Source: Bdellovibrionales bacterium
GTDB taxonomy: Bacteria; Bdellovibrionota; Bdellovibrionia; Bdellovibrionales; JAUICD01
DNA length: 64,000 nucleotides
Reading direction: 5' to 3'
Assembly (NCBI GenBank): GCA_965203275.1
Contig: OZ241865.1
Coordinates: 448,001-512,000, forward strand
Numbering within the stretch: the first letter of the stretch is position 1; each line of letters starts with the position of its first letter. The position numbers and the translations under genes are program-made. The notes beneath the pieces are model-generated. The model was not told where the DNA came from. It saw only the letters and a program-made list of their open reading frames with translations, and ran no database searches. Shown piece after piece: positions 1-64,000 of this stretch.

Positions 1-1064
1 GATAAATCAAAATGATTGTTTTTGTTTTGAATTGTCCACTTTGTGACTTTCAAGGCATTTTCTTGCAAGGTCCCTTCTAATTGAAGCCGACCTAGATAAA
101 AGCGATTCAGTTGCAAGCCATGAGCATAAGCCCTGAGCTGTGAATTTAAAGGGACACCTTTGTTTTGCTTTAATTGAGCAGAAGTTTCTAAAATGCCTTT
201 GGTTTGTGTTATAGGCAATTCTGGATCAAAGAGAAGTGCTACTTCATGTAGTTGCTTGAACTGCAAACGGGAACGCCATTGCAACTGATATTGTCTTAGA
301 CAGTTATTGAATGTTTTTTCAATAGAGCAATGCCCTGCAAAAAGATGAAGAAAGTTAGAACTTCTACCTATATGTAAGCTAGATAAAAAGATATTCTCTC
401 TATCAAAATGCACACTGGTTTTAAAAGTCCAATTTGCATTGATCAAGCTAGCTAGCTGTCTTTTTTGGTGATGATAAGTAAAAGAAGGACTGTTGACAAA
501 CACAGACCAATTGTTATTTTTATAATCTACCTTTAAAAAAAGATCTTTCCAGTTTATTTGCTTTTCATAGTGACGAATGTTTAGCTGTGTATCTTCTAAA
601 ATCACAGACGAAATAGGAATATCTAAATATTGAAATATTTTCTCTTTATCTAAACTAGACAATAAAGAGCGACTCTCTTTTTTAACGAGCTTTTTAGAAG
701 ACTTTGGCAAGATTTTAATAGCTAAATCTGCCCCCCGTATACGCACTTCTTTAATCAAAAAATAACCCGAAAATAAAAAAGAAATATCTAAAGTAATATG
801 TAAGCTATCAATTGTAAAGTCTGATAAATATTGACGAATTTCTTTTTGGGGCTTCACTTTTATATTATAGGCATGAAAGCTCATGGTCAGTAAGTTGAAG
901 TCAATATTTTCAGGTATGATATGGATTTTTTGGTCTTGGCTTTGGGCGATGATTTGGTCTATGGCCCAGCTTTTGATCAGAGGTAGGTGGTAGGCATATA
1001 AAAACCCCATGAGTCCAAAAAATATAAGCAATAAACAGAAAAAATAATATTTAGAATGTTTCAT
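1..1064 (-). CDS. N-terminal part of a large membrane-anchored protein, probably AsmA/TamB-like; runs off the window edge
   Basis: Not in the ORF track. Read by eye from ATG at 1064 (overlaps the TGA of the upstream gene): MKHSKYYFFCLLLIFFGLMGFLYAYHLPLIKSWAIDQII...IPENIDFNLLTMSFHAYNIKVKP...; N-terminal TM helix then beta-rich pattern; lies near bamA/skp. Only the first ~120 codons were translated by hand. Confidence 0.6.
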   Translation of the reverse strand, partial: MKHSKYYFFCLLLIFFGLMGFLYAYHLPLIKSWAIDQIIAQSQDQKIHIIPENIDFNLLTMSFHAYNIKVKPQKEIRQYLSDFTIDSLHITLDISFLFSGYFLIKEVRIRGADLAIKILPKSSKKLVKKESRSLLSSLDKEKIFQYLDIPISSVILEDTQLNIRHYEKQINWKDLFLKVDYKNNNWSVFVNSPSFTYHHQKRQLASLINANWTFKTSVHFDRENIFLSSLHIGRSSNFLHLFAGHCSIEKTFNNCLRQYQLQWRSRLQFKQLHEVALLFDPELPITQTKGILETSAQLKQNKGVPLNSQLRAYAHGLQLNRFYLGRLQLEGTLQENALKVTKWTIQNKNNHFDL

Positions 1065-2260
1065 GCCACTTCTTTCCATTGGGATAATGTTAAATCGGCA
1101 GATTTAAAATCAGGTTGTTGTTTGACAATTTCAGACATCAGTTCAATAGCTTCATTATTTTTATTAAGTCCCCATAAGGCCTTTGCTTTAAAGTACATAA
1201 GTGATAAAAGCACATCAGGGTTTTCATCCATATATTTTTCAGAAAGATTATCTATGTGTTCTAAGAGTTCTAAATAACATTTATGGGCAGAGTAAACCTC
1301 TAACTTTAAAAAATCAATAGACTTAAGAGATGTCATAGACAGATCATGACATCGAGATTCATATTGATTTAAGACATTGAGGGCTTCTTGATAAGCTCCC
1401 ATCACAAAAAGACTGACAGCTAAGTCGTATGCTAGATGAGGGATCTGTTGGGCTTGTTTCAAAATAGATGGGATAATTTCTTTTTGGGCTTTACTGAGGG
1501 TCTCTTGAAATTCACTTTCTACTTGCTGAAAAATACGATTGATTAAAAATTCTTCTTGAGATTTAACAGATGGCACAAAATGACTTTCAGAAGGTGTGTC
1601 TTTATATTCTGCTTCTTCTAGGATGGCCTGAGATGTGGTGATCTGATCAGAGGCTTCTTGTGATTGTGATGTATCTAAACTGTGTGTGTGTTTTATATAG
1701 GTTTGCTTTTTCTCTGTTTTTCTCTCTGTTTTTTTGGGGGGCTTTTTCTCTGTTTTTGATACACCTCGCCACTTTTCGATAAGATGTTTTTGAATTTTTT
1801 TAAGATGGCCCCTCCAATTATTTTCAATACTTTCATTTAAGAGGTCTTCGTCATGGCTCATAAAAGCTAGCAGTTCATTTTGACAGGATTCTTCTAGGCC
1901 TTGAAAGAGTAAATCGACAGATTCTTGATCAATATAAGTGTCAAATTTTTTAAGGATATAGGCGACATCTTGCAATGGAACTTCTTGACGTTTCAAGACT
2001 CTTTGGGCTATTTGATTACATAAACTAGCATAAAACCCGCATTGGATAAGGAATTGACATACTGTATGAGACTGAAGGTCATTGTAAGTATTAGAGGACC
2101 ATTCTCGAATAAGTGTATCGGCAATAAACATTTCATCTGTTCCTGTAAGCAACATATCTTGAATCTTAAATTCCAGAATATGGGAAGGCTTTTGAGAGTG
2201 TACCTCAGGATGTTGTGCTTTTTGATGTGATACCTTTTGAGAGTGTAATTGGTCTTTCAT
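1061..2260 (-). CDS. Hypothetical protein with C-terminal TPR-like repeats
   Basis: 399-aa ORF; AYDLAVSLFVMGAYQEAL and YFKAKALWGLNKNNEAIELM..IVKQQPDFKSA are TPR-like helices. Confidence 0.7.
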   Translation of the reverse strand: MKDQLHSQKVSHQKAQHPEVHSQKPSHILEFKIQDMLLTGTDEMFIADTLIREWSSNTYNDLQSHTVCQFLIQCGFYASLCNQIAQRVLKRQEVPLQDVAYILKKFDTYIDQESVDLLFQGLEESCQNELLAFMSHDEDLLNESIENNWRGHLKKIQKHLIEKWRGVSKTEKKPPKKTERKTEKKQTYIKHTHSLDTSQSQEASDQITTSQAILEEAEYKDTPSESHFVPSVKSQEEFLINRIFQQVESEFQETLSKAQKEIIPSILKQAQQIPHLAYDLAVSLFVMGAYQEALNVLNQYESRCHDLSMTSLKSIDFLKLEVYSAHKCYLELLEHIDNLSEKYMDENPDVLLSLMYFKAKALWGLNKNNEAIELMSEIVKQQPDFKSADLTLSQWKEVA

Positions 2261-2418
2261 TATATTTCCTTATATTTTAAATAATAAATAGCCTTTAAGG
2301 CTATTTTAAACTTCTTTTACAAATTTAGCAAAAACTTTGTGAGAAAATAAGGCTTAAGCAAGATGCAGAAAATACAAAAAAAATTAAATCAAAATAAAAA
2401 AATAACCGAAGTATAGAT

Positions 2419-3345
2419 ATGAAAATCTTAAAATTAACTTTTGTAAGATGGCCCTTGCCGGTCATATATATCACTCTTTCATTGCTTCTGCACACACTGG
2501 CAGTGAGCTTTTTAGCCTTATATCAAAGGGAAGCTCTGCCTGAACCTGATGAGCAAATGTCTTCTCTGATACAAATGACTTTTATAAAAAAAGCAGACGT
2601 TTCAGAACAGCTCAAAGTTCAAAAAACTCCTCAGCAAATAGTAGAGCAGAGGAGAGATTTAAGCTATGTTCAAGACAAAGCTCCTAATAAAGCTAAATTT
2701 CTCAGTCAATATCATCAGAAAGTCTTAAAACAAACAGCATCTAGGGCTGGTCAAGCAAGTCAAAAAATGCCTATATCTCAACAGAAGGCATCTTCGCCTG
2801 GATCTTCGTCAAAACCCTATCCGTCTGTTTCGGATTTGATGCCAAAGACTCGCTGGGAGCATTATATGCAAAAGACAGAAAGCCAAAAACAATTTACAAA
2901 GAGAGAAACAAAACAAAACAGGCAGATCAGTAGTCTAGGGTTTAATATTCAAGCTGGAGACAGCAGTGATTACTTAGAAGATATAGAAGATGGTGAGCAG
3001 ACACTTTTAAACACTCAAGCTTTTAAATTTTATACATATTACGCTCGCATTAAAGAGCAGGTGCAACCTTCATGGGAATCTATGATCGAGGAAAAGGTCA
3101 GAAATATTTTATTAAAAGGTGAGATTTTTTTAGCATCTCAACAAAAAACTAGTTTATTAATCACTTTAGATCGTTTTGGTGTTTTAGTGGGTATTCAGGT
3201 TTTAAAAAAATCTCAAATCACAGACTTTGATCATATTGCAGTTGAGAGTTTTCAAATGACAGCACCTTTCCCTCACCCTCCTAAGGGTTTAATGGATGAG
3301 AATGGCATCTTAAAAATCCGATGGGATTTTATTATAGGGGTTTAG
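2419..3345 (+). CDS. TonB/TolA C-terminal domain protein (energy transducer-like)
   Basis: N-terminal SLLLH TM motif; C-terminal YYARIKEQVQPSW...ITLDRFG...SQITDFDHIAVESF..TAPFPHPP. Confidence 0.75.
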   Translation: MKILKLTFVRWPLPVIYITLSLLLHTLAVSFLALYQREALPEPDEQMSSLIQMTFIKKADVSEQLKVQKTPQQIVEQRRDLSYVQDKAPNKAKFLSQYHQKVLKQTASRAGQASQKMPISQQKASSPGSSSKPYPSVSDLMPKTRWEHYMQKTESQKQFTKRETKQNRQISSLGFNIQAGDSSDYLEDIEDGEQTLLNTQAFKFYTYYARIKEQVQPSWESMIEEKVRNILLKGEIFLASQQKTSLLITLDRFGVLVGIQVLKKSQITDFDHIAVESFQMTAPFPHPPKGLMDENGILKIRWDFIIGV

Positions 3346-3917
3346 TTTTTCTTTTTACTTGATTTCATACCATCAAACTCTTTAATAACTTGATCTGTAA
3401 GATCAAACTTTGGTTTAGACCAAAGGATTGTGATATCTGCTTTTTGTAAGATCATATCATACTTTTCTCTTTTAGCGATGCGGTCAATCACTGTGTGTAG
3501 CTTTTTTAAGATGGGTTCTGTTAGTTCCCTTTCTCTTGTTTGCATCTCAAGACGGCTTTCTGCAAGTAATTTTTGAAACTTCAGTTGTTCTTCTTGTAAT
3601 ACCATTTCTTTTTGTGAACGCACTTCATCAGAGATCACCATAGCTTGTTTTTTCAAATTTTGAACCATTGTCTTAAGATCACCTTCTTTGGCTTCTAGTT
3701 CTTTTTGTTTTTTTTGGAATTCTTTTTCCAGTTGTTTTTCAGCAGATTGGCCTTCTCGAGTTGTTCGGATGGCTACACTCATATCCACATAACCTAATTT
3801 GATGCCCAAAGTTTCTGTAGCGTCCTCTTTTTTGTTTGCCTGATCAGCTACAAGTACTTCTGCAAACAAAAAAACGCTCAATAAACCTGTTAAAATAATA
3901 ATTTTTGTTAGTTTCAT
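3342..3917 (-). CDS. skp: OmpH/Skp periplasmic chaperone
   Basis: Signal peptide, KLGYVDM motif, coiled coil, C-terminal DLTDQVIK; directly downstream of bamA. Confidence 0.9.
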   Translation of the reverse strand: MKLTKIIILTGLLSVFLFAEVLVADQANKKEDATETLGIKLGYVDMSVAIRTTREGQSAEKQLEKEFQKKQKELEAKEGDLKTMVQNLKKQAMVISDEVRSQKEMVLQEEQLKFQKLLAESRLEMQTRERELTEPILKKLHTVIDRIAKREKYDMILQKADITILWSKPKFDLTDQVIKEFDGMKSSKKKN

Positions 3918-3960
3918 CGTTCAACTCCTTTATATTATTTCATTATATTATTTTAAAATT

Positions 3961-6390
3961 TTAAAAAGGTGCTGGCTTGCCCATATCAAACTGCAAGACA
4001 AAACCACTCTCACCTCTTTTCTTAGCGATAGGTATTCCGAATTCTATCCTTATAGGGGATATAGGGGTATTTAAACGGAATCCAAAGCCTACATTACTTC
4101 TAAAATTTTGTAAGTAAAACACATCATCTGCAAAACCTGCATCAAAGAATAAAACACCTTGTAAGTTCATGCGGGATACCAGAGGAAATTGTAGCTCTAA
4201 GTTATAATAAAATTGTTGTGTCCCACCAACAACTTTTTCAGCTTTTCGTCTTTCAGAATATTCTGCTTTACCTACAGTAAACCAATCATAGCCTCTCAAT
4301 GTATCAGCACCCCCTAACCTTAAAAGTTGGTTAAAAGGAATGTGCCTTCCATGAGGAGCTTTAAGAAAAGCATAAGTCAAATTATTGCGAATCACAAGAG
4401 TTTTAAAAATTTCTTTGAAAAAACGTGCATTAAAAGACCCTTCTATGTATTTTTTACTCCCTCCAATCCCTGCATAGTCCAGAGAGGATGAAAAAAATAC
4501 ACCATTTCGAGGATAGAGGCGATCATCCCTTCGATCATACTCTAAAGAAATACCGATAACACTACGAGAGCCGTTAGCTGTATCAGGGTGATCATAAAAA
4601 GTCTTAAATGTAGGTACAGTATCATCAAAATTGTCATCTGGTGTCAGAGTGGTATGATAATATTTGTAATTGATAAATCCTCTTAGATAGTCAGCTAGAG
4701 GATAACCTAGTCGTAGGCCACCTCCTGTACGATTTTCTCTATAATTATCCTCCAACATATAAAACTCTGTATGATAAACGTCTATTCCTACAGACCATAG
4801 TGTATCTACAAAATATGGCTCTGTGAATTGAAAGAAATAATCTAAGCCCAAAGGGCGTTGGAATGCATTATAATTTGCAGAATTTAGAGTTGCACCTAAT
4901 GCTAGACTCTGTCCTCTTCCGAACAAATTATAACTTTGAAGTCTGACAGTCCCCATAAAACCATTACGTCCATTGTAACCTACTTGTAGCTGGATACTAT
5001 CTGTGCTACGTTCTTTGACTTGGATCTCTATATCCATAGTGGTGGGGTCATCAGGGTTGATTTTTTGTTGAAGAATGACATCTTCAAAGTATCCAAGTCT
5101 TCTCACATTGGCAAGGGATCGTCTTTTGTCTGTTTCGTTATAAAGCTCACCTTCTTTGATTCTTAGCTCTCTTCTGATGACCTTATCTCTTGTTTTTTCA
5201 TTACCTACAATGGTAATATTTTTGATGAAAACTTTTTCACCTTTATCTATTTCAAAGGTGAGATTGACTGTGCTGTTTTCTTCATCCACTCGAGTTTGTG
5301 GTACAACGTTAGTGTAAGCATAACCTAGGTCCCCGTACATAGCTTGCAGTCGACTTAAGTCTCCTTGTAATACATTGTAGGCAAAAAACTCACTATCTTT
5401 GATAGAGACCTCTTTTAAAAGCTCCTCTGAGGAAAAAAGCTCATCTCCTACAACATCTACGTTGCCTATTTTATATTTCTTCCCTTCTTCTATAGAAATA
5501 CGGATGGCAATGTTTTTTCTATCTGGGGAAATATAGACCCTAGGCATATCAATTTCTACATTGATATAGCCTTCGTTGTAGTAAAGGATTTTCAAAACTT
5601 GGACATCTCTTTCAAAGAATTCTTTGCGGTATTGGCCTGAACCAGACAGAAAGCTAAAAAAGCCCTTTTTTTTAGTTAGCATAACTGACCTGAGTAGATC
5701 GTCAGAGATATTTTCATTACCTAAAATAGTGATATCTCTGACTTTGACTCTGTCATTTTCTTCAATTTGAAAGGTCAAATCCGCTGCATTGTTTTGAAGG
5801 TATTGCAGATCATAATCCACAGAGGCTAGAAAAAAGCCCTTTTCTTCATAGAGTTTTTGCATTTTATCAGCAGCTAAGCGAATAGAAGAAATATTTAAAA
5901 ATTGATAGGGCTTAATATCTAAAGCTGCTTGCAGGTCTTCATCAGATAGAGAGTCATTGCCTTCAAAATTAATTTTTGTGATGGAGGGTTTTTCTGTGAT
6001 GGTGTAAGTGAGGGTTTGATCTGTATGATCAACTTTAATATTGTAGAAATAGCCCATTTGATAGAGTCTTTGGACATCTTCACGTACAGTTTGATGGAGC
6101 TGAGCTGTTGTGTAGTTAAAGCTTTTTTTAACTTTAATTTGAGTGAGGATAGCATCTGTTTCAATCCGGCTATTCCCTTTAACGTTGATCTGTTGGATGG
6201 TGTTACTGGCAGGCTGTCTTAATCCTTGATCTTCTTGTGTTTGTGCCTCTTGAGGCTTTGTCTCTTGGGGGTTTGCCTCTTGAGATTGTCCATAAGATAG
6301 GTCGGGCTTTAAAAAAGGTCCCAGCAAGCATCCTAGTAAGCAAGACAATAGGAATAATCTTTTTAAGATTAATTGGGGGAATATTTTCAT
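3961..6390 (-). CDS. bamA: Outer membrane protein assembly factor BamA
   Basis: Five POTRA-like repeats (GNEKTRDKVIRREL), LRGY motif, C-terminal beta-barrel ending in F. Confidence 0.96.
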   Translation of the reverse strand: MKIFPQLILKRLFLLSCLLGCLLGPFLKPDLSYGQSQEANPQETKPQEAQTQEDQGLRQPASNTIQQINVKGNSRIETDAILTQIKVKKSFNYTTAQLHQTVREDVQRLYQMGYFYNIKVDHTDQTLTYTITEKPSITKINFEGNDSLSDEDLQAALDIKPYQFLNISSIRLAADKMQKLYEEKGFFLASVDYDLQYLQNNAADLTFQIEENDRVKVRDITILGNENISDDLLRSVMLTKKKGFFSFLSGSGQYRKEFFERDVQVLKILYYNEGYINVEIDMPRVYISPDRKNIAIRISIEEGKKYKIGNVDVVGDELFSSEELLKEVSIKDSEFFAYNVLQGDLSRLQAMYGDLGYAYTNVVPQTRVDEENSTVNLTFEIDKGEKVFIKNITIVGNEKTRDKVIRRELRIKEGELYNETDKRRSLANVRRLGYFEDVILQQKINPDDPTTMDIEIQVKERSTDSIQLQVGYNGRNGFMGTVRLQSYNLFGRGQSLALGATLNSANYNAFQRPLGLDYFFQFTEPYFVDTLWSVGIDVYHTEFYMLEDNYRENRTGGGLRLGYPLADYLRGFINYKYYHTTLTPDDNFDDTVPTFKTFYDHPDTANGSRSVIGISLEYDRRDDRLYPRNGVFFSSSLDYAGIGGSKKYIEGSFNARFFKEIFKTLVIRNNLTYAFLKAPHGRHIPFNQLLRLGGADTLRGYDWFTVGKAEYSERRKAEKVVGGTQQFYYNLELQFPLVSRMNLQGVLFFDAGFADDVFYLQNFRSNVGFGFRLNTPISPIRIEFGIPIAKKRGESGFVLQFDMGKPAPF

Positions 6391-6480
6391 CTTGTTTAGA
6401 CTCCGGTGATCTTGTTTATTTTATACGCATCGCAGAAATTTACAATATCTTCCTTAAGAAGTCAAGTATTCGTTTTATTT

Positions 6481-7078
6481 TTTCACTCATTTTTTCCCTA
6501 AAATTGAACTAGCCTCTGGCTACTTTTAGTAGGAAGAATCCTCTCGTCTCTTTACACGATGTTAAGGAAACAAGACATTCGCTTCATTCTTGCCTGTCTG
6601 CCGGGTTGCCGGATTGCCGGATCCCGGATAAACACGATGTTAAGGAAACAAGATTTCCTTTTTTTGTTTTTTTTATTTTTTTAGATTCTGCGTAACTTTC
6701 AAACAAGAAGTAATTTAGAGGGAGGATGGGGCAGTGTGGGCCTGGAGATCTTCCGCAAATTGAGCTTGCTCTTTAAAAGCAAGCTCAATTGAGGACTTCG
6801 GAAGGCTCACACTGCCCCATCCTCAAGTAAAAACAAAATAGAAAAGCAGAATCGAAGGGCGGTGGGTGGGGTTAGGGAGTTAGCTGTTTCACTTGAAATG
6901 AGCCACACCTCTGCTTCACTAAAAGTAAACTAGCCTCTGGCTACTTTTAGTAGGAAGAATCCTCTCGTCTCTTTACACGATGTTAAGGAAACAAGACATT
7001 CGCTTCATTCTTGCCTGTCTGCCGGGTTGCCGGATTGCCGGATCCCGGATAAACACGATGTTAAGGAAAAAGTTCCTT
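6481..7078. repeat. Modular repeat array: element end fragments, hairpin module A, heptamer tracts and long hairpin module D between 142-bp direct repeats
   Basis: 6507-6648 is identical to 6928-7069; hairpin 6722-6824; ATGTTAAGGAAA motifs shared with other arrays. Confidence 0.9.
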
Positions 7079-7406
7079 TATCGCAATCCGCTTGCTCTTA
7101 AGGTAATAAAAGAAATTTTCTAAAATTCTGCCACAAAAACAAAAACCTAGTGGCACAAAATCTCTTTCGACTCATAACCCACTGATTTTACTCAACTTTA
7201 TTTTTTCAACTGTCAAACTCAGCCAGAAGGCATAATATGACTTGTCTCATTTAAACCATCACATCCAAGTCAGAAAAATCAATAAGGCATAAAATCTTTA
7301 TACAACAAGATACAGTGATCAATTGAAAAATTTAAATTATAATGATAGAAAAAATATCTTATAGGGAGAAGCTTGATATTTGATTTTGTTTCTTGATGAG
7401 GTAAAA

Positions 7407-9461
7407 ATGGCAAAAAAAACAACATGGCAAAATACAAACCGCACAAAGGCTACCTTTCAGCTTGTCTCAGATTTTGCTCCAGCAGGAGATCAAGTGAAAG
7501 CTATAAGCTCTCTAGTGGATAATTTTCAAAAGCTAGATCATCAAACTTTGTTAGGGGTGACAGGTTCAGGTAAGACTTTCACTATGGCTAATGTGATTCA
7601 GAAACTCAATTTGCCTACATTGATTCTTGCTCACAATAAAACCTTAGCTGCCCAGCTGTTCTCTGAATTTAAGTTACTTTTCCCACACAATGCTGTAGAA
7701 TATTTTGTCAGCTATTATGACTATTATCAACCTGAAGCCTACCTACCTGCTAGTGATACTTTTATAGAAAAAGATTCTTCTATCAATGATCAAATTGATA
7801 GAATGAGGCATGCTGCTACACACTCTTTGTTTGAACGTAGTGATGTTTTGATTGTCAGCAGTGTATCTTGTATTTATGGTCTTGGTAGTCCAGAAGCATA
7901 TCAAAAAATGATGTTATCTGTTAAAGTCAACCATCAAATAAACAGAGATGTTTTTTTAAAAGAACTTGTACGTATTTTATATGACAGAAATGACATTGAC
8001 TTTCATAGAGGGACTTTTCGCGTCAAGGGGGATGTGGTAGATATTCATCCTCCATACGAAGAAAATCGAGCTATTCGCATAGAGTTTTTTGGCAATTATA
8101 TTGATCGTATTTCTTGGATTGACCCCATAAGAGGAACTCGTTTATCACAGCAAGATTCTATCAGCATTTATCCAGGAAGTCATCATGTCACAACAGAACA
8201 GCAAATTAAAAAGGCTATTACTTCTATACAAGAGGAGTTGAGAGGGCGGTTACAGCATTTGCAACAAAATATGATGGTATTAGAAGCTCAAAGATTAGAA
8301 CAAAGAACTTATTATGATATTGAAATGATTGAAGAAATGGGGTTTTGTCACGGCATTGAAAATTATTCCAGACATTTTACAGGAAGGAAGCCTGGCCAGC
8401 CTCCTCCTACTCTACTTGAATATTTTCCAAAAGAATTTTTATGTATTATAGATGAAAGCCATATCACTATTCCACAAGTAAGAGCTATGTCACATGGAGA
8501 TAAGGCACGTAAAACAGTACTTGTAGAGCATGGCTTTCGGTTACCTTCTGCCTTAGATAATCGTCCTTTAAACTTTGATGAGTTTAATGAGTTTTTAAGT
8601 AAAACCATTTATGTATCTGCAACACCCGCAGAGTATGAATTAGAAAAATCACTAGGCTGTATTGTAGAGCAGATTATTCGCCCTACAGGACTTTTAGATC
8701 CTCTTGTAGATATAAGGCCTGCAACCCATCAAGTCGATAATCTTTTACCAGAAATTAAAAAAGTCATTTTGAAAAAAGAACGAATCTTGATCACAACATT
8801 GACAAAAAAAAGTGCAGAAGATTTAAGTCAGTATTATGAGAAGATCGGTTTAAAAGTAAAATACCTGCACAGCGATATCAAAACCCTAGAGAGGACAGAG
8901 ATTTTAAGAGATTTTAGATTAGGTGTTTTTGATGTTTTGATTGGCATTAATCTTTTAAGAGAAGGATTAGACTTGCCAGAAGTTAGTTTAGTAGCTGTGT
9001 TGGATGCAGATAAAGAGGGGTTTTTACGATCAGCTCAATCCTTGATACAAACAATGGGACGAGCTGCTCGAAATGTAAATGGGCATGTTATTCTTTATGC
9101 TGATGTGAAAACTCGTTCTATTGAAAAAGCTATGGAAGAAACAAAACGTCGTCGTCAAATACAAGAAGCTTATAATAAGAAACATCAGATCACTCCTCAG
9201 ACAATACAAAAGAATGTAGCTGCTAGTTTAAAAGAAGAAACTCATAGCAGTATGGATTCTCCTTTAATAGATACAAGTGCTATTGACTTGCCAGCTAAGC
9301 TTTATGAGCAGTATAAAGGGCGAACTGCTCAAATTGCAAAAGACATTAAAATACTCAAAAAGCAAATGCAAGAAGCTTCTCAAAATTTGGCATTTGAGGA
9401 AGCAGCCCGGTTAAGAGATGAAATTAAACGATTAGAAATTTTAGACTTGGAAATGCGATAA
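7407..9461 (+). CDS. uvrB: Excinuclease ABC subunit B
   Basis: GVTGSGKT Walker [20 protein letters not shown]-terminal UVR coil [14 protein letters not shown] at 7407 preceded by GAGG. Confidence 0.98.
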
Positions 9462-9481
9462 AACATATTAAAATAAGTTAT

Positions 9482-10228
9482 TTAATTATGCTTAGATATG
9501 TAATGAATGCCTTTTTTGTTTTCTTTACTTAATAATTGGCAACCTTCTGGTCGATTATTTTGATGATCTTTTAAGCACTGCACATAGCTTCTTTCTTCTA
9601 CCACTTGACAATCAGGACTCTCTATATTTGCATCATCAGGGTTCATTTCGATACAACGTACAGAACAGCAAGTTTTATTTTCATAAATTTCTTCTTCTGG
9701 GACTATTTCTTCAATAGCAGAAGTAGCTAGAGGATGATGACATAACTCTCCTATCCCTAAAACAACACCAGAACGTTTGAGATTTTCTTTGAGCCTTTCT
9801 TGACAAGAAGGGAGACATTGACCATTAACTTCTTTGTAATGAGGTAGTCTTTGGTTTTTGTTGCAAAAACTTTGTTTTAAGCTTTCTTTTGTGTTGGATG
9901 TTTGTGGCAAAACTTTAGCCACAAAAACACCTGATGGATGAGAAGAAAAACTAGATGAACTGGCTGGAGTGGGAGTAGGGGTAGGGGTAGGAGTAGGAGT
10001 GGGAGTGGGAGTAGGAGTTGGAGTGGGAGTGGGAGTAGGTGTAGGAGTAGGAGTGGGAGTAGGTGTAGGGGTGGGTGTAGGAGTAGGAGGGGGGGGAGTA
10101 GGGGTAGGATTTGGTCGAGAATTTGGAATTCTAATTGTATCTTTAGCTTCCCAGCTACAAGTTGCTATGAATGGTAAATAAAATACCACAATTAAAGATA
10201 ATGCCAATGTTTTATATAGATACTTCAT
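9482..10228 (-). CDS. Secreted or lipoprotein-like protein with a long Pro-Thr linker and Cys-rich C-terminal domain
   Basis: [24 protein letters not shown] signal-like N-terminus, about 20 PT repeats (9966-10110), many Cys after the linker; GAGG upstream of ATG 10228. Confidence 0.8.
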
Positions 10229-10242
10229 ATTCACCTCATTTG

Positions 10243-10620
10243 GTTTTCACTCAAAGTGGTCTATTTCACTCAAAGTGAACTGACCTCTGGTCACTTTCTG
10301 GCGATGACCACGACGGCTCTCGCCGTCGATAAAATGGTCATCGCCTAGAAAGCCTGTTCACTTTGAGTAGGGAGGATCCTTTTCTTTTTTAACACGATGT
10401 TAAGGAAAAAGTTCCTTCTTACACCTGATTGCCAGATCCCGGATCCCATATCCCAGATCCCGGGCTTAACATGGTGTAAAGGAATAAAAGGATCCTTCTC
10501 TACTCAAAATGAGCGGATTTTTTAGGTGTTGCCTATTTTGTCAAAGGTGTAAGCCTTTGCAGGCAACACCAAAAAACACACCAGCGGTGTGGCTCATTTT
10601 GAGTGAAATGTTAAGAAAAC
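10243..10620. repeat. Modular repeat array: one reverse (10264-10368) and one forward (10502-10608) three-way-junction element, module A and heptamers
   Basis: Nested inverted repeats read directly; same architecture as other arrays. Confidence 0.9.
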
Positions 10621-10701
10621 ACCCTTATTATTATATAATATAGCCTAACTTGAAAAACCTGTATGTTTTTAAAGAAAAGCCTTACTTTGGACCTATTATT
10701 G

Positions 10702-11014
10702 TCTAACTTCGTTAATCTTCATCTACCCGTACGTACCTCTTTCAGAGATACGTGAATTGTCCCCCTCAAAGTTTCCCTTCCTTGAATCTTCTATCTCTAA
10801 TTGCATAAACCCACCAGGTTAAGCCTATTTCAGAGAAATGGAAGGTCAACTTTGAGGTGATCGGTCAGAAGTTTATTGCATAACATCCTAAATATATGCT
10901 TTTTGTTGTATATATTATTCTCAATCCTTATTTTGGGCCTTCTATCATCTAACTTCGTTAATCTTCATCTACCCGTACGTACCTCTTTCAGAGATACGTG
11001 AATTGTCCCCCTCA
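10702..11014. repeat. 67-bp perfect direct repeat (10702-10768 and 10948-11014)
   Basis: TCTAACTTCG...GTCCCCCTCA twice, 246 bp apart, with imperfect similarity extending ~20 bp leftwards. Confidence 0.9.
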
Positions 11015-11015
11015 T

Positions 11016-11372
11016 TGTTTCACTCAAAATGAGCCACACCGCTGGTGTGTTTTTGGGCATTGCTCTTTTTAGACAGCGTATAGCTGTCAGAGCAAACGTC
11101 AGAAGGAAATCTTTTTCCTTAACATTGTGTTAAGAAATGAGGACATCCTCCTTCCTAAAATTGAACAGGCTTTTGAGACAGTTAGCCTTTGATCGACGGC
11201 GAGAGCCGTCGGGCTAACTGTCCAAAAGTAGCCAGAGGCTAGTTCAATTTTAGGGAAACAGAGGTTGGTTTACTTTTAGTGAACGAAAGCCTTCGGCTGG
11301 CAACCAGAAAGTGACCAGAGGTCAGACCACTTTTAGTGAACCAACGGCATGATGCATTTTGAGTGAAAAAAA
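11016..11372. repeat. Modular repeat array: full element 11154-11258 followed by three truncated copies sharing the same end
   Basis: Chain of fragments each ending TTTT(A/GA)GTGAA. Confidence 0.9.
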
Positions 11373-11473
11373 ACAGGCCCATTTTCAGTTTTTTTATTTT
11401 ATAATAAGGTGTATACTTAAATAATAAGGTGTATAATTAAATCATATATGGACAAAAAAAGAGGAGAGTTAGT

Positions 11474-12205
11474 TTGTTAAAATTTATGAAAGAATCTCTT
11501 TATCACAACAAATGGGCTATATTTGCTTTTATTTTAGGATTTATGGGTATTCTTCTCACTCCGTCATTTTTCCTTCATTTAAAATTTGAGGAAAAAAACA
11601 ATATTTATATTATTCCTCCCAAGGAAATGGTACATTTTTCTTTTGGTTTCCAAGAAGCTTTTGCTTCTTTGATGTGGATACGTTTATTGCAAGATATAGA
11701 TATTTGTGAGCAGGGTAAAAAAAAATCTTACAATGTAGGGTCTAGCATTGATGAGATTTTAACAAGTGATATGCCTCCATCAAGATGTCATGAGGGCTGG
11801 GTTTTTCACATGTTAGATCGGATCACTGACTTTTCCCCTCGATTTTTGTATGCTTATGTTCATGGTGGAGTACTATTAAGTATTGTGGTAGATGATCGAG
11901 AAGGAGCTAGACAGATGATGGAAAAGGGACTCAAGGAGTTTCCCGATCATTACAACCTCAATTACAATGCAGCATACCATTATCTTGCTGAAGTCAGAGA
12001 TCCTCAAAGGGCTGCTTACCTGATGAAAAGAACACATGAGCTAGGAGGGCCTTCGTGGCTTTCCTTACTAGCAGCTCGTCTTTATGCTAAAGGAGGCATG
12101 AAGGAGGCAGGCATTACTTTATTAAATGAGCTTATAGAAAATAGCTCTGATCCTGATTTTGTAGAAGCAGCTCAGGAACGGTTAAAAAAGATGATTTTAG
12201 AATAG
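11474..12205 (+). CDS. Membrane-anchored TPR-like protein, possibly PilG-like (Myxococcus pilGHI type)
   Basis: N-terminal TM; ASLMWIRLLQ, LDRITDFSPRF.YAY..GG, MEKGLKEFP, RAAYLMK helical repeat pattern; start may be ATG 11487. Confidence 0.55.
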   Translation: MLKFMKESLYHNKWAIFAFILGFMGILLTPSFFLHLKFEEKNNIYIIPPKEMVHFSFGFQEAFASLMWIRLLQDIDICEQGKKKSYNVGSSIDEILTSDMPPSRCHEGWVFHMLDRITDFSPRFLYAYVHGGVLLSIVVDDREGARQMMEKGLKEFPDHYNLNYNAAYHYLAEVRDPQRAAYLMKRTHELGGPSWLSLLAARLYAKGGMKEAGITLLNELIENSSDPDFVEAAQERLKKMILE

Positions 12206-12254
12206 TTTGTTCTTTATTCTCTCAAGCAAGATAAATTTCTTTTTGATAACTTTT

Positions 12255-12331
12255 GTACCCGTAGCTCAACTGGATAGAGTCCCAGACTACGAATCTGGTG
12301 GTTGCACGTTCGAATCGTGCCGGGTACGCCA
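12255..12331 (+). tRNA. tRNA-Arg (anticodon ACG)
   Basis: GTACCCG acceptor pairs with CGGGTAC, D arm, anticodon arm CCAGA-CTACGAA-TCTGG, T loop TTCGAAT, encoded CCA; 77 nt. Confidence 0.97.
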
Positions 12332-12414
12332 TTTAATATTTAGTTCAAGAAAATAAACAAAAAAAGATAGCTTGTTTCCTTAAAATGGTGTAAAGAAATG
12401 AAGGGGTACTTTTT

Positions 12415-12567
12415 CCGGGATCTGGGATCCGGCAACCCGGGATCTGGGATCCGGCAACCCGGGATCTGGGATCCGGCAACCCGGGATCTGGGATCCGGCA
12501 ACCCGGGATCTGGGATCCGGCAACCCGGGATCTGGGATCCGGCAACCCGGGATCTGGGATCCGGCAA
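12415..12567 (+). repeat. Tandem repeat, 7 x 22 bp CCGGGATCTGGGATCCGGCAAC
   Basis: Identical units counted directly (last one lacks its final base); a higher-order repeat of the heptamer tract. Confidence 0.95.
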
Positions 12568-12569
12568 TT

Positions 12570-12731
12570 AGGTGTAAGAAGGAACTTTTTCCTTAACATG
12601 TAGTCAAAAAACAAGGATATCCTTTCTACTAAAAGTAAATGGACTTTTGAGGTAGCCAGCCTTTTACGACGGAGAGAGCCGTCGGGCTGGCTACCCAAAA
12701 GTGACCAGAGGTCAGTTTACTTTTAGTGAAA
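12570..12731 (+). repeat. Module A plus full three-way-junction element (12628-12731)
   Basis: ACTAAAAGTAAAT...GTTTACTTTTAGT-GAAA with internal stems. Confidence 0.9.
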
Positions 12732-12748
12732 AAAAACGGAGGTTTATT

Positions 12749-13963
12749 ATGAAACACTTTATTTTATTTATTTTAATATTAGGAACTGTAACACCTTTAA
12801 AAGCTACCTTTATTGATACAAATCTTTGTAGTCTCTCATGGTGGCAATCGAATAAAAATATACAAGATGAGCTACAAAGTGTACTTGTCCAAGAGTCATT
12901 TCATCCTAACCAATCTTGTGATGAAAAACAAAACACCCCTTTGCTTTTAGCTGTACGTGCGGGGGTTCATTTGCAACAAATCATTACTCTTGTCACTCAA
13001 GGGGCAAATGTGTCAATGAAAAATACTGATGGAGAAAACGCCATTTACCTTGCAAGTCAGTACAACACTCAAGATGTTTACCAATACTTAACTCACGAAG
13101 CAATACAGACTAGAGAATTTCAAACATCTCTCTTACATCAAGCTTTAGTCAGTCTTGTTGAAGATGAAGCATCTCAATGGAATACTGAAAATGCTACCTT
13201 TAATCGCTATTTTCATAACACAAGAAGAAGAAGATCACGGCGAAATCAACGTGCTATAGGAGTTTATGTAGCATTTAATGCAGGAACAATTTTAGATAAC
13301 ATCTTCAATCAAGATCATACACCTGTATTAGAAGGTGAAACGCAACGAAGTGAATCGACTTCAACACTTGCTCTGACGTCAGGTATTATGCTTGGATATG
13401 CTTTTAGTCCTGTGGGAAGAAATATACCATTGCGATTCCGCCTTGAAAGCGAATATGGATACCGCAAAATGCTGGATCGCACTACAAGCACTGATGAACA
13501 AAGAGATGATTATTTCCATTCTCAGTTTACCCATCAGAGTTTCTTTCACTTTGATGCACGACATTACTTTATGAATTTCTATACAGATTTCTATCAACTA
13601 GTTGGAAACTTAACCCCTTACCTTGGTGTAGGAGTCGGTGTGAGTCATCCAAATATCCAAAGTTCATGGTTTTCTAGAGATGAAGATATATATATACCCA
13701 ACACAAATGTTTCCTTTGGAGAAACAACATTAGAAGATGACCATTCTTTAGGAATGCAAGTTCTCTTAGGAGTAGACCATGCACTCACTCGAAGAATTAC
13801 CCTAGGACTCAAAGCTCGTTATATGAAGCTTTATGAAGACTTTATGTTAAGTACTTATTGGAAAGATATTTCTAGCGGAGCATCTATGATTCATGATCAC
13901 AAGGTGGAAGATTTGGATTTTTATGACCTCACTGCACAATTGAGTATTTTTTTTGGTAGGTAA
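12749..13963 (+). CDS. Ankyrin-repeat N-terminal domain fused to an outer-membrane beta-barrel
   Basis: GGAGG then ATG 12749; signal peptide; NTPLLLAV...GANVSMKNTDGENAIYLA ankyrin repeats; FRLESEYGYR, PYLGVGVG, LGLKARY, terminal IFF barrel strands. The first 16 aa of the tracked ORF come from the repeat. Confidence 0.8.
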   Translation: MKHFILFILILGTVTPLKATFIDTNLCSLSWWQSNKNIQDELQSVLVQESFHPNQSCDEKQNTPLLLAVRAGVHLQQIITLVTQGANVSMKNTDGENAIYLASQYNTQDVYQYLTHEAIQTREFQTSLLHQALVSLVEDEASQWNTENATFNRYFHNTRRRRSRRNQRAIGVYVAFNAGTILDNIFNQDHTPVLEGETQRSESTSTLALTSGIMLGYAFSPVGRNIPLRFRLESEYGYRKMLDRTTSTDEQRDDYFHSQFTHQSFFHFDARHYFMNFYTDFYQLVGNLTPYLGVGVGVSHPNIQSSWFSRDEDIYIPNTNVSFGETTLEDDHSLGMQVLLGVDHALTRRITLGLKARYMKLYEDFMLSTYWKDISSGASMIHDHKVEDLDFYDLTAQLSIFFGR

Positions 13964-14033
13964 AATTTTAAAAAACATTTACAAACGGCATGCTAATAGC
14001 CAGAAAATAAAGTATCTTGAGAGAAAAGAAATT

Positions 14034-14954
14034 ATGAGCAGGAGCAGAAAAGTCACAATTGTAGAAGTAGGGCCAAGAGACGGATTACAAAATGAATCTT
14101 TTATTCTCGATCAATCGACTCGGAGAGAGTTTATTAAACGGCTTTGTTTGAGTGGATTGCAGAGGATTGAAGTGGGTGCTTTTGTATCACCTCGATGGAT
14201 CCCTCAAATGGCTGGATCCTTTGATTTAATTCAAAAACTTATTAAGCAACAAGCTTCAGGTCAAATATCTCAGCAAGTGGCTTTTTCTGCTTTAGTTCCT
14301 AATATGAAAGGCATGCAAAAAGCACAAAAATCTGGTATTCAAAATATAGCTTTTTTCACAGCAGCTAGCACATCTTTTACTCAAAAAAATATTAATTGTA
14401 CTATTAAAGAAAGCCTCAAAAGGCTTGCAGAGATAAAGCCCATTATTTCTTCAGGTGATCATCTCAGAAGTTATATTAGCACAGCTTTTTACTGCCCTTA
14501 TGAAGGACGCATCAAACCAAGTGTAGTTGTAAGTTTAGCAGAAAGACTTATGGATATAGGATGTGACGAGATAGCCCTAGGAGATACAATTGGAGCAGCT
14601 TCACCTAAGGATGTGAATCAACTGCTCAATGTTTTAATTAAAAAAATACCCGCAAAATATATATCCATGCACTTTCATGATACAAGAGGTATGGCCTTAG
14701 CCAATATTAAAGAGAGCTTAGATTATGGCATACGTACATTTGATTCTAGCTTAGGTGGATTAGGGGGTTGTCCTTATGCACAAAACTCTACGGGTAATGT
14801 AGCAACAGAAGATGTGGTTTATTTTTTAGAGAGGTTAGGATATAAAACCAACATAGATCTTCAGGTGCTTATCAAAATCAACTATTGGTTGAGTAAAAAG
14901 CTCAAACATGCTTTGCCTTCTAGGATTGGTTTACTTAAATCGTCTGACTTATAA
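14034..14954 (+). CDS. hmgL: Hydroxymethylglutaryl-CoA lyase
   Basis: EVGPRDGLQNE, HFHDTRG, GLGGCPYA, GNVATED. Confidence 0.95.
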   Translation: MSRSRKVTIVEVGPRDGLQNESFILDQSTRREFIKRLCLSGLQRIEVGAFVSPRWIPQMAGSFDLIQKLIKQQASGQISQQVAFSALVPNMKGMQKAQKSGIQNIAFFTAASTSFTQKNINCTIKESLKRLAEIKPIISSGDHLRSYISTAFYCPYEGRIKPSVVVSLAERLMDIGCDEIALGDTIGAASPKDVNQLLNVLIKKIPAKYISMHFHDTRGMALANIKESLDYGIRTFDSSLGGLGGCPYAQNSTGNVATEDVVYFLERLGYKTNIDLQVLIKINYWLSKKLKHALPSRIGLLKSSDL

Positions 14955-15040
14955 CTTCTGCTGTTTGTTCAATGATTTGTTCAATGACATGACATAGAAA
15001 ATCCAACAACCTTAAAAGATAAATTTTTTAAACTATGTTG

Positions 15041-16033
15041 TCAGTCACAACCATCTAAATGTTTATAAGCTAAAGAACCTGCTACTCGGCCTTGAGGTGT
15101 TTTATTTAAAAAGCCTTCTTTAATTAAAAAAGGCTCATAGACATCTTCTAATGTGTTTTTTTCTTCACTCAATGCAGCAGCCATTGTTTCAATTCCTACA
15201 GGTCCTCCATCACATTTTTTAATAATAAAGTTGAGTATTCTCTTGTCCATGCCATCTAAACCTTTATGATCAACTTCTAACTGCTTAAGAGCAGAATTTG
15301 CAATATTTCCTGTGATCTTTCCATCAGCCTTGACCTGTGCATAATCTCTGATCCTCTTTAGCAAACGATTGGCAATACGAGGTGTCCCTCGACATCTTGT
15401 AGCGATCTCATTTGCTCCTTCCTCATCAATAGCTACATTTAAAAGCTTTGCAGATCGCAAAACAATTTGTTTTAAAGCCGATGCCTCATAAAAATCCAAT
15501 CTTTCTACAATACCAAACCGGTCTCGAAAAGGTGCGTTCAAAGAGCCAACTCTTGTGGTAGCTCCAATCAATGTAAAAGGAGCTATTTGAAATTGCATAG
15601 ACCTAGCTGCTAGTCCTTCCCCTGTGATTAAATCAATATAAAAATCTTCCATAGCAGAATATAAATATTCTTCCACTGTACGATTAAGACGATGAATTTC
15701 ATCAATAAACAAAATAGATTGAGGGGTTAAATGTGTGAGTAGAGCAGCAATGTCACCCTTTTTTTCTATTGTAGGACCAGATGTTGTTTTAATAGATGCA
15801 TTCATTTCATGGGCTAAAATATAACTGAGAGTCGTCTTACCAAGACCTGGAGGGCCACATAAAAGTGTATGGTCAAGAGCCTCTCCTCTTTGACGAGCAG
15901 CCTTAACAAAAATTTGTAATTTTTCTTTGACCTTGTCCTGACCAGGGAAATATTTGAAAGAAGATGGACGAAGTTTCTGCTCTAGAGAGTTATCTTTAAG
16001 GTCTTTTCTGTTGTCTACAATACGTTGTAACAT
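15041..16033 (-). CDS. ruvB: Holliday junction branch migration helicase RuvB
   Basis: LRP, GPPGLGKTT, FIDEIHRL, GATTR, RGTPRIANRLL, YEPFL. Confidence 0.98.
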   Translation of the reverse strand: MLQRIVDNRKDLKDNSLEQKLRPSSFKYFPGQDKVKEKLQIFVKAARQRGEALDHTLLCGPPGLGKTTLSYILAHEMNASIKTTSGPTIEKKGDIAALLTHLTPQSILFIDEIHRLNRTVEEYLYSAMEDFYIDLITGEGLAARSMQFQIAPFTLIGATTRVGSLNAPFRDRFGIVERLDFYEASALKQIVLRSAKLLNVAIDEEGANEIATRCRGTPRIANRLLKRIRDYAQVKADGKITGNIANSALKQLEVDHKGLDGMDKRILNFIIKKCDGGPVGIETMAAALSEEKNTLEDVYEPFLIKEGFLNKTPQGRVAGSLAYKHLDGCD

Positions 16034-16045
16034 TTTATACCTTAC

Positions 16046-16585
16046 TTATGCTCTGGATTCTTTATTCATTTTATTACGTACAGTGTATGAACGGCCATGA
16101 TAAAAAGCCATAGCCAATGCATCAGTTGCATCTAATGTTAAAAGGTGATTTTTGTATGAATCTTTAAGATGAAGTGTATGCAGTATGAGATGACGAATAT
16201 GTTTTTTAGAAGCTAGTCCACTTCCAGAGATGCCTTTTTTCACCTGACGAGTTGCTACTTCTTGAATTTCTAATTTGTGTTTTGCTAAGAGATATAAAAG
16301 CATCCCTCGTGCCTGACCTAAAACAATACCTGTATGAGCATTGCGTCCTACAAAAGCTTTTTCTAGCACAGCGACCTGAGGTTGAAATTTTGATAAAAGC
16401 TCTTCAAGTTGATCTCCTATTTTACAAAGCCTTTGAGCAACAGAGTCTTTATTTGGAACTTTTAACATTCCATGGTCTAAGTAAAGAATACTATCTATTG
16501 CTTTGACATCAATAAGGCCATAGCCACAAATGTGTGTTCCTGGATCAATGCCAATGATACGAATAATATCCTCCTTTTTTCTCAA
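16046..16585 (-). CDS. ruvC: Crossover junction endodeoxyribonuclease RuvC
   Basis: IIGIDPG, VLEKAF, LGQARG, VKK..SG.G.ASK, DATDALAMA. Confidence 0.93.
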   Translation of the reverse strand: MRKKEDIIRIIGIDPGTHICGYGLIDVKAIDSILYLDHGMLKVPNKDSVAQRLCKIGDQLEELLSKFQPQVAVLEKAFVGRNAHTGIVLGQARGMLLYLLAKHKLEIQEVATRQVKKGISGSGLASKKHIRHLILHTLHLKDSYKNHLLTLDATDALAMAFYHGRSYTVRNKMNKESRA

Positions 16586-16737
16586 AGTCTCAAAGATTAT
16601 TTGAAGCTACATCTTTTTGAAAAAAACATTATAGTGTATCTGCACATTCAAAAACAATTTACAAGAAGATCAAATATAAAATAGGTTAGCATAGTAGAAA
16701 TAGATTGGGCAATATTTATAATTTTTGTTGCGTTGTT

Positions 16738-17325
16738 TTTTTAACATTTCACTAAAAGTAAACTGACCTCTGGCCACTTTTGGGGAGCAAGCGGACTGCG
16801 ATAAAGGAACTTTTTCCTTAACATGGTATTTATCCGGGATCTGGGATCTGGCATCTGGCATCCGGGATCTGGGATCTGGGATCTGGGATCCGGGATCCAG
16901 CAACCGGCAAAAAAAGGAAATCTTGTTTCCTTAACATGTAGTTAAGAGACGAGGAGATCCTCCCCTACTCAAAATGCATAATTTTTTGAGGCAATGACCA
17001 TTTTGCCAATGGCGAAAGCCATTGCGGTCATTGCCCAAAAACATGCCAGAGGCATGATGCATTTTGAGTGAAACAACTAACTCCCTACTAAAAGTAAACG
17101 GACTTTTGAGGTTGCCAGCATTTAAGAAGGCGAAAGCCTTCGGCTGGCAACCCAAAAGTGACCAGAGGTCAGTTTACTTTTAGTGAAAATCAAATGAGGC
17201 AATGACCATTTTGTCAATGGCGAAAGCCATTGCGGTCATTGCCCAAAAACATGCCAGAGGCATGATGCATTTTGAGTGAAATGTTAAGGAAAAAGTGTCT
17301 TCTGATGCCGGGTTGCCAGATCCCT
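16738..17325. repeat. Modular repeat array: heptamer tract, full elements 16967-17073 and 17087-17188, truncated copy 17197-17281
   Basis: Same modules and junctions as other arrays. Confidence 0.9.
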
Positions 17326-17392
17326 TTTATTTTGAAAATTGGTATACTCCTTTAAATCCATACCAACAAATCTTATAATTAAAAAAGGCAAA

Positions 17393-18394
17393 TTATTTCT
17401 TCAGCTTGAGAATGTCATCTTTGGACAAACCTGTCATTGTAGAGATCAATGAAATATTGAGATTTTCTTTCAACATATTTAGTGCTACTTTCTCCATTCC
17501 TTCCTTACGACCTTTCTTCATCCCTTTCTCCATTCCTTTCTCCATTCCTTTCTCCATTCCTTTCTCCATTCCTTTCTCCATTCCTTTCTCCATTCCTTCC
17601 TTACGACCTTTCTTCATCCCTTTCTTCATTCCTTCTTCATAAGCACCCTCTTCTCTGGCTGCTTGATCTTTTCTGTCTCTCTCTTTTACCATTGCAAGCT
17701 CCTGTAATGTCTCATCTTTTGATAATATCCATAAATGCTTTGCTGCCTCTGCCATAATACCTCCCTTGTTTTGAAAATTGGTATACTCCTTTAAATCCAT
17801 ATTACCAGAGTTCTTTAAAAGATAACACCAATCTGCCTTTTTGTCAAATAATTCATGCAACCTTGACTGAAACTTGCCTAATTCCACAATGACAAAACAC
17901 AATCCACGAGACATAATCACTTCTGGTGGTTTTGTCCGACGGATATTGCAGATATGATAGTAATCCTTTATCCCTGCAAATTCTTTTAAATTAGCTGTTG
18001 TAAAAACAAGTGAATACACAGGAAGTAATTGATTAAAATCTTCGCCTTTCTTTATCTGACCAGAATAAGCCCTAGAAGCATAAACTAATATCCGATCTGT
18101 AAAAAACTTTTGACTTGTCGTCTGAACTTCTACATGGACAATCTCTGTATTTTGAAGAACGCCTCTGATCCGTCTTCTTAATTTCACACGCAAATCTAAA
18201 GTAAAGGATTTGTATTCGTCTGGAACTTTATCGGGAAGAAGCTCTGTGTTTAATAATGAAACACCCTCTATCACAGAACCTTTAGGCAAAGGTACAAAAT
18301 TCTCTACCAGTGAAATTAAAAGGTCTTCTCTCTTTTCAAAAAAAGCTTTGAAAATAGCATCTATTGTTAATTGTAATAAAACTCTCTCTGTCAT
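17393..18394 (-). CDS. Rpn-family recombination-promoting nuclease / PD-(D/E)XK putative transposase
   Basis: D.IFKAFF, LDLRV, VHVEVQ, DRILVYASRAYSGQ motifs; C-terminal (GMEK)n 12-bp repeats and ALNML...ISTMTGLS tail; GGAGG upstream. Confidence 0.9.
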   Translation of the reverse strand: MTERVLLQLTIDAIFKAFFEKREDLLISLVENFVPLPKGSVIEGVSLLNTELLPDKVPDEYKSFTLDLRVKLRRRIRGVLQNTEIVHVEVQTTSQKFFTDRILVYASRAYSGQIKKGEDFNQLLPVYSLVFTTANLKEFAGIKDYYHICNIRRTKPPEVIMSRGLCFVIVELGKFQSRLHELFDKKADWCYLLKNSGNMDLKEYTNFQNKGGIMAEAAKHLWILSKDETLQELAMVKERDRKDQAAREEGAYEEGMKKGMKKGRKEGMEKGMEKGMEKGMEKGMEKGMEKGMKKGRKEGMEKVALNMLKENLNISLISTMTGLSKDDILKLKK

Positions 18395-18603
18395 AACTTT
18401 GAACCTCCTTTATATCTTTAAACATAATACAAATACTCTAAATGAAACCAAAACACAATATCCATAAATAGCAACTTTTAGCTTAATATTATCTCTAGCA
18501 TTGATTTATTTATCTGAAATTTCGTTTTTCCCCTTATTTTTAGGTTTTTTATATTGTCATCATACGAAAAAACAAAAATTAAGACAAATATAGAATTTGA
18601 ATT

Positions 18604-18641
18604 TTTGATTTTATAACAGCATATATCTGAAAAGTCAAGCC
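18604..18641 (-). promoter_or_regulatory. Putative sigma70 promoter TTGACT-N17-TATAAA with extended -10 TG, upstream of the Rpn gene
   Basis: -35 at 18638-18633, -10 at 18615-18610; 36/38 identical to 21234-21271. Confidence 0.6.
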
Positions 18642-18650
18642 GTTATTTAT

Positions 18651-19086
18651 TCTCACTAAAAGTAAACCAGCCTCTGGCTGTTTTTGGGCAATCAGCCCGA
18701 CGGCTCTCGCCGTCGATCAAAGGCTGATTGCCTCAAAAATCCGTTTATTTTTAGTAGGAAGAATCCTCTTGTCTCTTTACACGATGTTAAGGAAACAAGA
18801 TGTTTACTTCACGTCGATCAAATGGTCATCGCCTAGTGTTGTTACATGGCAAGCTTCAGAGAAGCTTGCTGTCTGACCACTTTTAGTAAGGAGGATCTCT
18901 TCGTTTTTTGACTACATGTTAAGGAAAACATCCTTCATTTTTTAGACCTACTCGCTCTTGAGACAATAAAAGAAAATTTTCCTTAACATGGTGTCAGAAG
19001 CAAGGAGATTCGCCCTACTCAAAATGAACAAGCTTTTGAGGTGGCCAGCCTTTTACGACGGCGTGAGCCGTCGGGCTAACTGCTCA
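18651..19086. repeat. Modular repeat array: reverse element 18652-18755, fragments, and the 5' part of an element interrupted by the 153-bp array
   Basis: Direct reading of shared modules. Confidence 0.88.
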
Positions 19087-20463
19087 TTACCATTCGCATC
19101 CAGATTTTTTATTTGTAAGCACAGAGTTTCAAAGCCAAATAAGATAAAGGGTTGTAAAAACTAATGATATAAATGGGAAAGAGTCTGGTCTCAGGGCAAT
19201 GATTTTGAAATTTAAGAAATAAATTGAAGATCCAGCTCATTACCATTCGCATCCAGATTTTTTATTTGTAAGCACAGAGTTTCAAAGCCAAATAAGATAA
19301 AGGGTTGTAAAAACTAATGATATAAATGGGAAAGAGTCTGGTCTCAGGGCAATGATTTTGAAATTTAAGAAATAAATTGAAGATCCAGCTCATTACCATT
19401 CGCATCCAGATTTTTTATTTGTAAGCACAGAGTTTCAAAGCCAAATAAGATAAAGGGTTGTAAAAACTAATGATATAAATGGGAAAGAGTCTGGTCTCAG
19501 GGCAATGATTTTGAAATTTAAGAAATAAATTGAAGATCCAGCTCATTACCATTCGCATCCAGATTTTTTATTTGTAAGCACAGAGTTTCAAAGCCAAATA
19601 AGATAAAGGATTGTAAAAACTAATGATATAAATGGGAAAGAGTCTGGTCTCAGGGCAATGATTTTGAAATTTAAGAAATAAATTGAAGATCCAGCTCATT
19701 ACCATTCGCATCCAGATTTTTTATTTGTAAGCACAGAGTTTCAAAGCCAAATAAGATAAAGGGTTGTAAAAACTAATGATATAAATGGGAAAGAGTCTGG
19801 TCTCAGGGCAATGATTTTGAAATTTAAGAAATAAATTGAAGATCCAGCTCATTACCATTCGCATCCAGATTTTTTATTTGTAAGCACAGAGTTTCAAAGC
19901 CAAATAAGATAAAGGGTTGTAAAAACTAATGATATAAATGGGAAAGAGTCTGGTCTCAGGGCAATGATTTTGAAATTTAAGAAATAAATTGAAGATCCAG
20001 CTCATTACCATTCGCATCCAGATTTTTTATTTGTAAGCACAGAGTTTCAAAGCCAAATAAGATAAAGGATTGTAAAAACTAATGATATAAATGGGAAAGA
20101 GTCTGGTCTCAGGGCAATGATTTTGAAATTTAAGAAATAAATTGAAGATCCAGCTCATTACCATTCGCATCCAGATTTTTTATTTGTAAGCACAGAGTTT
20201 CAAAGCCAAATAAGATAAAGGATTGTAAAAACTAATGATATAAATGGGAAAGAGTCTGGTCTCAGGGCAATGATTTTGAAATTTAAGAAATAAATTGAAG
20301 ATCCAGCTCATTACCATTCGCATCCAGATTTTTTATTTGTAAGCACAGAGTTTCAAAGCCAAATAAGATAAAGGATTGTAAAAACTAATGATATAAATGG
20401 GAAAGAGTCTGGTCTCAGGGCAATGATTTTGAAATTTAAGAAATAAATTGAAGATCCAGCTCA
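19082..20463. repeat. Tandem array of 9 x 153-bp near-identical units
   Basis: Unit starts at 19082, 19235, 19388, 19541, 19694, 19847, 20000, 20153, 20306; one G/A polymorphism; terminal GCTCA repeated at 20459-20463. Confidence 0.97.
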
Positions 20464-20545
20464 AAAGTGGCCAGTTCATTTTGAGTGAAACAGAGGTCAG
20501 ACCACTTTTAGTGAAAAAGAAGGTGTGGTTCATTTTGAGTGAAAA
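20459..20545 (+). repeat. 3' part of the interrupted element plus two further truncated element ends
   Basis: Three successive ...AGTGAAA ends of different sequence variants. Confidence 0.85.
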
Positions 20546-20718
20546 AGGTAGGCTTTGACTATTGTCTCTTGAGTTTGCAAGCCAATAGTTTGCTTTGACG
20601 TTGATACTCGATAATAAGCTACATATTGTTTGATATTCAAGTTGTGTCTCCCACCTTGATTTACTTCAAAGTGCAACACAGCTTTAAGAAAGTCAAAAAA
20701 ATACGTAGCTAATTGGTC

Positions 20719-21222
20719 TTATTCTGTAGCTCCGGCCTCTCTTAATAGTTTTTGAATTTCAATATAACCTTCTCGATTAGCATAATATAAAGCCGTATAG
20801 TCACGGTCGTCTTGAAGATTGACTTTGGCTCCGGCCGCTAGCAATAGCTTTACAGCCTCAGTATGGCCGTTATAGCTTGCAAACACTAAAGCCGTATTGC
20901 CATCTTTGTCTTGAAGATTGACGTTCGCACCATATTCTATCAATAACCTTATAATACCTATACGGAAGTTGTTTAAATAACTAAAATAACTAGCTCTAAT
21001 TAAAGCCGTCCAGCCGTCATTTTCTCTTTGATAATTGACGTCCACACCTTTTTCTAGCAATTCCCTCACCGATCTATGGCTACCGAAAACAACGCGATTT
21101 AATAAGTCATTATTGAGTAATTCCCTCTCACTTTGATTTGGCATAAGGCTTTCAGAATAAGCCCATAGAGAATCACTAGAAACAAGCAAAGCAATAAATA
21201 GAATAAAAATATATTTTTTCAT
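20719..21222 (-). CDS. Secreted ankyrin-repeat protein
   Basis: GGAGG then ATG 21222; MKKYIFILFIALLVSSDSLWA signal peptide; GWTALIRAS, GNTALVFAS..GHTEAVKLLLAAGA, YTALYYA repeats. Confidence 0.92.
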   Translation of the reverse strand: MKKYIFILFIALLVSSDSLWAYSESLMPNQSERELLNNDLLNRVVFGSHRSVRELLEKGVDVNYQRENDGWTALIRASYFSYLNNFRIGIIRLLIEYGANVNLQDKDGNTALVFASYNGHTEAVKLLLAAGAKVNLQDDRDYTALYYANREGYIEIQKLLREAGATE

Positions 21223-21233
21223 TTGTACCTCCA

Positions 21234-21271
21234 TTTGATTTTATAACAACATATATCTAAAAAGTCAAGCC
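21234..21271 (-). promoter_or_regulatory. Putative sigma70 promoter TTGACT-N17-TATAAA for the ankyrin gene
   Basis: -35 at 21268-21263, -10 at 21245-21240; near-identical to 18604-18641. Confidence 0.6.
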
Positions 21272-21452
21272 TAGGTTATAAAAAACTAAAAAATGAGAAA
21301 TTTCTAAAGTCAACCTAAAAAAGTCTAACAATTACAAACACTTAATGCTGTAACTTTTATACAAAAGTCACAGTATTAACTTATTGAAATCACTGGAATT
21401 CCAATTTCCAAACCTAAATTCCTTACCTTTTCAAAGAAATCCATAAAAACGA

Positions 21453-21897
21453 ATATCTTGTTTCCTTAACATGGTGTTAAGAAACGAAGAGATCCTCCCC
21501 TACTCAAAGTGAACAGACTTTCTAGGCGATGACCATTTTATCGATGGCGAAAGCCATCGTGGTCATCGCCCAGGGTGTAAGAAGGAACTTTTTCCTTAAC
21601 ATGGTGTTAAGAAAAGAGGAGATCCTCCTTACTAAAAATAAACGGATTTTTGAGGCAATCAGCCTTTGATCGACGGCGTGAGCCGTCGGGCTGATTGCCC
21701 AAAAACAGCCAGAGGTTGGTTTATTTTTAGTGAAACAAATGACCATTTTGCCAATGGCGAAAGCCATTGCGGTCATTGCCAGAAAGTAGCCAGAGGCTAG
21801 ACCACTTTTAGTGAACCAGTGAAACAGGCCACTTTTAGTGAACCAGTGAAACAGGCCACTTTTAGTGAACCAGTGAAACAGACCACTTTTAGTGAAT
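21453..21897 (+). repeat. Modular repeat array: partial element, full element 21631-21735, truncated copy and three 27-bp tandem end fragments
   Basis: CCAGTGAAACAGRCCACTTTTAGTGAA x3 at 21815-21895. Confidence 0.9.
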
Positions 21898-21898
21898 A

Positions 21899-22627
21899 TT
21901 AGTGAGTATAGACGGCAATTGATTGATTGATACTTTTTGCTATTTCTTTTGTATCTTCAGACCTGGTCTTAGCTAAAGCTACTTGTTCTAATTTGTTGAC
22001 AATATCGTAAACATGAAGAATACTCATTCTTTTTGCCATGCAAGGCTCTGTATTGATCTTTGCCTCCGGACAAATCTTTGTAAATCGGTTATATGCTTTA
22101 TTGAAAACTGTATCTTTTAAAGTATGGTTGAATACCACCAAATAATAATATAGTGCTAATTTTTTATCTGTCTTTGCCTTTTTTGTGAGGGCTTTCAAAT
22201 TAGATTGTTCTTTCTTTAAATCTTCAATTTGCAAGTGACACCCTGGAATCTTATGTGCATTTTGATCGCAGAATTTTTGCACGGATTGGATTCTTTCTGG
22301 ATAAATACGATTTATTATTCCTTGAGGCTCTTTTTTATTGCTCCAGCGAGATAATCTAGTCAGTGCTTTTTTGTTTTGCTGAGCATTTCCTTTTTGAAAA
22401 ACAAGATCAGAAAGTTGCTTTAAAGAAACTCCAGTGATCTCTGTGATCTTTCGATACAAATCCTTACGTGGAGGTTCTTTTGCAAATGCAGATGCAGTCT
22501 TTTTTTGTTGTGGTTGTTTTACAATTCTAGCAAACACAAAATCCGTTAAAGTAAGCCCTATCAATAGAGCAAAAAAACCTTTCAATATCTGTCGTTTGAA
22601 TAGATCACTTTGATTGCAAATGAACAT
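21899..22627 (-). CDS. Hypothetical secreted basic protein
   Basis: 242-aa ORF, GGAG upstream, signal-like LKGFFALLIGLTLTDFVFA, Lys-rich. Confidence 0.7.
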   Translation of the reverse strand: MFICNQSDLFKRQILKGFFALLIGLTLTDFVFARIVKQPQQKKTASAFAKEPPRKDLYRKITEITGVSLKQLSDLVFQKGNAQQNKKALTRLSRWSNKKEPQGIINRIYPERIQSVQKFCDQNAHKIPGCHLQIEDLKKEQSNLKALTKKAKTDKKLALYYYLVVFNHTLKDTVFNKAYNRFTKICPEAKINTEPCMAKRMSILHVYDIVNKLEQVALAKTRSEDTKEIAKSINQSIAVYTH

Positions 22628-22663
22628 CTTAGAACTCCTTGTGCTGTTTGTTAGGTGATTGAC

Positions 22664-23974
22664 TTATTGGACACCACCACTTTCTTCATTAGAATCACTT
22701 CCACTGACTGAAGATCTACCACTTCCACCACGACCTAAAAATTGCTGATATGTACATCCTATGTGTTCTGTTTCTGAGGTACATTGACTTAATACATTCT
22801 GTATATGTAACATTTGAATATAAGCTCTATTGGCATCGAGCAATGAATTCCTATCATTTTCTCTGATATTCCCAGCTACTCTTTCAGCATTGTTTAGAAC
22901 ATCAGCATAAGGGAGTCGACTGCCACGGCATTGAATTAATCTAGAACATTCTTTGCCATCATTGTTCATTAAGTCGCGAGTTTGGCTCTTAATACGAGTG
23001 ATTTTATCATTCATATCGTCTCGGCAAAAATCTGGTAGTGATTTACTACGTCTTGCATATCCTCCAAGTACATTTCTATGATCCCACATACTTCCACCAG
23101 AAAAACTATGGTACCGCCACTGTTCATCATGGTTTCGCAATCTCACATATCGGTATCGATTACGATTTGTTGTACGAAAAAGTACAGACGCCCGCCTATC
23201 ATCTGGCGGTAAAAGGTTTTCAGCTATTTCTTGCATAAAAAACCGACCAGAACATCCTTTGCCAATAGGGTTTCCATCAATAAGTACATCAGATCTCCTT
23301 GTCATAAGGCAACTATAAGGTTTTAATTGGCTTACAGTTTGTTGGTTTAAACCTATATTCATATATCCTGAGTTTCCTCCTCCTATAAAAATTAACCTTT
23401 TTATGCGGAAACATGCATTAGAAACCTCTGCATTTAATTTTTCCAACATCTCATTTAGTGAAGCCACCTTAAGTATAAGATTCACTACTCCAGCATTCCT
23501 TGTGTTCATACCACTACCCCTAAAATAGGGAGAACATTCCATCTCTTTGTTTTGTTCTTCTTGTTTTTCTACAATACAAACACTAGCATCTTGTATCTGC
23601 CAGTCTTCACAATGTTTGAGTTTTTCACATATTTGTGCTGTTCCTGTGTTGGCTGTGCTTTGTGGTGTTGCTGTGTCTCGTGGTGCTTCTTCATTGACTG
23701 TTACTGTTTCTTTTATCGGAGGGATAAAATCAATAGCTCCATCTGATCTTTGTCTTACATTATCGGGTAGAGGCTCCGTACCACTTTGAGCCAATCCACT
23801 ATTTATTCCAGTACATATTATTAAGGCAAAAAGCAAACCACATTGTTGTTTTGCTATGAAATTTATAGTGTTTGTTATTCTTTTTAAAGACGTGTCTGCT
23901 AAAAAATAGCTATGACGCGATGTGTTGGGGGGGGGTGCTTGATTAATAAAAGTATGATGAATAAAAATAGTCAT
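22664..23974 (-). CDS. Hypothetical secreted Cys-rich protein, possible DUF4347/caspase-fold-like central domain
   Basis: 436-aa ORF with hydrophobic signal-like segment LLFALIICTGINSGLA; many Cys; IKRLIFIGGGNSG...VLIDGNPIGKG...FMQEIA segment. Confidence 0.65.
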   Translation of the reverse strand: MTIFIHHTFINQAPPPNTSRHSYFLADTSLKRITNTINFIAKQQCGLLFALIICTGINSGLAQSGTEPLPDNVRQRSDGAIDFIPPIKETVTVNEEAPRDTATPQSTANTGTAQICEKLKHCEDWQIQDASVCIVEKQEEQNKEMECSPYFRGSGMNTRNAGVVNLILKVASLNEMLEKLNAEVSNACFRIKRLIFIGGGNSGYMNIGLNQQTVSQLKPYSCLMTRRSDVLIDGNPIGKGCSGRFFMQEIAENLLPPDDRRASVLFRTTNRNRYRYVRLRNHDEQWRYHSFSGGSMWDHRNVLGGYARRSKSLPDFCRDDMNDKITRIKSQTRDLMNNDGKECSRLIQCRGSRLPYADVLNNAERVAGNIRENDRNSLLDANRAYIQMLHIQNVLSQCTSETEHIGCTYQQFLGRGGSGRSSVSGSDSNEESGGVQ

Positions 23975-24156
23975 AATAAACCTCTTTAAGTTTAATATTT
24001 TACTTGTTTAGTTTAAATAATTTTTAAGTTCTAAATATCTAAATAATGGTTCGGTTCAACTTATGAGATTCTTTATATTTTATTTTAAATAATTTCATAT
24101 AACGCTCATTTTTATTACTATGGTCTAGCTTCAAATAAAGTCCTAAACATTTTGTT

Positions 24157-24279
24157 GATCCGGGATCTGGGATCTGGGATCCGGGATCTGGGATCTGGGA
24201 TCCGGGATCCGGAATCTGGCATCCGGGATCCGGGATCTGGGATCCGGGATCCGGCAATTGGGCAACCCGGCATCAGGTC
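24157..24279 (+). repeat. Irregular heptamer tract (GGGATCC/GGGATCT/GGCATCC) ending GGCAACCCGGCATCAG
   Basis: About 15 degenerate 7-mers directly upstream of the four-helix-bundle gene. Confidence 0.92.
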
Positions 24280-24313
24280 CTAAAGCATTGATTGTAATGA
24301 ATTTTTTCATCTA

Positions 24314-24363
24314 AAAAATTTCCTCCCAAGCCCTGGCGGGTTTTTAGAAAGGAGGAAATTTTT
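24314..24363 (+). promoter_or_regulatory. 13-bp stem that sequesters the GGAGG Shine-Dalgarno of the four-helix-bundle gene
   Basis: AAAAATTTCCTCC (24314-24326) is the exact reverse complement of GGAGGAAATTTTT (24351-24363); ATG at 24364. Confidence 0.65.
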
Positions 24364-24669
24364 ATGACGATGAAAAAATTCAAAACTTACCAATTAGCTA
24401 CTGAATTTTATCGTAATTCTAAAAAATTACACCTGAAAGAGCCTCATAGAAGTCAATTTCGAAGGGCTGTCTCAAGTATTGTACTTAACTTAGCTGAAGG
24501 ATCTGCTAAACCTACAGCAAAAGATCGTAGGAAATTTTACTATATTAGCCTTGGTTCTCTAAGAGAAGTTCAAGCAATATTAGATTTGGAGCTTATTGGT
24601 TGTATGGAATTAGCAAAACAAGCTGATAAATTAGGAGCTTATTTATACAAGTTGTGTAAAAACACTTAA
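24364..24669 (+). CDS. Four-helix-bundle protein (23S rRNA-IVS protein / Avd-like family)
   Basis: YQLA.EFY, QFRRAVSSIVLNLAEG, DRRKFYYISLGSLREVQ signature; strong SD. Confidence 0.9.
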   Translation: MTMKKFKTYQLATEFYRNSKKLHLKEPHRSQFRRAVSSIVLNLAEGSAKPTAKDRRKFYYISLGSLREVQAILDLELIGCMELAKQADKLGAYLYKLCKNT

Positions 24670-24685
24670 AATCAAATTTAATTTT

Positions 24686-25719
24686 CCCGGGATCCGGTAT
24701 CTGGGATCCGGCAGCCGGCAACCCGGCATCAGAAGGAAAACTTTTTCCTTAACATCGTGTTAAAAAACGAGGAGATCCTCCCCTACTCAAAATGAGCGGA
24801 TTTTTTAGATGTTGCCTATTTTGTCAAAGGCGAAAGCCATTGCGGTCATTGCCCAAAAGTGGCCAGAGGCCAGTTCACTTTGAGTGAACCAACGGCATTG
24901 CTCTTTTAATATAATTTTAAAGGCATTTTGTTTCCTTAACATCGTGTAAAGAGACGAGAGGGTCCTTTCTACTAAAAGTGGTCAAGCTTTCTAGGCAATG
25001 ACCATTTTGCCAATGGCGAAAGCCATTGCGGTCATTGCCAAAAAGTAGCCAGAGGCTAGACCACTTTTAGTGAGCCAATGCCCAAAAACAGCCAGAGGCT
25101 GGTTTATTTTTAGTGAAAAAGATGAGAAGGCGAAAGCCTTCGGCTGACAACCCAAAAGTGACCAGAGGTCAGTTTACTTTGAGTGAAAATCAAATAAGAC
25201 AATGACCATTTTGCCAATGGCGAAATAAAAAGTGAAATAAATATCTTATTTCCTTAACATGGTGTTAAGAAACGAAGAGATCCTCCCTACTCAAAGTGAA
25301 CAGGCTTTCTAGGCGATGACTATTTTATCGATGTGAAATAAACATCTTGTTTCCTTAACATGATTTTCATCCGGGATCTGGGATCAGGCAACACGGCATC
25401 AGAAAGGACTTTTTCCTTAACATGGTGTTAAGAAATGAGGACATCCTCCTTCCTAAAATTGAACAAGCTTTTGAGGCGATGACCATTTTATCGATGTGAA
25501 ATAAACATCTTGTTTCCTTAACATGATTTTCATCCGGGATCTGGGATCAGGCAACACGGCATCAGAAAGGACTTTTTCCTTAACATGTGGTTAAAAAACG
25601 AAGATATCCTCCCTACTCAAAGTGAACAGGCTTTCTAGGCGATGACTATTTTATCGATGGCGAAAGCCATCGTGGTCATCGCCAGAAAGTGACCAGAGGT
25701 CAGTTCACTTTGAGTGAAA
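24686..25719 (+). repeat. Largest modular array: heptamers, module A, elements 24785-24888 (chimeric), 24971-25073, 25615-25719, truncated copies and a ~110-bp internal duplication
   Basis: 25311-25423 is repeated at 25474-25586 (offset 163, one mismatch). Confidence 0.9.
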
Positions 25720-26541
25720 AGAGTTGGGAGTTAAAGGTCCATCCCAAGAATAATTTTTTTCTACAGCATAATTATGTAAGTTACTTATTCTGTTTTCAAA
25801 ATGAGGATGTGTAGATAAAAAATCTGGTATTTGATCTAAAAAGCTTCCTTCCTGCTCTTCAGACATTCTTTGAAAAAAGCTTTTACTTCCATTAACATGG
25901 CCATACTTTTTATAAAGACAATCTAAGCCAAAATAATCAGCTTGTACTTCTTGTTCTCTTATGAATCGTCGCCCTGCCAAAAAATCAATAGAATGACTAT
26001 AACCACCAGAAGGTGAAACTAAAGAAACAACCATCATCCATATTATATGCAACCCTGCCTGATGAATGACATGCCTGTGATACAAATGCCCTAACTCATG
26101 GCAGATCACCATAGCTATTTCATTTTCTGATTGTGCTTTTTCAATTAAACCTTGTGTGAGCAACATCCTTCCACCTACTGTCATATAAGCATTCTGAGAA
26201 GTTGTCTCTAAAGTATCTACTTTGAGTTTGAGATGAGGTTCTGATGTAAAAGATTGCCACAATTCATTTGCTAAATGAATGACTTCTGGTTTTGTTTGTA
26301 TTAAAAAATTAGAATCTGACTCAAATCGAAAAACTTCACTCCCCCATCTCATTTCCATCTCTGGTGTGATATAGTGAACAAGCCAACCTAAAAGCAAATG
26401 CATAATGAAAAAAGCTGTAGCAATAAGAAGCATTGCTGGTAATAGTATCTGATAAAGAGCTACCAAAGGATGTTCTTTAGGTGTATTAATTCCTTCTGGA
26501 ATTTCTTTAGGGACATACAAAATAAAACTCCTTTTAAACAT
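25705..26541 (-). CDS. M48-family metallopeptidase
   Basis: QNAY...GG, VICHELGH zinc motif, EVQAD, LSTHP..ENRI; last codons lie inside the repeat element. Confidence 0.9.
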   Translation of the reverse strand: MFKRSFILYVPKEIPEGINTPKEHPLVALYQILLPAMLLIATAFFIMHLLLGWLVHYITPEMEMRWGSEVFRFESDSNFLIQTKPEVIHLANELWQSFTSEPHLKLKVDTLETTSQNAYMTVGGRMLLTQGLIEKAQSENEIAMVICHELGHLYHRHVIHQAGLHIIWMMVVSLVSPSGGYSHSIDFLAGRRFIREQEVQADYFGLDCLYKKYGHVNGSKSFFQRMSEEQEGSFLDQIPDFLSTHPHFENRISNLHNYAVEKNYSWDGPLTPNSFHSK

Positions 26542-26542
26542 T

Positions 26543-27721
26543 TTAAATATTTATTTTATTAATTTCTTTAAGAATATGTAACAAACCCATCACTATTATA
26601 TCATCTTTATAAGGGAATCGATCATGTCCTCCATAGATCACAAGCTTTCTATCAGCTTTGATATCTTGACATGCATTGTGATAACCTCTGGAGACTTTAA
26701 AATTTTCTGCACTTTTTTTTATCTCAATAGCCCATAACTCCTGTCCTATCTTTAAAACCAAATCTATTTCAGCACCTGCTGCTGTTCTGTAAAAAGAAGC
26801 TTCTACAGTGTGAGGCAATATAGATAATATATTGCAAATAACAAAGCCTTCCCAACTTGCTCCAATAATAGGATGTGAAAGCAATTGATTATAGTTTGCA
26901 ATATTTAACAAACTGTGCAGAATACCTGTATCATTAATGTATATACGATAAGATTTAACTAATCTCTTTTTGGTATGCATATATAGAGGACAGAGTTTTC
27001 TAATCAAAAATAATTCACACAATATGTCTATATAATTCTGCACTGTCTTGCTACTTAAACTTAAACTCTTTGCCAGCTCTGATATATTTAATAATTTCCC
27101 ATTATAATGTGCTAACATAATTAATAATCTTTGTAATTGTTCCACTGGAATACGAAAACCTAGCTGAGGAATATCACGCTCTAAATAAGTCATTATAAAA
27201 TCTTTTCTCCATTGAAAACTCAAATGACCTGCATTGAGGTAACTGTTAGGGAAACCTCCCCTCAACCAGAGTTTTATAATGTCTCTTTGTGATTGAGATG
27301 GCACTTCTAATAAATTGAAGCCATACATATTGATGTAGCTGATCCTACCTGCAAGACTCTCTGATGACTGTTTGATTAAATGCTTAGATGCTGAACCTAA
27401 AATTAAATATTTGCATGGTCTTCTATTTTCATCAATCAGAACTCTTAATATAGGGAACAAATCTGGTTTTCTTTGAACTTCATCAATAATGACTAAGCTC
27501 TCTTTGTGTTGAGATAAAAAAGTATAAGGATCATTGAGTTTCAATAAATCTTTAGGTGCTTCTAGATCTAAGTAAACTTTCTGATGTTGATTGGTTATAA
27601 ATTCTTTAACTAAAGTGCTTTTACCCACTTGCCTTGGACCTAAAATAGCCACTGTAGGGTTGCTCTGAAGTCTGTATTTTATTTTTGAGGATATCAAACG
27701 ATGAAATAATTGACCTTGCAT
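26543..27721 (-). CDS. AAA+ ATPase, AAA_14 + DUF4143 (COG1373) type
   Basis: GPRQVGKST, IDEVQR, LGSAS, ESLAGR, RGGFP, TYLERDI, C-terminal EIDLVL...AIEIK nuclease-like motif. Confidence 0.92.
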   Translation of the reverse strand: MQGQLFHRLISSKIKYRLQSNPTVAILGPRQVGKSTLVKEFITNQHQKVYLDLEAPKDLLKLNDPYTFLSQHKESLVIIDEVQRKPDLFPILRVLIDENRRPCKYLILGSASKHLIKQSSESLAGRISYINMYGFNLLEVPSQSQRDIIKLWLRGGFPNSYLNAGHLSFQWRKDFIMTYLERDIPQLGFRIPVEQLQRLLIMLAHYNGKLLNISELAKSLSLSSKTVQNYIDILCELFLIRKLCPLYMHTKKRLVKSYRIYINDTGILHSLLNIANYNQLLSHPIIGASWEGFVICNILSILPHTVEASFYRTAAGAEIDLVLKIGQELWAIEIKKSAENFKVSRGYHNACQDIKADRKLVIYGGHDRFPYKDDIIVMGLLHILKEINKINI

Positions 27722-27765
27722 AAAACTCCCTCTTAATGAATGAAAACCTATCTTATATTATTTTC

Positions 27766-27933
27766 GGATATAAATTCCCAAAATGCAAGGTTAAATTTAA
27801 AAATAACCTTGTATTTTTGGATATAGACTCCCAAAATGCAAGGCTAAATTTAAAAATAACCTTGTATTTTTGGATATAGACTCCCAAAATGCAAGGTTAA
27901 ATTTAAAAATAACCTTGCATTTTTGGATATAGA
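27766..27933. repeat. Three tandem 53-bp units, each with an inverted repeat AAAATGCAAGGTTA-N10-TAACCTTGYATTTT (operator-like)
   Basis: CCCAAAATGCAAGG at 27777, 27830, 27883; upstream of the AAA+ gene. Confidence 0.9.
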
Positions 27934-27995
27934 AACCTTGAAATTATATTAAGGTATTGGTTTTATTAAGAAAATTTATATTTCTATAGAAGCAA

Positions 27996-28460
27996 TCAAT
28001 GGCTTGACTTCTTTTTAATAGCAGTTGCGTATGCAAACACTTCGACGGCAGGCAGTGCAAATCCACCTTTTTGCATATTGCCACCATAGATAGAAGAATG
28101 TTCTAATCGCATATTGATAATTTTTTCTGCTCCCCAGCGAGCAGCCTTTTCTTTCATACGTAAAATAGCTTCTCTTCGCCCGCGATCAAGGAGGGTTTCA
28201 TATTCGCGTATACGGCCTCCAAAAAACATTCGCAGTGCTGATATAAATGTTTTAAAATAGTCTGAAGAAATAACAACGCCTCCAGTAAATAAAATACCCT
28301 CTTCATCTTCTTCGATACATTCTTGCCATCTACTTGTAATGATAGGGATATGATGAAACTTTTTTTCTCTTAGGCGTATTCTTTTATAATGTCTGACTTC
28401 AAATGAACGACCTGTAAGATATCCAGTAATGAGTAGAATAATAGAAATAAGCAGTTCCAT
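27996..28460 (-). CDS. Membrane-anchored YbjQ-like (heavy-metal-binding domain) protein
   Basis: DYFK.F...LR.FFGG.I..YETLLDRGRREAILRM, EVFAYATA. Confidence 0.85.
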   Translation of the reverse strand: MELLISIILLITGYLTGRSFEVRHYKRIRLREKKFHHIPIITSRWQECIEEDEEGILFTGGVVISSDYFKTFISALRMFFGGRIREYETLLDRGRREAILRMKEKAARWGAEKIINMRLEHSSIYGGNMQKGGFALPAVEVFAYATAIKKKSSH

Positions 28461-28825
28461 TATTCCACCTTAACTGCTGTGCCATAAGCAAAAAGTTCTG
28501 CTGCTCCTGCTGCAATAGCAGAGGTAGCAAAGCGAACATTCACAATAGCATTGGCTCCTAAAGCCCTCGCTTGAGCAACCATACGAGAAAGAGCTTCTTC
28601 TCGGCTTTCTTGTAAAAGTTCTGTGTATCCTTTCAGCTCTCCACCAAATATATTTTTAAAACCAGCCATAATATCTCTGCCGACATGTTTTGCTCTTATG
28701 GTACTGCCCTGCACTAAACCATAATGCTCTACAATAGTCTTCCCTGGTATGATTTCAATATTTGAGAGAAGGATTTTTCCTGTTCCTATATGATAACGAC
28801 CTATAGGGTTATTACGATTGATCAT
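28460..28825 (-). CDS. YbjQ family protein (UPF0145)
   Basis: GRDIMAGFKNIFGGELKGYTELL.ESREEA..RM...A..LGANAIVNVRF, AYGTAV. Confidence 0.93.
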   Translation of the reverse strand: MINRNNPIGRYHIGTGKILLSNIEIIPGKTIVEHYGLVQGSTIRAKHVGRDIMAGFKNIFGGELKGYTELLQESREEALSRMVAQARALGANAIVNVRFATSAIAAGAAELFAYGTAVKVE

Positions 28826-29011
28826 TGGACTCCTTTCTTGTCTTTTAAGATGAATAAAAAATCATATATATTTAAGTTTGTAAACTTTATTTATATCTAT
28901 CGGTTTGACAATTATTAAACTTAAGAGCAAATAACCAATAAATAAGTAGTTATTTAAAAACAAAATAATATAAGCACTCTACAGTTTTAAAATCCATGTT
29001 TCTTATATTCA

Positions 29012-31447
29012 TTAAATAGCCGCTGGGAACTTAGTTGATGGTTTTCTTCTGACTGTAGCGGTCCGTGGTGTCAGCTTAACAGGTTTGGCTTTTTTCTCAA
29101 GGGCAATAGCTAACACTTCATCAATATGCTTAACAGGTATAAAGTTCAGTTTTTGTCTAAACTCCTTTGGAATATCTACTAAGTCTTTTGTATTTTGGAA
29201 AGGGATAATCACGCTTTTTGAGCCATGCCTTAATGCAGCAAGGGCTTTATCTTTTAATCCACCAATAGCTAAAATGCGACCTGTTAAAGTCACCTCACCT
29301 GTCATAGCCACATCACTTCTCACACTTGTTTCTGTAATCAAAGAAATAATAGCAGTAGCAATAGCAATACCAGCTGATGGTCCATCTTTTGAAATAGCAC
29401 CTGCGGGCAAATGAATATGAATTTCATGTTCTCTAAACCATTTGTCAGGTATGCCCAAAGCCTTTGCATTGGCTCTTGTATAAGCCAGTGCAGCTTGTGC
29501 TGATTCTTTCATTATATCTCCTAATTGCCCGGTCAGAGTGATCTTACTTTTGCCCTTCATTTTAAGTGCTTCAATGTATAAAATCTCTCCTCCTACAGAG
29601 GTCCAAGCAAGCCCTGTCACTACACCTATGCGATCTTCGTTTTCCATATCATCTCTGATAAACTTTGCTGGCCCTAAGAATTTCTCTACATTACTAGATT
29701 TAATAATATGCTTTTTATTTTGATTTTCTTCCCCATTAACAACTATTTTAGTGGCAACCTTACGGCAAATGCTCCCTATCTCACGTTCTAAGTTTCTCAA
29801 ACCTGCTTCCCTTGTATAATTAGAGATAATGGTTTGTAATCCATTATCTGTAAAATCTATGTTCTTATCTACAACACCATTAGCTTCTAATTGTTTTTTA
29901 ATAAGATGTTTTTTAGAAATAAATAATTTTTCTTGTTCAGTATATCCAGAAAGATTAATCACCTCCATACGATCTCTTAAAACACGTGGTATATTTTCCA
30001 ACACATTGGCTGTGGCAAGAAACATCACCTTACTTAAATCAAAATTCACATTTAAGTAGTGATCCTTAAAAGTATGATTCTGCTCTGGATCTAAAACTTC
30101 TAAAAGAGCAGCACTGGGATCACCTCTAAAATCGTTTCCAAGTTTATCAATTTCATCTAAAACAAAAACAGGGTTTTTAGAACCTACAGTTTTAAGAGCT
30201 TGTATAATCTTCCCTGGCATAGCTCCCACATACGTACGTCGATGTCCTCTGATCTCAGCTTCATCTTTTATACCACCTAGAGCTACTCGTTCATATTTAC
30301 GCCCCATAGCTTTAGCAATACTTTTTCCAAGCGAAGTTTTCCCAACGCCTGGAGGACCTGCAAAGCATAAAATAGGCCCTTTCATGTCTTTTTTAAGTTG
30401 TCTGACGGCTAAAAACTCTAAAATTCTTTCTTTGATTTTTTCAATACCATAGTGATCTGTATCTAAAATTTCTCGAGCATGCTTTAAATTAAGGTTATCG
30501 ACTGTCTCATGCTTCCAAGGTAGTTCAATACACCAATCTAAATAAGTACGCAGAATAGAATTTTCGCTTGCATCAGGATGTGTTTTAGAGAGTCGATGTA
30601 GCTGTTTGAGACATTCTTTTTCCACATCCTTTGGCATGCCTGCTTGTTTGATATGATCTCTTAATTCCTCAATGTCTTCACCTTTATAATCCATCTCCCC
30701 TAACTCACTTTGAATAGCACGTAGCTGTTCTCTTAAGAAATATTCTTTCTGTGTTTTGTTCATCTCATCTTTGGCTGTATTTTTTATCTTTTCTTGCATG
30801 GCTAAAACTTCTAACTCATTTGTAAGGTATTCTAAGACAATCTTCAGACGAGTCGTAGGATCATCTGTTTCAAGTATTCTTTGGGCATCCGGCACTTTTA
30901 AATTAAGGTTGCTGGCCACAAGATCAGCTGTTCTGCCAGGATGCACGACATCATCTAGCACCAATAAAATATCTGGTGAGAGCATCTTGCCATGTGCAAT
31001 GATTTTTTCTAAAAGGTCTTTGAGGCTTCGAATAAGAGCTTCTGCTTCTAGTTGATCATGATCAGGTATGTGTATTTCTCCTTCTTTGGGGAAACACCGA
31101 ACTTTAACTTCTAAATAAGGATGGTTGTGAATATAAGATGTGATTTGTGCTTTAGAGATACCTTGTATTAGTATTTTGATTCTTCCATCAGGTAATCTAC
31201 GCATTCTTGTGATCATAGCCACTGTTCCTATATTGAATATGGACTCACAAGTAGGATTTTCCTCTGTGATATCTTTTTGAGATGATAAAAAAATCAACCT
31301 ATTACGGGATAATGATTCCTCTACTGCTTTAATAGAAGACTCACGCCCTATAAACAAGGGTAAAATCATATAAGGAAAAACTACGATATCTCTGACCGGT
31401 AATAAGGGCATATTTTCAGAAATTTCTACATTGAGTTCGTCAAACAT
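29012..31447 (-). CDS. lon: ATP-dependent protease La
   Basis: LON N domain, GPPGVGKTS, HRRTYVGAMPG, KDGPSAG catalytic Ser, IGGLKDK. Confidence 0.98.
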   Translation of the reverse strand: MFDELNVEISENMPLLPVRDIVVFPYMILPLFIGRESSIKAVEESLSRNRLIFLSSQKDITEENPTCESIFNIGTVAMITRMRRLPDGRIKILIQGISKAQITSYIHNHPYLEVKVRCFPKEGEIHIPDHDQLEAEALIRSLKDLLEKIIAHGKMLSPDILLVLDDVVHPGRTADLVASNLNLKVPDAQRILETDDPTTRLKIVLEYLTNELEVLAMQEKIKNTAKDEMNKTQKEYFLREQLRAIQSELGEMDYKGEDIEELRDHIKQAGMPKDVEKECLKQLHRLSKTHPDASENSILRTYLDWCIELPWKHETVDNLNLKHAREILDTDHYGIEKIKERILEFLAVRQLKKDMKGPILCFAGPPGVGKTSLGKSIAKAMGRKYERVALGGIKDEAEIRGHRRTYVGAMPGKIIQALKTVGSKNPVFVLDEIDKLGNDFRGDPSAALLEVLDPEQNHTFKDHYLNVNFDLSKVMFLATANVLENIPRVLRDRMEVINLSGYTEQEKLFISKKHLIKKQLEANGVVDKNIDFTDNGLQTIISNYTREAGLRNLEREIGSICRKVATKIVVNGEENQNKKHIIKSSNVEKFLGPAKFIRDDMENEDRIGVVTGLAWTSVGGEILYIEALKMKGKSKITLTGQLGDIMKESAQAALAYTRANAKALGIPDKWFREHEIHIHLPAGAISKDGPSAGIAIATAIISLITETSVRSDVAMTGEVTLTGRILAIGGLKDKALAALRHGSKSVIIPFQNTKDLVDIPKEFRQKLNFIPVKHIDEVLAIALEKKAKPVKLTPRTATVRRKPSTKFPAAI

Positions 31448-32078
31448 ACTTAAACCTTCCTTTCTCTATGGAGTTGTTATCATTTTTTGTTGTACCTCTT
31501 TTAAAATTATTCGGTTCTATTATGAAATGGCTTAAGGGAAAAAAGACCGAAAAATGACTTGATTTCTAACAAATAAACACAAATATTTAACACTAAAAGA
31601 CAGTTTTTAAGACGTAAGATGAATTTCATACCCTCTCAATACATAAAATATATTCTTTTGATTTTTGTGATATGGTTTTTTGTGTAGGTCGCTTCAATTT
31701 TCTGATTCTGTAAGAATGATCACTCTGCGGAGTCTTATGCTTTTTTAGCAAAGAAAAAGTGTCTCATTTTTAAACACTCTCTGAAAAAAAAAGTGTTCAA
31801 AAGGTGATTGTCTAAAAAATTTACATATTTTGATGAAAAAAAATATTTTTTTCTAAAGTTTACGCTCAAAGGACCGATGAGATTATTATTTATTGACACA
31901 AATATAGCAAAATTTTTAAGCAACATAAGTTTTAGCATAAATTCTTACTTTATCAACTTAGATAATTTTAATAAATTAACCCTTTTCAAGGGTGTATTTG
32001 TCACAAGTCAAAAAGGTAAGAAAGAACAATTAAGAGGATCAATTAAATTATTAATAAAAGAATTCAGAGGGGATATTT

Positions 32079-32471
32079 ATGTTTGCTCATTCAAAAGATT
32101 TTTTTTCAAAGGAATTTATAGAAGAATGCCATCAAAGCTTATTAGAACAGAAAACGAAGCTTATGAATAGATCTCGTTCTAACCATGAAGAACTGAGAAG
32201 ACACAGCACGGAGAGAGGAGGGGATGAAACAGATTTGGCAGTTAAAAGTTCGATGGAATCAGGAATTGTGCATAATCAACATCGTTTACGGCACCAGCTT
32301 TTAGAGATAGAAGTCGCTCTATCAAAGATTGCTGAGGGGACTTATGGAATCTGTGAAGAGACGGAAGAACCTATTGAAGTTAAAAGACTTCAGGCTATTC
32401 CTTGGACAAGGTTTAGTATTGAAGGAGCTGAGATTAGAGAGTCTGTTCAAAAGCAATATCATGCAGGATAA
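32079..32471 (+). CDS. TraR/DksA family transcription factor (single Cys)
   Basis: Coiled coil with GDETD tip, ALSKIAEGTYGICEETEEPIEVKRLQAIPW; GAGGGG SD. Confidence 0.88.
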   Translation: MFAHSKDFFSKEFIEECHQSLLEQKTKLMNRSRSNHEELRRHSTERGGDETDLAVKSSMESGIVHNQHRLRHQLLEIEVALSKIAEGTYGICEETEEPIEVKRLQAIPWTRFSIEGAEIRESVQKQYHAG

Positions 32472-32692
32472 AAACCTACCTTGATCATCACAATCAACGT
32501 GAGCAAGACGAAAGAATAGCATCAAATTTCTTGTTGTCTTTGTCTAAAAAACATTTAAAAATTAAATGGTTAGGCTTATCCATTGTATTATGAAATATGA
32601 GTTTTTTTATTTTGAGTCATCTATTTGAGTCATCTATACGATAGCCTACTTAAGACATAAGAACATTTATTCAAGTCAAGTCAAAATGCATT

Positions 32693-34138
32693 TTGAGGAA
32701 AATCATAATGAAAAATTGGTACACTACAAACTTAGGTAAAGTAGAAGGTCCATTTTCCTTATCACAAATAGAACTTAAAATTCAACAAAAAGAAATCTAT
32801 CCAGAAGATTTAATTTATCGCTCCGGAGAAAAAGAATGGATACCTATTAAGGATCGGTGGCAGTTTCAAAAGATCATTCTTAGAAGTCGTATTTCTCATA
32901 ATAAAGACATTCCTAAAAAAGATTGGACTGTTTATCAGAAGTATCTCAAACAGAAAGCAACATCTCCTCTTGCTTTTCAGTATGCTTCTTATAGTACAAA
33001 AGAAGTCATCAAAGCTTTACATAAAGGAGAGATATCTTATTCTGACTGGATTTGGACTGAAGGCATGAAAGAATGGCAAATGATTCGTCATTTACCTCAA
33101 TTCAATCATTTTATATCTCACAAATTTAAAAAACATAAGAAGCCTGTAGATTTAGGACAGGTCAGTGATACAGAATTACGTCAATCAGTGGTTCAAGCAA
33201 AACCTCCATCTTCTATAATATCTTCTTTAATAGACACAGAAAGACCATCTGAAGTTACTAGTTCTAATTTAGCAAAACAATTTGTTGATCTTCGTTTTTA
33301 TAACAAAACACCATTAAGGAAAAATAAAATTGTTATGTCTTTGGCTTCTTTGTTTATTATTGTGGGTTTGGTTATGTTATCTTTTTTTACAGACTCTTCA
33401 CAGCAAGTGCAGAAATTATTATCAGAAAAACCTTTTATCTTAGAATATAATGTTTTACACAATGGCTTAGAAATACATTTTCAATCAAGACAACAAACTG
33501 AAGAGACAATACAATTAAAAATCAAGAATAAAGAAAACCAAATTTTAAGTACCAATAACTTTGAACGCAATGTTTTGATTCGATTAGATAAAAATGGTCA
33601 GGCTATTTTACGTTTAGATCATTTAAGCTTACCAGAGGGTTATTATTATTTTTCAGGTCAAATAGCAGAGGCTTCTTTTAGTCATAGTTTTTTTATTGGA
33701 GAAGATAAAGACAACTTTGCTTATAACTTATCTGAATTTCGTAGAATCAGACAAGAAGAAAAAAAGAAACTTGAAAACATTAAAAAAAAGGTTATGGCTA
33801 AAACTATTCCTCGCATTCCTAAAGGTATGAAGAGTTTTTATGGTCAGATCAGAGAGTTAGAAAAAGGTTATGATCGTTATCATAAAAGTATAGAAGAATG
33901 GAGAATATTTTATTCTTCTTGGGAGGAGGCCTTGCATGAAATTGACTCATTAGATTTAGAAAAGCAATCATTGGATATAGGCTTAGTACAGGAATTGCAA
34001 AACATAGAGCAAGATTTAAAAATGATGAGTCAAAATATGGATCAATCTATAAAAGAACAAAATTTAAAAGAGTTTTCTCTTCTATCTCCACAAGTGGCTG
34101 TCTTTTTAGAGAAAGTCAAAAACCAACAATCATTTTAA
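32693..34138 (+). CDS. GYF_2/DUF4339 domain membrane protein
   Basis: WY......EGPFS, LIYRSGEKEW and WIWTEGMKEW..I..LPQF repeats; central TM helix; start may be ATG 32708. Confidence 0.8.
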   Translation: MRKIIMKNWYTTNLGKVEGPFSLSQIELKIQQKEIYPEDLIYRSGEKEWIPIKDRWQFQKIILRSRISHNKDIPKKDWTVYQKYLKQKATSPLAFQYASYSTKEVIKALHKGEISYSDWIWTEGMKEWQMIRHLPQFNHFISHKFKKHKKPVDLGQVSDTELRQSVVQAKPPSSIISSLIDTERPSEVTSSNLAKQFVDLRFYNKTPLRKNKIVMSLASLFIIVGLVMLSFFTDSSQQVQKLLSEKPFILEYNVLHNGLEIHFQSRQQTEETIQLKIKNKENQILSTNNFERNVLIRLDKNGQAILRLDHLSLPEGYYYFSGQIAEASFSHSFFIGEDKDNFAYNLSEFRRIRQEEKKKLENIKKKVMAKTIPRIPKGMKSFYGQIRELEKGYDRYHKSIEEWRIFYSSWEEALHEIDSLDLEKQSLDIGLVQELQNIEQDLKMMSQNMDQSIKEQNLKEFSLLSPQVAVFLEKVKNQQSF

Positions 34139-34411
34139 AGTTGACTTTGAACACTATGTATAAGGCATTTATAAAGAAACTACAAAAGAAGCACAATAAA
34201 TGCAGGAAGGCTTTTTATGAAATTATGAAATTTCTTATGGATCACAATAATTCATTAGAAAAATCTAAGAAATTTATCTTTCATCAAGTGTGTCTGGAAA
34301 AAAGGAACATATACATCAAAATTCAAGATAGAGATGAAATGAGAATATTTGCAAAGTGAAGAGAGTAGAAAGTTTAAAAATCATTAAATTCAACTCAAAC
34401 AAGATGCAGAG

Positions 34412-36112
34412 ATGTTGTTAGAAATAAAGAAAAGCCTTGCAGAAAGTTTATTGCCATTGTTTCAAGGGACATCTTGGCAAAAAGAAGACATTGAAAAAAT
34501 ACTGACACTGCCAAAACTTTTTTCACACGGGCATTTAGCACTTCCTGTCTTTACACTAGCAAAAGAACTGAAAAAATCACCACAAGAAATAGCTTCTAAA
34601 ATAACTCAAGAAGTTCAAATGCAAAATATCAATGGGGTGACAAACATCAAAGCTATTGGTGGTTTTGTAAATTTTCATTTCTCTAGTAGCTATCTTGCTC
34701 AAATTTTATGTCGATTTGTCTTTAGTAAACCTAACGATCAAACACAACAAAAACCTTCAAAGAAAATCATTATAGAATATTCTTCCCCTAATGTAGCGAA
34801 ACCATTGGGCATAGGTCACCTGAGGGCCACTGTCATTGGGCAAGCACTTTGTCATTTAGCTCACACACAGGGTTTTCAAGTGATTAGATGGAATCATCTT
34901 GGAGATTGGGGTGTGCAGTTTGGTCATTTGGTCCATGCTTATCAAAAATGGCACCATGAGTACTCATTTGAAAAAGAACCTCTCGAGTCCCTCTACAAAT
35001 TATATGTGCGATTTCATAATGAAATGAAAACTCATCCTGAGCTTAAGGACAAAGGAGAAGAGTGCTTTAAAAAACTAGAATCTGGAGATCCTGAAATAAC
35101 TCAGCTTTGGAAATTATTTATCTCTATCACAACAAAAGAACATGAAAAACTTTATAATCTTTTAGATGTTCAATTTGATATTGTCCAAGGAGAGTCTTTT
35201 TATAATGATCAATTAGACGCCACTGTCAAAAGAATTCAAGACGCTGGTTGCCTGCAAGAAAGTCAGGGAGCTTCTGTGGTTTTTCTTAAAAATGGTCCTC
35301 CTTGCATTATCAAAAAATCAGATGGATCTTCAATCTATGCTACGAGAGATATTGCCAGTGCTATCTATCGCCATGAAGTCATCAAAGCAGATAGAATATT
35401 ATATGTTGTAGGGTCTGAACAGTCTCTCCATTTCAAACAAATATTTGAAGTACTCGATCAAATGAAATATGAATGGGCTAAGAACTGTCATCATATTGCC
35501 TTTGGTCTTTACCACTTTAGAGATAGTAAAATGTCAACAAGAACTGGCAATGTGATCTTTATGGAAGATGTTCTTAATGAGGCTATTTCCAGGACTTCAC
35601 ATATCATAGAGACTAAAAACCCTCAAATTTCAAACAAAGCAGAGGTTGCAAAACAAGTGGGTATAGGAGCTGTGATCTTCAATGACCTAATGTGCGACCG
35701 TATCAAAAACATTGATTTTAATTGGTCTAATGTGTTGAACTTTGAGGGGGATAGCGGTCCTTATGTTCAATATTCTCTTGTTCGTTGTCGGAGTCTTCTT
35801 AAAAAATATACAAAAGAAATACTTCCTTATTTTAAACAAAATCTTACAACACAAGAAGAAATGCAAATATTAGTGATGTTAGTTACTTTTTCAGAAATTC
35901 TACAACAAGCATGGAGAACATTTAAGCCTCATATTTTAGCTCAATATGTATTGAAACTATGTCAAGAATTTAGTTCTTTTTATAATAAGCATAGAATTTT
36001 AGGAGAAGATCCGGATATAGAAGCAAGTAGAATGACTCTTGTGTATTGCATTGAACATATTTTAAGTCAGAGTCTTGGTATTTTAGGAGTACCTACTCCT
36101 TCAGAGATGTAA
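34412..36112 (+). CDS. argS: Arginine--tRNA ligase
   Basis: EYSSPNVAKPLGIGHLR, HLGDWG.QFG, KSDG...YATRD, KMSTRTG, FEGDSGPYVQY. Confidence 0.97.
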   Translation: MLLEIKKSLAESLLPLFQGTSWQKEDIEKILTLPKLFSHGHLALPVFTLAKELKKSPQEIASKITQEVQMQNINGVTNIKAIGGFVNFHFSSSYLAQILCRFVFSKPNDQTQQKPSKKIIIEYSSPNVAKPLGIGHLRATVIGQALCHLAHTQGFQVIRWNHLGDWGVQFGHLVHAYQKWHHEYSFEKEPLESLYKLYVRFHNEMKTHPELKDKGEECFKKLESGDPEITQLWKLFISITTKEHEKLYNLLDVQFDIVQGESFYNDQLDATVKRIQDAGCLQESQGASVVFLKNGPPCIIKKSDGSSIYATRDIASAIYRHEVIKADRILYVVGSEQSLHFKQIFEVLDQMKYEWAKNCHHIAFGLYHFRDSKMSTRTGNVIFMEDVLNEAISRTSHIIETKNPQISNKAEVAKQVGIGAVIFNDLMCDRIKNIDFNWSNVLNFEGDSGPYVQYSLVRCRSLLKKYTKEILPYFKQNLTTQEEMQILVMLVTFSEILQQAWRTFKPHILAQYVLKLCQEFSSFYNKHRILGEDPDIEASRMTLVYCIEHILSQSLGILGVPTPSEM

Positions 36113-36120
36113 AATTATTT

Positions 36121-37036
36121 TGGGATCCGGGATCCGGCATCTGGGATCTGGCATCCGGGATCCGGGATCTGGCATCCAAAGGAACTGTTTCCTTAACATA
36201 ATGTTAAGAGACGAAGAGATCCTTTCTACTCAAAGTGAACAAGCTTTTGAGGCGATGACCATTTTGTCAAAGGCGAAAGCCTTTGCGGTCATCGCCCAAA
36301 AGTGACCAGAGGTCAGTTCACTTTGAGTGAAACAAAACGAACTTTTTCCTTAACATCGTGTTAAAAAATGAGGAGATCCTCCCTACTCAAAATGAGCAGT
36401 TTTTTTGCGGCATTGCTCTTTTTAGACAGCGTAAGCTGTCAGAGCAAACATCCGAAGGAAATCTTTTTCCTTAACATGCTGTTAAGAAATGAGGACATCC
36501 TTCTTCCTAAAATTGAACAAGCTTTTGAGGGAGTTAGCCTTTGATCGACGACGATAGCCAAAAGGTGTAAGAAAGAACTTTTTCCTTAACATGGAGTTAA
36601 GGGACGAAGGGATCCTCCCTACTAAAAGTGGTCAAGCTTTCTAGGCAATGACCATTTTGCCAATGGCGAAAGCCATTGCGGTCATTGCCAGAAAGTAGCC
36701 AGAGGCTAGACCACTTTTAGTGAGCCAATGCCCAAAAACAGCCAGAGGCTGGTTTACTTTTAGTGAGACAACTCCTCCAGCCTGCCCCCGCCTCCCACTC
36801 ATAATAATATTTATGTTTTTTGAAAATTACGCAGAATCTAAAAAAAATAAAAAAAACAAAAAAACGAACTTTTTCCTTAACATCGTGTTAAAAAATGAGG
36901 AGATCCTCCCTACTCAAAGTGAACAGGCTTTTGAGACAATGACCACTTTGTCAAAGGCGAAAGCCTTTGCGGTCATTGTCCAAAAGTGGCCAGAGGCCAG
37001 TTCACTTTGAGTGAAACAGACCACTTTGAGTGAAAC
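36121..37036 (+). repeat. Modular array: heptamers, full elements 36228-36332, 36621-36723, 36912-37016, partial copies and module C
   Basis: Begins 8 bp after the argS stop; same modules as other arrays. Confidence 0.9.
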
Positions 37037-37138
37037 AACGCACCGCATTATCAGCATAGAGTAAAGAGAAAATATCTTGTTTTTTTTAACATAGTGTGTT
37101 AAAAGACATCTTTGTTTAACAAGCAAAGAGATGTACAA

Positions 37139-38839
37139 GTGACGAAAAAATATATTTTATCTTATTTATTGTTTATTGTTTTGCTGACTGCCAGTGGTTC
37201 TGTAGGGGGGAGGGCCAGTGGTTCTGTAGGGAGGGGGGCTTGTGCTGAAAGCCTTATGGTACACGGACAACTTGACGGCAGAACTTTAAGAGAGCTTGCT
37301 CCTAGCTCTCAATATATGTTACATAAAGCTTCGTTAATAGCTTATGCTTCTGGGTCTCAAACAGTGAACGCAAAACACATTCTTCTGGCAGCTTTGACGA
37401 GAGTTGAGACTTCAAATAAAAAGCTCAATCGCTTGAATATGCCAGATCCCATAGATAACACTCCACATTTTAATGGTATAGCTCTTGCTTTGAAAAAATA
37501 TATACATATAACTATGGATAGATTTGCTTCTCATTTTAAAGAAATAGAAGGAGTCCATTTAAGAAGATTTCAAGAAGCTCTCTTAAAGAGTTTACATATT
37601 CCGTTAAAGCCGTTACAACCTATTAAGTTTCCTGACTCCATCTTATTTGAGGTAAAAAATAATGATTTACTTGTTCTTCATTTAGGGGATCTAGATTTTA
37701 TACCTACCCTTATATATGATGAAAGTGCGATTGCTTTAATTAAGGTAGCCATTGTTTATACTAGAAGTGTCGCTTCGAGTTATGCTTCGAGGTATATGTA
37801 TGACATGAATGACGATAGACATATAAATTACAATAGAGAAGACAATTTCTATCCCTTACCAGTAACTCCAGAGTATTTCTTTCTTGCACTCCGTGGCAGA
37901 TATAGAAGAAATTCCTTTCTTGACATAGAGACACAAAAACTTCATGAACTTGTAGGGGATATATTTTTTGATATAGGAGTAGGAATAAGTTATTATTTTT
38001 TTGAGGACTTAGGGAGGATGGTGGCAAATGAACACAAACCTCTTATATTAAGTGCATTAAAGAAAGTAGATGAAGCAGTACAATTAGCTCTTAAGAAGGG
38101 TAGTATAAAAGAGGCAGCAGAGCAATTAGGCTTAACGTATAAAACTTTAAAAGGATGGGTTCTTCAAGATCCAGAAGCAAGTCATCAGCTAGGCCATCAA
38201 ACAAAAGAAGGTGAAGAAAAGGCAATACTTAGTCGCAAGTTAGAAGATCTCTTTGCAGGTCATCAGGAAGGTTTAACTTTAGAGCAGATAAAGGCTGGAA
38301 TATCAGAGTTTGCTAACATGTCAAATCAGACAATTTATAAAAGACTAAGAGAAAATGGATATGAAACTCAAGGAAAAGGAATCGGTCGATTTGGTTTATG
38401 GAATCATCAAGGCCATCAAACAAGAGGAAAGGCAAAACTTCGTCGCAAACTAGAAGCTCTCTTTGCAGGTCATCAGGAAGGTTTAACTTTAGAGCAGATA
38501 AAGGCTGGGATAAGAGAATTCGCTAACATGTCAAATTGGATCATTGAAAGAAGACTAATGGAAAATGGATATGAACGTCAAGGAAATAATCGGTTTGCTT
38601 TACGGGATCAGCAACAAGGCCATCAAACAAAAAAAGGTGAAGAAAAGGCAATACTTCGTCGCAAGTTAGAAGATCTCTTTGCAAATCATCAGGAAGGTTT
38701 AACTTTCGAGCAGATAAAGGCTGGAATATCAGAGTTCGCTAACATATCACGGGCGACAATTTATAAAAGACTAATGGAAAATGGATATGAGGCTCAAGGA
38801 CACGGTACGGTTGCTTTATGGTATCCGCAAGGCCATTAA
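37139..38839 (+). CDS. Hypothetical secreted protein: Clp-N-like repeats, HTH and three tandem winged-helix-like repeats
   Basis: GTG 37139 gives MTKKYILSYLLFIVLLTA signal-like N-terminus; KASLIA......VNAKHILLAAL; SIKEAAEQLGLTYKTLKGWV; 3 x ~65-70 aa RKLE.LFA.HQEGLT.EQIKAGI.EFAN.S...I..RL.ENGYE. Confidence 0.75.
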   Translation: MTKKYILSYLLFIVLLTASGSVGGRASGSVGRGACAESLMVHGQLDGRTLRELAPSSQYMLHKASLIAYASGSQTVNAKHILLAALTRVETSNKKLNRLNMPDPIDNTPHFNGIALALKKYIHITMDRFASHFKEIEGVHLRRFQEALLKSLHIPLKPLQPIKFPDSILFEVKNNDLLVLHLGDLDFIPTLIYDESAIALIKVAIVYTRSVASSYASRYMYDMNDDRHINYNREDNFYPLPVTPEYFFLALRGRYRRNSFLDIETQKLHELVGDIFFDIGVGISYYFFEDLGRMVANEHKPLILSALKKVDEAVQLALKKGSIKEAAEQLGLTYKTLKGWVLQDPEASHQLGHQTKEGEEKAILSRKLEDLFAGHQEGLTLEQIKAGISEFANMSNQTIYKRLRENGYETQGKGIGRFGLWNHQGHQTRGKAKLRRKLEALFAGHQEGLTLEQIKAGIREFANMSNWIIERRLMENGYERQGNNRFALRDQQQGHQTKKGEEKAILRRKLEDLFANHQEGLTFEQIKAGISEFANISRATIYKRLMENGYEAQGHGTVALWYPQGH

Positions 38840-38841
38840 CC

Positions 38842-39050
38842 CCAAAAAGATAAAGGTTTGTAAAAGCTAATGATATGAATGGGAAAGAGTCTGGTCTTAG
38901 GGCAATGATTTTGAAATTTAAGAAATAAATTGAAGATCCAGCTCAAAAGTAGCCAGAGGCTAGTTGACTTTTAGTGAAAAAGATAAGAAGGCGGTAGCCT
39001 TCAGCTGGCAACCAGAAAGTGACCAGAGGTCAGGCCACTTTTAGGGAAAC
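38842..39050 (+). repeat. Diverged right-hand ~100 bp of the 153-bp unit joined to two truncated element ends
   Basis: 38842-38945 matches the unit with a few substitutions and the same GATCCAGCTCA-AAAGT junction as 20453-20468. Confidence 0.88.
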
Positions 39051-39150
39051 AACACCCTCCCCCCTATTGAAAATTCGAGCTTGCCTAAGCAAAAAACATT
39101 TCTTAAAATAAATCCATTGTGTATAAAAACATTGATCAAAAGGAGTCAAC

Positions 39151-42012
39151 TTGAACTCACCTACACATTTAGAAAAGCCTAATTATAAACATACCTTGAA
39201 TTTCCCACAAACAAACTTTCAGATGAAAGCTCATTTGGCCGTCAGAGAACTTGATTTTATCCAAAGATGGCAGGATATGAACCTACATGAACAACTATTA
39301 GAACAAAACAAAAAAGCCCCTTCCTTTTGCCTCACAGATGGCCCTCCTTATGCAAATGGCCACCTACACATAGGGCATGCCTTAAATAAAATTCTCAAAG
39401 ATATTATTGTCAAATACAAAGCTATGAGCGGTTATAAGGCTGCCTTTGTCCCTGGATGGGATTGCCATGGCTTGCCGATAGAACATGTCGTGAGCAAAAG
39501 GCTCGAAGCTCAAAAAGAATCAAAAAGCCCCAAAGAAATTCGCCAGATGTGTCGTATGGAGGCTCAAAAATGGATCCAAATTCAAACAGATCAATTTAAA
39601 CGCTTTGGTGTATTAGCCGATTGGGATCACCCTTATTTAACTTTACAAAAAGAATACGAAGCAGAAGAAGTACGTATATTATCAAAGATGATTCAAAAAG
39701 GAGTTCTTTATAGAGACCAAAAATCTGTACATTGGTGTCCTGCCCTACAAACAGCTCTGGCAGAAGCTGAAATTGAATATCAACAGCATAAAAGCCCTGC
39801 TATCTACTTGAAATTTTACATCAAAGAAGGTATTGAAAAATTACTTCCTCAGAGTTGCTCCAAAGATTATCGAACAGCTTTGGTCATTTGGACAACAACC
39901 CCTTGGACAATCCCATCTAATAGGGCCCATGCTGTTCACCCTCAGTTTGATTACAACATTTATCAGCTAGATCAAGAATACATTATTCTTGCAAAAGAAT
40001 TACAATCTTCTTTCGAAGAGAAAATAAATCAAAAATTAAAACACATTGCAGGACCTTTTAAAGGTCAACAGCTAGAAGGAATCATGACTTATCAAGTGAT
40101 GTATCCAAAACAAATTTCACCTGTGATCTTATCTCACCACGTAACATTGGAAGCAGGGACAGGTATTGTGCATATAGCTCCTGGTCATGGTACAGATGAT
40201 TTTTACTTAGGGAAAAAATACAAACTTGAAATTTTCAGTCCTGTAGATGATTTTGGTTGTTACACAGATCAAGTTCCTGAGTACAAAGGCATGAATATTT
40301 TTGATGCCAATCCACTGCTTGTAAAGCAATTTCAAAAATCAGGTCATTTGATTCAACATGAAATAATTCAACACAGTTATCCTCATTGTTGGAGAAGTAA
40401 AACACCTCTTATTTTTCGTGCCACACAGCAATGGTTTGTCTCTATGGATCAAGAATCTCATCCTATCCGTAAAATGGCATTAAAAGCTATAAAAAATGTA
40501 GGCTGGATTCCTGAATGGGGAGAAAAACGCATAACTGGAATGATTGCTGATCGCCCAGACTGGTGTTTATCAAGGCAAAGGTTGTGGGGTGTTCCTATCC
40601 CTGTTTTCTACTGCGACCATTGCCATCATCCCTATCATACTCTAGAATCTATGAATAAAATAGCAGACAGCATGGAAAAGGAAAATGGCATTGAAGCCTA
40701 TTGGTCAAAACCTGTTTCTGCTTTTTTGCCACCAGATGCTCAATGTCAACAGTGTGGCCAAAATACTTTTCATAAAGGGAAAGACATTTTAGATGTGTGG
40801 TTTGATAGTGGAGTGTGTTGGGCTGCTATACAGAAAAAGCACCCTCTAATGACCTTCCCTGCTGATCTTTATATAGAAGGAAGTGATCAACATAGAGGAT
40901 GGTTTCATACAAGCTTATTGACGTCTGTAGCTATAGAACAAAAACCTCCCTTTAAAAATGTTTTAACACATGGTTTTGTGATGTTTTCTAAAGGTGTTAA
41001 GATGAGTAAAAGCGAAGGGAATATTATGGACCCTCAAAGTGTTATTCAAAAAAAGGGAGCAGAGCTTTTAAGGCTGTGGGCAGTACATGAAGACTACACA
41101 CAAGATATGACTTGTAATCCAGAGGCCTTTGATAGATTGACAGAAACTTATCGACGTATTCGTAATACAATGAGATTTTTACTAGGTAACTTAAATGACT
41201 TTTTAAAAAACCCTCAGGCTTGTCAGTTGCCATATAAGCAACTCAAAGACCTTGATCAGTGGATTTTACATCGACTCAATGGACTCATTAAAGAAGTCAC
41301 TCAAGCTTATGAGGGTTATGCTTTTTATAAAATTTATCATCTACTCAATAACTTTTTTAATGTGGAGTTGTCAGCCTTGTATTTAGATATTATTAAAGAT
41401 AGACTCTACGTTTGTCAGGCAGACAGTCCAGAAAGACGATCTGCCCAAACAGCTCTATGGTATTTAACAGAGACTCTTATTGGGCTAATGGCTCCTATAT
41501 TGTCTTTTTTATCTGAAGAAGTATGTGATCATTTACCGAATAATAAGAAAAGTGTTTTTTTGATGAGATTTCCAAGGTTAAGGACACAATGGGATAGACC
41601 TGACTTAGAAGAAAAATACACTTTGCTTTTAGCTTTGCGTAGAAAGGTGAGTAAAAAAATAGAAGACTTAAGAAATAAAAAGCAAATGCGATCTAGCTTA
41701 GAAGCTAGAGTTTGCTTGCAATGTCAAAAGGATAGTTTGCTTTACAAGTTTTTAAGTTCAGTTAAGGATGAACTGGTAGAATTTTTTATTGTTTCAGAGA
41801 TTGTTTTAGAAAATTTATCTGTCACAGGAGAAGAAAATAACAAAGGGCAGAAAGAAATATTAGAAAAACAAATAGAGAAACTAGAAGTTATTGTGACGAA
41901 AGCGCAAGGACAAAAGTGTGTAAGATGTTGGCATTTTAATCCACAGGTCGGGGAAGTTTTACCGGACCTCTGTCCAAAATGTACTTTGATTTTAAAAGCT
42001 TGTAACAATTAA
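39151..42012 (+). CDS. ileS: Isoleucine--tRNA ligase
   Basis: DGPPYANGHLHIGH, PGWDCHGLPIE, WTTTPWT, EGSDQHRGWF, KMSKS, C-terminal Zn finger; AGGAG before TTG. Confidence 0.98.
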   Translation: MNSPTHLEKPNYKHTLNFPQTNFQMKAHLAVRELDFIQRWQDMNLHEQLLEQNKKAPSFCLTDGPPYANGHLHIGHALNKILKDIIVKYKAMSGYKAAFVPGWDCHGLPIEHVVSKRLEAQKESKSPKEIRQMCRMEAQKWIQIQTDQFKRFGVLADWDHPYLTLQKEYEAEEVRILSKMIQKGVLYRDQKSVHWCPALQTALAEAEIEYQQHKSPAIYLKFYIKEGIEKLLPQSCSKDYRTALVIWTTTPWTIPSNRAHAVHPQFDYNIYQLDQEYIILAKELQSSFEEKINQKLKHIAGPFKGQQLEGIMTYQVMYPKQISPVILSHHVTLEAGTGIVHIAPGHGTDDFYLGKKYKLEIFSPVDDFGCYTDQVPEYKGMNIFDANPLLVKQFQKSGHLIQHEIIQHSYPHCWRSKTPLIFRATQQWFVSMDQESHPIRKMALKAIKNVGWIPEWGEKRITGMIADRPDWCLSRQRLWGVPIPVFYCDHCHHPYHTLESMNKIADSMEKENGIEAYWSKPVSAFLPPDAQCQQCGQNTFHKGKDILDVWFDSGVCWAAIQKKHPLMTFPADLYIEGSDQHRGWFHTSLLTSVAIEQKPPFKNVLTHGFVMFSKGVKMSKSEGNIMDPQSVIQKKGAELLRLWAVHEDYTQDMTCNPEAFDRLTETYRRIRNTMRFLLGNLNDFLKNPQACQLPYKQLKDLDQWILHRLNGLIKEVTQAYEGYAFYKIYHLLNNFFNVELSALYLDIIKDRLYVCQADSPERRSAQTALWYLTETLIGLMAPILSFLSEEVCDHLPNNKKSVFLMRFPRLRTQWDRPDLEEKYTLLLALRRKVSKKIEDLRNKKQMRSSLEARVCLQCQKDSLLYKFLSSVKDELVEFFIVSEIVLENLSVTGEENNKGQKEILEKQIEKLEVIVTKAQGQKCVRCWHFNPQVGEVLPDLCPKCTLILKACNN

Positions 42013-42052
42013 ATAGACGTTAAAACAGATTTTTTCTTAACATGGTGTAAAA

Positions 42053-42553
42053 ATGAAATATTTTATTCTTATTTCTATTGCAGGGACAATCATTGCATTA
42101 GATCAGCTGACAAAAATGTATATTTATACTTATTTTCATGTAGGGGAGAGTGTTGCCATCATTCCTGATTTTTTTAATATTACTTCTGTGAGGAATCCAG
42201 GGGCTGCTTTTGGATTTTTAGCTGAAACAGAGCCTATTTTTCGTGAAACTTTTTTTATGATTCTACCTCCTTTTGCTCTATTGATTATTATTTTGATATT
42301 AAGAAAAGTAGCGTCCAATGACATCATACAAATTATTGCCCTTTCTTTAATTTTTGGGGGAGCTGTTGGCAATTACATTGACCGTATTCGCTTTCAGCAT
42401 GTGATTGACTTTTTAGACTTTCATTTTAAACACTATTATACATGGCCTGCTTTTAATGTGGCCGATATTTGTATTGTGTCAGGTATTTGTATTTTTATTT
42501 TATTAATGATCAGAGATGCTAAAGAAGAATTTAAAAAAGAGCAAAAGCCTTAA
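42053..42553 (+). CDS. lspA: Lipoprotein signal peptidase
   Basis: DQLTK, NPGAAFG, GGAVGNYIDR, VIDFL, WPAFNVAD. Confidence 0.97.
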   Translation: MKYFILISIAGTIIALDQLTKMYIYTYFHVGESVAIIPDFFNITSVRNPGAAFGFLAETEPIFRETFFMILPPFALLIIILILRKVASNDIIQIIALSLIFGGAVGNYIDRIRFQHVIDFLDFHFKHYYTWPAFNVADICIVSGICIFILLMIRDAKEEFKKEQKP

Positions 42554-42555
42554 TT

Positions 42556-43464
42556 ATGACTTATTGGACACATAATCTAGATCCTGTTTTACTTTCTGTA
42601 GGTCCTATCAATATTCATTGGTATGGAATGATGTACATTATTGGATTTGTTTCAGGATATTTTCTACTCTGTTATCGGTGGAAAAAAGGCAAGTTTGCAT
42701 TAAACCCAGAAGAAATTCAAATTTTAATCACTTATTTAATGTTTTTTATGATCTTAGGAGCAAGGCTAGCTTATGTGGTTGTATATGATCCTTGGAACTA
42801 TCTACAAAATCCTGGAGATATTATAGCGATTTGGAAGGGAGGGCTTTCTTATCATGGAGCTGCTATTGGCTTTATGATGGCTTGTATTTTAATGGCCAAA
42901 CAATACCATATTACTTTTTTCCATATTGCAGATAATGTGGTTTTTGGTTCAGCTTTGGGTGTTATCTTTGGTCGGATAGGTAATTTTATTAATGGGGAAT
43001 TAGCAGGCCGTGTGACAGATGTGCCTTGGGCTGTGATTTTCCCTCAATCGGGGCCAGAACCACGGCACCCTTCACAACTTTATCAATCATTAGGAGAAGG
43101 ACTTTGTGTTTTAATATTATTAATCCTTGTAGAAAAATGGGAAACTCGTAAAGGCTATGCTCCAGATTATAAAGCATTGTTAAGTCAAAATACTTCTAAA
43201 GATAAAACTAAAAAATCTAAAAAGAAAAAACATCTACTTTTTGTAGAGTGGTCACGCACTGGCATTTTATGTGCAGCTTATTTGATCTTCTATGGGATCA
43301 CCCGGTCGATTGTGGAATTTTATCGTCAGCCAGATGAGCAGTTAGGATTTTTTGCACAGTATTTTAGTATGGGTCAAATCTTGTGCAGTTTGATGATTTT
43401 AATTGGATTGTTTTTATTGTGGTACCGCATTAGATACCCTATCCCTGTACGCTATCAGTTATAA
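42556..43464 (+). CDS. lgt: Prolipoprotein diacylglyceryl transferase
   Basis: IHWYG, LGARL, WKGGLSYHG, GRIGNFINGEL, RHPSQLY, EFYRQPD. Confidence 0.97.
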   Translation: MTYWTHNLDPVLLSVGPINIHWYGMMYIIGFVSGYFLLCYRWKKGKFALNPEEIQILITYLMFFMILGARLAYVVVYDPWNYLQNPGDIIAIWKGGLSYHGAAIGFMMACILMAKQYHITFFHIADNVVFGSALGVIFGRIGNFINGELAGRVTDVPWAVIFPQSGPEPRHPSQLYQSLGEGLCVLILLILVEKWETRKGYAPDYKALLSQNTSKDKTKKSKKKKHLLFVEWSRTGILCAAYLIFYGITRSIVEFYRQPDEQLGFFAQYFSMGQILCSLMILIGLFLLWYRIRYPIPVRYQL

Positions 43465-43502
43465 AGAAGGTATTTTGCCTGCGGGAAATAAAATTTCCCT
43501 TC

Positions 43503-43688
43503 CTAACGATAAAAAGAACCTTGAGTCCTGCCAGAATGATTTGTCCACTTATAAGAAGCATTTTGAGAAAAACGATTTTTCCAATCTTCCCAGTATTTGT
43601 CTGGATGCTGATGAGAAACCTTTCCATCAGAAGTGAACGTCACTTGAGGTGGCTTACCAAATAAAAACCTTAGTAGAAATTTTAACAT
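43503..43688 (-). CDS. Small hypothetical protein
   Basis: 61-aa ORF with protein-like composition (FGKPP.V.F...G.V.H.HP...W..WK.RF); fills the gap convergent with lgt. Confidence 0.55.
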   Translation of the reverse strand: MLKFLLRFLFGKPPQVTFTSDGKVSHQHPDKYWEDWKNRFSQNASYKWTNHSGRTQGSFYR

Positions 43689-43789
43689 ATTTTTATGACC
43701 TTTAGAACACGCACTTGAGCCATTGCCTGTTGATCAGGCACACCGGCAATTTTTAAATCTTCTACATATTTTAATGCATGAAATCCCAT
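43682..43789 (-). pseudogene. 35-codon remnant resembling a DUF1640/CCDC90 N-terminus
   Basis: MGFHALKYVEDLKIAGVPDQQAMAQVRVLKVIKIC resembles the F-D-T-L-K-F...L..AG....QAEA head motif but lacks the coiled coil and TM. Confidence 0.4.
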
Positions 43790-43874
43790 ACTTCATATTA
43801 CCACGAGATGGATATTTAAACAAGGGCTTTTTATTATTGTGTGATAGGGTTAGTTAAGCTTAGATGTACAAAAT

Positions 43875-43908
43875 AAAAAAAAGGGCGATCTTATTAAGGT
43901 CGCCCTTT
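43875..43908 (-). terminator. Rho-independent terminator downstream of the large surface lipoprotein
   Basis: AAAGGGCGATCTT-ATT-AAGGTCGCCCTTT stem; followed by a T8 run on the minus strand. Confidence 0.75.
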
Positions 43909-44011
43909 AAACTTAAAGAAAGTTTGTCTTTATCCTACACACTATACAGTAGGCACACTATACAGTAGGGCAGGATCAATGTGTTTTCATTGGTATAATG
44001 AAAACACCTTT

Positions 44012-46167
44012 TTATACAATAGAATCATCATTAGTCACAGTATTATTATTAGTAGCAGGTGGCTCATTATTATCGTTGGTATCTTCAGTGGCAGGAGCGG
44101 GAGCAGGAGCTTCGGGAGCAGGAGCTTCGGTAGCATCGGGAGCAGGATCGGTAGCTTCGGGAGCAGGAGCGGGAGCAGGAGCTTCGGGAGCAGGGTCGGC
44201 AGGATCGGGAGCAGGGGTCGGTAGGTTCAGCAGGGAGCAGGATCGGTAGCAGGAGCTTCAGTAGGAGCGGCAGGAGTAGTAGGTTCAGCTTCTGTATTGC
44301 CAGGTTCAGCAGGAGTAGTAGGTTCAGCAGGGGTAGTAGGTTCAGCAGTAGTAGGTTCAGCAGGAGTAGGTTCAGCAGTAGCATCAGTGGCATCAGCAGG
44401 AGGAGCATCGGGAGCAGGAGCAGGAGCTTCATCAGTGGCATGAGCATCAGCAGGAGGGGCATCAGCAGTAGGAGTAGTAGGAGCATCAGTGGCATCAGCA
44501 GTAGGAGTATCGGTAGCTGGAGCTTCAGTAGCAGGAGCTTCGGGAGCAGGAGCAGGAGCTTCATCATCGGCAACTGGAGTTAGGTTAGATACATACTCAA
44601 GACCTTCAAGAGCAAGTTGCATCACATAATTACCAACGACTATATCGACACCAAGAGTTAGTCTTCTATCATGAAGTTCTCTAGTTGTCCAAGTATCAGT
44701 ACTATCAGGGGCTTCTTCAATTAAAGCACTAAGAAAATCTGAATCAGCAGGTTCTGGTTGTTCCAAGCTTCTTCTAAATTCATCTCTGTTATCACTTTGG
44801 AAATGGAGAGATTTGGCAGGACCCTGATCAGAGTTGTCAGTATTGACCTCTAGTGACAAATGACCTGAATAACTTAAATATTCAGCAATATTTGTATCCG
44901 CAGGCACATTATCTGTAGCTACTACTGGATCTGCTGGAGCAGAAGTGTCTACAGAGTCAGCTTGATTTGCTGACTGATCTGAAGCTTCATCTGTTGTAGG
45001 TCCTTGGAAGAACATGGCACCTTGTGTAGGTGTAGTAACAACATCCTCTGTTGTTCCCTCTCCTGGTGCAAGAGATTGTTTCCATGCGTCTATTTGCTCA
45101 GGGGCAAACCAAATGATCTGTGCCATGTGTACACGCACAGTAGCATTGCTTAAAGCATTGCTTGCAGAACAAAGGCTTAATGCATCTGCGGGTAGTGCAG
45201 GTACCACATCACTCTGCTGGTCTGCTGATGTTTGAGGAGGTGCTACATCACCACTTTGTTGCTCAGTAGGTAGGGTACAAGCAATAACATTTGCATCTTC
45301 TGGAACACTTCCATTTTCCCAAGGCAAAAGATTGGCTGTCACATTTTCTACCTTACCAAAGTTAACCATAAAACGAGCTTGCAATGCAGTGTTTGCTTTC
45401 CACTTTCTTTCCTCTTCTTCCCCTTCTTCATCTTTAGGTTCTAAATATTCGTTAAGTGCCTCTCTTGAAGTTAAAGCTACTTCAGCTCTTATAAGATTGT
45501 TTTTATGAGCTTCATAATTTTGATCTAATAAAAGAACTGTTACAGCTTTACTTGTTTTTGTTTCATCAAGATCATGACGATTATATAAAAGTTTTCTGCC
45601 ATCACTTAATTGAACATTATTTTCAAAGAGATATTCTCCACTGTGATCATAACCGGTATCCCCATTATCTTCATCTTCTAATTCAACTCCAATGACCTGA
45701 CCCTGGTCATCCATTGGTGTTACATTTACAAATTTCATACTATCAAGACTAAGAGAGACAACATAGTCCTCACCCTCACTCTCACTAGCACTTTCTGCAC
45801 TACCTGTATTACCATCTGAACTTTCATTTTCACCTTCACTAGTATCTTCACTTTCATCATCAGTTGTTGGAGTAGCCCAACTTAAAAAATTCTCAAAAAG
45901 TTCTGCTTGCTCCGCAGTTAATGTATTGATTCCTCCTTGTTGATCTGCTACTATAGAACTTTCTTCTACACGTTGAGCATCTCTGAAGCTTTCAAAGCTT
46001 CTAGCATTTCTGCTATCAAAATCTGAATTACGTACTCTTAAGTTATTGACATACCCTTCATTGTCTACATGGTCAGGACTTGAAGGAGAACATCCTGTTA
46101 TAGTTAAGATCCCTGAAATACTTATTGCTACTATAGCTAATATTGATTTTAATTTTATAGTTTTCAT
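44012..46167 (-). CDS. Large acidic lipoprotein with Ala/Pro/Thr/Asp/Glu low-complexity tail; apparent frameshifts near 44214-44235
   Basis: AGGAGG SD; lipobox ITGC; tracked ORF stops at 44227 but the APAPEA pattern continues in a shifted frame to TAA at 44012. Confidence 0.78.
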
Positions 46168-46434
46168 AATGAATTACCTCCTAGGTATTTAAAAGATTAG
46201 AATGAACAAAAAAACCTAAACCTTATTCCTAAACCTTATTTGATTAATAATATACACAAATAATTAAGTTAATGTTTGACACTTAAACATCATCAATGCT
46301 TTATTGTGTATAAAGCCTTTTAAAACAGCCCACGATAAAAGTCAATAGCTTAAAGCAAAATATATTTAAAAATATGGTAAAAACCAATAAAATCAACTTG
46401 GATTTAAACTCTTTATGACGCGTTGTGTCTAACT

Positions 46435-47166
46435 ATGCCTAAAGTAGCTCAACAATTTATAGATATTGGACCTTTAAAAGCATTGGTTGTAGAAAACAAC
46501 TTGCAAGCTCAATATAATTTGGTTTTGCTCCATGGATATGGTGCTAATGCTCTTAACTTATATCCTTTGCACAGATATATTCCAACAAATAACAATATTC
46601 GGTGGATTTTTCCAGAGGGACCAAAAGCTGTCTATGCAGGTCCTCCAGGTTCTCAACCCTCAAATATAAACGTTAGCAACAACCCTTTAATTTTAGGTAA
46701 AGCATGGTTTGATATAGATACAAAAGCTATTGAAAAAAGGGATTTTTCTTTTGATCCAAAGGCTCATGCAGACTCAAAGCTTGTTTTAAAAAATGTCTAT
46801 CAAGCATTAAAGCCCTTCAGTCAATCTCATTTAATTATAGGAGGTTTTAGTCAAGGGGCTATGCTGGCCACCTACTTAACTATGACTACAGATTTAAATA
46901 TCAAAGGCTTAATTGTGTTATCAGGTGCTTTATTTCATCAAGACAAGCTATGGGAGGGAAGCCTTGTGAGTCGGCAGGGATTGCCCTTCTTTCAATCTCA
47001 TGGATATAGTGACGATATTTTAAATTATACAGAAGCAAAAAAGTTAGAGGTTGCCCTCCAAAAAAGAGGACTGCAAGGGCATTTGTTTAGTTTTGAGGGT
47101 GGACATGAAATACCAGAAGTGCTTTTCAGAAAACTTCAAGGTTTTCTCAATCAATTTGATCAATGA
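46435..47166 (+). CDS. Phospholipase/carboxylesterase (alpha/beta hydrolase)
   Basis: LLHGYGA, GGFSQGA nucleophile elbow, QSHGYSDDIL, FEGGHEIP. Confidence 0.92.
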   Translation: MPKVAQQFIDIGPLKALVVENNLQAQYNLVLLHGYGANALNLYPLHRYIPTNNNIRWIFPEGPKAVYAGPPGSQPSNINVSNNPLILGKAWFDIDTKAIEKRDFSFDPKAHADSKLVLKNVYQALKPFSQSHLIIGGFSQGAMLATYLTMTTDLNIKGLIVLSGALFHQDKLWEGSLVSRQGLPFFQSHGYSDDILNYTEAKKLEVALQKRGLQGHLFSFEGGHEIPEVLFRKLQGFLNQFDQ

Positions 47167-47205
47167 AGTTTTAGTTAGTAAAATAAAGTAAAAGAAGGTA
47201 TTTGT

Positions 47206-48489
47206 ATGCAAGGTGGACTTGGAAATCTCATCACAAGTGAAACCATTGTAGGAGCAGTTCCTCCTCATCAAAATAACCCTCAAAAGCACCCTTTAGGACT
47301 TTATGCCGAACAAATATCAGGTTCAGCCTTTACTCAAGCCCGTCATGAAAACCTGCGATCTTGGATGTACCGTATTTTACCATCAGTCAAACATGCTACT
47401 TATCAGCCCGATAAAAAAACAAATTTAAAAAATTTTTTAACACCTCCACTTAAAAAATATTTTTGCTCTCCTATCCAATATCGCTGGCACCCACTTGGAA
47501 TCCCTCAAGAACCTCATAATTTTTTAGAGGGTATTAAAACAATAGCCGTAGCAGGTCATCCACTTGAGCAATGTGGGCTAGCTGTGCATTTATTCACTGC
47601 TAATACTTCTATGGTAGATTCTTTTTTTGTTAATACTGATGGGCATTTATTGATTGTACCTGAGTTAGGAGATCTGCAAATACACACAGAGTTTGGCATT
47701 CTTGAGATTCAACCCAAAGAAATAGCCGTGATTCCTAAAGGTATTAAATTTCAAGTACAATTGAAAACCTCACAGGCCAGAGGTTATATTTGTGAAAATT
47801 TTGGATGTCCTTTTATATTACCACAATTAGGTCCTATTGGCTCTAATGGCTTAGCTAATGCTCGACACTTTTTGGCACCTGATGCACACTTTCATCATAA
47901 AGAAGGTTCTTTTTATCTGATCCACAAGTTTGCAGGTGAGTTTTTTAGGGCCACTTTAGATCATCACCCTTTAGATGTTGTAGGTTGGTATGGTAATTAT
48001 TTCCCTTACAAATATGACCTGAGGCTTTTCAATGTGATCAACTCTGTCAGCTTTGATCATCCCGATCCTTCTATCTTTACTGTCTTGACTTCTCCTTCAC
48101 CTAAGTTTGGCTTAGCAAATATGGATTTTGTGATTTTCCCTCCTCGATGGATGGTTGCAGAAAATACTTTTCGCCCTCCTTATTATCACCGAAATATCAT
48201 GAGTGAATTTATGGGATTGATTTACGGTCAATATGATGCAAAAGAAAAAGGCTTTTTACCTGGAGGCGGTAGTCTACACAATAGCTTTGCAGGACATGGA
48301 CCTGACACCCAGGCTTTTCAAGAAGCTAGCGATAAAAAGCTTCAGCCTGAAAAGTATGAAACTTCTTTAGCTTTCATGTTTGAAAGCAGTCGGCCATTTC
48401 AGGTCACAGAATATGCTCATCAGGGACCTTTGAGACAGCATGATTACAATGCATGTTGGCAAGGTCTCAAAAGCAAATTTCAACAATGA
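47206..48489 (+). CDS. hmgA: Homogentisate 1,2-dioxygenase
   Basis: GLYAEQISGSAFT, GPIGSNGLAN.RHF, FDHPDPSIFTVLT, FRPPYYHRNIMSEFMG, HGPD. Confidence 0.97.
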   Translation: MQGGLGNLITSETIVGAVPPHQNNPQKHPLGLYAEQISGSAFTQARHENLRSWMYRILPSVKHATYQPDKKTNLKNFLTPPLKKYFCSPIQYRWHPLGIPQEPHNFLEGIKTIAVAGHPLEQCGLAVHLFTANTSMVDSFFVNTDGHLLIVPELGDLQIHTEFGILEIQPKEIAVIPKGIKFQVQLKTSQARGYICENFGCPFILPQLGPIGSNGLANARHFLAPDAHFHHKEGSFYLIHKFAGEFFRATLDHHPLDVVGWYGNYFPYKYDLRLFNVINSVSFDHPDPSIFTVLTSPSPKFGLANMDFVIFPPRWMVAENTFRPPYYHRNIMSEFMGLIYGQYDAKEKGFLPGGGSLHNSFAGHGPDTQAFQEASDKKLQPEKYETSLAFMFESSRPFQVTEYAHQGPLRQHDYNACWQGLKSKFQQ

Positions 48490-48575
48490 TACGCTACATT
48501 ACTCTTAGTATAGATAATAAAAAATTCCAAAATAACTTAAGTTTTATTTTACATTAACATGAGGACGATGAAAAA

Positions 48576-50078
48576 TTACTTTCCTTTCATCGTGGGGAAA
48601 AGAATAACATCTCGAATAGAAGACTGATCTGTTAAAAGCATTACCAATCTGTCTATCCCTAAACCAACCCCGCCAGTAGGAGGCATACCTACTTCAATGG
48701 CATGCATAAAATCCATATCTAAAGGATGATAAGATTCTTTAGCTTCTTTCAAAGTGCTTTCAGATAAAGGCTGGCCTTCTTGTCTTAATTTGATAAGCCT
48801 TTGATATTGATCTTCAGGGTCATTGAGTTCAGAATAAGCATTACCTAACTCCATGCCTGCCATGATAGGTTCAAATCTCTCTACACGCCCAGGTGTTTTT
48901 CTGTGAGCTTTTGTTAAAGGGGAAACCTCAATAGGATGATCCATAATAAAAGTAGGATCCCATATTTGCCTTTCTACTAAACAATTAAAAAGCTCCATTA
49001 ATACTTCCCCATAAGATGCTTCTTTGTTCAAAGTTGAACCTTGTTCTTGACAGAGCCTCCAAAGTTTATCTTGTGATAAACTAGCTACATCTAAAGAAGC
49101 ATATTTTTTAAGAGCTTCGTCTATGGTGAGACGTTTCCAAGGAGGAGTCAAATCAAGTGTGCGACCTTGATATATGATTTGTTCTGAACCTTTAATCTTT
49201 TTAACAACATGACATATTAGATCTTCAAATTGTTTCATCTGATAAAAATAATCAGTATAGGCTTCATACCACTCTAACATTGTAAATTCAGGGTTATGAG
49301 ATCTATCAATACCTTCATTTCTGAAATTTTTATTTAAGTCATAAACTTTTTCAAAGCCTCCTACAATCAATCGTTTTAAGTAAATTTCAGGAGATATTTT
49401 CATATAGAGCCTCATATCTAAGGTGCGATGCTGAGTTACAAAAGGATGAGCAGCTGCTCCTCCATACACAGGTTGCAAAATAGGTGTCTCTACTTCTATA
49501 AAACCTTTTTGATCTAAAAAATGTCTAATTTCTTTAATGATCATAGCCCGTGTTTGAAAGACCTCTTTGGCCTTTTGATCGACAATCAAATGCAAATGCC
49601 TCAATCGATATTTTGTCTCAATGTCAGTTAGCCCATGAAACTTTTCTGGCAAAGATTCTAATGATTTGCATAAAATTTGAAAAGTTTGGCAGTGACAACT
49701 CATCTGTCCTGTCTTTGTTTTAAAGGGGAAACCCTTAAGCCCTATAATATCTCCGATATCTAAATGCTTAAAATGGATTTGATCTTCTGAAGATATATTT
49801 TGTATTTTAAGGTAGCATTGTAGCTGTCCTGTTTGATCTTGAATATGAAAAAAGCTTGCCTTACCCATATCTCTTTTGGTGATCACCCGGCCTGCTATTT
49901 GGAAAGATTTATCTTCTAGCTTTTGACCACTTTCTAAAAAGTTATGCTGATCAACAAAATCTTTACAAGATATATCCCTTTCAAAAGAATAAGAATAGGG
50001 GTTGATGTTTGCTTTTTTTAAAGCATGTAATTTGTTGCGTTTTTCTGCTTTAAGAGGGTTATCACGGCGATTGGACAT
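48576..50078 (-). CDS. lysS: Lysine--tRNA ligase (class II)
   Basis: EVETPIL, FRNEGIDRSHNPEFTMLE, NAYSELNDP, GMPPTGG.GLGIDRL. Confidence 0.98.
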   Translation of the reverse strand: MSNRRDNPLKAEKRNKLHALKKANINPYSYSFERDISCKDFVDQHNFLESGQKLEDKSFQIAGRVITKRDMGKASFFHIQDQTGQLQCYLKIQNISSEDQIHFKHLDIGDIIGLKGFPFKTKTGQMSCHCQTFQILCKSLESLPEKFHGLTDIETKYRLRHLHLIVDQKAKEVFQTRAMIIKEIRHFLDQKGFIEVETPILQPVYGGAAAHPFVTQHRTLDMRLYMKISPEIYLKRLIVGGFEKVYDLNKNFRNEGIDRSHNPEFTMLEWYEAYTDYFYQMKQFEDLICHVVKKIKGSEQIIYQGRTLDLTPPWKRLTIDEALKKYASLDVASLSQDKLWRLCQEQGSTLNKEASYGEVLMELFNCLVERQIWDPTFIMDHPIEVSPLTKAHRKTPGRVERFEPIMAGMELGNAYSELNDPEDQYQRLIKLRQEGQPLSESTLKEAKESYHPLDMDFMHAIEVGMPPTGGVGLGIDRLVMLLTDQSSIRDVILFPTMKGK

Positions 50079-51022
50079 TAAGACTTCCCTGCGTAAATAT
50101 CCATAATTTTTTTAAGCAATGCAAGTGCCTTTGGCTTCTCTCTTTGAAAAGCATTACGTCCTACAATGCTTCCAAAGCTACCTCCCTGATGCAATGATTG
50201 TATTTCTTTGAGTAGATCATCTTCTGTTTTAGCTGGACCTCCGCTAAAGATCACAATGCGTCGAGAGTTAAAAGCTGCCCTTAACACAATATTTGTACGA
50301 TAGGTTAAAGATTGTAAATCTGGATGCTCATCTTGGTTATGAGGTTTGTAAAGGTTTGGATTTTTCAGTGTGGCAGATGGAGGTTTAACTTTAATGATAT
50401 GGGCCCCTAATTGAGCAGCAATATGGGTAGCATAGCTGACAACATCCAAAGCTGTTTCATGTTCTTTTTGTAAACCTTCACCCCTAGGATAACTCCAGAT
50501 CACAATGAGTAACCCTGCTGCTTTGGCTTCTTCTATCAATACAGATATTTCTTCATACATTTGTTTACGATAAGAACTCCCTGGATAAATGGTAAAACCA
50601 ATACCTGCACAACCTAAACGCAAAGCTGCTTCAATACCAGAAGTGATTGAAGGAATAGGACCTTCTGGTTTAAATAAAGAATCAGAACTGTTGATTTTGA
50701 GAATGGTGGGAATTTCCCCTGCATATTCTCTTGCACCAGCTTCTATAAATCCAAGAGGAGCAGCAAAGGCATTGCAACCGGACTCTATGGCTAATCTCCA
50801 ATGGTAGTGAGGGTCGTAAGCATCAGGATTTTTAAAGAAACTCTGATCAGGACCATGTTCAAAACCTTGATCAACAGGCAAAATAACCATTTTACCTGTA
50901 TCTTTCAAATAACCATGATGAAGGATATGAGAGAGCTTTGTTAAAACCCCTGGAGGATCTGCTCCATACCAACTTAAAATTTTAGAGTTATTATTGTTAT
51001 TTGTTTTGATGTTTTTAGACAT
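50078..51022 (-). CDS. fbaB: Class I fructose-bisphosphate aldolase (FbaB/DhnA type)
   Basis: ILPVDQGFEHGP, FTIYPGS, WSYPRG, LGAHIIKVK, GSIVGRNAFQR. Confidence 0.93.
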   Translation of the reverse strand: MSKNIKTNNNNNSKILSWYGADPPGVLTKLSHILHHGYLKDTGKMVILPVDQGFEHGPDQSFFKNPDAYDPHYHWRLAIESGCNAFAAPLGFIEAGAREYAGEIPTILKINSSDSLFKPEGPIPSITSGIEAALRLGCAGIGFTIYPGSSYRKQMYEEISVLIEEAKAAGLLIVIWSYPRGEGLQKEHETALDVVSYATHIAAQLGAHIIKVKPPSATLKNPNLYKPHNQDEHPDLQSLTYRTNIVLRAAFNSRRIVIFSGGPAKTEDDLLKEIQSLHQGGSFGSIVGRNAFQREKPKALALLKKIMDIYAGKS

Positions 51023-51142
51023 ATTATTTTTACTCTTGTATTATTTGAAATTTTGTTAATTATTCTGTGTTTAAATATGATTCCTTCGATGCATTTCTGC
51101 TTAAAAAAAAATAATATTTAAAGTATCAAAGTCAAAAGCTTG

Positions 51143-51649
51143 TTATAATGTCTTTTTACTCTCTAATGCATGTTGTTGTTCAAGTCTTCTTTGAAATAAA
51201 ACTTCCCTGTTAATTCTATATAAAATAGTTAGTTCTTCTAAGCCATCAGTTTTGACTTTTTTGTATTCTGAAATGAAATTTCTTTTATGTTCCATATCTT
51301 TGACAATGGTGACTTGAGTAGCTTTTTTATTTTTAACTCTTAAAATTGAAATACTCAAAGTGTAACGATATTCAGACAGCTGAGCATGATAAGGCGGTTG
51401 CCATATTTGCTCATTTTGAATATAGTTTGTTTTAAGGATGCCAGATTCCATATCGCTGATAGCTATAGGATAATTATTTAAGGCTATTTGAGCAGCCTTA
51501 AAAACTTGAATATAATCTCCTGAAATAGTTCTTTCTAAAAAATCCGGCACTTTTTTAGGATTGTATGAGACTATGTGAGATGGACTTGATGAGCAAGCAA
51601 TCAAATAGAAAAAGCTCCATATCATTAAGAGTGGTTGTACAAAATGCAT
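51143..51649 (-). CDS. Hypothetical lipoprotein (helix-grip/BamC-like pattern)
   Basis: LIAC lipobox; VFKAAQIALNNYPIAISDMESGILKTNY; start taken at MHFVQP. Confidence 0.65.
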   Translation of the reverse strand: MHFVQPLLMIWSFFYLIACSSSPSHIVSYNPKKVPDFLERTISGDYIQVFKAAQIALNNYPIAISDMESGILKTNYIQNEQIWQPPYHAQLSEYRYTLSISILRVKNKKATQVTIVKDMEHKRNFISEYKKVKTDGLEELTILYRINREVLFQRRLEQQHALESKKTL

Positions 51650-51724
51650 TGTGATTCCCCTAGACATACATAGTTTCATATTAAAAGCTTAACATAAGTA
51701 GTTTTGGGATTCAAGTCAATAAAG

Positions 51725-52474
51725 CTAAAGAAATTGTCTGTAAAAACTTTTAAAATATAAGGCAAAAAAATTGTCTCTATTAGACATCTGCAAAAAAAAA
51801 CGTAGAAAGATATGAGGCAATCTATGATATTCTCCAATGGATTGGTAAATAGCATTGACATGTTGAGGATCAAGGCTCATAAGGACTTCAAAAGAAGTTT
51901 TAAAACCACAATCATGTTCTATCATCTGAAATGTAGAAGAAAATGATCGAAAGGCATACCTATTGTCATTAGGTATTTGTTCACAACGATGATTCAATGT
52001 GAGGGTCTCTCCTTGAGATTCTGAAATACTGCATATCAAAAATACTCGAGGATAGATTTCTGCATACCTTCTGTCTAAACCCATCGGAGAAAATATAAAT
52101 GAAACTTCGGAGCGTTTTACTTCTGTAGTACCTACTTCTGTAGTTTTTGGAACAGGTATTGCAGTTTCTTGAGATATTTTCATATCTAGTGGTCTGATAT
52201 TTCGGGTATTGAGCCGAAAGATCAATCTAGATATAATACCTGTGATAGGATGTTCTGGATTAAATGCCTTTAACCATTCATTCCAGATCATACTCCAAGA
52301 AATCTCATCATCAATTTCTTTGTAGTTTTCAAAATGAGTAATTCTGAGTTTTACTCTTTCATAGTCTGCTGGTATACACTGATCGTTTGAGCTTTTTATA
52401 ATAATTGTGTCATTTGTTAAAGCCCTAGTTGAGAAAGACCAAAATAATATGAAAATATAAATAAATACTTGCAT
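51725..52474 (-). CDS. Hypothetical secreted protein
   Basis: MQVFIYIFILFWSFSTRA signal peptide after AAGGGG; start overlaps the upstream stop. Confidence 0.65.
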   Translation of the reverse strand: MQVFIYIFILFWSFSTRALTNDTIIIKSSNDQCIPADYERVKLRITHFENYKEIDDEISWSMIWNEWLKAFNPEHPITGIISRLIFRLNTRNIRPLDMKISQETAIPVPKTTEVGTTEVKRSEVSFIFSPMGLDRRYAEIYPRVFLICSISESQGETLTLNHRCEQIPNDNRYAFRSFSSTFQMIEHDCGFKTSFEVLMSLDPQHVNAIYQSIGEYHRLPHIFLRFFLQMSNRDNFFALYFKSFYRQFL

Positions 52475-53100
52475 TACGGCCCCCTTGTTATTTCGATGCA
52501 TTCAATATCAGCATCTCCTGTATTGAAAGCAAGGGAAGGTTCTGTTGAGATATTTTCTTCTTCATTTGGAGAGGATGTATCTGTCTGAGGATTCTCAGGA
52601 TTCTCATGGTCCTCAGGGGCCTCAGAGGCCTCGGAGGTAAGTGGATTTGCATTAGTATTCTCAACGTTATCTTGATCTGTGGGATCTGTGGCAAATATAC
52701 CTGATGTTGAAAATAAAGGGGAGTCTAAGGTTTCAATCATTTTTTCAATCCAATCCTGAAGTGGCAAGCCATCAATTTGACATTGTATATTTTTTAAAGT
52801 GATTGCTATGTTGTGGAGTTCTTGAAGATGATTGGCAATGTTTTTTATAGGATCTAAATCTTGTTCTATGGATTGCAAGTGAGATGCAATGTTTTTTAAA
52901 GAAAATGCTACACCTTCAAGTACTTGCAAGGCTTCTACAATACTATCTATCTTTTGGTTAATAGTTTCAATAGATTTTGTGTTGTGGGCAATATCTCGAG
53001 TGTCTTTTTGTATGCCACATCCCACCCAACATATTATGCCGATGCACAGAGTGCCAAGAAAAATTAACTTTTGAAAAGGTGTGTTTTTTAATTTTGACAT
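52474..53100 (-). CDS. Hypothetical lipoprotein with coiled-coil repeats and acidic tail
   Basis: WVGC lipobox-like; KNIASHLQ/KNIANHLQ heptad repeats. Confidence 0.65.
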   Translation of the reverse strand: MSKLKNTPFQKLIFLGTLCIGIICWVGCGIQKDTRDIAHNTKSIETINQKIDSIVEALQVLEGVAFSLKNIASHLQSIEQDLDPIKNIANHLQELHNIAITLKNIQCQIDGLPLQDWIEKMIETLDSPLFSTSGIFATDPTDQDNVENTNANPLTSEASEAPEDHENPENPQTDTSSPNEEENISTEPSLAFNTGDADIECIEITRGP

Positions 53101-53203
53101 AGTAAAAATCCTTTTTTATTATTCTCTTTTTTAATTAATATAACTTGAATAGATAAGCAACCTTCAAATTAAAAAATATCATATTATAGAAGGTAAAACA
53201 AAT

Positions 53204-53710
53204 ATGCAACTTTATTATAAGGCTTTTCAAAGTCCACTTGGATGGATAGGTTTGTTGGCCTCTCCTCAGGGACTCCAACAGGTTTTTTGGAATACATCCT
53301 CTCATTATGTCCTTCCCTTTGCTACTTTAAAGCCAAAATACCCTATCTTACAAGAAGCTGAAAAGCAAATCAAAGAGTATTTTGAAGGGAGAAGAAAACA
53401 ATTTTCCCTCTGTTTAGATTTAAGGCAAGGTACATCTTTTCAGAGGAAGGCTTGGCATGCCCTACAAAAGATTCCTTATGGTCAGGTCATTTCTTATCAA
53501 AAACAAGCAGGCATGATGGGGTGTTATCGTGGATATAGGGCCGTAGGCAATGCAAATGGTAAAAACCCTATCCCTATTATTATCCCGTGTCATAGGGTAA
53601 TTCGTAAATCATCAGAAACAAAAATGACTCAACGTAAGATGGGTGGCTTTACAGGAGGGATAGAAAAAAAGGCTTTTTTACTCCAGCTAGAAGGTACTTT
53701 GGTTCACTAA
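53204..53710 (+). CDS. ogt: Methylated-DNA--protein-cysteine methyltransferase
   Basis: GTSFQ..AW.ALQKIPYG, RAVGNANGKNP, IPCHRV active site, LLQLEG. Confidence 0.95.
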   Translation: MQLYYKAFQSPLGWIGLLASPQGLQQVFWNTSSHYVLPFATLKPKYPILQEAEKQIKEYFEGRRKQFSLCLDLRQGTSFQRKAWHALQKIPYGQVISYQKQAGMMGCYRGYRAVGNANGKNPIPIIIPCHRVIRKSSETKMTQRKMGGFTGGIEKKAFLLQLEGTLVH

Positions 53711-54503
53711 AAGTGGTCTAGCCTCTGGCTACTTTCTGGCAATGACCGCAATGGCTTTCGCCATTGGCAAAATGGTCATCACCTAGAAAGCCTGACCACT
53801 TTTAGTAGAAAGGATCTCTTCGTTTTTTAACACGATGTTAAGGAAAAAGATTTTCATTTGTAAACCCGCTTGCTCTCCAAAAATATTTTAGAAGAATACC
53901 TTGTTTCCCTAACATGGTGTCAGAAGCAAGGAGATCCGCTCTACTCAAAATGAGCAGATTTTTGAGGCATTGCTCTGACAGCGATAGCTGTCAGAGCAAT
54001 GCCCAAAAACACACCAGAGGTGTGGCTCATTTTGAGTGAAATGTTAAGGAAAAAGTTCTTTCTTACACCTTGAGTGTTGCCTGCAAAGGCTTTCGCCATT
54101 GGCAAAATGGTCATTGCCTCATTTGATTTGCACTAAAAGTAAACTGACCTCTGGTCACTTTTGGGTAGCCAGCCCGACGGCTACCGCCGTCGATCAAAGG
54201 CTGACTACCTCAAAAGTCCGTTTACTTTTAGTAGGGGAGGATCTCCTCGTCTCATAACTACATGTTAAGGAAAAAGTTCCTTCTCAAAAGCTTGTTCAAT
54301 TTTAGGAAGGAGGATATCCTCATTTTTTAACACCATGTTAAGGAAAAAGTTCCTCCTTACACCAGGATCCCGAGTTGCCGGTTCCCGGATGCCGGATCCC
54401 GGATCCCGGAAAAAGGATCCTCTCATATCCTTACACGATGTTAAGGAAACAAGCTATTTATTGCATTTTCTTTCGCCATCGGTAAAATGGTCATTGCCTC
54501 AAA
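53702..54503. repeat. Modular array: reverse elements 53703-53806 and 54131-54232, forward 53943-54041, module A copies and heptamers
   Basis: Starts inside the last codons of ogt; lies between convergent genes. Confidence 0.9.
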
Positions 54504-54513
54504 CTGAACACTT

Positions 54514-55194
54514 TTAGGGAAAAAGGTCTATACAATTTTCAAAAATGACTTCTGGTGGATTTTCAGGATTGTATCTCGACATAGCATGCAATATGGCTTT
54601 CGACTTTTGAGTTTTATGGACCAAAGCATATCCTATAGCAGTCCATCCCCATTTATTGCTAATATCTATCCTTGCACCCCTGCTGAGTAGAAAACATATA
54701 GTTTCAATACGTTCATTTAAGACGGCTAACATCAAGGCTGTATTCCCCTGAATATTTGTGGCGTCTATTGTGCGATAGCCACCAGCCTGTAAAATTATTT
54801 TAATAATCTCTATATTGTCTCTTTTATCTGCGGCAACCATTAACAATGTTTCTTCCAATTCTGGAATAATTATAGCATTGGGATCTGCTCCAAAATCTAA
54901 GAATAACTGGATGATTGCTTTTTTATCATTTTCTCTATCGCAAACTTCATCAGCCAAAAGAACTTTTAAAAAAGATTGACCTCTATCATCTAAGGCATTA
55001 GGGTCTTCACCCCTTAGCAAGGCATCTCTTACTTGATCAGCCCGGCATAACAAAACAGCAAACTTTAGAGATATTAAATTTTCTGCGGTTTGAGAGGATC
55101 TCAGCGAAGCTTGACTGTGACCGAAGGTTATTTTTTGAGTCAATAAACCAAAGCTAATCAATGTGAAAAAAATTATATGTCGTAAAGAGATCAT
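54514..55194 (-). CDS. Secreted ankyrin-repeat protein
   Basis: Signal-like N-terminus; GEDPNALD, GADPNA, ETLLMVAA, GNTALMLAV, GWTAIGYA repeats. Confidence 0.9.
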   Translation of the reverse strand: MISLRHIIFFTLISFGLLTQKITFGHSQASLRSSQTAENLISLKFAVLLCRADQVRDALLRGEDPNALDDRGQSFLKVLLADEVCDRENDKKAIIQLFLDFGADPNAIIIPELEETLLMVAADKRDNIEIIKIILQAGGYRTIDATNIQGNTALMLAVLNERIETICFLLSRGARIDISNKWGWTAIGYALVHKTQKSKAILHAMSRYNPENPPEVIFENCIDLFP

Positions 55195-55283
55195 CTATTT
55201 GACTTTAGATAAGATTCCAGACAGACACAAGTCCAAATCATATATTTGTGTTAATATTTTGTTTCTTTAATATGGTTTTCATA

Positions 55284-55357
55284 CGGGATCTGGGATCCGG
55301 GATCCGGCAACCGGCATCAGGTCCTGGAACCCGGGATGCTGGATTGCCAGATCCCGG
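55284..55357. repeat. Short heptamer tracts in opposed orientations
   Basis: GGGATCTGGGATCCGGGATCCGGCAACCGGCATCAGG followed by GGATTGCCAGATCCCGG. Confidence 0.75.
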
Positions 55358-55385
55358 AAGAACACCCTATTCAGGAAAAATAAGG

Positions 55386-56000
55386 TCAGATCAAAGGGTC
55401 TATAGGGATCACTTGAATATCTGGAAAGTCTTGTTGAAGGATCGATTCAATGGCATAAAGTGTCCCAGTGACAGCACTAGGGCAGGTCCCACAAGCCCCT
55501 TCGTAACGTATATAAAGCTTATTTCCTTCATACTTAACAACTTCTAAATCCCCTCCATCAGCTTGTAATCCACTTCTGACAGTGCGATCTAAAATAGCTT
55601 CTATTTTTTGCAAGGCAGGTGATGTTTGCTCTTTACACATTTTATTATTTTGGGCTTTTTGTTGATTAAAATGTGGATTATGAGTGGGCAATCTTGTGAT
55701 CAATACTGATTCAATTTGAGGCGATAGGTCCTTCCAATCAGAAGTATTCAAGCTGGGATCGCCTTCTTTTGTAATGCTAATGGCATTTTCAAAAAAATGT
55801 ACTTGTATGATGCCTGGGATAGCTAAAAGGTCTCTAGCTAAAATATTTCCCTTATAATCATCACCTGGATAAAAAGTAGCCTTCCCATCCTCAATAACTT
55901 TTTTAGTCACAATAAATTTTAAAGCATTCGGATTAGGCGTAGATTGAATATCCATATTTATACCTATAATGTAATGTTGTTCATCTTCTCTGCACTTCAC
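55386..56000 (-). CDS. NifU/NfuA family Fe-S cluster carrier (Nfu_N + NifU_C)
   Basis: TPNPNALKF N domain; VRSGLQADGGD, GACGTCPSA; exact start uncertain. Confidence 0.92.
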   Translation of the reverse strand: MKCREDEQHYIIGINMDIQSTPNPNALKFIVTKKVIEDGKATFYPGDDYKGNILARDLLAIPGIIQVHFFENAISITKEGDPSLNTSDWKDLSPQIESVLITRLPTHNPHFNQQKAQNNKMCKEQTSPALQKIEAILDRTVRSGLQADGGDLEVVKYEGNKLYIRYEGACGTCPSAVTGTLYAIESILQQDFPDIQVIPIDPLI

Positions 56001-56381
56001 TTAAAGAAAACTTTGCATAGTTTACTCAAAATATCTCTTAATACCACATATAATACCACACACTCTATCACCTTTTGTTTGTTGCATATATGCATATATC
56101 ATTCCACATATCATTTATCATTCTTTTATCAATTAAATCAATTGATAATGATATTTGTGCTTTGACAGCATAAATATAATGACTTGCAAAAGAAGCCATC
56201 AATTAATTATTTTCCCTGTCCTGTAATGATGAAGTATTTGTTATCGATATTTATTTTGATACGATCTAATGCTAATGCAAAATCTAACGTAAAAGCTAAT
56301 GCTAATCTAATGAAAAATCCGACGAATACACAAGTATACTATAATAGCTATTGAATAAAGAAAGGCCTTAACACATCAAAG

Positions 56382-57590
56382 TCAAGAATTTTTCAGCTCC
56401 ATTTTAGCAATAGTTTGAAGTTGCATATTACTAGTGCCTTCATATATTTGACCTATTTTAGCATCACGATAATATTTTTCAATAGGATACTCTGTGGTAA
56501 AGCCATTGCCTCCAAAAAGGTCAACACCTAGTGAGCAAACTTTTTCACTCATGCGAGAGGAAAATAACTTAGCCATAGCTGCTTCTTTTGTGAAAGATAA
56601 ACCTGCATCCTTCAATCGAGCTGCATTATAAACCATGAGTCTGGCTGCTTCTAAAAGCATTCGCATTTCTGCTAATTGGAACTGCACAGCTTGAAACTTT
56701 GCAATAGGACTGCCAAATTGTTGCCTTGAAAGAATATACTGTTTGGTAGCATCATAAGCTCCTTGTGCAATACCAATCATTTGAGCTCCAATACCAATCC
56801 GCCCTTCATTTAAAACATGAATGGCAATCTTATAACCTTGACCAATCTCACCTAGAATATTTTCTTTAGGTACTCTACATTGATCGAAGATCAATTCACA
56901 AGTAGAGCTAGCTTTGATACCTAATTTGCTTTCCTTCTTTCCAACAGAAAAACCTTCAAAATCCCTCTCTACTAAAAAAGCTGTGATCCCTTTGTAACCT
57001 TTAGAAAAATCAACATTAGCAAAGACTAAAAAAAGCTGAGCTTCTTGAGCATTGGTGATCCATAACTTATGACCATTTAATAAATAGGAATCACCTTTTT
57101 TGTCTGCTTTAAGTTTTAGAGCAAAAGCATCTGACCCACTCGAGCTTTCTGATAAAGCATAAGCCCCTATCCATTGAGAGGATAACAAGGGTAAATATTT
57201 TGCCTTTTGACTGGGATTAGCCCAATAAAGCAGTGCATTATTCACAAGCGTGTTTTGTACATCCACTAAAATACTAACGGAACCATCCACACAACCTAGC
57301 TCCTCAACAGTCAAACAAACTGTTGTAAAAGAGCTACCTAAACCTCCAAATTCCTCTGGTATTTCGATCCCCATAATTCCCATATCAAAAAGCTTTGGTA
57401 TAAGATCAGGGTTTATTGTAGAAGCTTGATCCATTTGATAAACTAAAGGTTTGATTTCTTCTTTAGCAAACTCCTTGATGGCTTCTTTGAATGATATTTC
57501 ATCTTCCGAAAGATGAGTTAAAGCATATCTGATGGACTCTTGAGAACTTTGAGACACAATAGATTCTCCTGATAAATACTTATCCTTCAA
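56382..57590 (-). CDS. Short/branched-chain acyl-CoA dehydrogenase
   Basis: YALSESSSGSDAF, GHKLWITN, KLGIKASST, LNEGRIGI, RQQFG, YRDAKIGQIYEGTSNMQ. Confidence 0.95.
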   Translation of the reverse strand: MKDKYLSGESIVSQSSQESIRYALTHLSEDEISFKEAIKEFAKEEIKPLVYQMDQASTINPDLIPKLFDMGIMGIEIPEEFGGLGSSFTTVCLTVEELGCVDGSVSILVDVQNTLVNNALLYWANPSQKAKYLPLLSSQWIGAYALSESSSGSDAFALKLKADKKGDSYLLNGHKLWITNAQEAQLFLVFANVDFSKGYKGITAFLVERDFEGFSVGKKESKLGIKASSTCELIFDQCRVPKENILGEIGQGYKIAIHVLNEGRIGIGAQMIGIAQGAYDATKQYILSRQQFGSPIAKFQAVQFQLAEMRMLLEAARLMVYNAARLKDAGLSFTKEAAMAKLFSSRMSEKVCSLGVDLFGGNGFTTEYPIEKYYRDAKIGQIYEGTSNMQLQTIAKMELKNS

Positions 57591-57613
57591 ATATTTTTTG
57601 TGTTTATTTAATG

Positions 57614-57904
57614 TTAATGAAACAAAAAAATTAAATCCTGATCTTCAACCATATCAAAATGCTCTCTAGCAATTCTTTCTAAATGGGTCGGCATGTAATT
57701 TTTTTGGATTTCAAGCGATATATTAAGGCTTTTTTCTTTTAAGTGATCGATCTTATGAGTGAGATAAGCCTCTTTTTGAGATAACTTCCAAATTTTAACG
57801 GCCGTTCCATCTACTATAAGGTGAAAGATCATCCAAATAGAACACACAATCAATACAATTTGTGGGGACATAAGTAATTTTTCTATAAAATATCTACGTT
57901 GCAT
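57614..57904 (-). CDS. Septum formation initiator (FtsB/DivIC-like)
   Basis: TM helix, coiled coil, LERIAREHFDMV..QDLIF motif. Confidence 0.75.
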   Translation of the reverse strand: MQRRYFIEKLLMSPQIVLIVCSIWMIFHLIVDGTAVKIWKLSQKEAYLTHKIDHLKEKSLNISLEIQKNYMPTHLERIAREHFDMVEDQDLIFLFH

Positions 57905-58310
57905 AGTGTCATTTTCCTTTATATGATGGGAAAAAACAAATAGAAATAGTCCATTTGCTTTTTTCTACACTTTAGAACAAATCAATAGTCTGTTGTTCTC
58001 ACCACCATAGCTTCTAGCCTTAAAAGTATGAGAAAAAGTGTAAGGTGATTAAAAGGTTAGAAGCTTTAGTTAAAAAACGAAAGATCAAAGATCAAAGATC
58101 ATTAAACTCGACTTTAAGCTTAAATAAAAGCACTTAAGAATTTATTTTATTATAATTGTTTCAAATTGAGAAGTTTTCATTATTCCTTCCATTTTCCTCT
58201 GTGAATTGATCGCTAGATTTTTTTATGTGTTGTTCTTTCTTTTATTTGTAAAGGCTTTGTATGGGTAAAGGCTTTGTATCAAATCAAACTATAAAATTTA
58301 ATAAAAAATA

Positions 58311-59165
58311 TTAAAACCTCTCTTTAAGCCATGCCATTACATCTGAATAAACTTTTTCTCTGCCTATATCATTAAATATTTCATGGAGGTAGCCTTCATA
58401 AATCTTAAGAGTCTTGTCTGCCGAGGTGACTCTTTTAAAATAAGTTTTAGTCGCATCCACACTGACAAATGTATCTTGGCCTCCTTGCATCACTATAATA
58501 GGTAATTTGATCCTTGATGCATGATCTACAACATACTGACAGCCTTTTTCTAAACTAAAAAAGAGCCTAGGGCTGATTTTATCATGTCTTAAATGGTCAT
58601 GTTTGTATTCATTGATCACATCTCTGTCTCTACTAAGTTTATCATAACAAATATCGTATCTTCGAAAAGCAACGTCAGGAAGCCATTTGGCACAAAACTT
58701 CCCTGCCATCAGTAAAAGCTTAGGTACATCGACAGATAAACCACATAAAGGAGAGCTTAAAAGTAATCCATTTACGTTGAGTGCTTTGAGTTCTGATTCG
58801 TTAAGAGAAAGTAGCATTTTATTGCAGATCAGTCCTCCCATAGAATGCCCTAATAAAAATACTGGTATATCAGTTTGTTGATCTTGAACATACTTGATAA
58901 ATAGTTTCAGGTCCTCACAGAGATCAAAGAAATCATACACGACACCTCTTTTACCTTCAGAGCGTCCATGCCCTCGCAAATCCCAACCATAAATATTGAC
59001 ATTAAGAGGCTTTAAACCATTAGCAAATCTTTGATAACATTCTGAATGTTCACTTAAACCATGTGTTACAATTATAACACCTGTCGCTTTTTCAACAATC
59101 CAAGACTGATAAAACAGTTCTGAATCATTTAATCCACGAAAGTAACCTTCTTCTCTTTTTATCAT
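58311..59165 (-). CDS. Lysophospholipase / monoacylglycerol lipase-like alpha/beta hydrolase
   Basis: HGLSEHS, DLRGHGRS.G.RG, LGHSMGG, YEGYLHEIFND. Confidence 0.93.
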   Translation of the reverse strand: MIKREEGYFRGLNDSELFYQSWIVEKATGVIIVTHGLSEHSECYQRFANGLKPLNVNIYGWDLRGHGRSEGKRGVVYDFFDLCEDLKLFIKYVQDQQTDIPVFLLGHSMGGLICNKMLLSLNESELKALNVNGLLLSSPLCGLSVDVPKLLLMAGKFCAKWLPDVAFRRYDICYDKLSRDRDVINEYKHDHLRHDKISPRLFFSLEKGCQYVVDHASRIKLPIIVMQGGQDTFVSVDATKTYFKRVTSADKTLKIYEGYLHEIFNDIGREKVYSDVMAWLKERF

Positions 59166-59472
59166 AATAAAATCTCCTTATATAGAATCTACTGATCACA
59201 ACAAGGCTCTTTCACACGATAGAGAGCTTTTCTGTCCCACTATAGTTATTATTTATGATAAAGTAAACTTCTTTTTTAAATTCATTTTATTTTTGCTTGC
59301 AATGCTCTGCAAGTTTTTATGACAAAGCTTAAAATATCTTCAATATTTTTGCTATTCTTACCTTATTCTTGTAGCTATAATAATCTCTCTTTAAGATTAT
59401 TATGAGTTTGTCACTAGACTTGATAATGATGTCTGTAGTAATTATATAGTCAATCAAAAAGGAGTTTTATTT

Positions 59473-60267
59473 ATGGCCTCTCCATTCGATCAACAAGCAT
59501 CTATTGATGGCATACAAAATGTTTTTGTCATAGCTTCTGGTAAAGGAGGTGTGGGCAAAAGCACTGTAACAAGTAATTTAGCTCTGGCACTTTGTCAACA
59601 AGGTAAAAAGATAGGACTCTTAGATTGTGATATTTATGGCCCTAGCATTCCTCGTATGTTGGGTTTGCTCAATCAGAAACCTACTGTCAGTAAAGACAAT
59701 CGTTTGATCCCATTAGAAAAATATAACATGAAGGTTATGAGTATTGGCTTTATGGTAGCAGAAACCTCTGCTGTGGTATGGCGTGGACCCATGCTATTTA
59801 AAGCCATTGATCAATTTTTAAAAGATGTTCAGTGGGGGTTGTTAGATGCTCTTATAATTGATTTGCCTCCGGGGACAGGTGATGTGCAGTTGACGTTGGC
59901 ACAGAGGATTCCCATTACAGGTGCTGTGGTTGTCACAACCCCTCAAAATGTGGCTTTAGCTGATGTGATCAAGTCTATTGATATGTTTAAAACAGTTAAA
60001 GTACCTGTGATAGGGGTGGTAGAAAATATGTCTTATTTTAGGTCAGAGCAAGGACGTATGGAGCTTTTTCCAAAAGGCGATTTACAATCTTATTTAACTC
60101 AAAATAATATTCCTCTTTTAGCTCAAGTGCCATTTCATACTTCTGTAGCTATGGGAGGGGAAGCAGGTTTACCTGTTGTACAAACACACCCTCAGAGCAT
60201 CGAATCCCAGGCTTTCTTTCAAATAGCTCAGTCAATTGGCTCACTAATTTCACTAAAAGTAAACTAG
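59473..60267 (+). CDS. mrp: Mrp/NBP35 (ApbC) Fe-S cluster carrier ATPase
   Basis: ASGKGGVGKST, DIYGPS, VVWRGPM, DLPPGTGD, GVVENMS; last codons come from the repeat element. Confidence 0.95.
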   Translation: MASPFDQQASIDGIQNVFVIASGKGGVGKSTVTSNLALALCQQGKKIGLLDCDIYGPSIPRMLGLLNQKPTVSKDNRLIPLEKYNMKVMSIGFMVAETSAVVWRGPMLFKAIDQFLKDVQWGLLDALIIDLPPGTGDVQLTLAQRIPITGAVVVTTPQNVALADVIKSIDMFKTVKVPVIGVVENMSYFRSEQGRMELFPKGDLQSYLTQNNIPLLAQVPFHTSVAMGGEAGLPVVQTHPQSIESQAFFQIAQSIGSLISLKVN

Positions 60268-61091
60268 CCTCTGGCTACTTTTGGACATTGCTCTTTTTGG
60301 ACAGCGATAGCTGTCAGAGCAATGCCCAAAAACACACCAGAGGTGTGGCTCATTTTGAGTGAAATGTTAAGGAAAAAGTTCCTTTTTTTGTTTTTTTTAT
60401 TCTCTTTTAGATTCTGCGTAACTCTCAAAAAAAAAGTAATTAAGAGGAGGATGGGGGCAGAGGGAGACTGGAGATCTTCCGCAAATTGAGCTTGCTCCTC
60501 AAAACATTCTAGAAGCATATCTTGTTTCCCTAACATGGTGTTAGAAGCAAGGAGATCCGCCCTACTCAAAATGCATAGATTTTTGAGGCAATGACCATTT
60601 TGTCAAAGGCGAAAGCCTTTGCGGTCATTGCCCAAAAACATGCCAGAGGCATGATGTATTTTGAGTGAAAAAAATTGAGGACTTCGGAAGGCTCCCTCTG
60701 CCCTCATCCTCAAGTAAAAACAAAATGGAATAGCAGAATCAAAGGGTGGCGGGTGGGGTTAGGGGTTTGTTTCACTAAAAGTGGTCTGACCTCTGGTCAC
60801 TTTCTGGTTGCCAGCCGAAGGCTATTCGCCTTCTCAAATGCTGGCAACCTAGAAAGCCTGACCACTTTTAGTAGAAAGGATCTCTTCGTCTCTTGACTAC
60901 ATGTTAAGGAAAAAGTTCCCTCCTGACTGCCTGATGCCGGGTTGCCAGATTCCGGATCCCAGATCCCGGAAAAAGGATCCTTTCGTTTTTTGTTTTTTTT
61001 ATTATCTCTTAGATTCTGCGTAACTTTCAAAAAAAATATAAATGTTATGAGTGGAAGGCGGAGGCAGGCTGAAGGAGTTGTTTCACTAAAA
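60248..61091. repeat. Modular array: head-to-head fused element, module D interrupted by a forward element (60564-60670), reverse element 60771-60872, heptamers, module C
   Basis: Fills the whole gap between convergent mrp and acnA and overlaps both stop codons. Confidence 0.9.
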
Positions 61092-63737
61092 TGAATGTAA
61101 AACAAAATGCAAAATACTACCACTCTTGTAATAGTTCATCTCTGTCTGAGAATCAATCCGACATATTGTTGAAACATTCCACACTCGACCACCTGCACTT
61201 TCCAAACGAACAATCACTTCTTGACTAGGTCTAAGATCATCTAACTGAATACTGACTTTTTCTTCCCCTGTAAGAGATAAATGCTCCTTCAACTCCTTCA
61301 ACTGCAAAGGTAAAACACCCATTCCAATCAAGTTAGATCTATGGATTCTTTCAAAGCTTTTTGCAATAACTGCTTTAACTCCTAAAAGCTTTGTGCCTTT
61401 TGCTGCCCAATCTCTGGAAGAACCCATTCCATAATTTTGACCTGCAAATACAACAAGCGGTATGTGCATCTTTTGATATTCCATAGCTGCATCAAAAATA
61501 TTAATAGATTCATGAGGCTGCAAGCTAGCATAACATTTTGTAAAACCACCTTCTATCCCTGGCACCATCATATTTCTTAAACGGATATTACCAAAAGTCC
61601 CCCTCATCATCACTTCATGGTTTCCTCTCCTAGCACCAAAAGAATTAAACTGCCACTCCTCCACACCACAGGCTTTCAAATATTCTGCTGCAGGTGAGTT
61701 TAAAGGGATAGCCCCTGCAGGAGAGATGTGATCTGTTGTCAGATGATCCCCTAAAATAGCTAAAATGCGAGCTTTCTCTATATTGCTACTACCTTGTCCT
61801 GGCTTTTGAATATCTTCAAAAAAAGGTGGCTTCTTAATATAAGTGCTTTGATTTTGCCACTCATAGCATATTTGATCCGATACGTGAAATTCCTGCCAAG
61901 CTTTTGAACCTTTAAAAACATCCTGATACTTTTCTTTAAACATCTGAGGTGTTAAAAACTGCTCTAAAATAGACTGAACTTCTTGTTGACAGGGCCATAT
62001 ATCTTTTAAGTAAACAGGCTGGCCTGATAAAGATTGTCCTAGTGGATCTTTATAAAGATTAACTTTCATAGAACCAGCTAGTGCATAAGCCACAACCAAA
62101 CAAGGAGATGCCAGATAGTTAAATTTTGTTTGTGGGTTGACTCGCCCTTCAAAATTGCGATTGCCTGAAAGCACAGAACACACAATCAAATGATTGTCTT
62201 TAATAGCTTGAGAGATAGAAGATGGTAAAGGACCAGAATTACCTATACATGTTGTACAACCATATCCTACAAGGTGAAAGCCACAAGCATTTAACTCCTT
62301 TTGTAAACCTGACTTTTCAAGATATTCTGTGACCACTTGAGATCCAGGGGCTAAGGATGTTTTGCAATGAGGTTTCATCTTAAGTCCAAGTCTATTGGCT
62401 TTTTGAGCCATTAAACCTGCTGCAATCATAACAGAAGGATTGGATGTGTTTGTACAGCTTGTAATAGCTGCAATCACAATATCACCATCTGAAACTTCAC
62501 TTTTTTTGTCTTGTGTTTTTGAAGGACGACTTTTCAAAGTTTGTTTTTTGAATTCAACTTCAAACTGATCTGCTGCATGCTCTAGTTCGATACGATCTTG
62601 TGGTCGAAAGGGTCCTGCAATCGAAGATTTTACATCTGAAATATCCAAATCAAGAGTTTCTGTAAATTCTGGATCGGAATCTCCTTCTATGTTCCACCAA
62701 AGTCCTTGAGCTTGTGCATACGTTTTCACTAGTTGTATTTGTTCTGAAGATCGTCCTGTTAGTTTGAGGTAATTTAAAGTTTCTTGATCGATAGGGAAAA
62801 AACCACAGGTAGCTCCATATTCAGGAGCCATATTTGCAATGGTTGCCCTATCAGCTAAAGACAAATGTTGTAAGCCATGTCCGTAAAACTCCACAAACTT
62901 TCCTACTACACCTAGCTTCCTCAACTGCTCTGTGATATAAAGCACAAGGTCTGTAGCCGTAGAGCCTTCTTTAAGAGTGCCTCTCAGACATACACCCACC
63001 ACTTGAGGGATGAGGATAGTAATAGGTTGCCCTAAGAGAGCAGCTTCAGCTTCAATACCTCCAACCCCCCAACCTAAAACAGAAAGTCCATTGATCATAG
63101 TGGTATGACTATCTGTTCCTACAAGGGTGTCAGGGTAGATCGTCTGATTTTGTTTATTGGTCCAAACCACTTGTGCTAAATATTCCAAATTGACTTGATG
63201 ACATATACCTGTTCCTGGAGGGACAACACGAAAGTTTTTAAAAGATTGTTGTCCCCATTTTAAAAACTCATAGCGTTCTTTATTGCGTTCAAACTCTTTT
63301 TGCACATTGAAGTCAAAAGCTTTTGAAGACGCAAATTGATCAACAGAGACAGAATGATCAATCACAAGATCAACAGGAATCAAAGGATTGATTTTTTCTG
63401 GATCTGCTTGAGACTTTTCTGCTAAAGCATCTCGCATAGTTGCCAGATCTACAATTGCAGGAACTCCTGTAAAGTCTTGCATGAGGACCCTTGTAGGATG
63501 ATAAGCAATAGAGTGTTTGATTGTTTTATGATCTGTCCAAGAAGCAAGAGCTTTAATATCTTCAAGAGTGACTGTGTGACCATCTTCAAACCGCAAAAGA
63601 TTTTCTAAAAGAATCTTCAAGCTCTTAGGCAAACGATCGACCTGCCCCCACTTCTGAGCTTGTTGAAGACTATAATAGTTATAATGAAGATGACCTATTT
63701 GTAAAGAGTCTGTTGTTTGTTTTAGATGATCAGCCAT
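61086..63737 (-). CDS. acnA: Aconitate hydratase A
   Basis: RVLMQDFTGVPA, DLVIDHSV, GICHQVNLE, GTDSHT, AITSCTNTSNP, GCTTCIGNSG, TTDHISPAG, GSSRDWAAKG. Confidence 0.98.
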   Translation of the reverse strand: MADHLKQTTDSLQIGHLHYNYYSLQQAQKWGQVDRLPKSLKILLENLLRFEDGHTVTLEDIKALASWTDHKTIKHSIAYHPTRVLMQDFTGVPAIVDLATMRDALAEKSQADPEKINPLIPVDLVIDHSVSVDQFASSKAFDFNVQKEFERNKERYEFLKWGQQSFKNFRVVPPGTGICHQVNLEYLAQVVWTNKQNQTIYPDTLVGTDSHTTMINGLSVLGWGVGGIEAEAALLGQPITILIPQVVGVCLRGTLKEGSTATDLVLYITEQLRKLGVVGKFVEFYGHGLQHLSLADRATIANMAPEYGATCGFFPIDQETLNYLKLTGRSSEQIQLVKTYAQAQGLWWNIEGDSDPEFTETLDLDISDVKSSIAGPFRPQDRIELEHAADQFEVEFKKQTLKSRPSKTQDKKSEVSDGDIVIAAITSCTNTSNPSVMIAAGLMAQKANRLGLKMKPHCKTSLAPGSQVVTEYLEKSGLQKELNACGFHLVGYGCTTCIGNSGPLPSSISQAIKDNHLIVCSVLSGNRNFEGRVNPQTKFNYLASPCLVVAYALAGSMKVNLYKDPLGQSLSGQPVYLKDIWPCQQEVQSILEQFLTPQMFKEKYQDVFKGSKAWQEFHVSDQICYEWQNQSTYIKKPPFFEDIQKPGQGSSNIEKARILAILGDHLTTDHISPAGAIPLNSPAAEYLKACGVEEWQFNSFGARRGNHEVMMRGTFGNIRLRNMMVPGIEGGFTKCYASLQPHESINIFDAAMEYQKMHIPLVVFAGQNYGMGSSRDWAAKGTKLLGVKAVIAKSFERIHRSNLIGMGVLPLQLKELKEHLSLTGEEKVSIQLDDLRPSQEVIVRLESAGGRVWNVSTICRIDSQTEMNYYKSGSILHFVLHSF

Positions 63738-64000
63738 GATTTTCCTTTCATAACATTATATACACAATAAAGCTTGTGTCTGTCCTGGTCTTTTATGATT
63801 ATATGATAATTTAAAAATCTATAAAGGTCAATAGTTCTTCTTTTCATCTCTAAAAGTCTTTAAGGGAGATACTTTTGAGGATCAATAGGTTTTTTATTTT
63901 TTCTGAGTTCAAAATGAAGGTGAGGACCTGATGTCCTACCTGTCATGCCTATTGTTCCAATAGAAGAACCTCTTTGGATCAAGGCACCTTCTTTTACAAA

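What the first reader, a model, noticed from the sequence alone, without database searches (positions are those of the whole stretch)
10264..60872. High-copy ~100-nt three-way-junction element with conserved shape and hypervariable sequence
Seen: about 19 near-complete copies. Forward: 10502, 11154, 12628, 16967, 17087, 21631, 24785, 24971, 25615, 36228, 36621, 36912, 53943, 60564. Reverse: 10264, 18652, 53703, 54131, 60771. The geometry is nearly constant: P1 13 bp; a 3-nt linker, usually purines; P2 of 6 bp, a bulged A, 10-11 bp, a ~6-nt T-rich bulge, 6-7 bp and a GNNA loop; P3 5-6 bp with an AGA loop; then GAAA. P1 occurs in seven self-paired variants: ACTCAAAGTGAAC, ACTAAAAGTGGTC, ACTAAAAGTAAAC, ACTAAAAATAAAC, CCTAAAATTGAAC, ACTCAAAATGAGC, ACTCAAAATGCAT. 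P2 (GGCAATGACC, GACAGTTAGCC, GGTAGCCAGCC, GGTGTTGCCT, GGCAATCAGCC, GGCATTGCTC) and P3 (TGACC, TAGCC, TGGCC, CAGCC, CATGCC, CACACC) covary the same way. Several residual mismatches are G-T wobbles on the strand carrying the GNNA loops (10547, 12640, 21717, 60657), with a counter-example in the 18652 copy. Loops include GATA and GGTA as well as GAAA, GAGA, GTGA and GTAA, which fits the stable DNA minihairpin GC-GNNA-GC better than strict RNA GNRA. Inference: a shape-recognised ssDNA or RNA substrate of a mobile or amplifying system, larger and more branched than classical REP/BIME units. I do not recognise it as a described family.
Basis: partly seen in the sequence, partly recalled or inferred. 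Interest (0 to 1): 0.92.

Follow-up and report, generated by a model that had tools for sequence, protein, structure and literature searches.

The report
Abundant three-armed hairpin DNA repeat
A 157-base non-coding unit that folds into a three-armed hairpin is copied over a thousand times between the genes of an uncultured Bdellovibrio-like bacterium; it behaves like a selfish mobile repeat that keeps its shape while its letters change, and the enzyme that moves it is unknown.

Summary
All 19 listed copies are real (84.7-122 bits), with the stated geometry and seven self-paired P1 variants.

The scan has already reported this family on at least five other windows of this same genome.

- **Size:** the true unit is about 157 nt, made of a 5' spacer, a two-hairpin leader, the 101-nt junction and a GAAACA tail.
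- **Abundance:** a unit HMM gives 1,464 hits covering 7.1% of the genome.
- **Fold:** 25 of 38 predicted pairs show compensatory changes. Covariation is 0.408 against 0.171 in shuffles.
- **Mobility:** one paralogous empty site shows a precise 157-nt insertion with no duplication and no loss. Other insertions replace 5-31 nt, often in hairpins or in older copies.
- **Enzyme:** the genome has no Y1-HUH, reverse transcriptase or IS110 gene.
- **Co-occurring genes:** a small four-helix-bundle gene and Rpn-like nuclease genes occur in the 3 of 5 family genomes that carry the repeat. Neither is physically linked to it in relatives.
- **Distribution:** among genomes searched, it occurs only in this bacterial family.
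- **Databases:** no Rfam, plasmid, phage or literature match was found.

Verdict: a new, elaborate variant of selfish structured intergenic repeats. Its mechanism is unresolved.

The parts
10264..10368 (-). three-way-junction (3WJ) copy, P1 ACTCAAAGTGAAC; whole unit 10261-10423
   Evidence: cmsearch 122.2 bits; unit HMM 6-168
10502..10608 (+). 3WJ copy, P1 ACTCAAAATGAGC; head-to-head with the previous copy across a short heptamer stretch
   Evidence: 96.3 bits; sequence
11154..11258 (+). 3WJ copy, P1 CCTAAAATTGAAC; followed by orphan 3' tails at 11284-11343
   Evidence: 118.8 bits
12628..12731 (+). 3WJ copy preceded by its leader and a 22-nt x 7 heptamer-type array (12415-12567)
   Evidence: 107.4 bits; TRF
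16967..17073 (+). 3WJ copy, P1 ACTCAAAATGCAT
   Evidence: 107.2 bits
17087..17188 (+). 3WJ copy without a leader, followed by a decayed copy at 17189-17281
   Evidence: 112.2 and 52.5 bits; HMM 55-166
18651..18755 (-). 3WJ copy carrying an A:C mismatch in P1
   Evidence: 113.8 bits
21631..21735 (+). 3WJ copy flanked by a truncated copy (21449-21572) and a 3' remainder (21739-21818)
   Evidence: 116 bits
24785..24889 (+). chimeric 3WJ: 5' half of one variant, 3' half of another, crossover at the P2 apical loop
   Evidence: 84.7 bits; sequence
24971..25075 (+). 3WJ copy followed by stacked orphan tails (25076-25189)
   Evidence: 109 bits
25615..25719 (+). 3WJ copy; two 3'-truncated copies upstream (25237-25333, 25399-25496)
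   Evidence: 121.3 bits
36228..36332 (+). 3WJ copy downstream of argS
   Evidence: 119.8 bits
36621..36725 (+). 3WJ copy nested behind two truncated copies (36335-36456, 36455-36559), with a remainder at 36726-36770
   Evidence: 113.4 bits
36912..37016 (+). 3WJ copy
   Evidence: 117.6 bits
53702..53806 (-). 3WJ copy
   Evidence: 112.1 bits
53943..54041 (+). 3WJ copy lacking the T-rich bulge (95 nt)
   Evidence: 88.1 bits
54128..54232 (-). 3WJ copy with truncated pieces on both sides (54076-54121, 54283-54528)
   Evidence: 115.5 bits
60564..60670 (+). 3WJ copy; a decayed copy lies at 60252-60364
   Evidence: 106.9 and 44.6 bits
60770..60872 (-). 3WJ copy
   Evidence: 106.5 bits
24152..24735 (+). 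cassette: heptamer array, hairpin that sequesters the ribosome-binding site, 101-aa four-helix-bundle gene (24364-24669, PF05635), second heptamer stretch; the leader and 3WJ at 24785 follow directly
   Evidence: unit HMM hits

Best explanation
This is a selfish, non-autonomous repeat of about 157 nt. The unit consists of a purine-rich spacer beginning GATAGAAG, a leader with two small hairpins, the 101-nt three-way junction, and a GAAACA tail.

Shown:
- It has been copied into hundreds of intergenic sites.
- New copies can enter precisely, without a target-site duplication. More often they replace 5-31 nt of target.
- Hairpins are frequent targets, and so are older copies of the unit itself.
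- The fold is kept while the stems change in a compensatory way.
- Stem modules are re-assorted between copies.

Inferred:
- The fold is needed for copying, probably as a folded single strand or an extruded DNA junction. This is more likely than a classical cut-and-paste transposase site.
- The re-assortment is gene conversion. Each inner hairpin is a contiguous tract bounded by conserved blocks, so one conversion swaps both halves of a stem together.
- The helper acts in trans and belongs to no known single-strand transposase family.
- The only leads are the co-occurring Rpn-like PD-(D/E)XK nucleases and the small four-helix-bundle protein.
For: Copy number. 648 arm-matched copies, 374 of them distinct. 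1,464 unit-HMM hits cover 182 kb, 7.1% of the genome. Of these, 819 are full units and 63 are whole 3WJs without a leader. Only 1 of 819 full units lies inside an ORF.

Fold.
- P1 is 99.1% paired, P2 96.2%, P3 99.4%.
- Covariation is 0.408 against 0.171 in shuffles (0 of 500 reach it) and at most 0.111 for slid partners.
- 25 of 38 predicted pairs carry double changes.

Insertion.
- 37 repeat islands have an empty paralogous partner.
- The cleanest is a 157-nt insertion with gap 0, no duplication and no loss.
- The other single-unit cases that I read replace 5-31 nt.
- Units interrupt 5 of the 14 four-helix-bundle gene copies.
- Hairpin targets keep their 5' arm and lose the loop and 3' arm.

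Modules. 182 five-module haplotypes. 37 of 108 P1 x P2-mid combinations are seen. Cramer's V ranges 0.35-0.83.

Age and spread.
- The same architecture occurs in a same-genus genome and in a second genus.
- It was not found in the other 38 genomes, nor in the 150 other genomes of the phylum sample. The two samples share some genomes.

Known enzymes not found. PF01797, PF00078 and PF01548 each give 0 matches. Only 2 tyrosine recombinases are present.

Co-occurrence.
- PF05635: 14, 19 and 19 copies in the three carriers (G000, G001, G004); 0 and 0 in the two non-carriers (G002, G003).
- PF12784: about 58 ORF fragments, then 5 and 1 in the other two carriers; 0 and 0 in the non-carriers.
- IS256 does not track the repeat.
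Against: - No enzyme is identified.
- The four-helix-bundle gene is followed by a unit in 9 of 11 copies here. In the same-genus relative the nearby junctions lie on the opposite strand. In the other genus none lies within 1.5 kb.
- No unit lies within 3 kb of the Rpn-like genes of the relatives.
- The co-occurrence rests on 5 related genomes.
- Only one fully clean insertion was found. Replacement of target DNA with short shared stretches could equally mean repair or template switching without a dedicated enzyme.
- Few copies are identical: 144 of 790 fall in identical groups and the largest group has 5. Recent activity is therefore not shown.
- There is no orientation bias relative to GC-skew replichores (298/297 and 118/106) or to flanking genes. 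Lagging-strand ssDNA mechanisms usually show such a bias.
- Contigs of four other DNA runs break at the repeats, so no presence/absence polymorphism between strains could be read.
Confidence: 0.55

Rival explanations
1. The unit is a functional structured RNA module. It would be a transcript-embedded stabiliser, processing site or insulator, comparable to the intervening sequences cut out of ribosomal RNA. Under this reading its fold is kept for the cell's benefit and its spread is secondary.
For: - G:T wobbles outnumber A:C on the loop-bearing strand (212 to 124 raw, 61 to 36 in the strictest count).
- That strand folds 1.7-2.8 kcal/mol better in 3 of 3 copies tested.
- In the second genus, three units sit in sense orientation between rpsQ and rplN inside the ribosomal-protein operon, so they must be transcribed and tolerated there.
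- The leader holds a hairpin that pairs a ribosome-binding-like purine run with a CCUCC-like run.
- In this genome units follow the four-helix-bundle gene as a likely 3' UTR in 9 of 11 copies.
Against: - Units show no orientation preference relative to neighbouring genes: 111 to 87 and 114 to 120 in tandem gaps.
- 32% of apical loops are GNNA but not GNRA.
- Units disrupt genes and older units.
- There is no Rfam match.
- A copy load of 7% of the genome, with hundreds of truncated pieces, looks parasitic.
Confidence: 0.17
2. No dedicated enzyme exists. The units would be amplified and scattered by replication template switching, hairpin breakage and microhomology-mediated repair or gene conversion, as a by-product of their strong fold. 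This resembles mosaic BIME-type repeats.
For: - Most filled/empty pairs show replacement of 5-31 nt rather than simple insertion. Junctions share short stretches with the unit's purine-rich 5' end or A-rich tail.
- The 5' ends vary in length.
- Tandem arrays and chimeras are common.
- Intergenic DNA is a mosaic of several repeat families in recurring orders.
Against: - One insertion is exact to the base with defined ends.
- More than 600 separate repeat islands are hard to reach by slippage alone.
- Related genomes of the same family lack the repeat entirely, which fits a transmissible element better than a general repair by-product.
Confidence: 0.15
3. It is a PATE- or REPIN-type element moved on single-stranded DNA by a Y1 HUH transposase (IS200/IS605 TnpA or RAYT) that is too divergent to detect, was recently lost, or sits on an unsampled replicon.
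For: - The ends are asymmetric and the insertion is TSD-free.
- There are strong subterminal hairpins, and the shape is conserved rather than the sequence.
- Both DNA strands fold with z about -10.
Against: - PF01797 finds nothing in a single-contig genome, while the same search rings in 6 of 14 control genomes.
- No conserved target tetranucleotide is visible.
- There is no strand bias relative to replication.
- Most insertions delete target DNA.
Confidence: 0.06
4. It is a retro-mobile, SINE-like element copied through RNA.
For: - The tail is A-rich and of variable length, and the 5' ends vary.
- On the opposite strand, the order closing stem, short hairpin, long hairpin recalls retron non-coding RNA. 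This resemblance is recalled, not tested.
Against: - PF00078 finds no reverse transcriptase, and the first look had 0 candidates.
- 3'-truncated pieces (391) are as common as 5'-truncated ones (327). Abortive reverse transcription would not give that balance.
Confidence: 0.03

Closest known systems
REP / BIME / REPIN elements of Proteobacteria (mobilised by RAYT, a Y1 HUH transposase)
   Same: Both are high-copy, intergenic, hairpin-forming and non-coding. Both combine with other short motifs into mosaics and behave as selfish non-autonomous DNA. (I saw PMC2817692 as a search listing and abstract only.)
   Different: This unit is four to five times longer and is a three-way junction plus two leader hairpins. 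It has about nine self-complementary P1 alleles and re-assorting stem modules. The genome has no RAYT or Y1 gene. No inverted-doublet rule was seen.
Palindrome-associated transposable elements (PATEs) of IS200/IS605
   Same: Asymmetric ends, structured subterminal DNA, and insertion without a target duplication.
   Different: There is no TnpA. TnpB-type hits are limited to one 1,365-aa Cas12-like gene. No fixed target motif is seen. Target DNA is often replaced.
Classical MITEs (Correia, ERIC, RUP, RPE and the like)
   Same: Size class of 100-160 nt, inverted repeats, hundreds of copies, and ability to fold. (These properties are recalled.)
   Different: The true ends are not the inverted repeats. 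No TSD is present. No matching DDE element exists: IS256 is present here but absent from one carrier genome.
Integron attC sites
   Same: Both are recognised by folded shape rather than sequence, with bulged bases and sometimes a branched tip. (Recalled.)
   Different: The copies are dispersed genome-wide rather than in an array beside an integrase. Only two tyrosine recombinase genes are present.
ORF-bearing intervening sequences of 23S rRNA and the four-helix-bundle (PF05635) heptamer cassettes noted elsewhere in this scan
   Same: The window's cassette at 24152-24735 carries a PF05635 gene between heptamer arrays. Units often start just after such arrays: 137 of 819.
   Different: The flanking arrays here are direct, not mirror-image. 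The three-way junction itself was found only in this bacterial family. (I saw PMC4990558 as a search listing and abstract only.)

Membership tests
REP/REPIN-RAYT | A RAYT (Y1 HUH, PF01797) gene in the genome, typically flanked by REPs | tested here: not met
   0 matches in the single-contig genome, 6 of 6 candidates scored; the control search rings in 6 of 14 genomes
REP/REPIN-RAYT | A short (about 20-40 nt) simple imperfect palindrome as the repeated unit | tested here: not met
   The unit is about 157 nt with a 101-nt three-way junction
IS200/IS605 PATE | Insertion without a target duplication, and asymmetric structured ends | tested here: met
   One base-exact filled/empty pair with no TSD; the ends GATAGAAG... 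and ...GTGAAACA are not inverted repeats
IS200/IS605 PATE | TnpA (Y1) present, and a fixed 4-5-nt target next to the left end | tested here: not met
   No PF01797; no conserved flank motif in 180 single units
DDE-type MITE | Terminal inverted repeats at the very ends, plus a target-site duplication | tested here: not met
   The P1 arms are internal: about 56 nt of spacer and leader precede them. No TSD is present
Integron attC | An array next to an integron integrase | tested here: not met
   More than 600 dispersed islands; only 2 PF00589 hits
Retron or other RT-dependent element | A reverse transcriptase gene | tested here: not met
   PF00078: 0 matches, 0 candidates
IS110 / bridge-RNA elements | A DEDD transposase (PF01548) | tested here: not met
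   0 matches
Any Rfam family | A covariance-model match | tested here: not met
   Only a tRNA reaches gathering score in the window. At E<=1 over 24100-25800, which holds three whole copies, no match falls on a unit
BIME-like mosaic repeat (descriptive class) | Recurrent combinations of a structured repeat with other short motifs in intergenic DNA | tested here: met
   Heptamer arrays, leader halves, tails and a second and third repeat family adjoin the units in recurring orders
Four-helix-bundle heptamer cassette (23S IVS-like) | A PF05635 gene enclosed by mirror-image heptamer arms | tested here: inconclusive
   The gene is present (56 bits). The arrays on both sides are in direct orientation in the window. 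Some other copies have a local inverted array downstream

The most novel reading that the evidence does not exclude
The unit would define a new class of bacterial mobile DNA whose recognition determinant is a folded three-way junction rather than a sequence. It would be copied into hairpins and loops without target duplication. The helper would be of a kind not yet known to move DNA: an Rpn-like PD-(D/E)XK branched-DNA nuclease, the small four-helix-bundle 'ribosomal-RNA intervening-sequence' protein, or both. That would also give the first mechanism for the widespread heptamer/four-helix-bundle cassettes.
Probability: 0.15. Interest if true: 0.9.

Novelty: new variant of a known kind. Interest (0 to 1): 0.66.

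Why it matters
If the fold is what gets copied, this family is a natural experiment. About nine P1 alleles and dozens of stem alleles all keep one shape across more than a thousand copies. That makes it unusually clean material for learning how a structure-specific DNA or RNA machine reads its substrate.

The genome lacks the usual single-strand transposases (Y1-HUH, IS110) and reverse transcriptase, so the mover is either a new enzyme type or a host repair route. Either answer bears on the long-standing question of how bacterial intergenic repeats spread.

The tie to the four-helix-bundle gene and heptamer arrays may connect it with ribosomal-RNA intervening sequences.

In practice, 7% of the genome in such repeats breaks short-read assemblies. 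Contigs of four runs stop at the units.

Tried and rejected
- **RNA evidence:** no RNA holder was listed for window 34400-39200, so expression is untested.
- **Strain polymorphism:** contigs of four DNA runs laid on 45000-64000 stop at the repeats. The many joints link one repeat to another, and no contig bridges an empty site.
- **Empty sites in the same-genus genome:** genes are only 68-77% identical and synteny is broken, so I dropped this route.
- **Exact-word search for nested copies:** too few clean cases came out.
- **Split-host pairing:** only 68 of 391 3'-truncated pieces have a matching 3' partner. A matching P1 3' arm lies within 900 nt for 122 of 250, and part of that is chance because P1 classes are few.
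- **Guide-like pairing:** I looked for pairing between the leader's pyrimidine run and the target, but leaders vary while the P3-loop target is constant (by eye). I rejected the idea.
- **Terminator targeting:** units are densest in divergent gaps (223 per 306), less so in convergent (164 per 305) and tandem gaps (432 per 1,071). I rejected the idea.
- **Physical linkage to candidate genes:** linkage to Rpn-like or four-helix-bundle genes is not conserved in relatives.
- **Pattern scan of genome contigs:** Apart from the same-genus MAG it returned four hits in other taxa, and none of them has a junction.
- **Plasmid and phage collections:** blastn found no match.
- **Not searched:** IS91 (Y2), DDE families other than IS256, metagenome and viral contig collections, and ISfinder (not available).

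Full report
**Context.** The window is bases 448,001-512,000 of a single-contig genome of 2,567,810 bp and 35.1% G+C. A same-genus relative carries the title 'MAG: Bdellovibrionales bacterium'. The genome holds about 105 ankyrin-repeat ORFs, which suggests a host-associated life. Earlier notes of this scan describe the same repeat family on at least five other windows of this genome. I re-derived everything below myself.

**Observation.** A search for 13-nt inverted arms gave 18 copies in the window, and all fold into the same three-way junction. I built a covariance model from 101 copies, each differing from the others by more than 3 positions (11 from the window, 90 from twenty other 20-kb regions).

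The nineteenth copy, at 24785, is a chimera. Its 5' half and 3' half come from different variants, joined at the apical loop. A unit HMM finds 50 whole or partial pieces in the window, covering 5,516 bp from 6492 to 60923.

**Anatomy.** The junction is not the whole unit.
- Twenty to fifty bases upstream of P1 are conserved. They form a hairpin around TTAACA...TGTTAA and a second hairpin that pairs a purine run with a CCTCCCT-type run around GATC.
- GAAACA follows P1.
- One paralogous empty site fixes the ends. The insert is 157 nt, starting GATAGAAGAAC and ending AGTGAAACA.
- Apical loops are GNNA in 566 of 648 copies but strict GNRA in only 358. They are closed by GC..GC in 584 of 648. The P3 loop is AGA in 625 of 648.
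- Both DNA strands fold far better than shuffles (z -9.4 to -11.2). The loop-bearing strand is 1.7-2.8 kcal/mol better in 3 of 3 copies.

**Abundance and place.**
- Genome-wide there are 648 copies with matched arms, 374 of them distinct, in about nine main P1 classes.
- The unit HMM gives 1,464 hits covering 182 kb (7.1%). Of these, 819 are full units, 63 are whole junctions without a leader, 391 are 3'-truncated and 327 are 5'-truncated.
- Only 1 of 819 full units lies inside an ORF.
- There is no orientation bias relative to GC-skew replichores or to neighbouring genes.
- Density is highest in divergent intergenic gaps.

**Structure is under constraint.**
- P1, P2 and P3 are 99.1%, 96.2% and 99.4% paired.
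- The covariation score is 0.408, against 0.171 in shuffles (0 of 500 reach it) and at most 0.111 with slid partners.
- RNAalifold finds double changes in 25 of 38 pairs.
- G:T exceeds A:C on the loop-bearing strand. The counts are 212 to 124 raw, about 124 to 42 after removing four mis-registered columns, and 61 to 36 after also removing two lineage-driven columns. This is a modest hint that this strand is the one that folds.
- Stem modules are partly linked (Cramer's V 0.35-0.83) but widely re-assorted: 182 five-module haplotypes, and 37 of 108 P1 x P2-mid combinations.

Each inner hairpin is a contiguous tract bounded by conserved blocks. Gene conversion can therefore swap both halves of a stem at once. 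Single-ended events give mismatched chimeras such as the 24785 copy. This last step is inference.

**Mobility.**
- Of 630 repeat islands, 37 have a paralogous partner that lacks the island.
- The cleanest case is base-exact, with no duplication and no loss. A second, into the T-rich bulge of an older copy, is nearly so.
- Other single-unit cases replace 5-6, 9, 14, 24-26 and 30-31 nt of target. Junctions share short stretches with the unit's purine-rich 5' end or its A-rich tail.
- Hairpin targets keep their 5' arm and lose the loop and 3' arm. This holds both in an unrelated repeat family and in the P2 apical hairpin of older units.
- Units interrupt 5 of the 14 copies of the four-helix-bundle gene.
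- About 160 pieces are cut near the P2-P3 junction and run straight into the next unit.
- Few units are identical: 144 of 790 fall in identical groups and the largest group has 5. A recent burst is therefore not shown.

**Who moves it?**
- The genome has no Y1 HUH transposase, no reverse transcriptase and no IS110 transposase.
- It has two tyrosine recombinases and one Cas12-like gene.
- Multi-copy genes are ankyrin proteins, about 58 ORF fragments of Rpn-like PD-(D/E)XK nucleases, 14 four-helix-bundle genes (PF05635), 9 IS256 and 6 resolvases.

| Family | G000, own (carrier) | G001 (carrier) | G004 (carrier) | G002 (no repeat) | G003 (no repeat) |
|---|---|---|---|---|---|
| PF05635 (four-helix bundle) | 14 | 19 | 19 | 0 | 0 |
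| PF12784 (Rpn-like) | about 58 fragments | 5 | 1 | 0 | 0 |
| IS256 (PF00872) | 9 | 11 | 0 | 1 | 0 |

Across the five genomes of this family, PF05635 and PF12784 are present in exactly the three that carry the repeat. IS256 does not track it. This is a weak correlation among kin.

Physical linkage is not conserved. Here 9 of 11 four-helix-bundle genes are followed by a unit 55-90 nt downstream on the same strand. In the same-genus relative the nearby junctions lie on the other strand, and in the second genus none lies within 1.5 kb. No unit lies within 3 kb of the relatives' Rpn-like genes.

**Distribution.**
- The model matches 3 of 41 genomes in the relatives sample: the own genome, the same-genus genome, and one of two genomes of a second genus.
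- It matches 0 of 150 other genomes in a phylum sample.
- In the second genus the leader, junction and tail are all kept, with new stem alleles. Three units lie in sense orientation between rpsQ and rplN.
- There is no Rfam match at gathering score or at E<=1.
- There is no plasmid or phage match.
- Five literature searches found no description. I saw listings and abstracts only.

**Verdict.** The best reading is a selfish, non-autonomous, fold-dependent repeat. It inserts without target duplication, prefers hairpins and its own older copies, and is reshuffled by conversion. Its helper is unknown. It works like REP/BIME, PATE and MITE elements, but it fails the membership tests of each known family that I could test. 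A functional-RNA role and an enzyme-free repair origin remain live rivals.

Noticed in passing
window 19082-20463: A second repeat of 153 nt forms a tandem array of 9 copies at 99% identity. Elsewhere in the genome single copies (at least 13) sit at one exact spot of the three-way junction, the 3' base of P2 (..CCCA|AAAG..), in hosts of different P1 classes. Its nature is unknown.
   Followed up: partly
window 24152-24735: The 101-aa four-helix-bundle gene (PF05635) has its ribosome-binding site paired in a conserved upstream hairpin. The same hairpin is present in the second genus (L054). The gene lies between direct heptamer arrays of the CCGGGAT/CTGGGAT type.
   Followed up: partly
window 12415-12567, 16832-16897, 24157-24254, 36121-36177: Heptamer-based tandem arrays (a 22-nt unit x 7 at 100% identity in the first) lie just upstream of unit leaders. 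Genome-wide, 137 of 819 full units follow such an array, and the arrays begin inside a half leader hairpin.
   Followed up: partly
window 6690-6880 and about 15 other loci: A third repeat family of about 190 nt (starts CCCTAACCCCACCC, contains a GAGGATGGGGCAGTGTG inverted repeat and a central hairpin) often adjoins the units. At G000:124818-124974 it hosts a unit inside its central hairpin.
   Followed up: partly
window 17393-18394 (-): An Rpn-like PD-(D/E)XK 'transposase' ORF, one of about 58 fragments in the genome. Many of these are split or abutted by units. Only 5 and 1 copies occur in the two relatives that carry the repeat.
   Followed up: partly
G004 locus L048 1330-2230: In the second genus three units fill the spacer between rpsQ and rplN of the ribosomal-protein operon, in sense orientation.
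   Followed up: no
window 27759-27933: A 53-nt unit is repeated 3.3 times at 95% identity. Each unit is itself a near-palindrome (TCCCAAAATGCAAGG...CCTTGCATTTTTGGA). It is unrelated to the junction family.
   Followed up: no
whole genome vs G001: Copies of the unit in the two species of the genus are up to 85-86% identical, whereas housekeeping genes such as uvrB are 77% identical and gene order is scrambled.
   Followed up: no

Follow-up and report, generated by a model that had tools for sequence, protein, structure and literature searches.

Chains of hairpin-repeat fragments in a Bdellovibrionales genome as probable halves of older copies split by nested insertion

Along a 64-kb stretch of a Bdellovibrionales genome (the window), full copies of a hairpin repeat are accompanied by strings of fragments that differ in length and share one end. 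How do such chains arise? The first-pass annotation suggested that they may be truncated new copies appended one after another at the end of the previous copy, and all seven chains that it gave as examples were found at their positions, together with the short stubs that precede the reverse copies at 6481, 10245 and 60241. The recurrent junction words lie exactly at 25070/36720, 17183/25183, 25113/38974 and 11336/24884, with 7, 16, 34 and 4 genome occurrences, respectively. At 20459 and 38941 the chains follow a 153-bp unit and not, as described, a full element. Between 11000 and 39100 the window contains 11 full, 20 right-end, 11 left-end and 4 internal pieces (Table 1). The chains are unlikely to be an assembly artefact: public-run contigs join stubs to unique flank (X3 20491-20624 with 0 differences, X3 37008-37363, X1 and X3 from 21852, and X1 and X3 39004-39300), and read depth on the repeats is ~100-200x unique bins, one run being possibly the source sample. 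Runs X1 and X3 differ by a few SNPs; a comparison of four runs over 20466-39300, in which repeat joins predominated, yielded no usable empty orthologous site.

Table 1. Repeat copies, pieces and associated units in the 64-kb window; model positions refer to the 143-nt repeat.
Position	Strand	Feature	Pieces and details
6481..6569	-	Reverse copy, internally deleted, with short distal stub	
10245..10407	-	Full reverse copy and 17-nt right-end stub	
11067..11095	+	Long-stem remnant of host copy, left side joined to inverted right end	model 75-105
11096..11114	+	Purine-rich leader of incoming copy, 19 nt	junction class at model position 105
11115..11256	+	Full 143-nt hairpin repeat	
11259..11366	+	Three right-end pieces, stem allele different in each	11259-11282 (model 120-143), 11284-11339 (85-143), 11346-11366 (124-143)
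16927..17279	+	Full copy, right-end pieces, then inverted 5' stub	right-end pieces model 37-143 and 61-143
18979..19077	+	Left half of split host copy	stem allele that of right half 20462-20488
19082..20463	+	153-bp unit, unstructured, nine tandem copies	inside host near model 107-110
20462..20542	+	Right half of host split by 153-bp unit, plus two right-end stubs	20462-20488 (model 110-143 with small internal deletion); stubs 20491-20514, 20521-20542
21462..21570	+	Left-end piece, then 21-nt leader	model 1-109
21592..21733	+	Full copy; reference for searches and folding	
21738..21896	+	Right-end piece and 27-bp tandem	21738-21814 (model 67-143); tandem x3.5 at 21802-21896, 98% match
24745..25717	+	Array: mosaic full copy, internal piece, full copy, right-end pieces, internal piece, left-end pieces with heptamer runs, full copy	full 24932-25073; right-end 25076-25116, 25125-25186; left-end 25250-25331, 25413-25489, upstream of full 25576-25717
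36189..36766	+	Array: full copy, left-end pieces, full copy, right-end piece	left-end 36346-36447, 36467-36554; full 36582-36723; right-end 36726-36766
36873..37033	+	Full copy and 17-nt right-end stub	stub 37017-37033
38842..39047	+	Partial 153-bp unit, then right-end pieces	38944-38977 (model 110-143), 38984-39047 (77-143)
60241..60285	-	Reverse right-end piece and 7-nt stub	

The repeat is a three-armed hairpin of 143 nt that makes up 6.4% of the genome (G000), where 698 full copies, 641 right-end, 479 left-end and 391 internal pieces were counted; only 14 of 696 full copies lie within crude ORFs of at least 150 aa, repeat-rich ORFs being excluded. For the 10 commonest terminal 14-mers, 1258 occurrences were counted genome-wide and 34 of them within the window, compared with 0-1 in three genome shuffles, so the shared ends of the fragments are not due to chance. 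Its core has two unlike ends, and the main stem carries CTAC on its 5' side in the consensus, GTAG thus lying 3' of it on the other strand. The stem alleles covary, which implies selection on the fold for copying. Tetraloops are of the form GNYA in 209 of 569 cases; as the loop preference is GNNA for DNA and GNRA for RNA, a DNA fold fits better. The two strands fold about equally well and no orientation bias with respect to replication was seen (194 + and 192 - copies over 200-1600 kb), so neither property supports the single-stranded step, which is putative.

Among the genomes compared, the repeat is confined to this genome and its sister G001, which has the same array architecture, with long purine-rich leaders, in the 800 of 2900 kb read. 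G004 has 7 copies, all on three small contigs; as a second rplN on one of these contigs is 98% identical to that of the sister, the copies are likely contamination. Rfam, plasmids and phages gave no match to the repeat, nor did a pattern search of viral and metagenome contigs, and a literature search, with most subscription papers outside its reach, found no description of the family. The idea that Rpn and four-helix (PF05635) genes track the repeat was dropped, given the likely contamination in G004 and the 16 PF04754 matches of the element-free genome G003; the four-helix loci of G004 have no element ends in the flanks examined.

Genome-wide, 1177 left and 1339 right ends of the repeat are intact, so both ends are conserved, where one sharp and one smeared end had been expected. 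The cut side is discrete: 252 of 479 right-hand junctions, or about half, fall at model 118-124, and the main breakpoint is the loop of a small hairpin on the 3' side. These results largely agree with the outcome named in advance as refuting appended truncations. Furthermore, there is a mirror class that the first-pass annotation had left unremarked, in which the left end is preserved and the right side cut off, upstream of full copies. Arrays overall run from left pieces through the full copy to right pieces, the neighbour orders being full-right (248), right-right (164), left-full (157) and left-left (70), and the reverse orders right-full and full-left being rare (29 each). This genome-wide order bears out the view of the arrays as polar records of serial events, and the recurrence of the junction words across the genome supports the recopying of composites also proposed there.

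The pieces on the two sides are paired. In 38 of 88 arrays the left and right pieces closest to the full copy carry matching stem alleles, compared with 12.6 +/- 3.2 after permutation (maximum 25 of 5000), whereas the enclosed full copy shares the flanking allele in 2 of 90. With duplicates removed, 31 of 76 distinct triples match (11.3 +/- 3.0 expected, or 13.9 +/- 3.0 when permuted within junction class), and for 61 of 102 distinct pairs (38.9 +/- 3.7 expected) the left and right breakpoints lie -8 to +18 nt apart. Where several pieces stand on each side, inner-inner matches (6/11) and outer-last matches (4/12) were found and crossed pairings were not (0/15 and 0/9); in a perfect triple nest at 2079695-2080379 of the genome all three left/right pairs match. 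A second passenger, the 153-bp unit, is flanked by both repeat halves at 15 of 18 loci. Inner copies include fewer mosaics (1/88 vs 36/352) and have a smaller mean distance to the nearest copy (2.0 vs 3.5), and hence look younger. This last-in-first-out pairing argues for growth from inside, the stub adjoining the full copy being the latest host, and against fragments as truncated copies appended at a previous end. We estimate a probability of about 0.68 that the fragment chains are left and right halves of older 143-nt copies split by new full copies inserting inside them. Many of the chains, though real, are most likely right-hand halves whose matching left halves lie upstream in mirror order.

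The match is partial: 45 of 76 distinct triples are discordant, as are both left-full-right triples that could be tested in the window (21462, 36467), and a same-strand piece directly upstream is absent in 102 of 248 full-plus-stub arrays. The ~60% of unmatched triples imply that subsequent recopying or one-ended joining is at work too. Loss of the left half by collapse accounts for few of the upstream-less arrays, since mosaics that match the stub make up only 6 of 141, and co-transfer of a full copy with its stub predicts a last-stub match, which 2 of 15 cases show. Distal stubs have no measurable excess of decay over proximal ones (0.50 vs 0.45 mismatches).

The junctions define the incoming unit as the core with a purine-rich 5' leader, mostly of 9-25 nt, and a 3' trailer of 2-8 nt, and insertions end no more than a few bases from the termini of the element itself. 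Whole copies with leader and trailer were found at empty/filled sites in four-helix genes, at a gene start and in a second hairpin repeat; in the pairs read, the target loses 0-30 nt, there is no exact duplication, and the A-C-rich trailer is absent from the empty sites. Nested leaders share at least 15 nt with a leader in non-element context in 124 of 188 cases (controls 2-8). Identical leaders recur at unrelated targets, and for this reason the idea that linkers are error-prone target copies was set aside. Identical trailers likewise follow full copies at unrelated targets, and this constancy assigns the junction to the end of the copy upstream; the linker is repeated past the stub in only 6 of 91. 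Truncation start points are discrete, each with its specific linker, and junctions often combine 1-4 nt of shared sequence with a variable leader. In 60 right-junction classes sequence resumes at 15 different dinucleotides, with a CA core in 10 classes, the main hot spot among them. Unpaired bases show no enrichment at left junctions (85/355, about 32% expected), and for 131 right ends the adjoining sequence is an inverted 5' stub, in most cases without its remainder alongside.

In the nested-insertion reading, the moving species would be single-stranded and folded, probably DNA, would take along a short piece of donor flank and would be joined to targets able to form hairpins by way of matches that are short or imperfect. 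The newest intact copy would then be the next target, and the stub nearest a full copy would mark its latest host. Composites may afterwards undergo recopying and reshuffling through recombination between copies, and a few stubs may multiply by slippage, the likely local origin of the 27-bp tandem in Table 1. That this amounts to small-DNA mobility without a reverse transcriptase (RT) or a known HUH, DDE or IS110 enzyme, in which a folded single-stranded unit uses its former flanks as an address, homes into the hairpin loops of older copies, gains purine-rich bases at the 5' junction and leaves a last-in-first-out record of hosts, is possible but unlikely.

For the RT or HUH route put forward earlier, no RT, Y1 or Y2 HUH transposase was found above cut-off in the genome, which is 90% complete and was covered by single-family searches and by comparison of 64 of ~1900 ORFs with Pfam. 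RVT_1 gave 0 candidates at E 0.1, Y1_Tnp, including the RAYT class, 0 matches with 6 candidates scored, and Y2_Tnp nothing beyond a match below threshold (E 0.11), in an ORF that belongs to no Pfam family. The same genome yielded no Zn_Tnp_IS91 zinc domain, one sub-threshold match only for relaxase PF03432, and nothing above cut-off for IS110, AEP primase or Y-family polymerase. In the sister genome there are genes for RTs of the group II intron type and for one Y1 transposase; tblastn with RT proteins of G001 and G002 and the Y1 of G001 found no match in G000. One GIY-YIG match lies in a 653-aa frame, likewise in relatives, and a TnpB-domain match lies inside a 1325-aa ORF adjoining cas1-cas2. 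A lone casposase was ruled out, since the Cas1 matches adjoin other cas-like genes. Two tyrosine recombinases, IS256, a DDE_1 element, resolvases and HNH genes are also present.

These searches bear on a reading that dispenses with a dedicated mobiliser, in which extruded hairpins break, for example through Rpn nucleases, and template-switching repair with RecA-type conversion copies another repeat in. The genome has RecA and MutS as well as 14 PF12784 and 16 PF04754 Rpn-type matches, the missing canonical enzyme, the mosaic alleles and the imperfect junctions would all fit, and RpnA, according to PMC5350276, cuts non-specifically and leaves primers for template switching. We nevertheless consider this reading improbable, because plain template switching leaves unexplained why units stop near the element's own ends, the covarying stems imply a fold selected for copying, and element-free G003 has PF04754 matches too. 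If anything less probable is the dominance of one-ended joins, in which the right end of a full copy attacks a preferred site within a neighbour, deleting what lies between, left ends do likewise upstream, and most stubs are what remains of the neighbours. The arrays lacking an upstream half, the unmatched triples and the right ends at inverted 5' stubs would be explained, but the last-in-first-out allele matching, the coupled left and right breakpoints and the clean insertions in single-gene targets would not be predicted; one-ended joins may, however, operate beside nesting. Addition of 5'-truncated new copies at a previous 3' end, by target-primed reverse transcription or a rolling-circle HUH transposase, is highly improbable: sharp right ends, polar chains, retroelement-like junctions with short shared sequence and variable leader, missing upstream halves and the enzymes of the sister genome are in its favour, but it predicts neither the 479 left-end pieces nor their pairing, and the discrete start points with their own linkers, the trailers shared across unrelated targets, the rarely repeated linker and the lack in G000 of RT, Y1, Y2, the IS91 zinc domain and any tblastn match to the sister's RT and Y1 speak against it.

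A fixed end with variable truncation is thus by itself no sign of reverse transcription. The mechanism by which REP-like repeats spread is still unresolved (PMC8266576). The present family offers ~500 right-hand and ~370 left-hand readable junctions, and its allele-tagged halves and multi-level nests allow the order and shape of insertions to be read from one genome. Since 6.4% of a small genome is occupied without the usual mobilisers, an unrecognised enzyme or host repair must do the work.

Target-primed retroelements, whether non-LTR or group II intron-like, have a sharp 3' end and short shared sequence at their junctions, as the repeat does; however, no RT was found, the 5' truncation smear and exact target duplication are absent, and the fragments are best explained as host halves. 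Nannocystis exedens reportedly has msDNA-like repeats, which the repeat may resemble as a long hairpin enclosed by an inverted repeat; the shape fits retron msDNA loosely, with no invariant G that could be the conserved branching G seen by eye among the alleles and no RT found. From a miniature IS200/IS605-derived element, with its Y1 TnpA, a fixed target motif on the left and no loss of target, the repeat differs in that Y1 was not found, leaders vary and 0-30 nt of target are lost. Helitrons are grouped with IS91/ISCR for the rolling-circle features common to the repeat. According to PMC13181058, IS91/ISCR elements also lack target duplication and have one sharper end with donor flank at the other, but no Y2 transposase was found here and their fixed target tetranucleotide is absent from the empty sites. 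The A-C-rich trailer instead arrives with the donor, the carried flank measures tens of bases, and target bases are often lost.

Like MITEs, as treated in PMC3184786, the family is a short, non-coding, high-copy mobile repeat tied to genome rearrangement; unlike the classical MITE with terminal inverted repeats and target duplications described there, its core ends are unlike and exact duplication is absent, and the inverted 5' stub abuts 131 right ends and not the rest. The family is kin to the selfish palindromic repeats, its mobilising enzyme not found, and with REP, BIME and REPIN sequences it shares the form of a high-copy extragenic palindromic repeat in mosaic arrays. Its 143-nt three-way fold contrasts with the 20-50 nt REP hairpin given in PMC8266576 and PMC3116915. 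It differs further from the REP/RAYT system, since it lacks GTAG at the 5' foot, RAYT was not found in the genome and no fixed CT or CA junction is present, and since it has carried flanks and multi-level nests.

When the repeat regions of the source genome (a single contig of 2.57 Mb, 90% complete) were tiled with 211 representative copies, we obtained 2209 pieces, which together make up 163 kb, equal to 6.4% of its length. The window spans positions 448001-512000 of this contig. Altogether, 15.9% of the genome is covered by 16-mers occurring at least five times. Among the matches listed by a pattern scan of named genomes, a Bdellovibrionales MAG was the only one. The repeat core is about 143 nt long, has two conserved ends that are unlike each other (639 end-to-end spans, 564 of them distinct), and folds into two small 5' hairpins followed by a three-way junction (z about -9 to -12). 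Its stems covary. P1, the closing stem, has nine common alleles, and among 675 full copies 584 have mutually compatible P1 arms, so that it can be used as a tag assigning left pieces, which keep the left end, to right pieces, which keep the right one. GNYA makes up 209 of the 569 GNNA loops, a share that, from general knowledge of loop stability, points to folded DNA over RNA; repeat orientation in this genome has no bias with respect to replication.

The fragment chains, short right-end stubs and shared junctions reported in the window by the first-pass annotation were all recovered there, the chains at 20459 and 38941 coming after a 153-bp unit and not after a full copy. In the genome the ten most frequent terminal 14-mers are found 1258 times, compared with 0-1 times in shuffles, and several stubs joined to unique flanks are also found in public contigs. 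The annotation had suggested that the chains may record serial addition of truncated copies at the end of the previous copy, through target-primed reverse transcription or a rolling-circle HUH element, which predicts one sharp and one smeared end genome-wide. The census (698 full copies, 641 pieces with just the right end, 479 with just the left end and 391 internal ones) goes against this prediction, since both ends are conserved and cut points are discrete, with 252 of 479 right-hand junctions at model positions 118-124, round the P3 loop. Right-hand junctions lie at most one base from an unpaired position in 273 of 455 cases (32% expected), or 53 of 112 with each distinct type counted once, an enrichment absent from left-hand junctions (85/355). 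Ten of 60 right-junction classes, the hot spot among them, share CA. The commonest of the 132 short (14-19 nt) left-end pieces lead into heptamer arrays, and 131 further right ends adjoin an inverted 5' stub whose breakpoint is the first-hairpin loop.

If full copies had been inserted into older ones, the pieces before and after them should carry complementary P1 arms. Of 88 arrays, 38 have such arms on the two sides of the full copy, when permutation gives 12.6 ± 3.2, with a maximum of 25 in 5000; the full copy and the stub after it match in only 2 of 90. With duplicates collapsed, 31 of 76 triples of left piece, full copy and right piece match, when 11.3 ± 3.0 are expected, or 13.9 ± 3.0 within junction class (maximum 27 in 20000). 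Arrays with several pieces on each side pair in last-in-first-out order (inner-inner 6/11, outer-last 4/12, crossed 0/15 and 0/9), and in one triple nest three successive hosts are all correctly paired, one of them also in P2. Left and right breakpoints are coupled: of 102 distinct pairs, 61 lie -8 to +18 nt apart, when 38.9 ± 3.7 would be expected, and so do 20 of the 33 pairs outside the hot spot (9.6 expected). An independent example of nesting is provided by the 153-bp unit, found between both repeat halves at 15 of 18 loci; the halves around it in the window have matching alleles. Inner copies look younger, and slightly more decay is seen in outer left halves than in inner left halves (0.76 versus 0.22 mismatches; n=38 and 27). 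We propose that a new full copy would land inside an older copy, so that arrays would grow from inside. Serial growth is retained from the earlier account, as is the strongly polar order of neighbours (full-right 248, right-right 164, left-full 157 and left-left 70, against 29 each for right-full and full-left); the site of growth is moved from the end to the interior by the last-in-first-out pairing.

Several results stand against simple nesting. Matching fails in about 60% of triples, the two testable ones of the window among them, and of 248 full-plus-stub arrays 102 lack a piece immediately upstream. Few of the latter are accounted for by left-half collapse (6/141) or by co-transfer of composites (last stub matching in 2/15). 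Decay is no further advanced in distal than in proximal stubs. Since cores that are nearly identical turn up with similar junctions in hosts that differ in allele, we read the unmatched triples as later recopying and flank exchange, with one-ended joins possibly behind some of them. Of 348 stubs compared with the preceding unit, only 17 share its allele, when about 14% would be expected; this scarcity may reflect deletion of identical neighbours.

A candidate empty site was found elsewhere in the genome for 98 of 457 end-to-end blocks, and because many of these are spurious we based the insertion structure on the clear cases among the matches listed, whose targets are four-helix genes, one gene start, promoter regions and another hairpin repeat. 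In these the whole core was inserted with a 7-28 nt 5' leader and a 3-10 nt 3' trailer, with loss of 0-30 nt of target and no exact duplication. Genome-wide, leaders are mostly 7-25 nt and trailers mostly 0-9 nt, leader purine content at -15 to -6 is 70-82%, and in 6 of 91 cases the linker at a piece junction appears again behind the next stub. Leaders were likely brought along from the donor site, because of 188 nested leaders 124 have 15 nt or more in common with one found in a non-element context (2-8 in controls), and in some the natural terminus of a heptamer array is part of the leader.

Positions of repeat elements and of other features (window coordinates unless marked; G000, source genome)
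Feature	Position	Remarks
P1 closing stem	model 40-53 with 129-142	three-way junction of 143-nt repeat
P2		long hairpin of three-way junction
P3	model 121-123 (3-nt loop)	short hairpin of three-way junction
Triple nest	G000 2079695-2080379
Repeat halves around 153-bp unit	18979-19077 / 20462-20488
153-bp unit	19082-20463	nine tandem copies; unstructured, AT-rich; 18 loci genome-wide
27-bp triplet	21802-21896	98% identical; best read as slippage
Second, longer hairpin repeat family	6700-6830 and many loci	commonly a target, with invasion of both strands often seen
22-bp tandem	12415-12567	perfect, x7; derived from heptamer
53-bp tandem	27759-27933	x3.3
Rpn-type PD-(D/E)XK gene	17393-18394 (-)	12-nt repeat tail
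Four-helix bundle (PF05635) gene	24157-24745	flanked by heptamer arrays
575-aa ORF	37112-38839	family of 7-10 members; signal-peptide-like start; 210-216 bp internal repeats match helix-turn-helix models
CRISPR array (L150)	G000 369400-370480	143-nt repeat copies at array end, one within a CRISPR repeat; some spacers present three times
cas loci (four, separate)	G000 238802-244554; 370504-376815; 1990534-1994921; 2268955-2278444	cas1 apparently split at 2.27 Mb, short at 0.24 Mb

The 153-bp unit lies nearly always near position 107-110 of the repeat, as a passenger restricted to one target site. Heptamer arrays are mostly oriented as the repeat (138 same, 24 opposite), and several copies of the four-helix cassette are interrupted by it; PF05635 matches number 14 in the source genome and 19 in each of the two relatives whose assemblies contain the repeat.

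These relatives, the sister genome G001 and G004, are with the source the only 3 of 301 genomes of the order in which the repeat was found. The seven G004 copies are all on small contigs, and those bearing them (C1, C4 and C11; L004, L008 and L116) are likely contamination, C11 having a second rplN 98% identical to that of G001. In 800 kb of G001, 29 of 47 full copies have a D-ACAG trailer; a left half lies upstream of 16 of 109 left ends, and, in a pool of 48 loci, 10 of the 67 right ends have a stub after them. One recurrent G001 target (loci L054-L093) has 17 different leaders of 11-50 nt in front of the left end (A 49%, G 36%, C 3%), most with a second match no longer than in shuffles, and these may be stacks of successive leaders.

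Profile searches of the source genome gave nothing above cut-off for RT, Y1, Y2, the IS91 zinc domain, IS110, relaxase, AEP or Y-family polymerase. Formation of the arrays may need neither RT nor HUH. The sister genome encodes three RTs, two of them of group II intron type, and a single Y1 transposase; none of these found a match in the source genome. RecA and MutS are present there. Cas1 was considered as mobiliser; its matches all sit in cas loci. Rpn nucleases are abundant (about 30 Rpn-type matches), and one family has a repeat piece at most 400 nt downstream in 14 of 14 members (23% background), an association weakened by the fact that G003, a relative free of the repeat, is equally rich in PF04754. 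The mobiliser may be a divergent enzyme, one since lost, or one on an unassembled replicon, possibilities left by a Pfam scan covering 64 ORFs.

A literature search retrieved no description of this family. The repeat lacks the defining features of target-primed retroelements and those of TIR MITEs (PMC3184786). With IS91 (PMC13181058) it has in common flank carriage and the absence of duplication, and it departs from the characters that define that element. It likewise departs from those defining REP, BIME and REPIN repeats (PMC8266576, PMC3116915), yet behaves like these repeats, and REPINs inserted into or beside REPINs are mentioned in PMC3116915.
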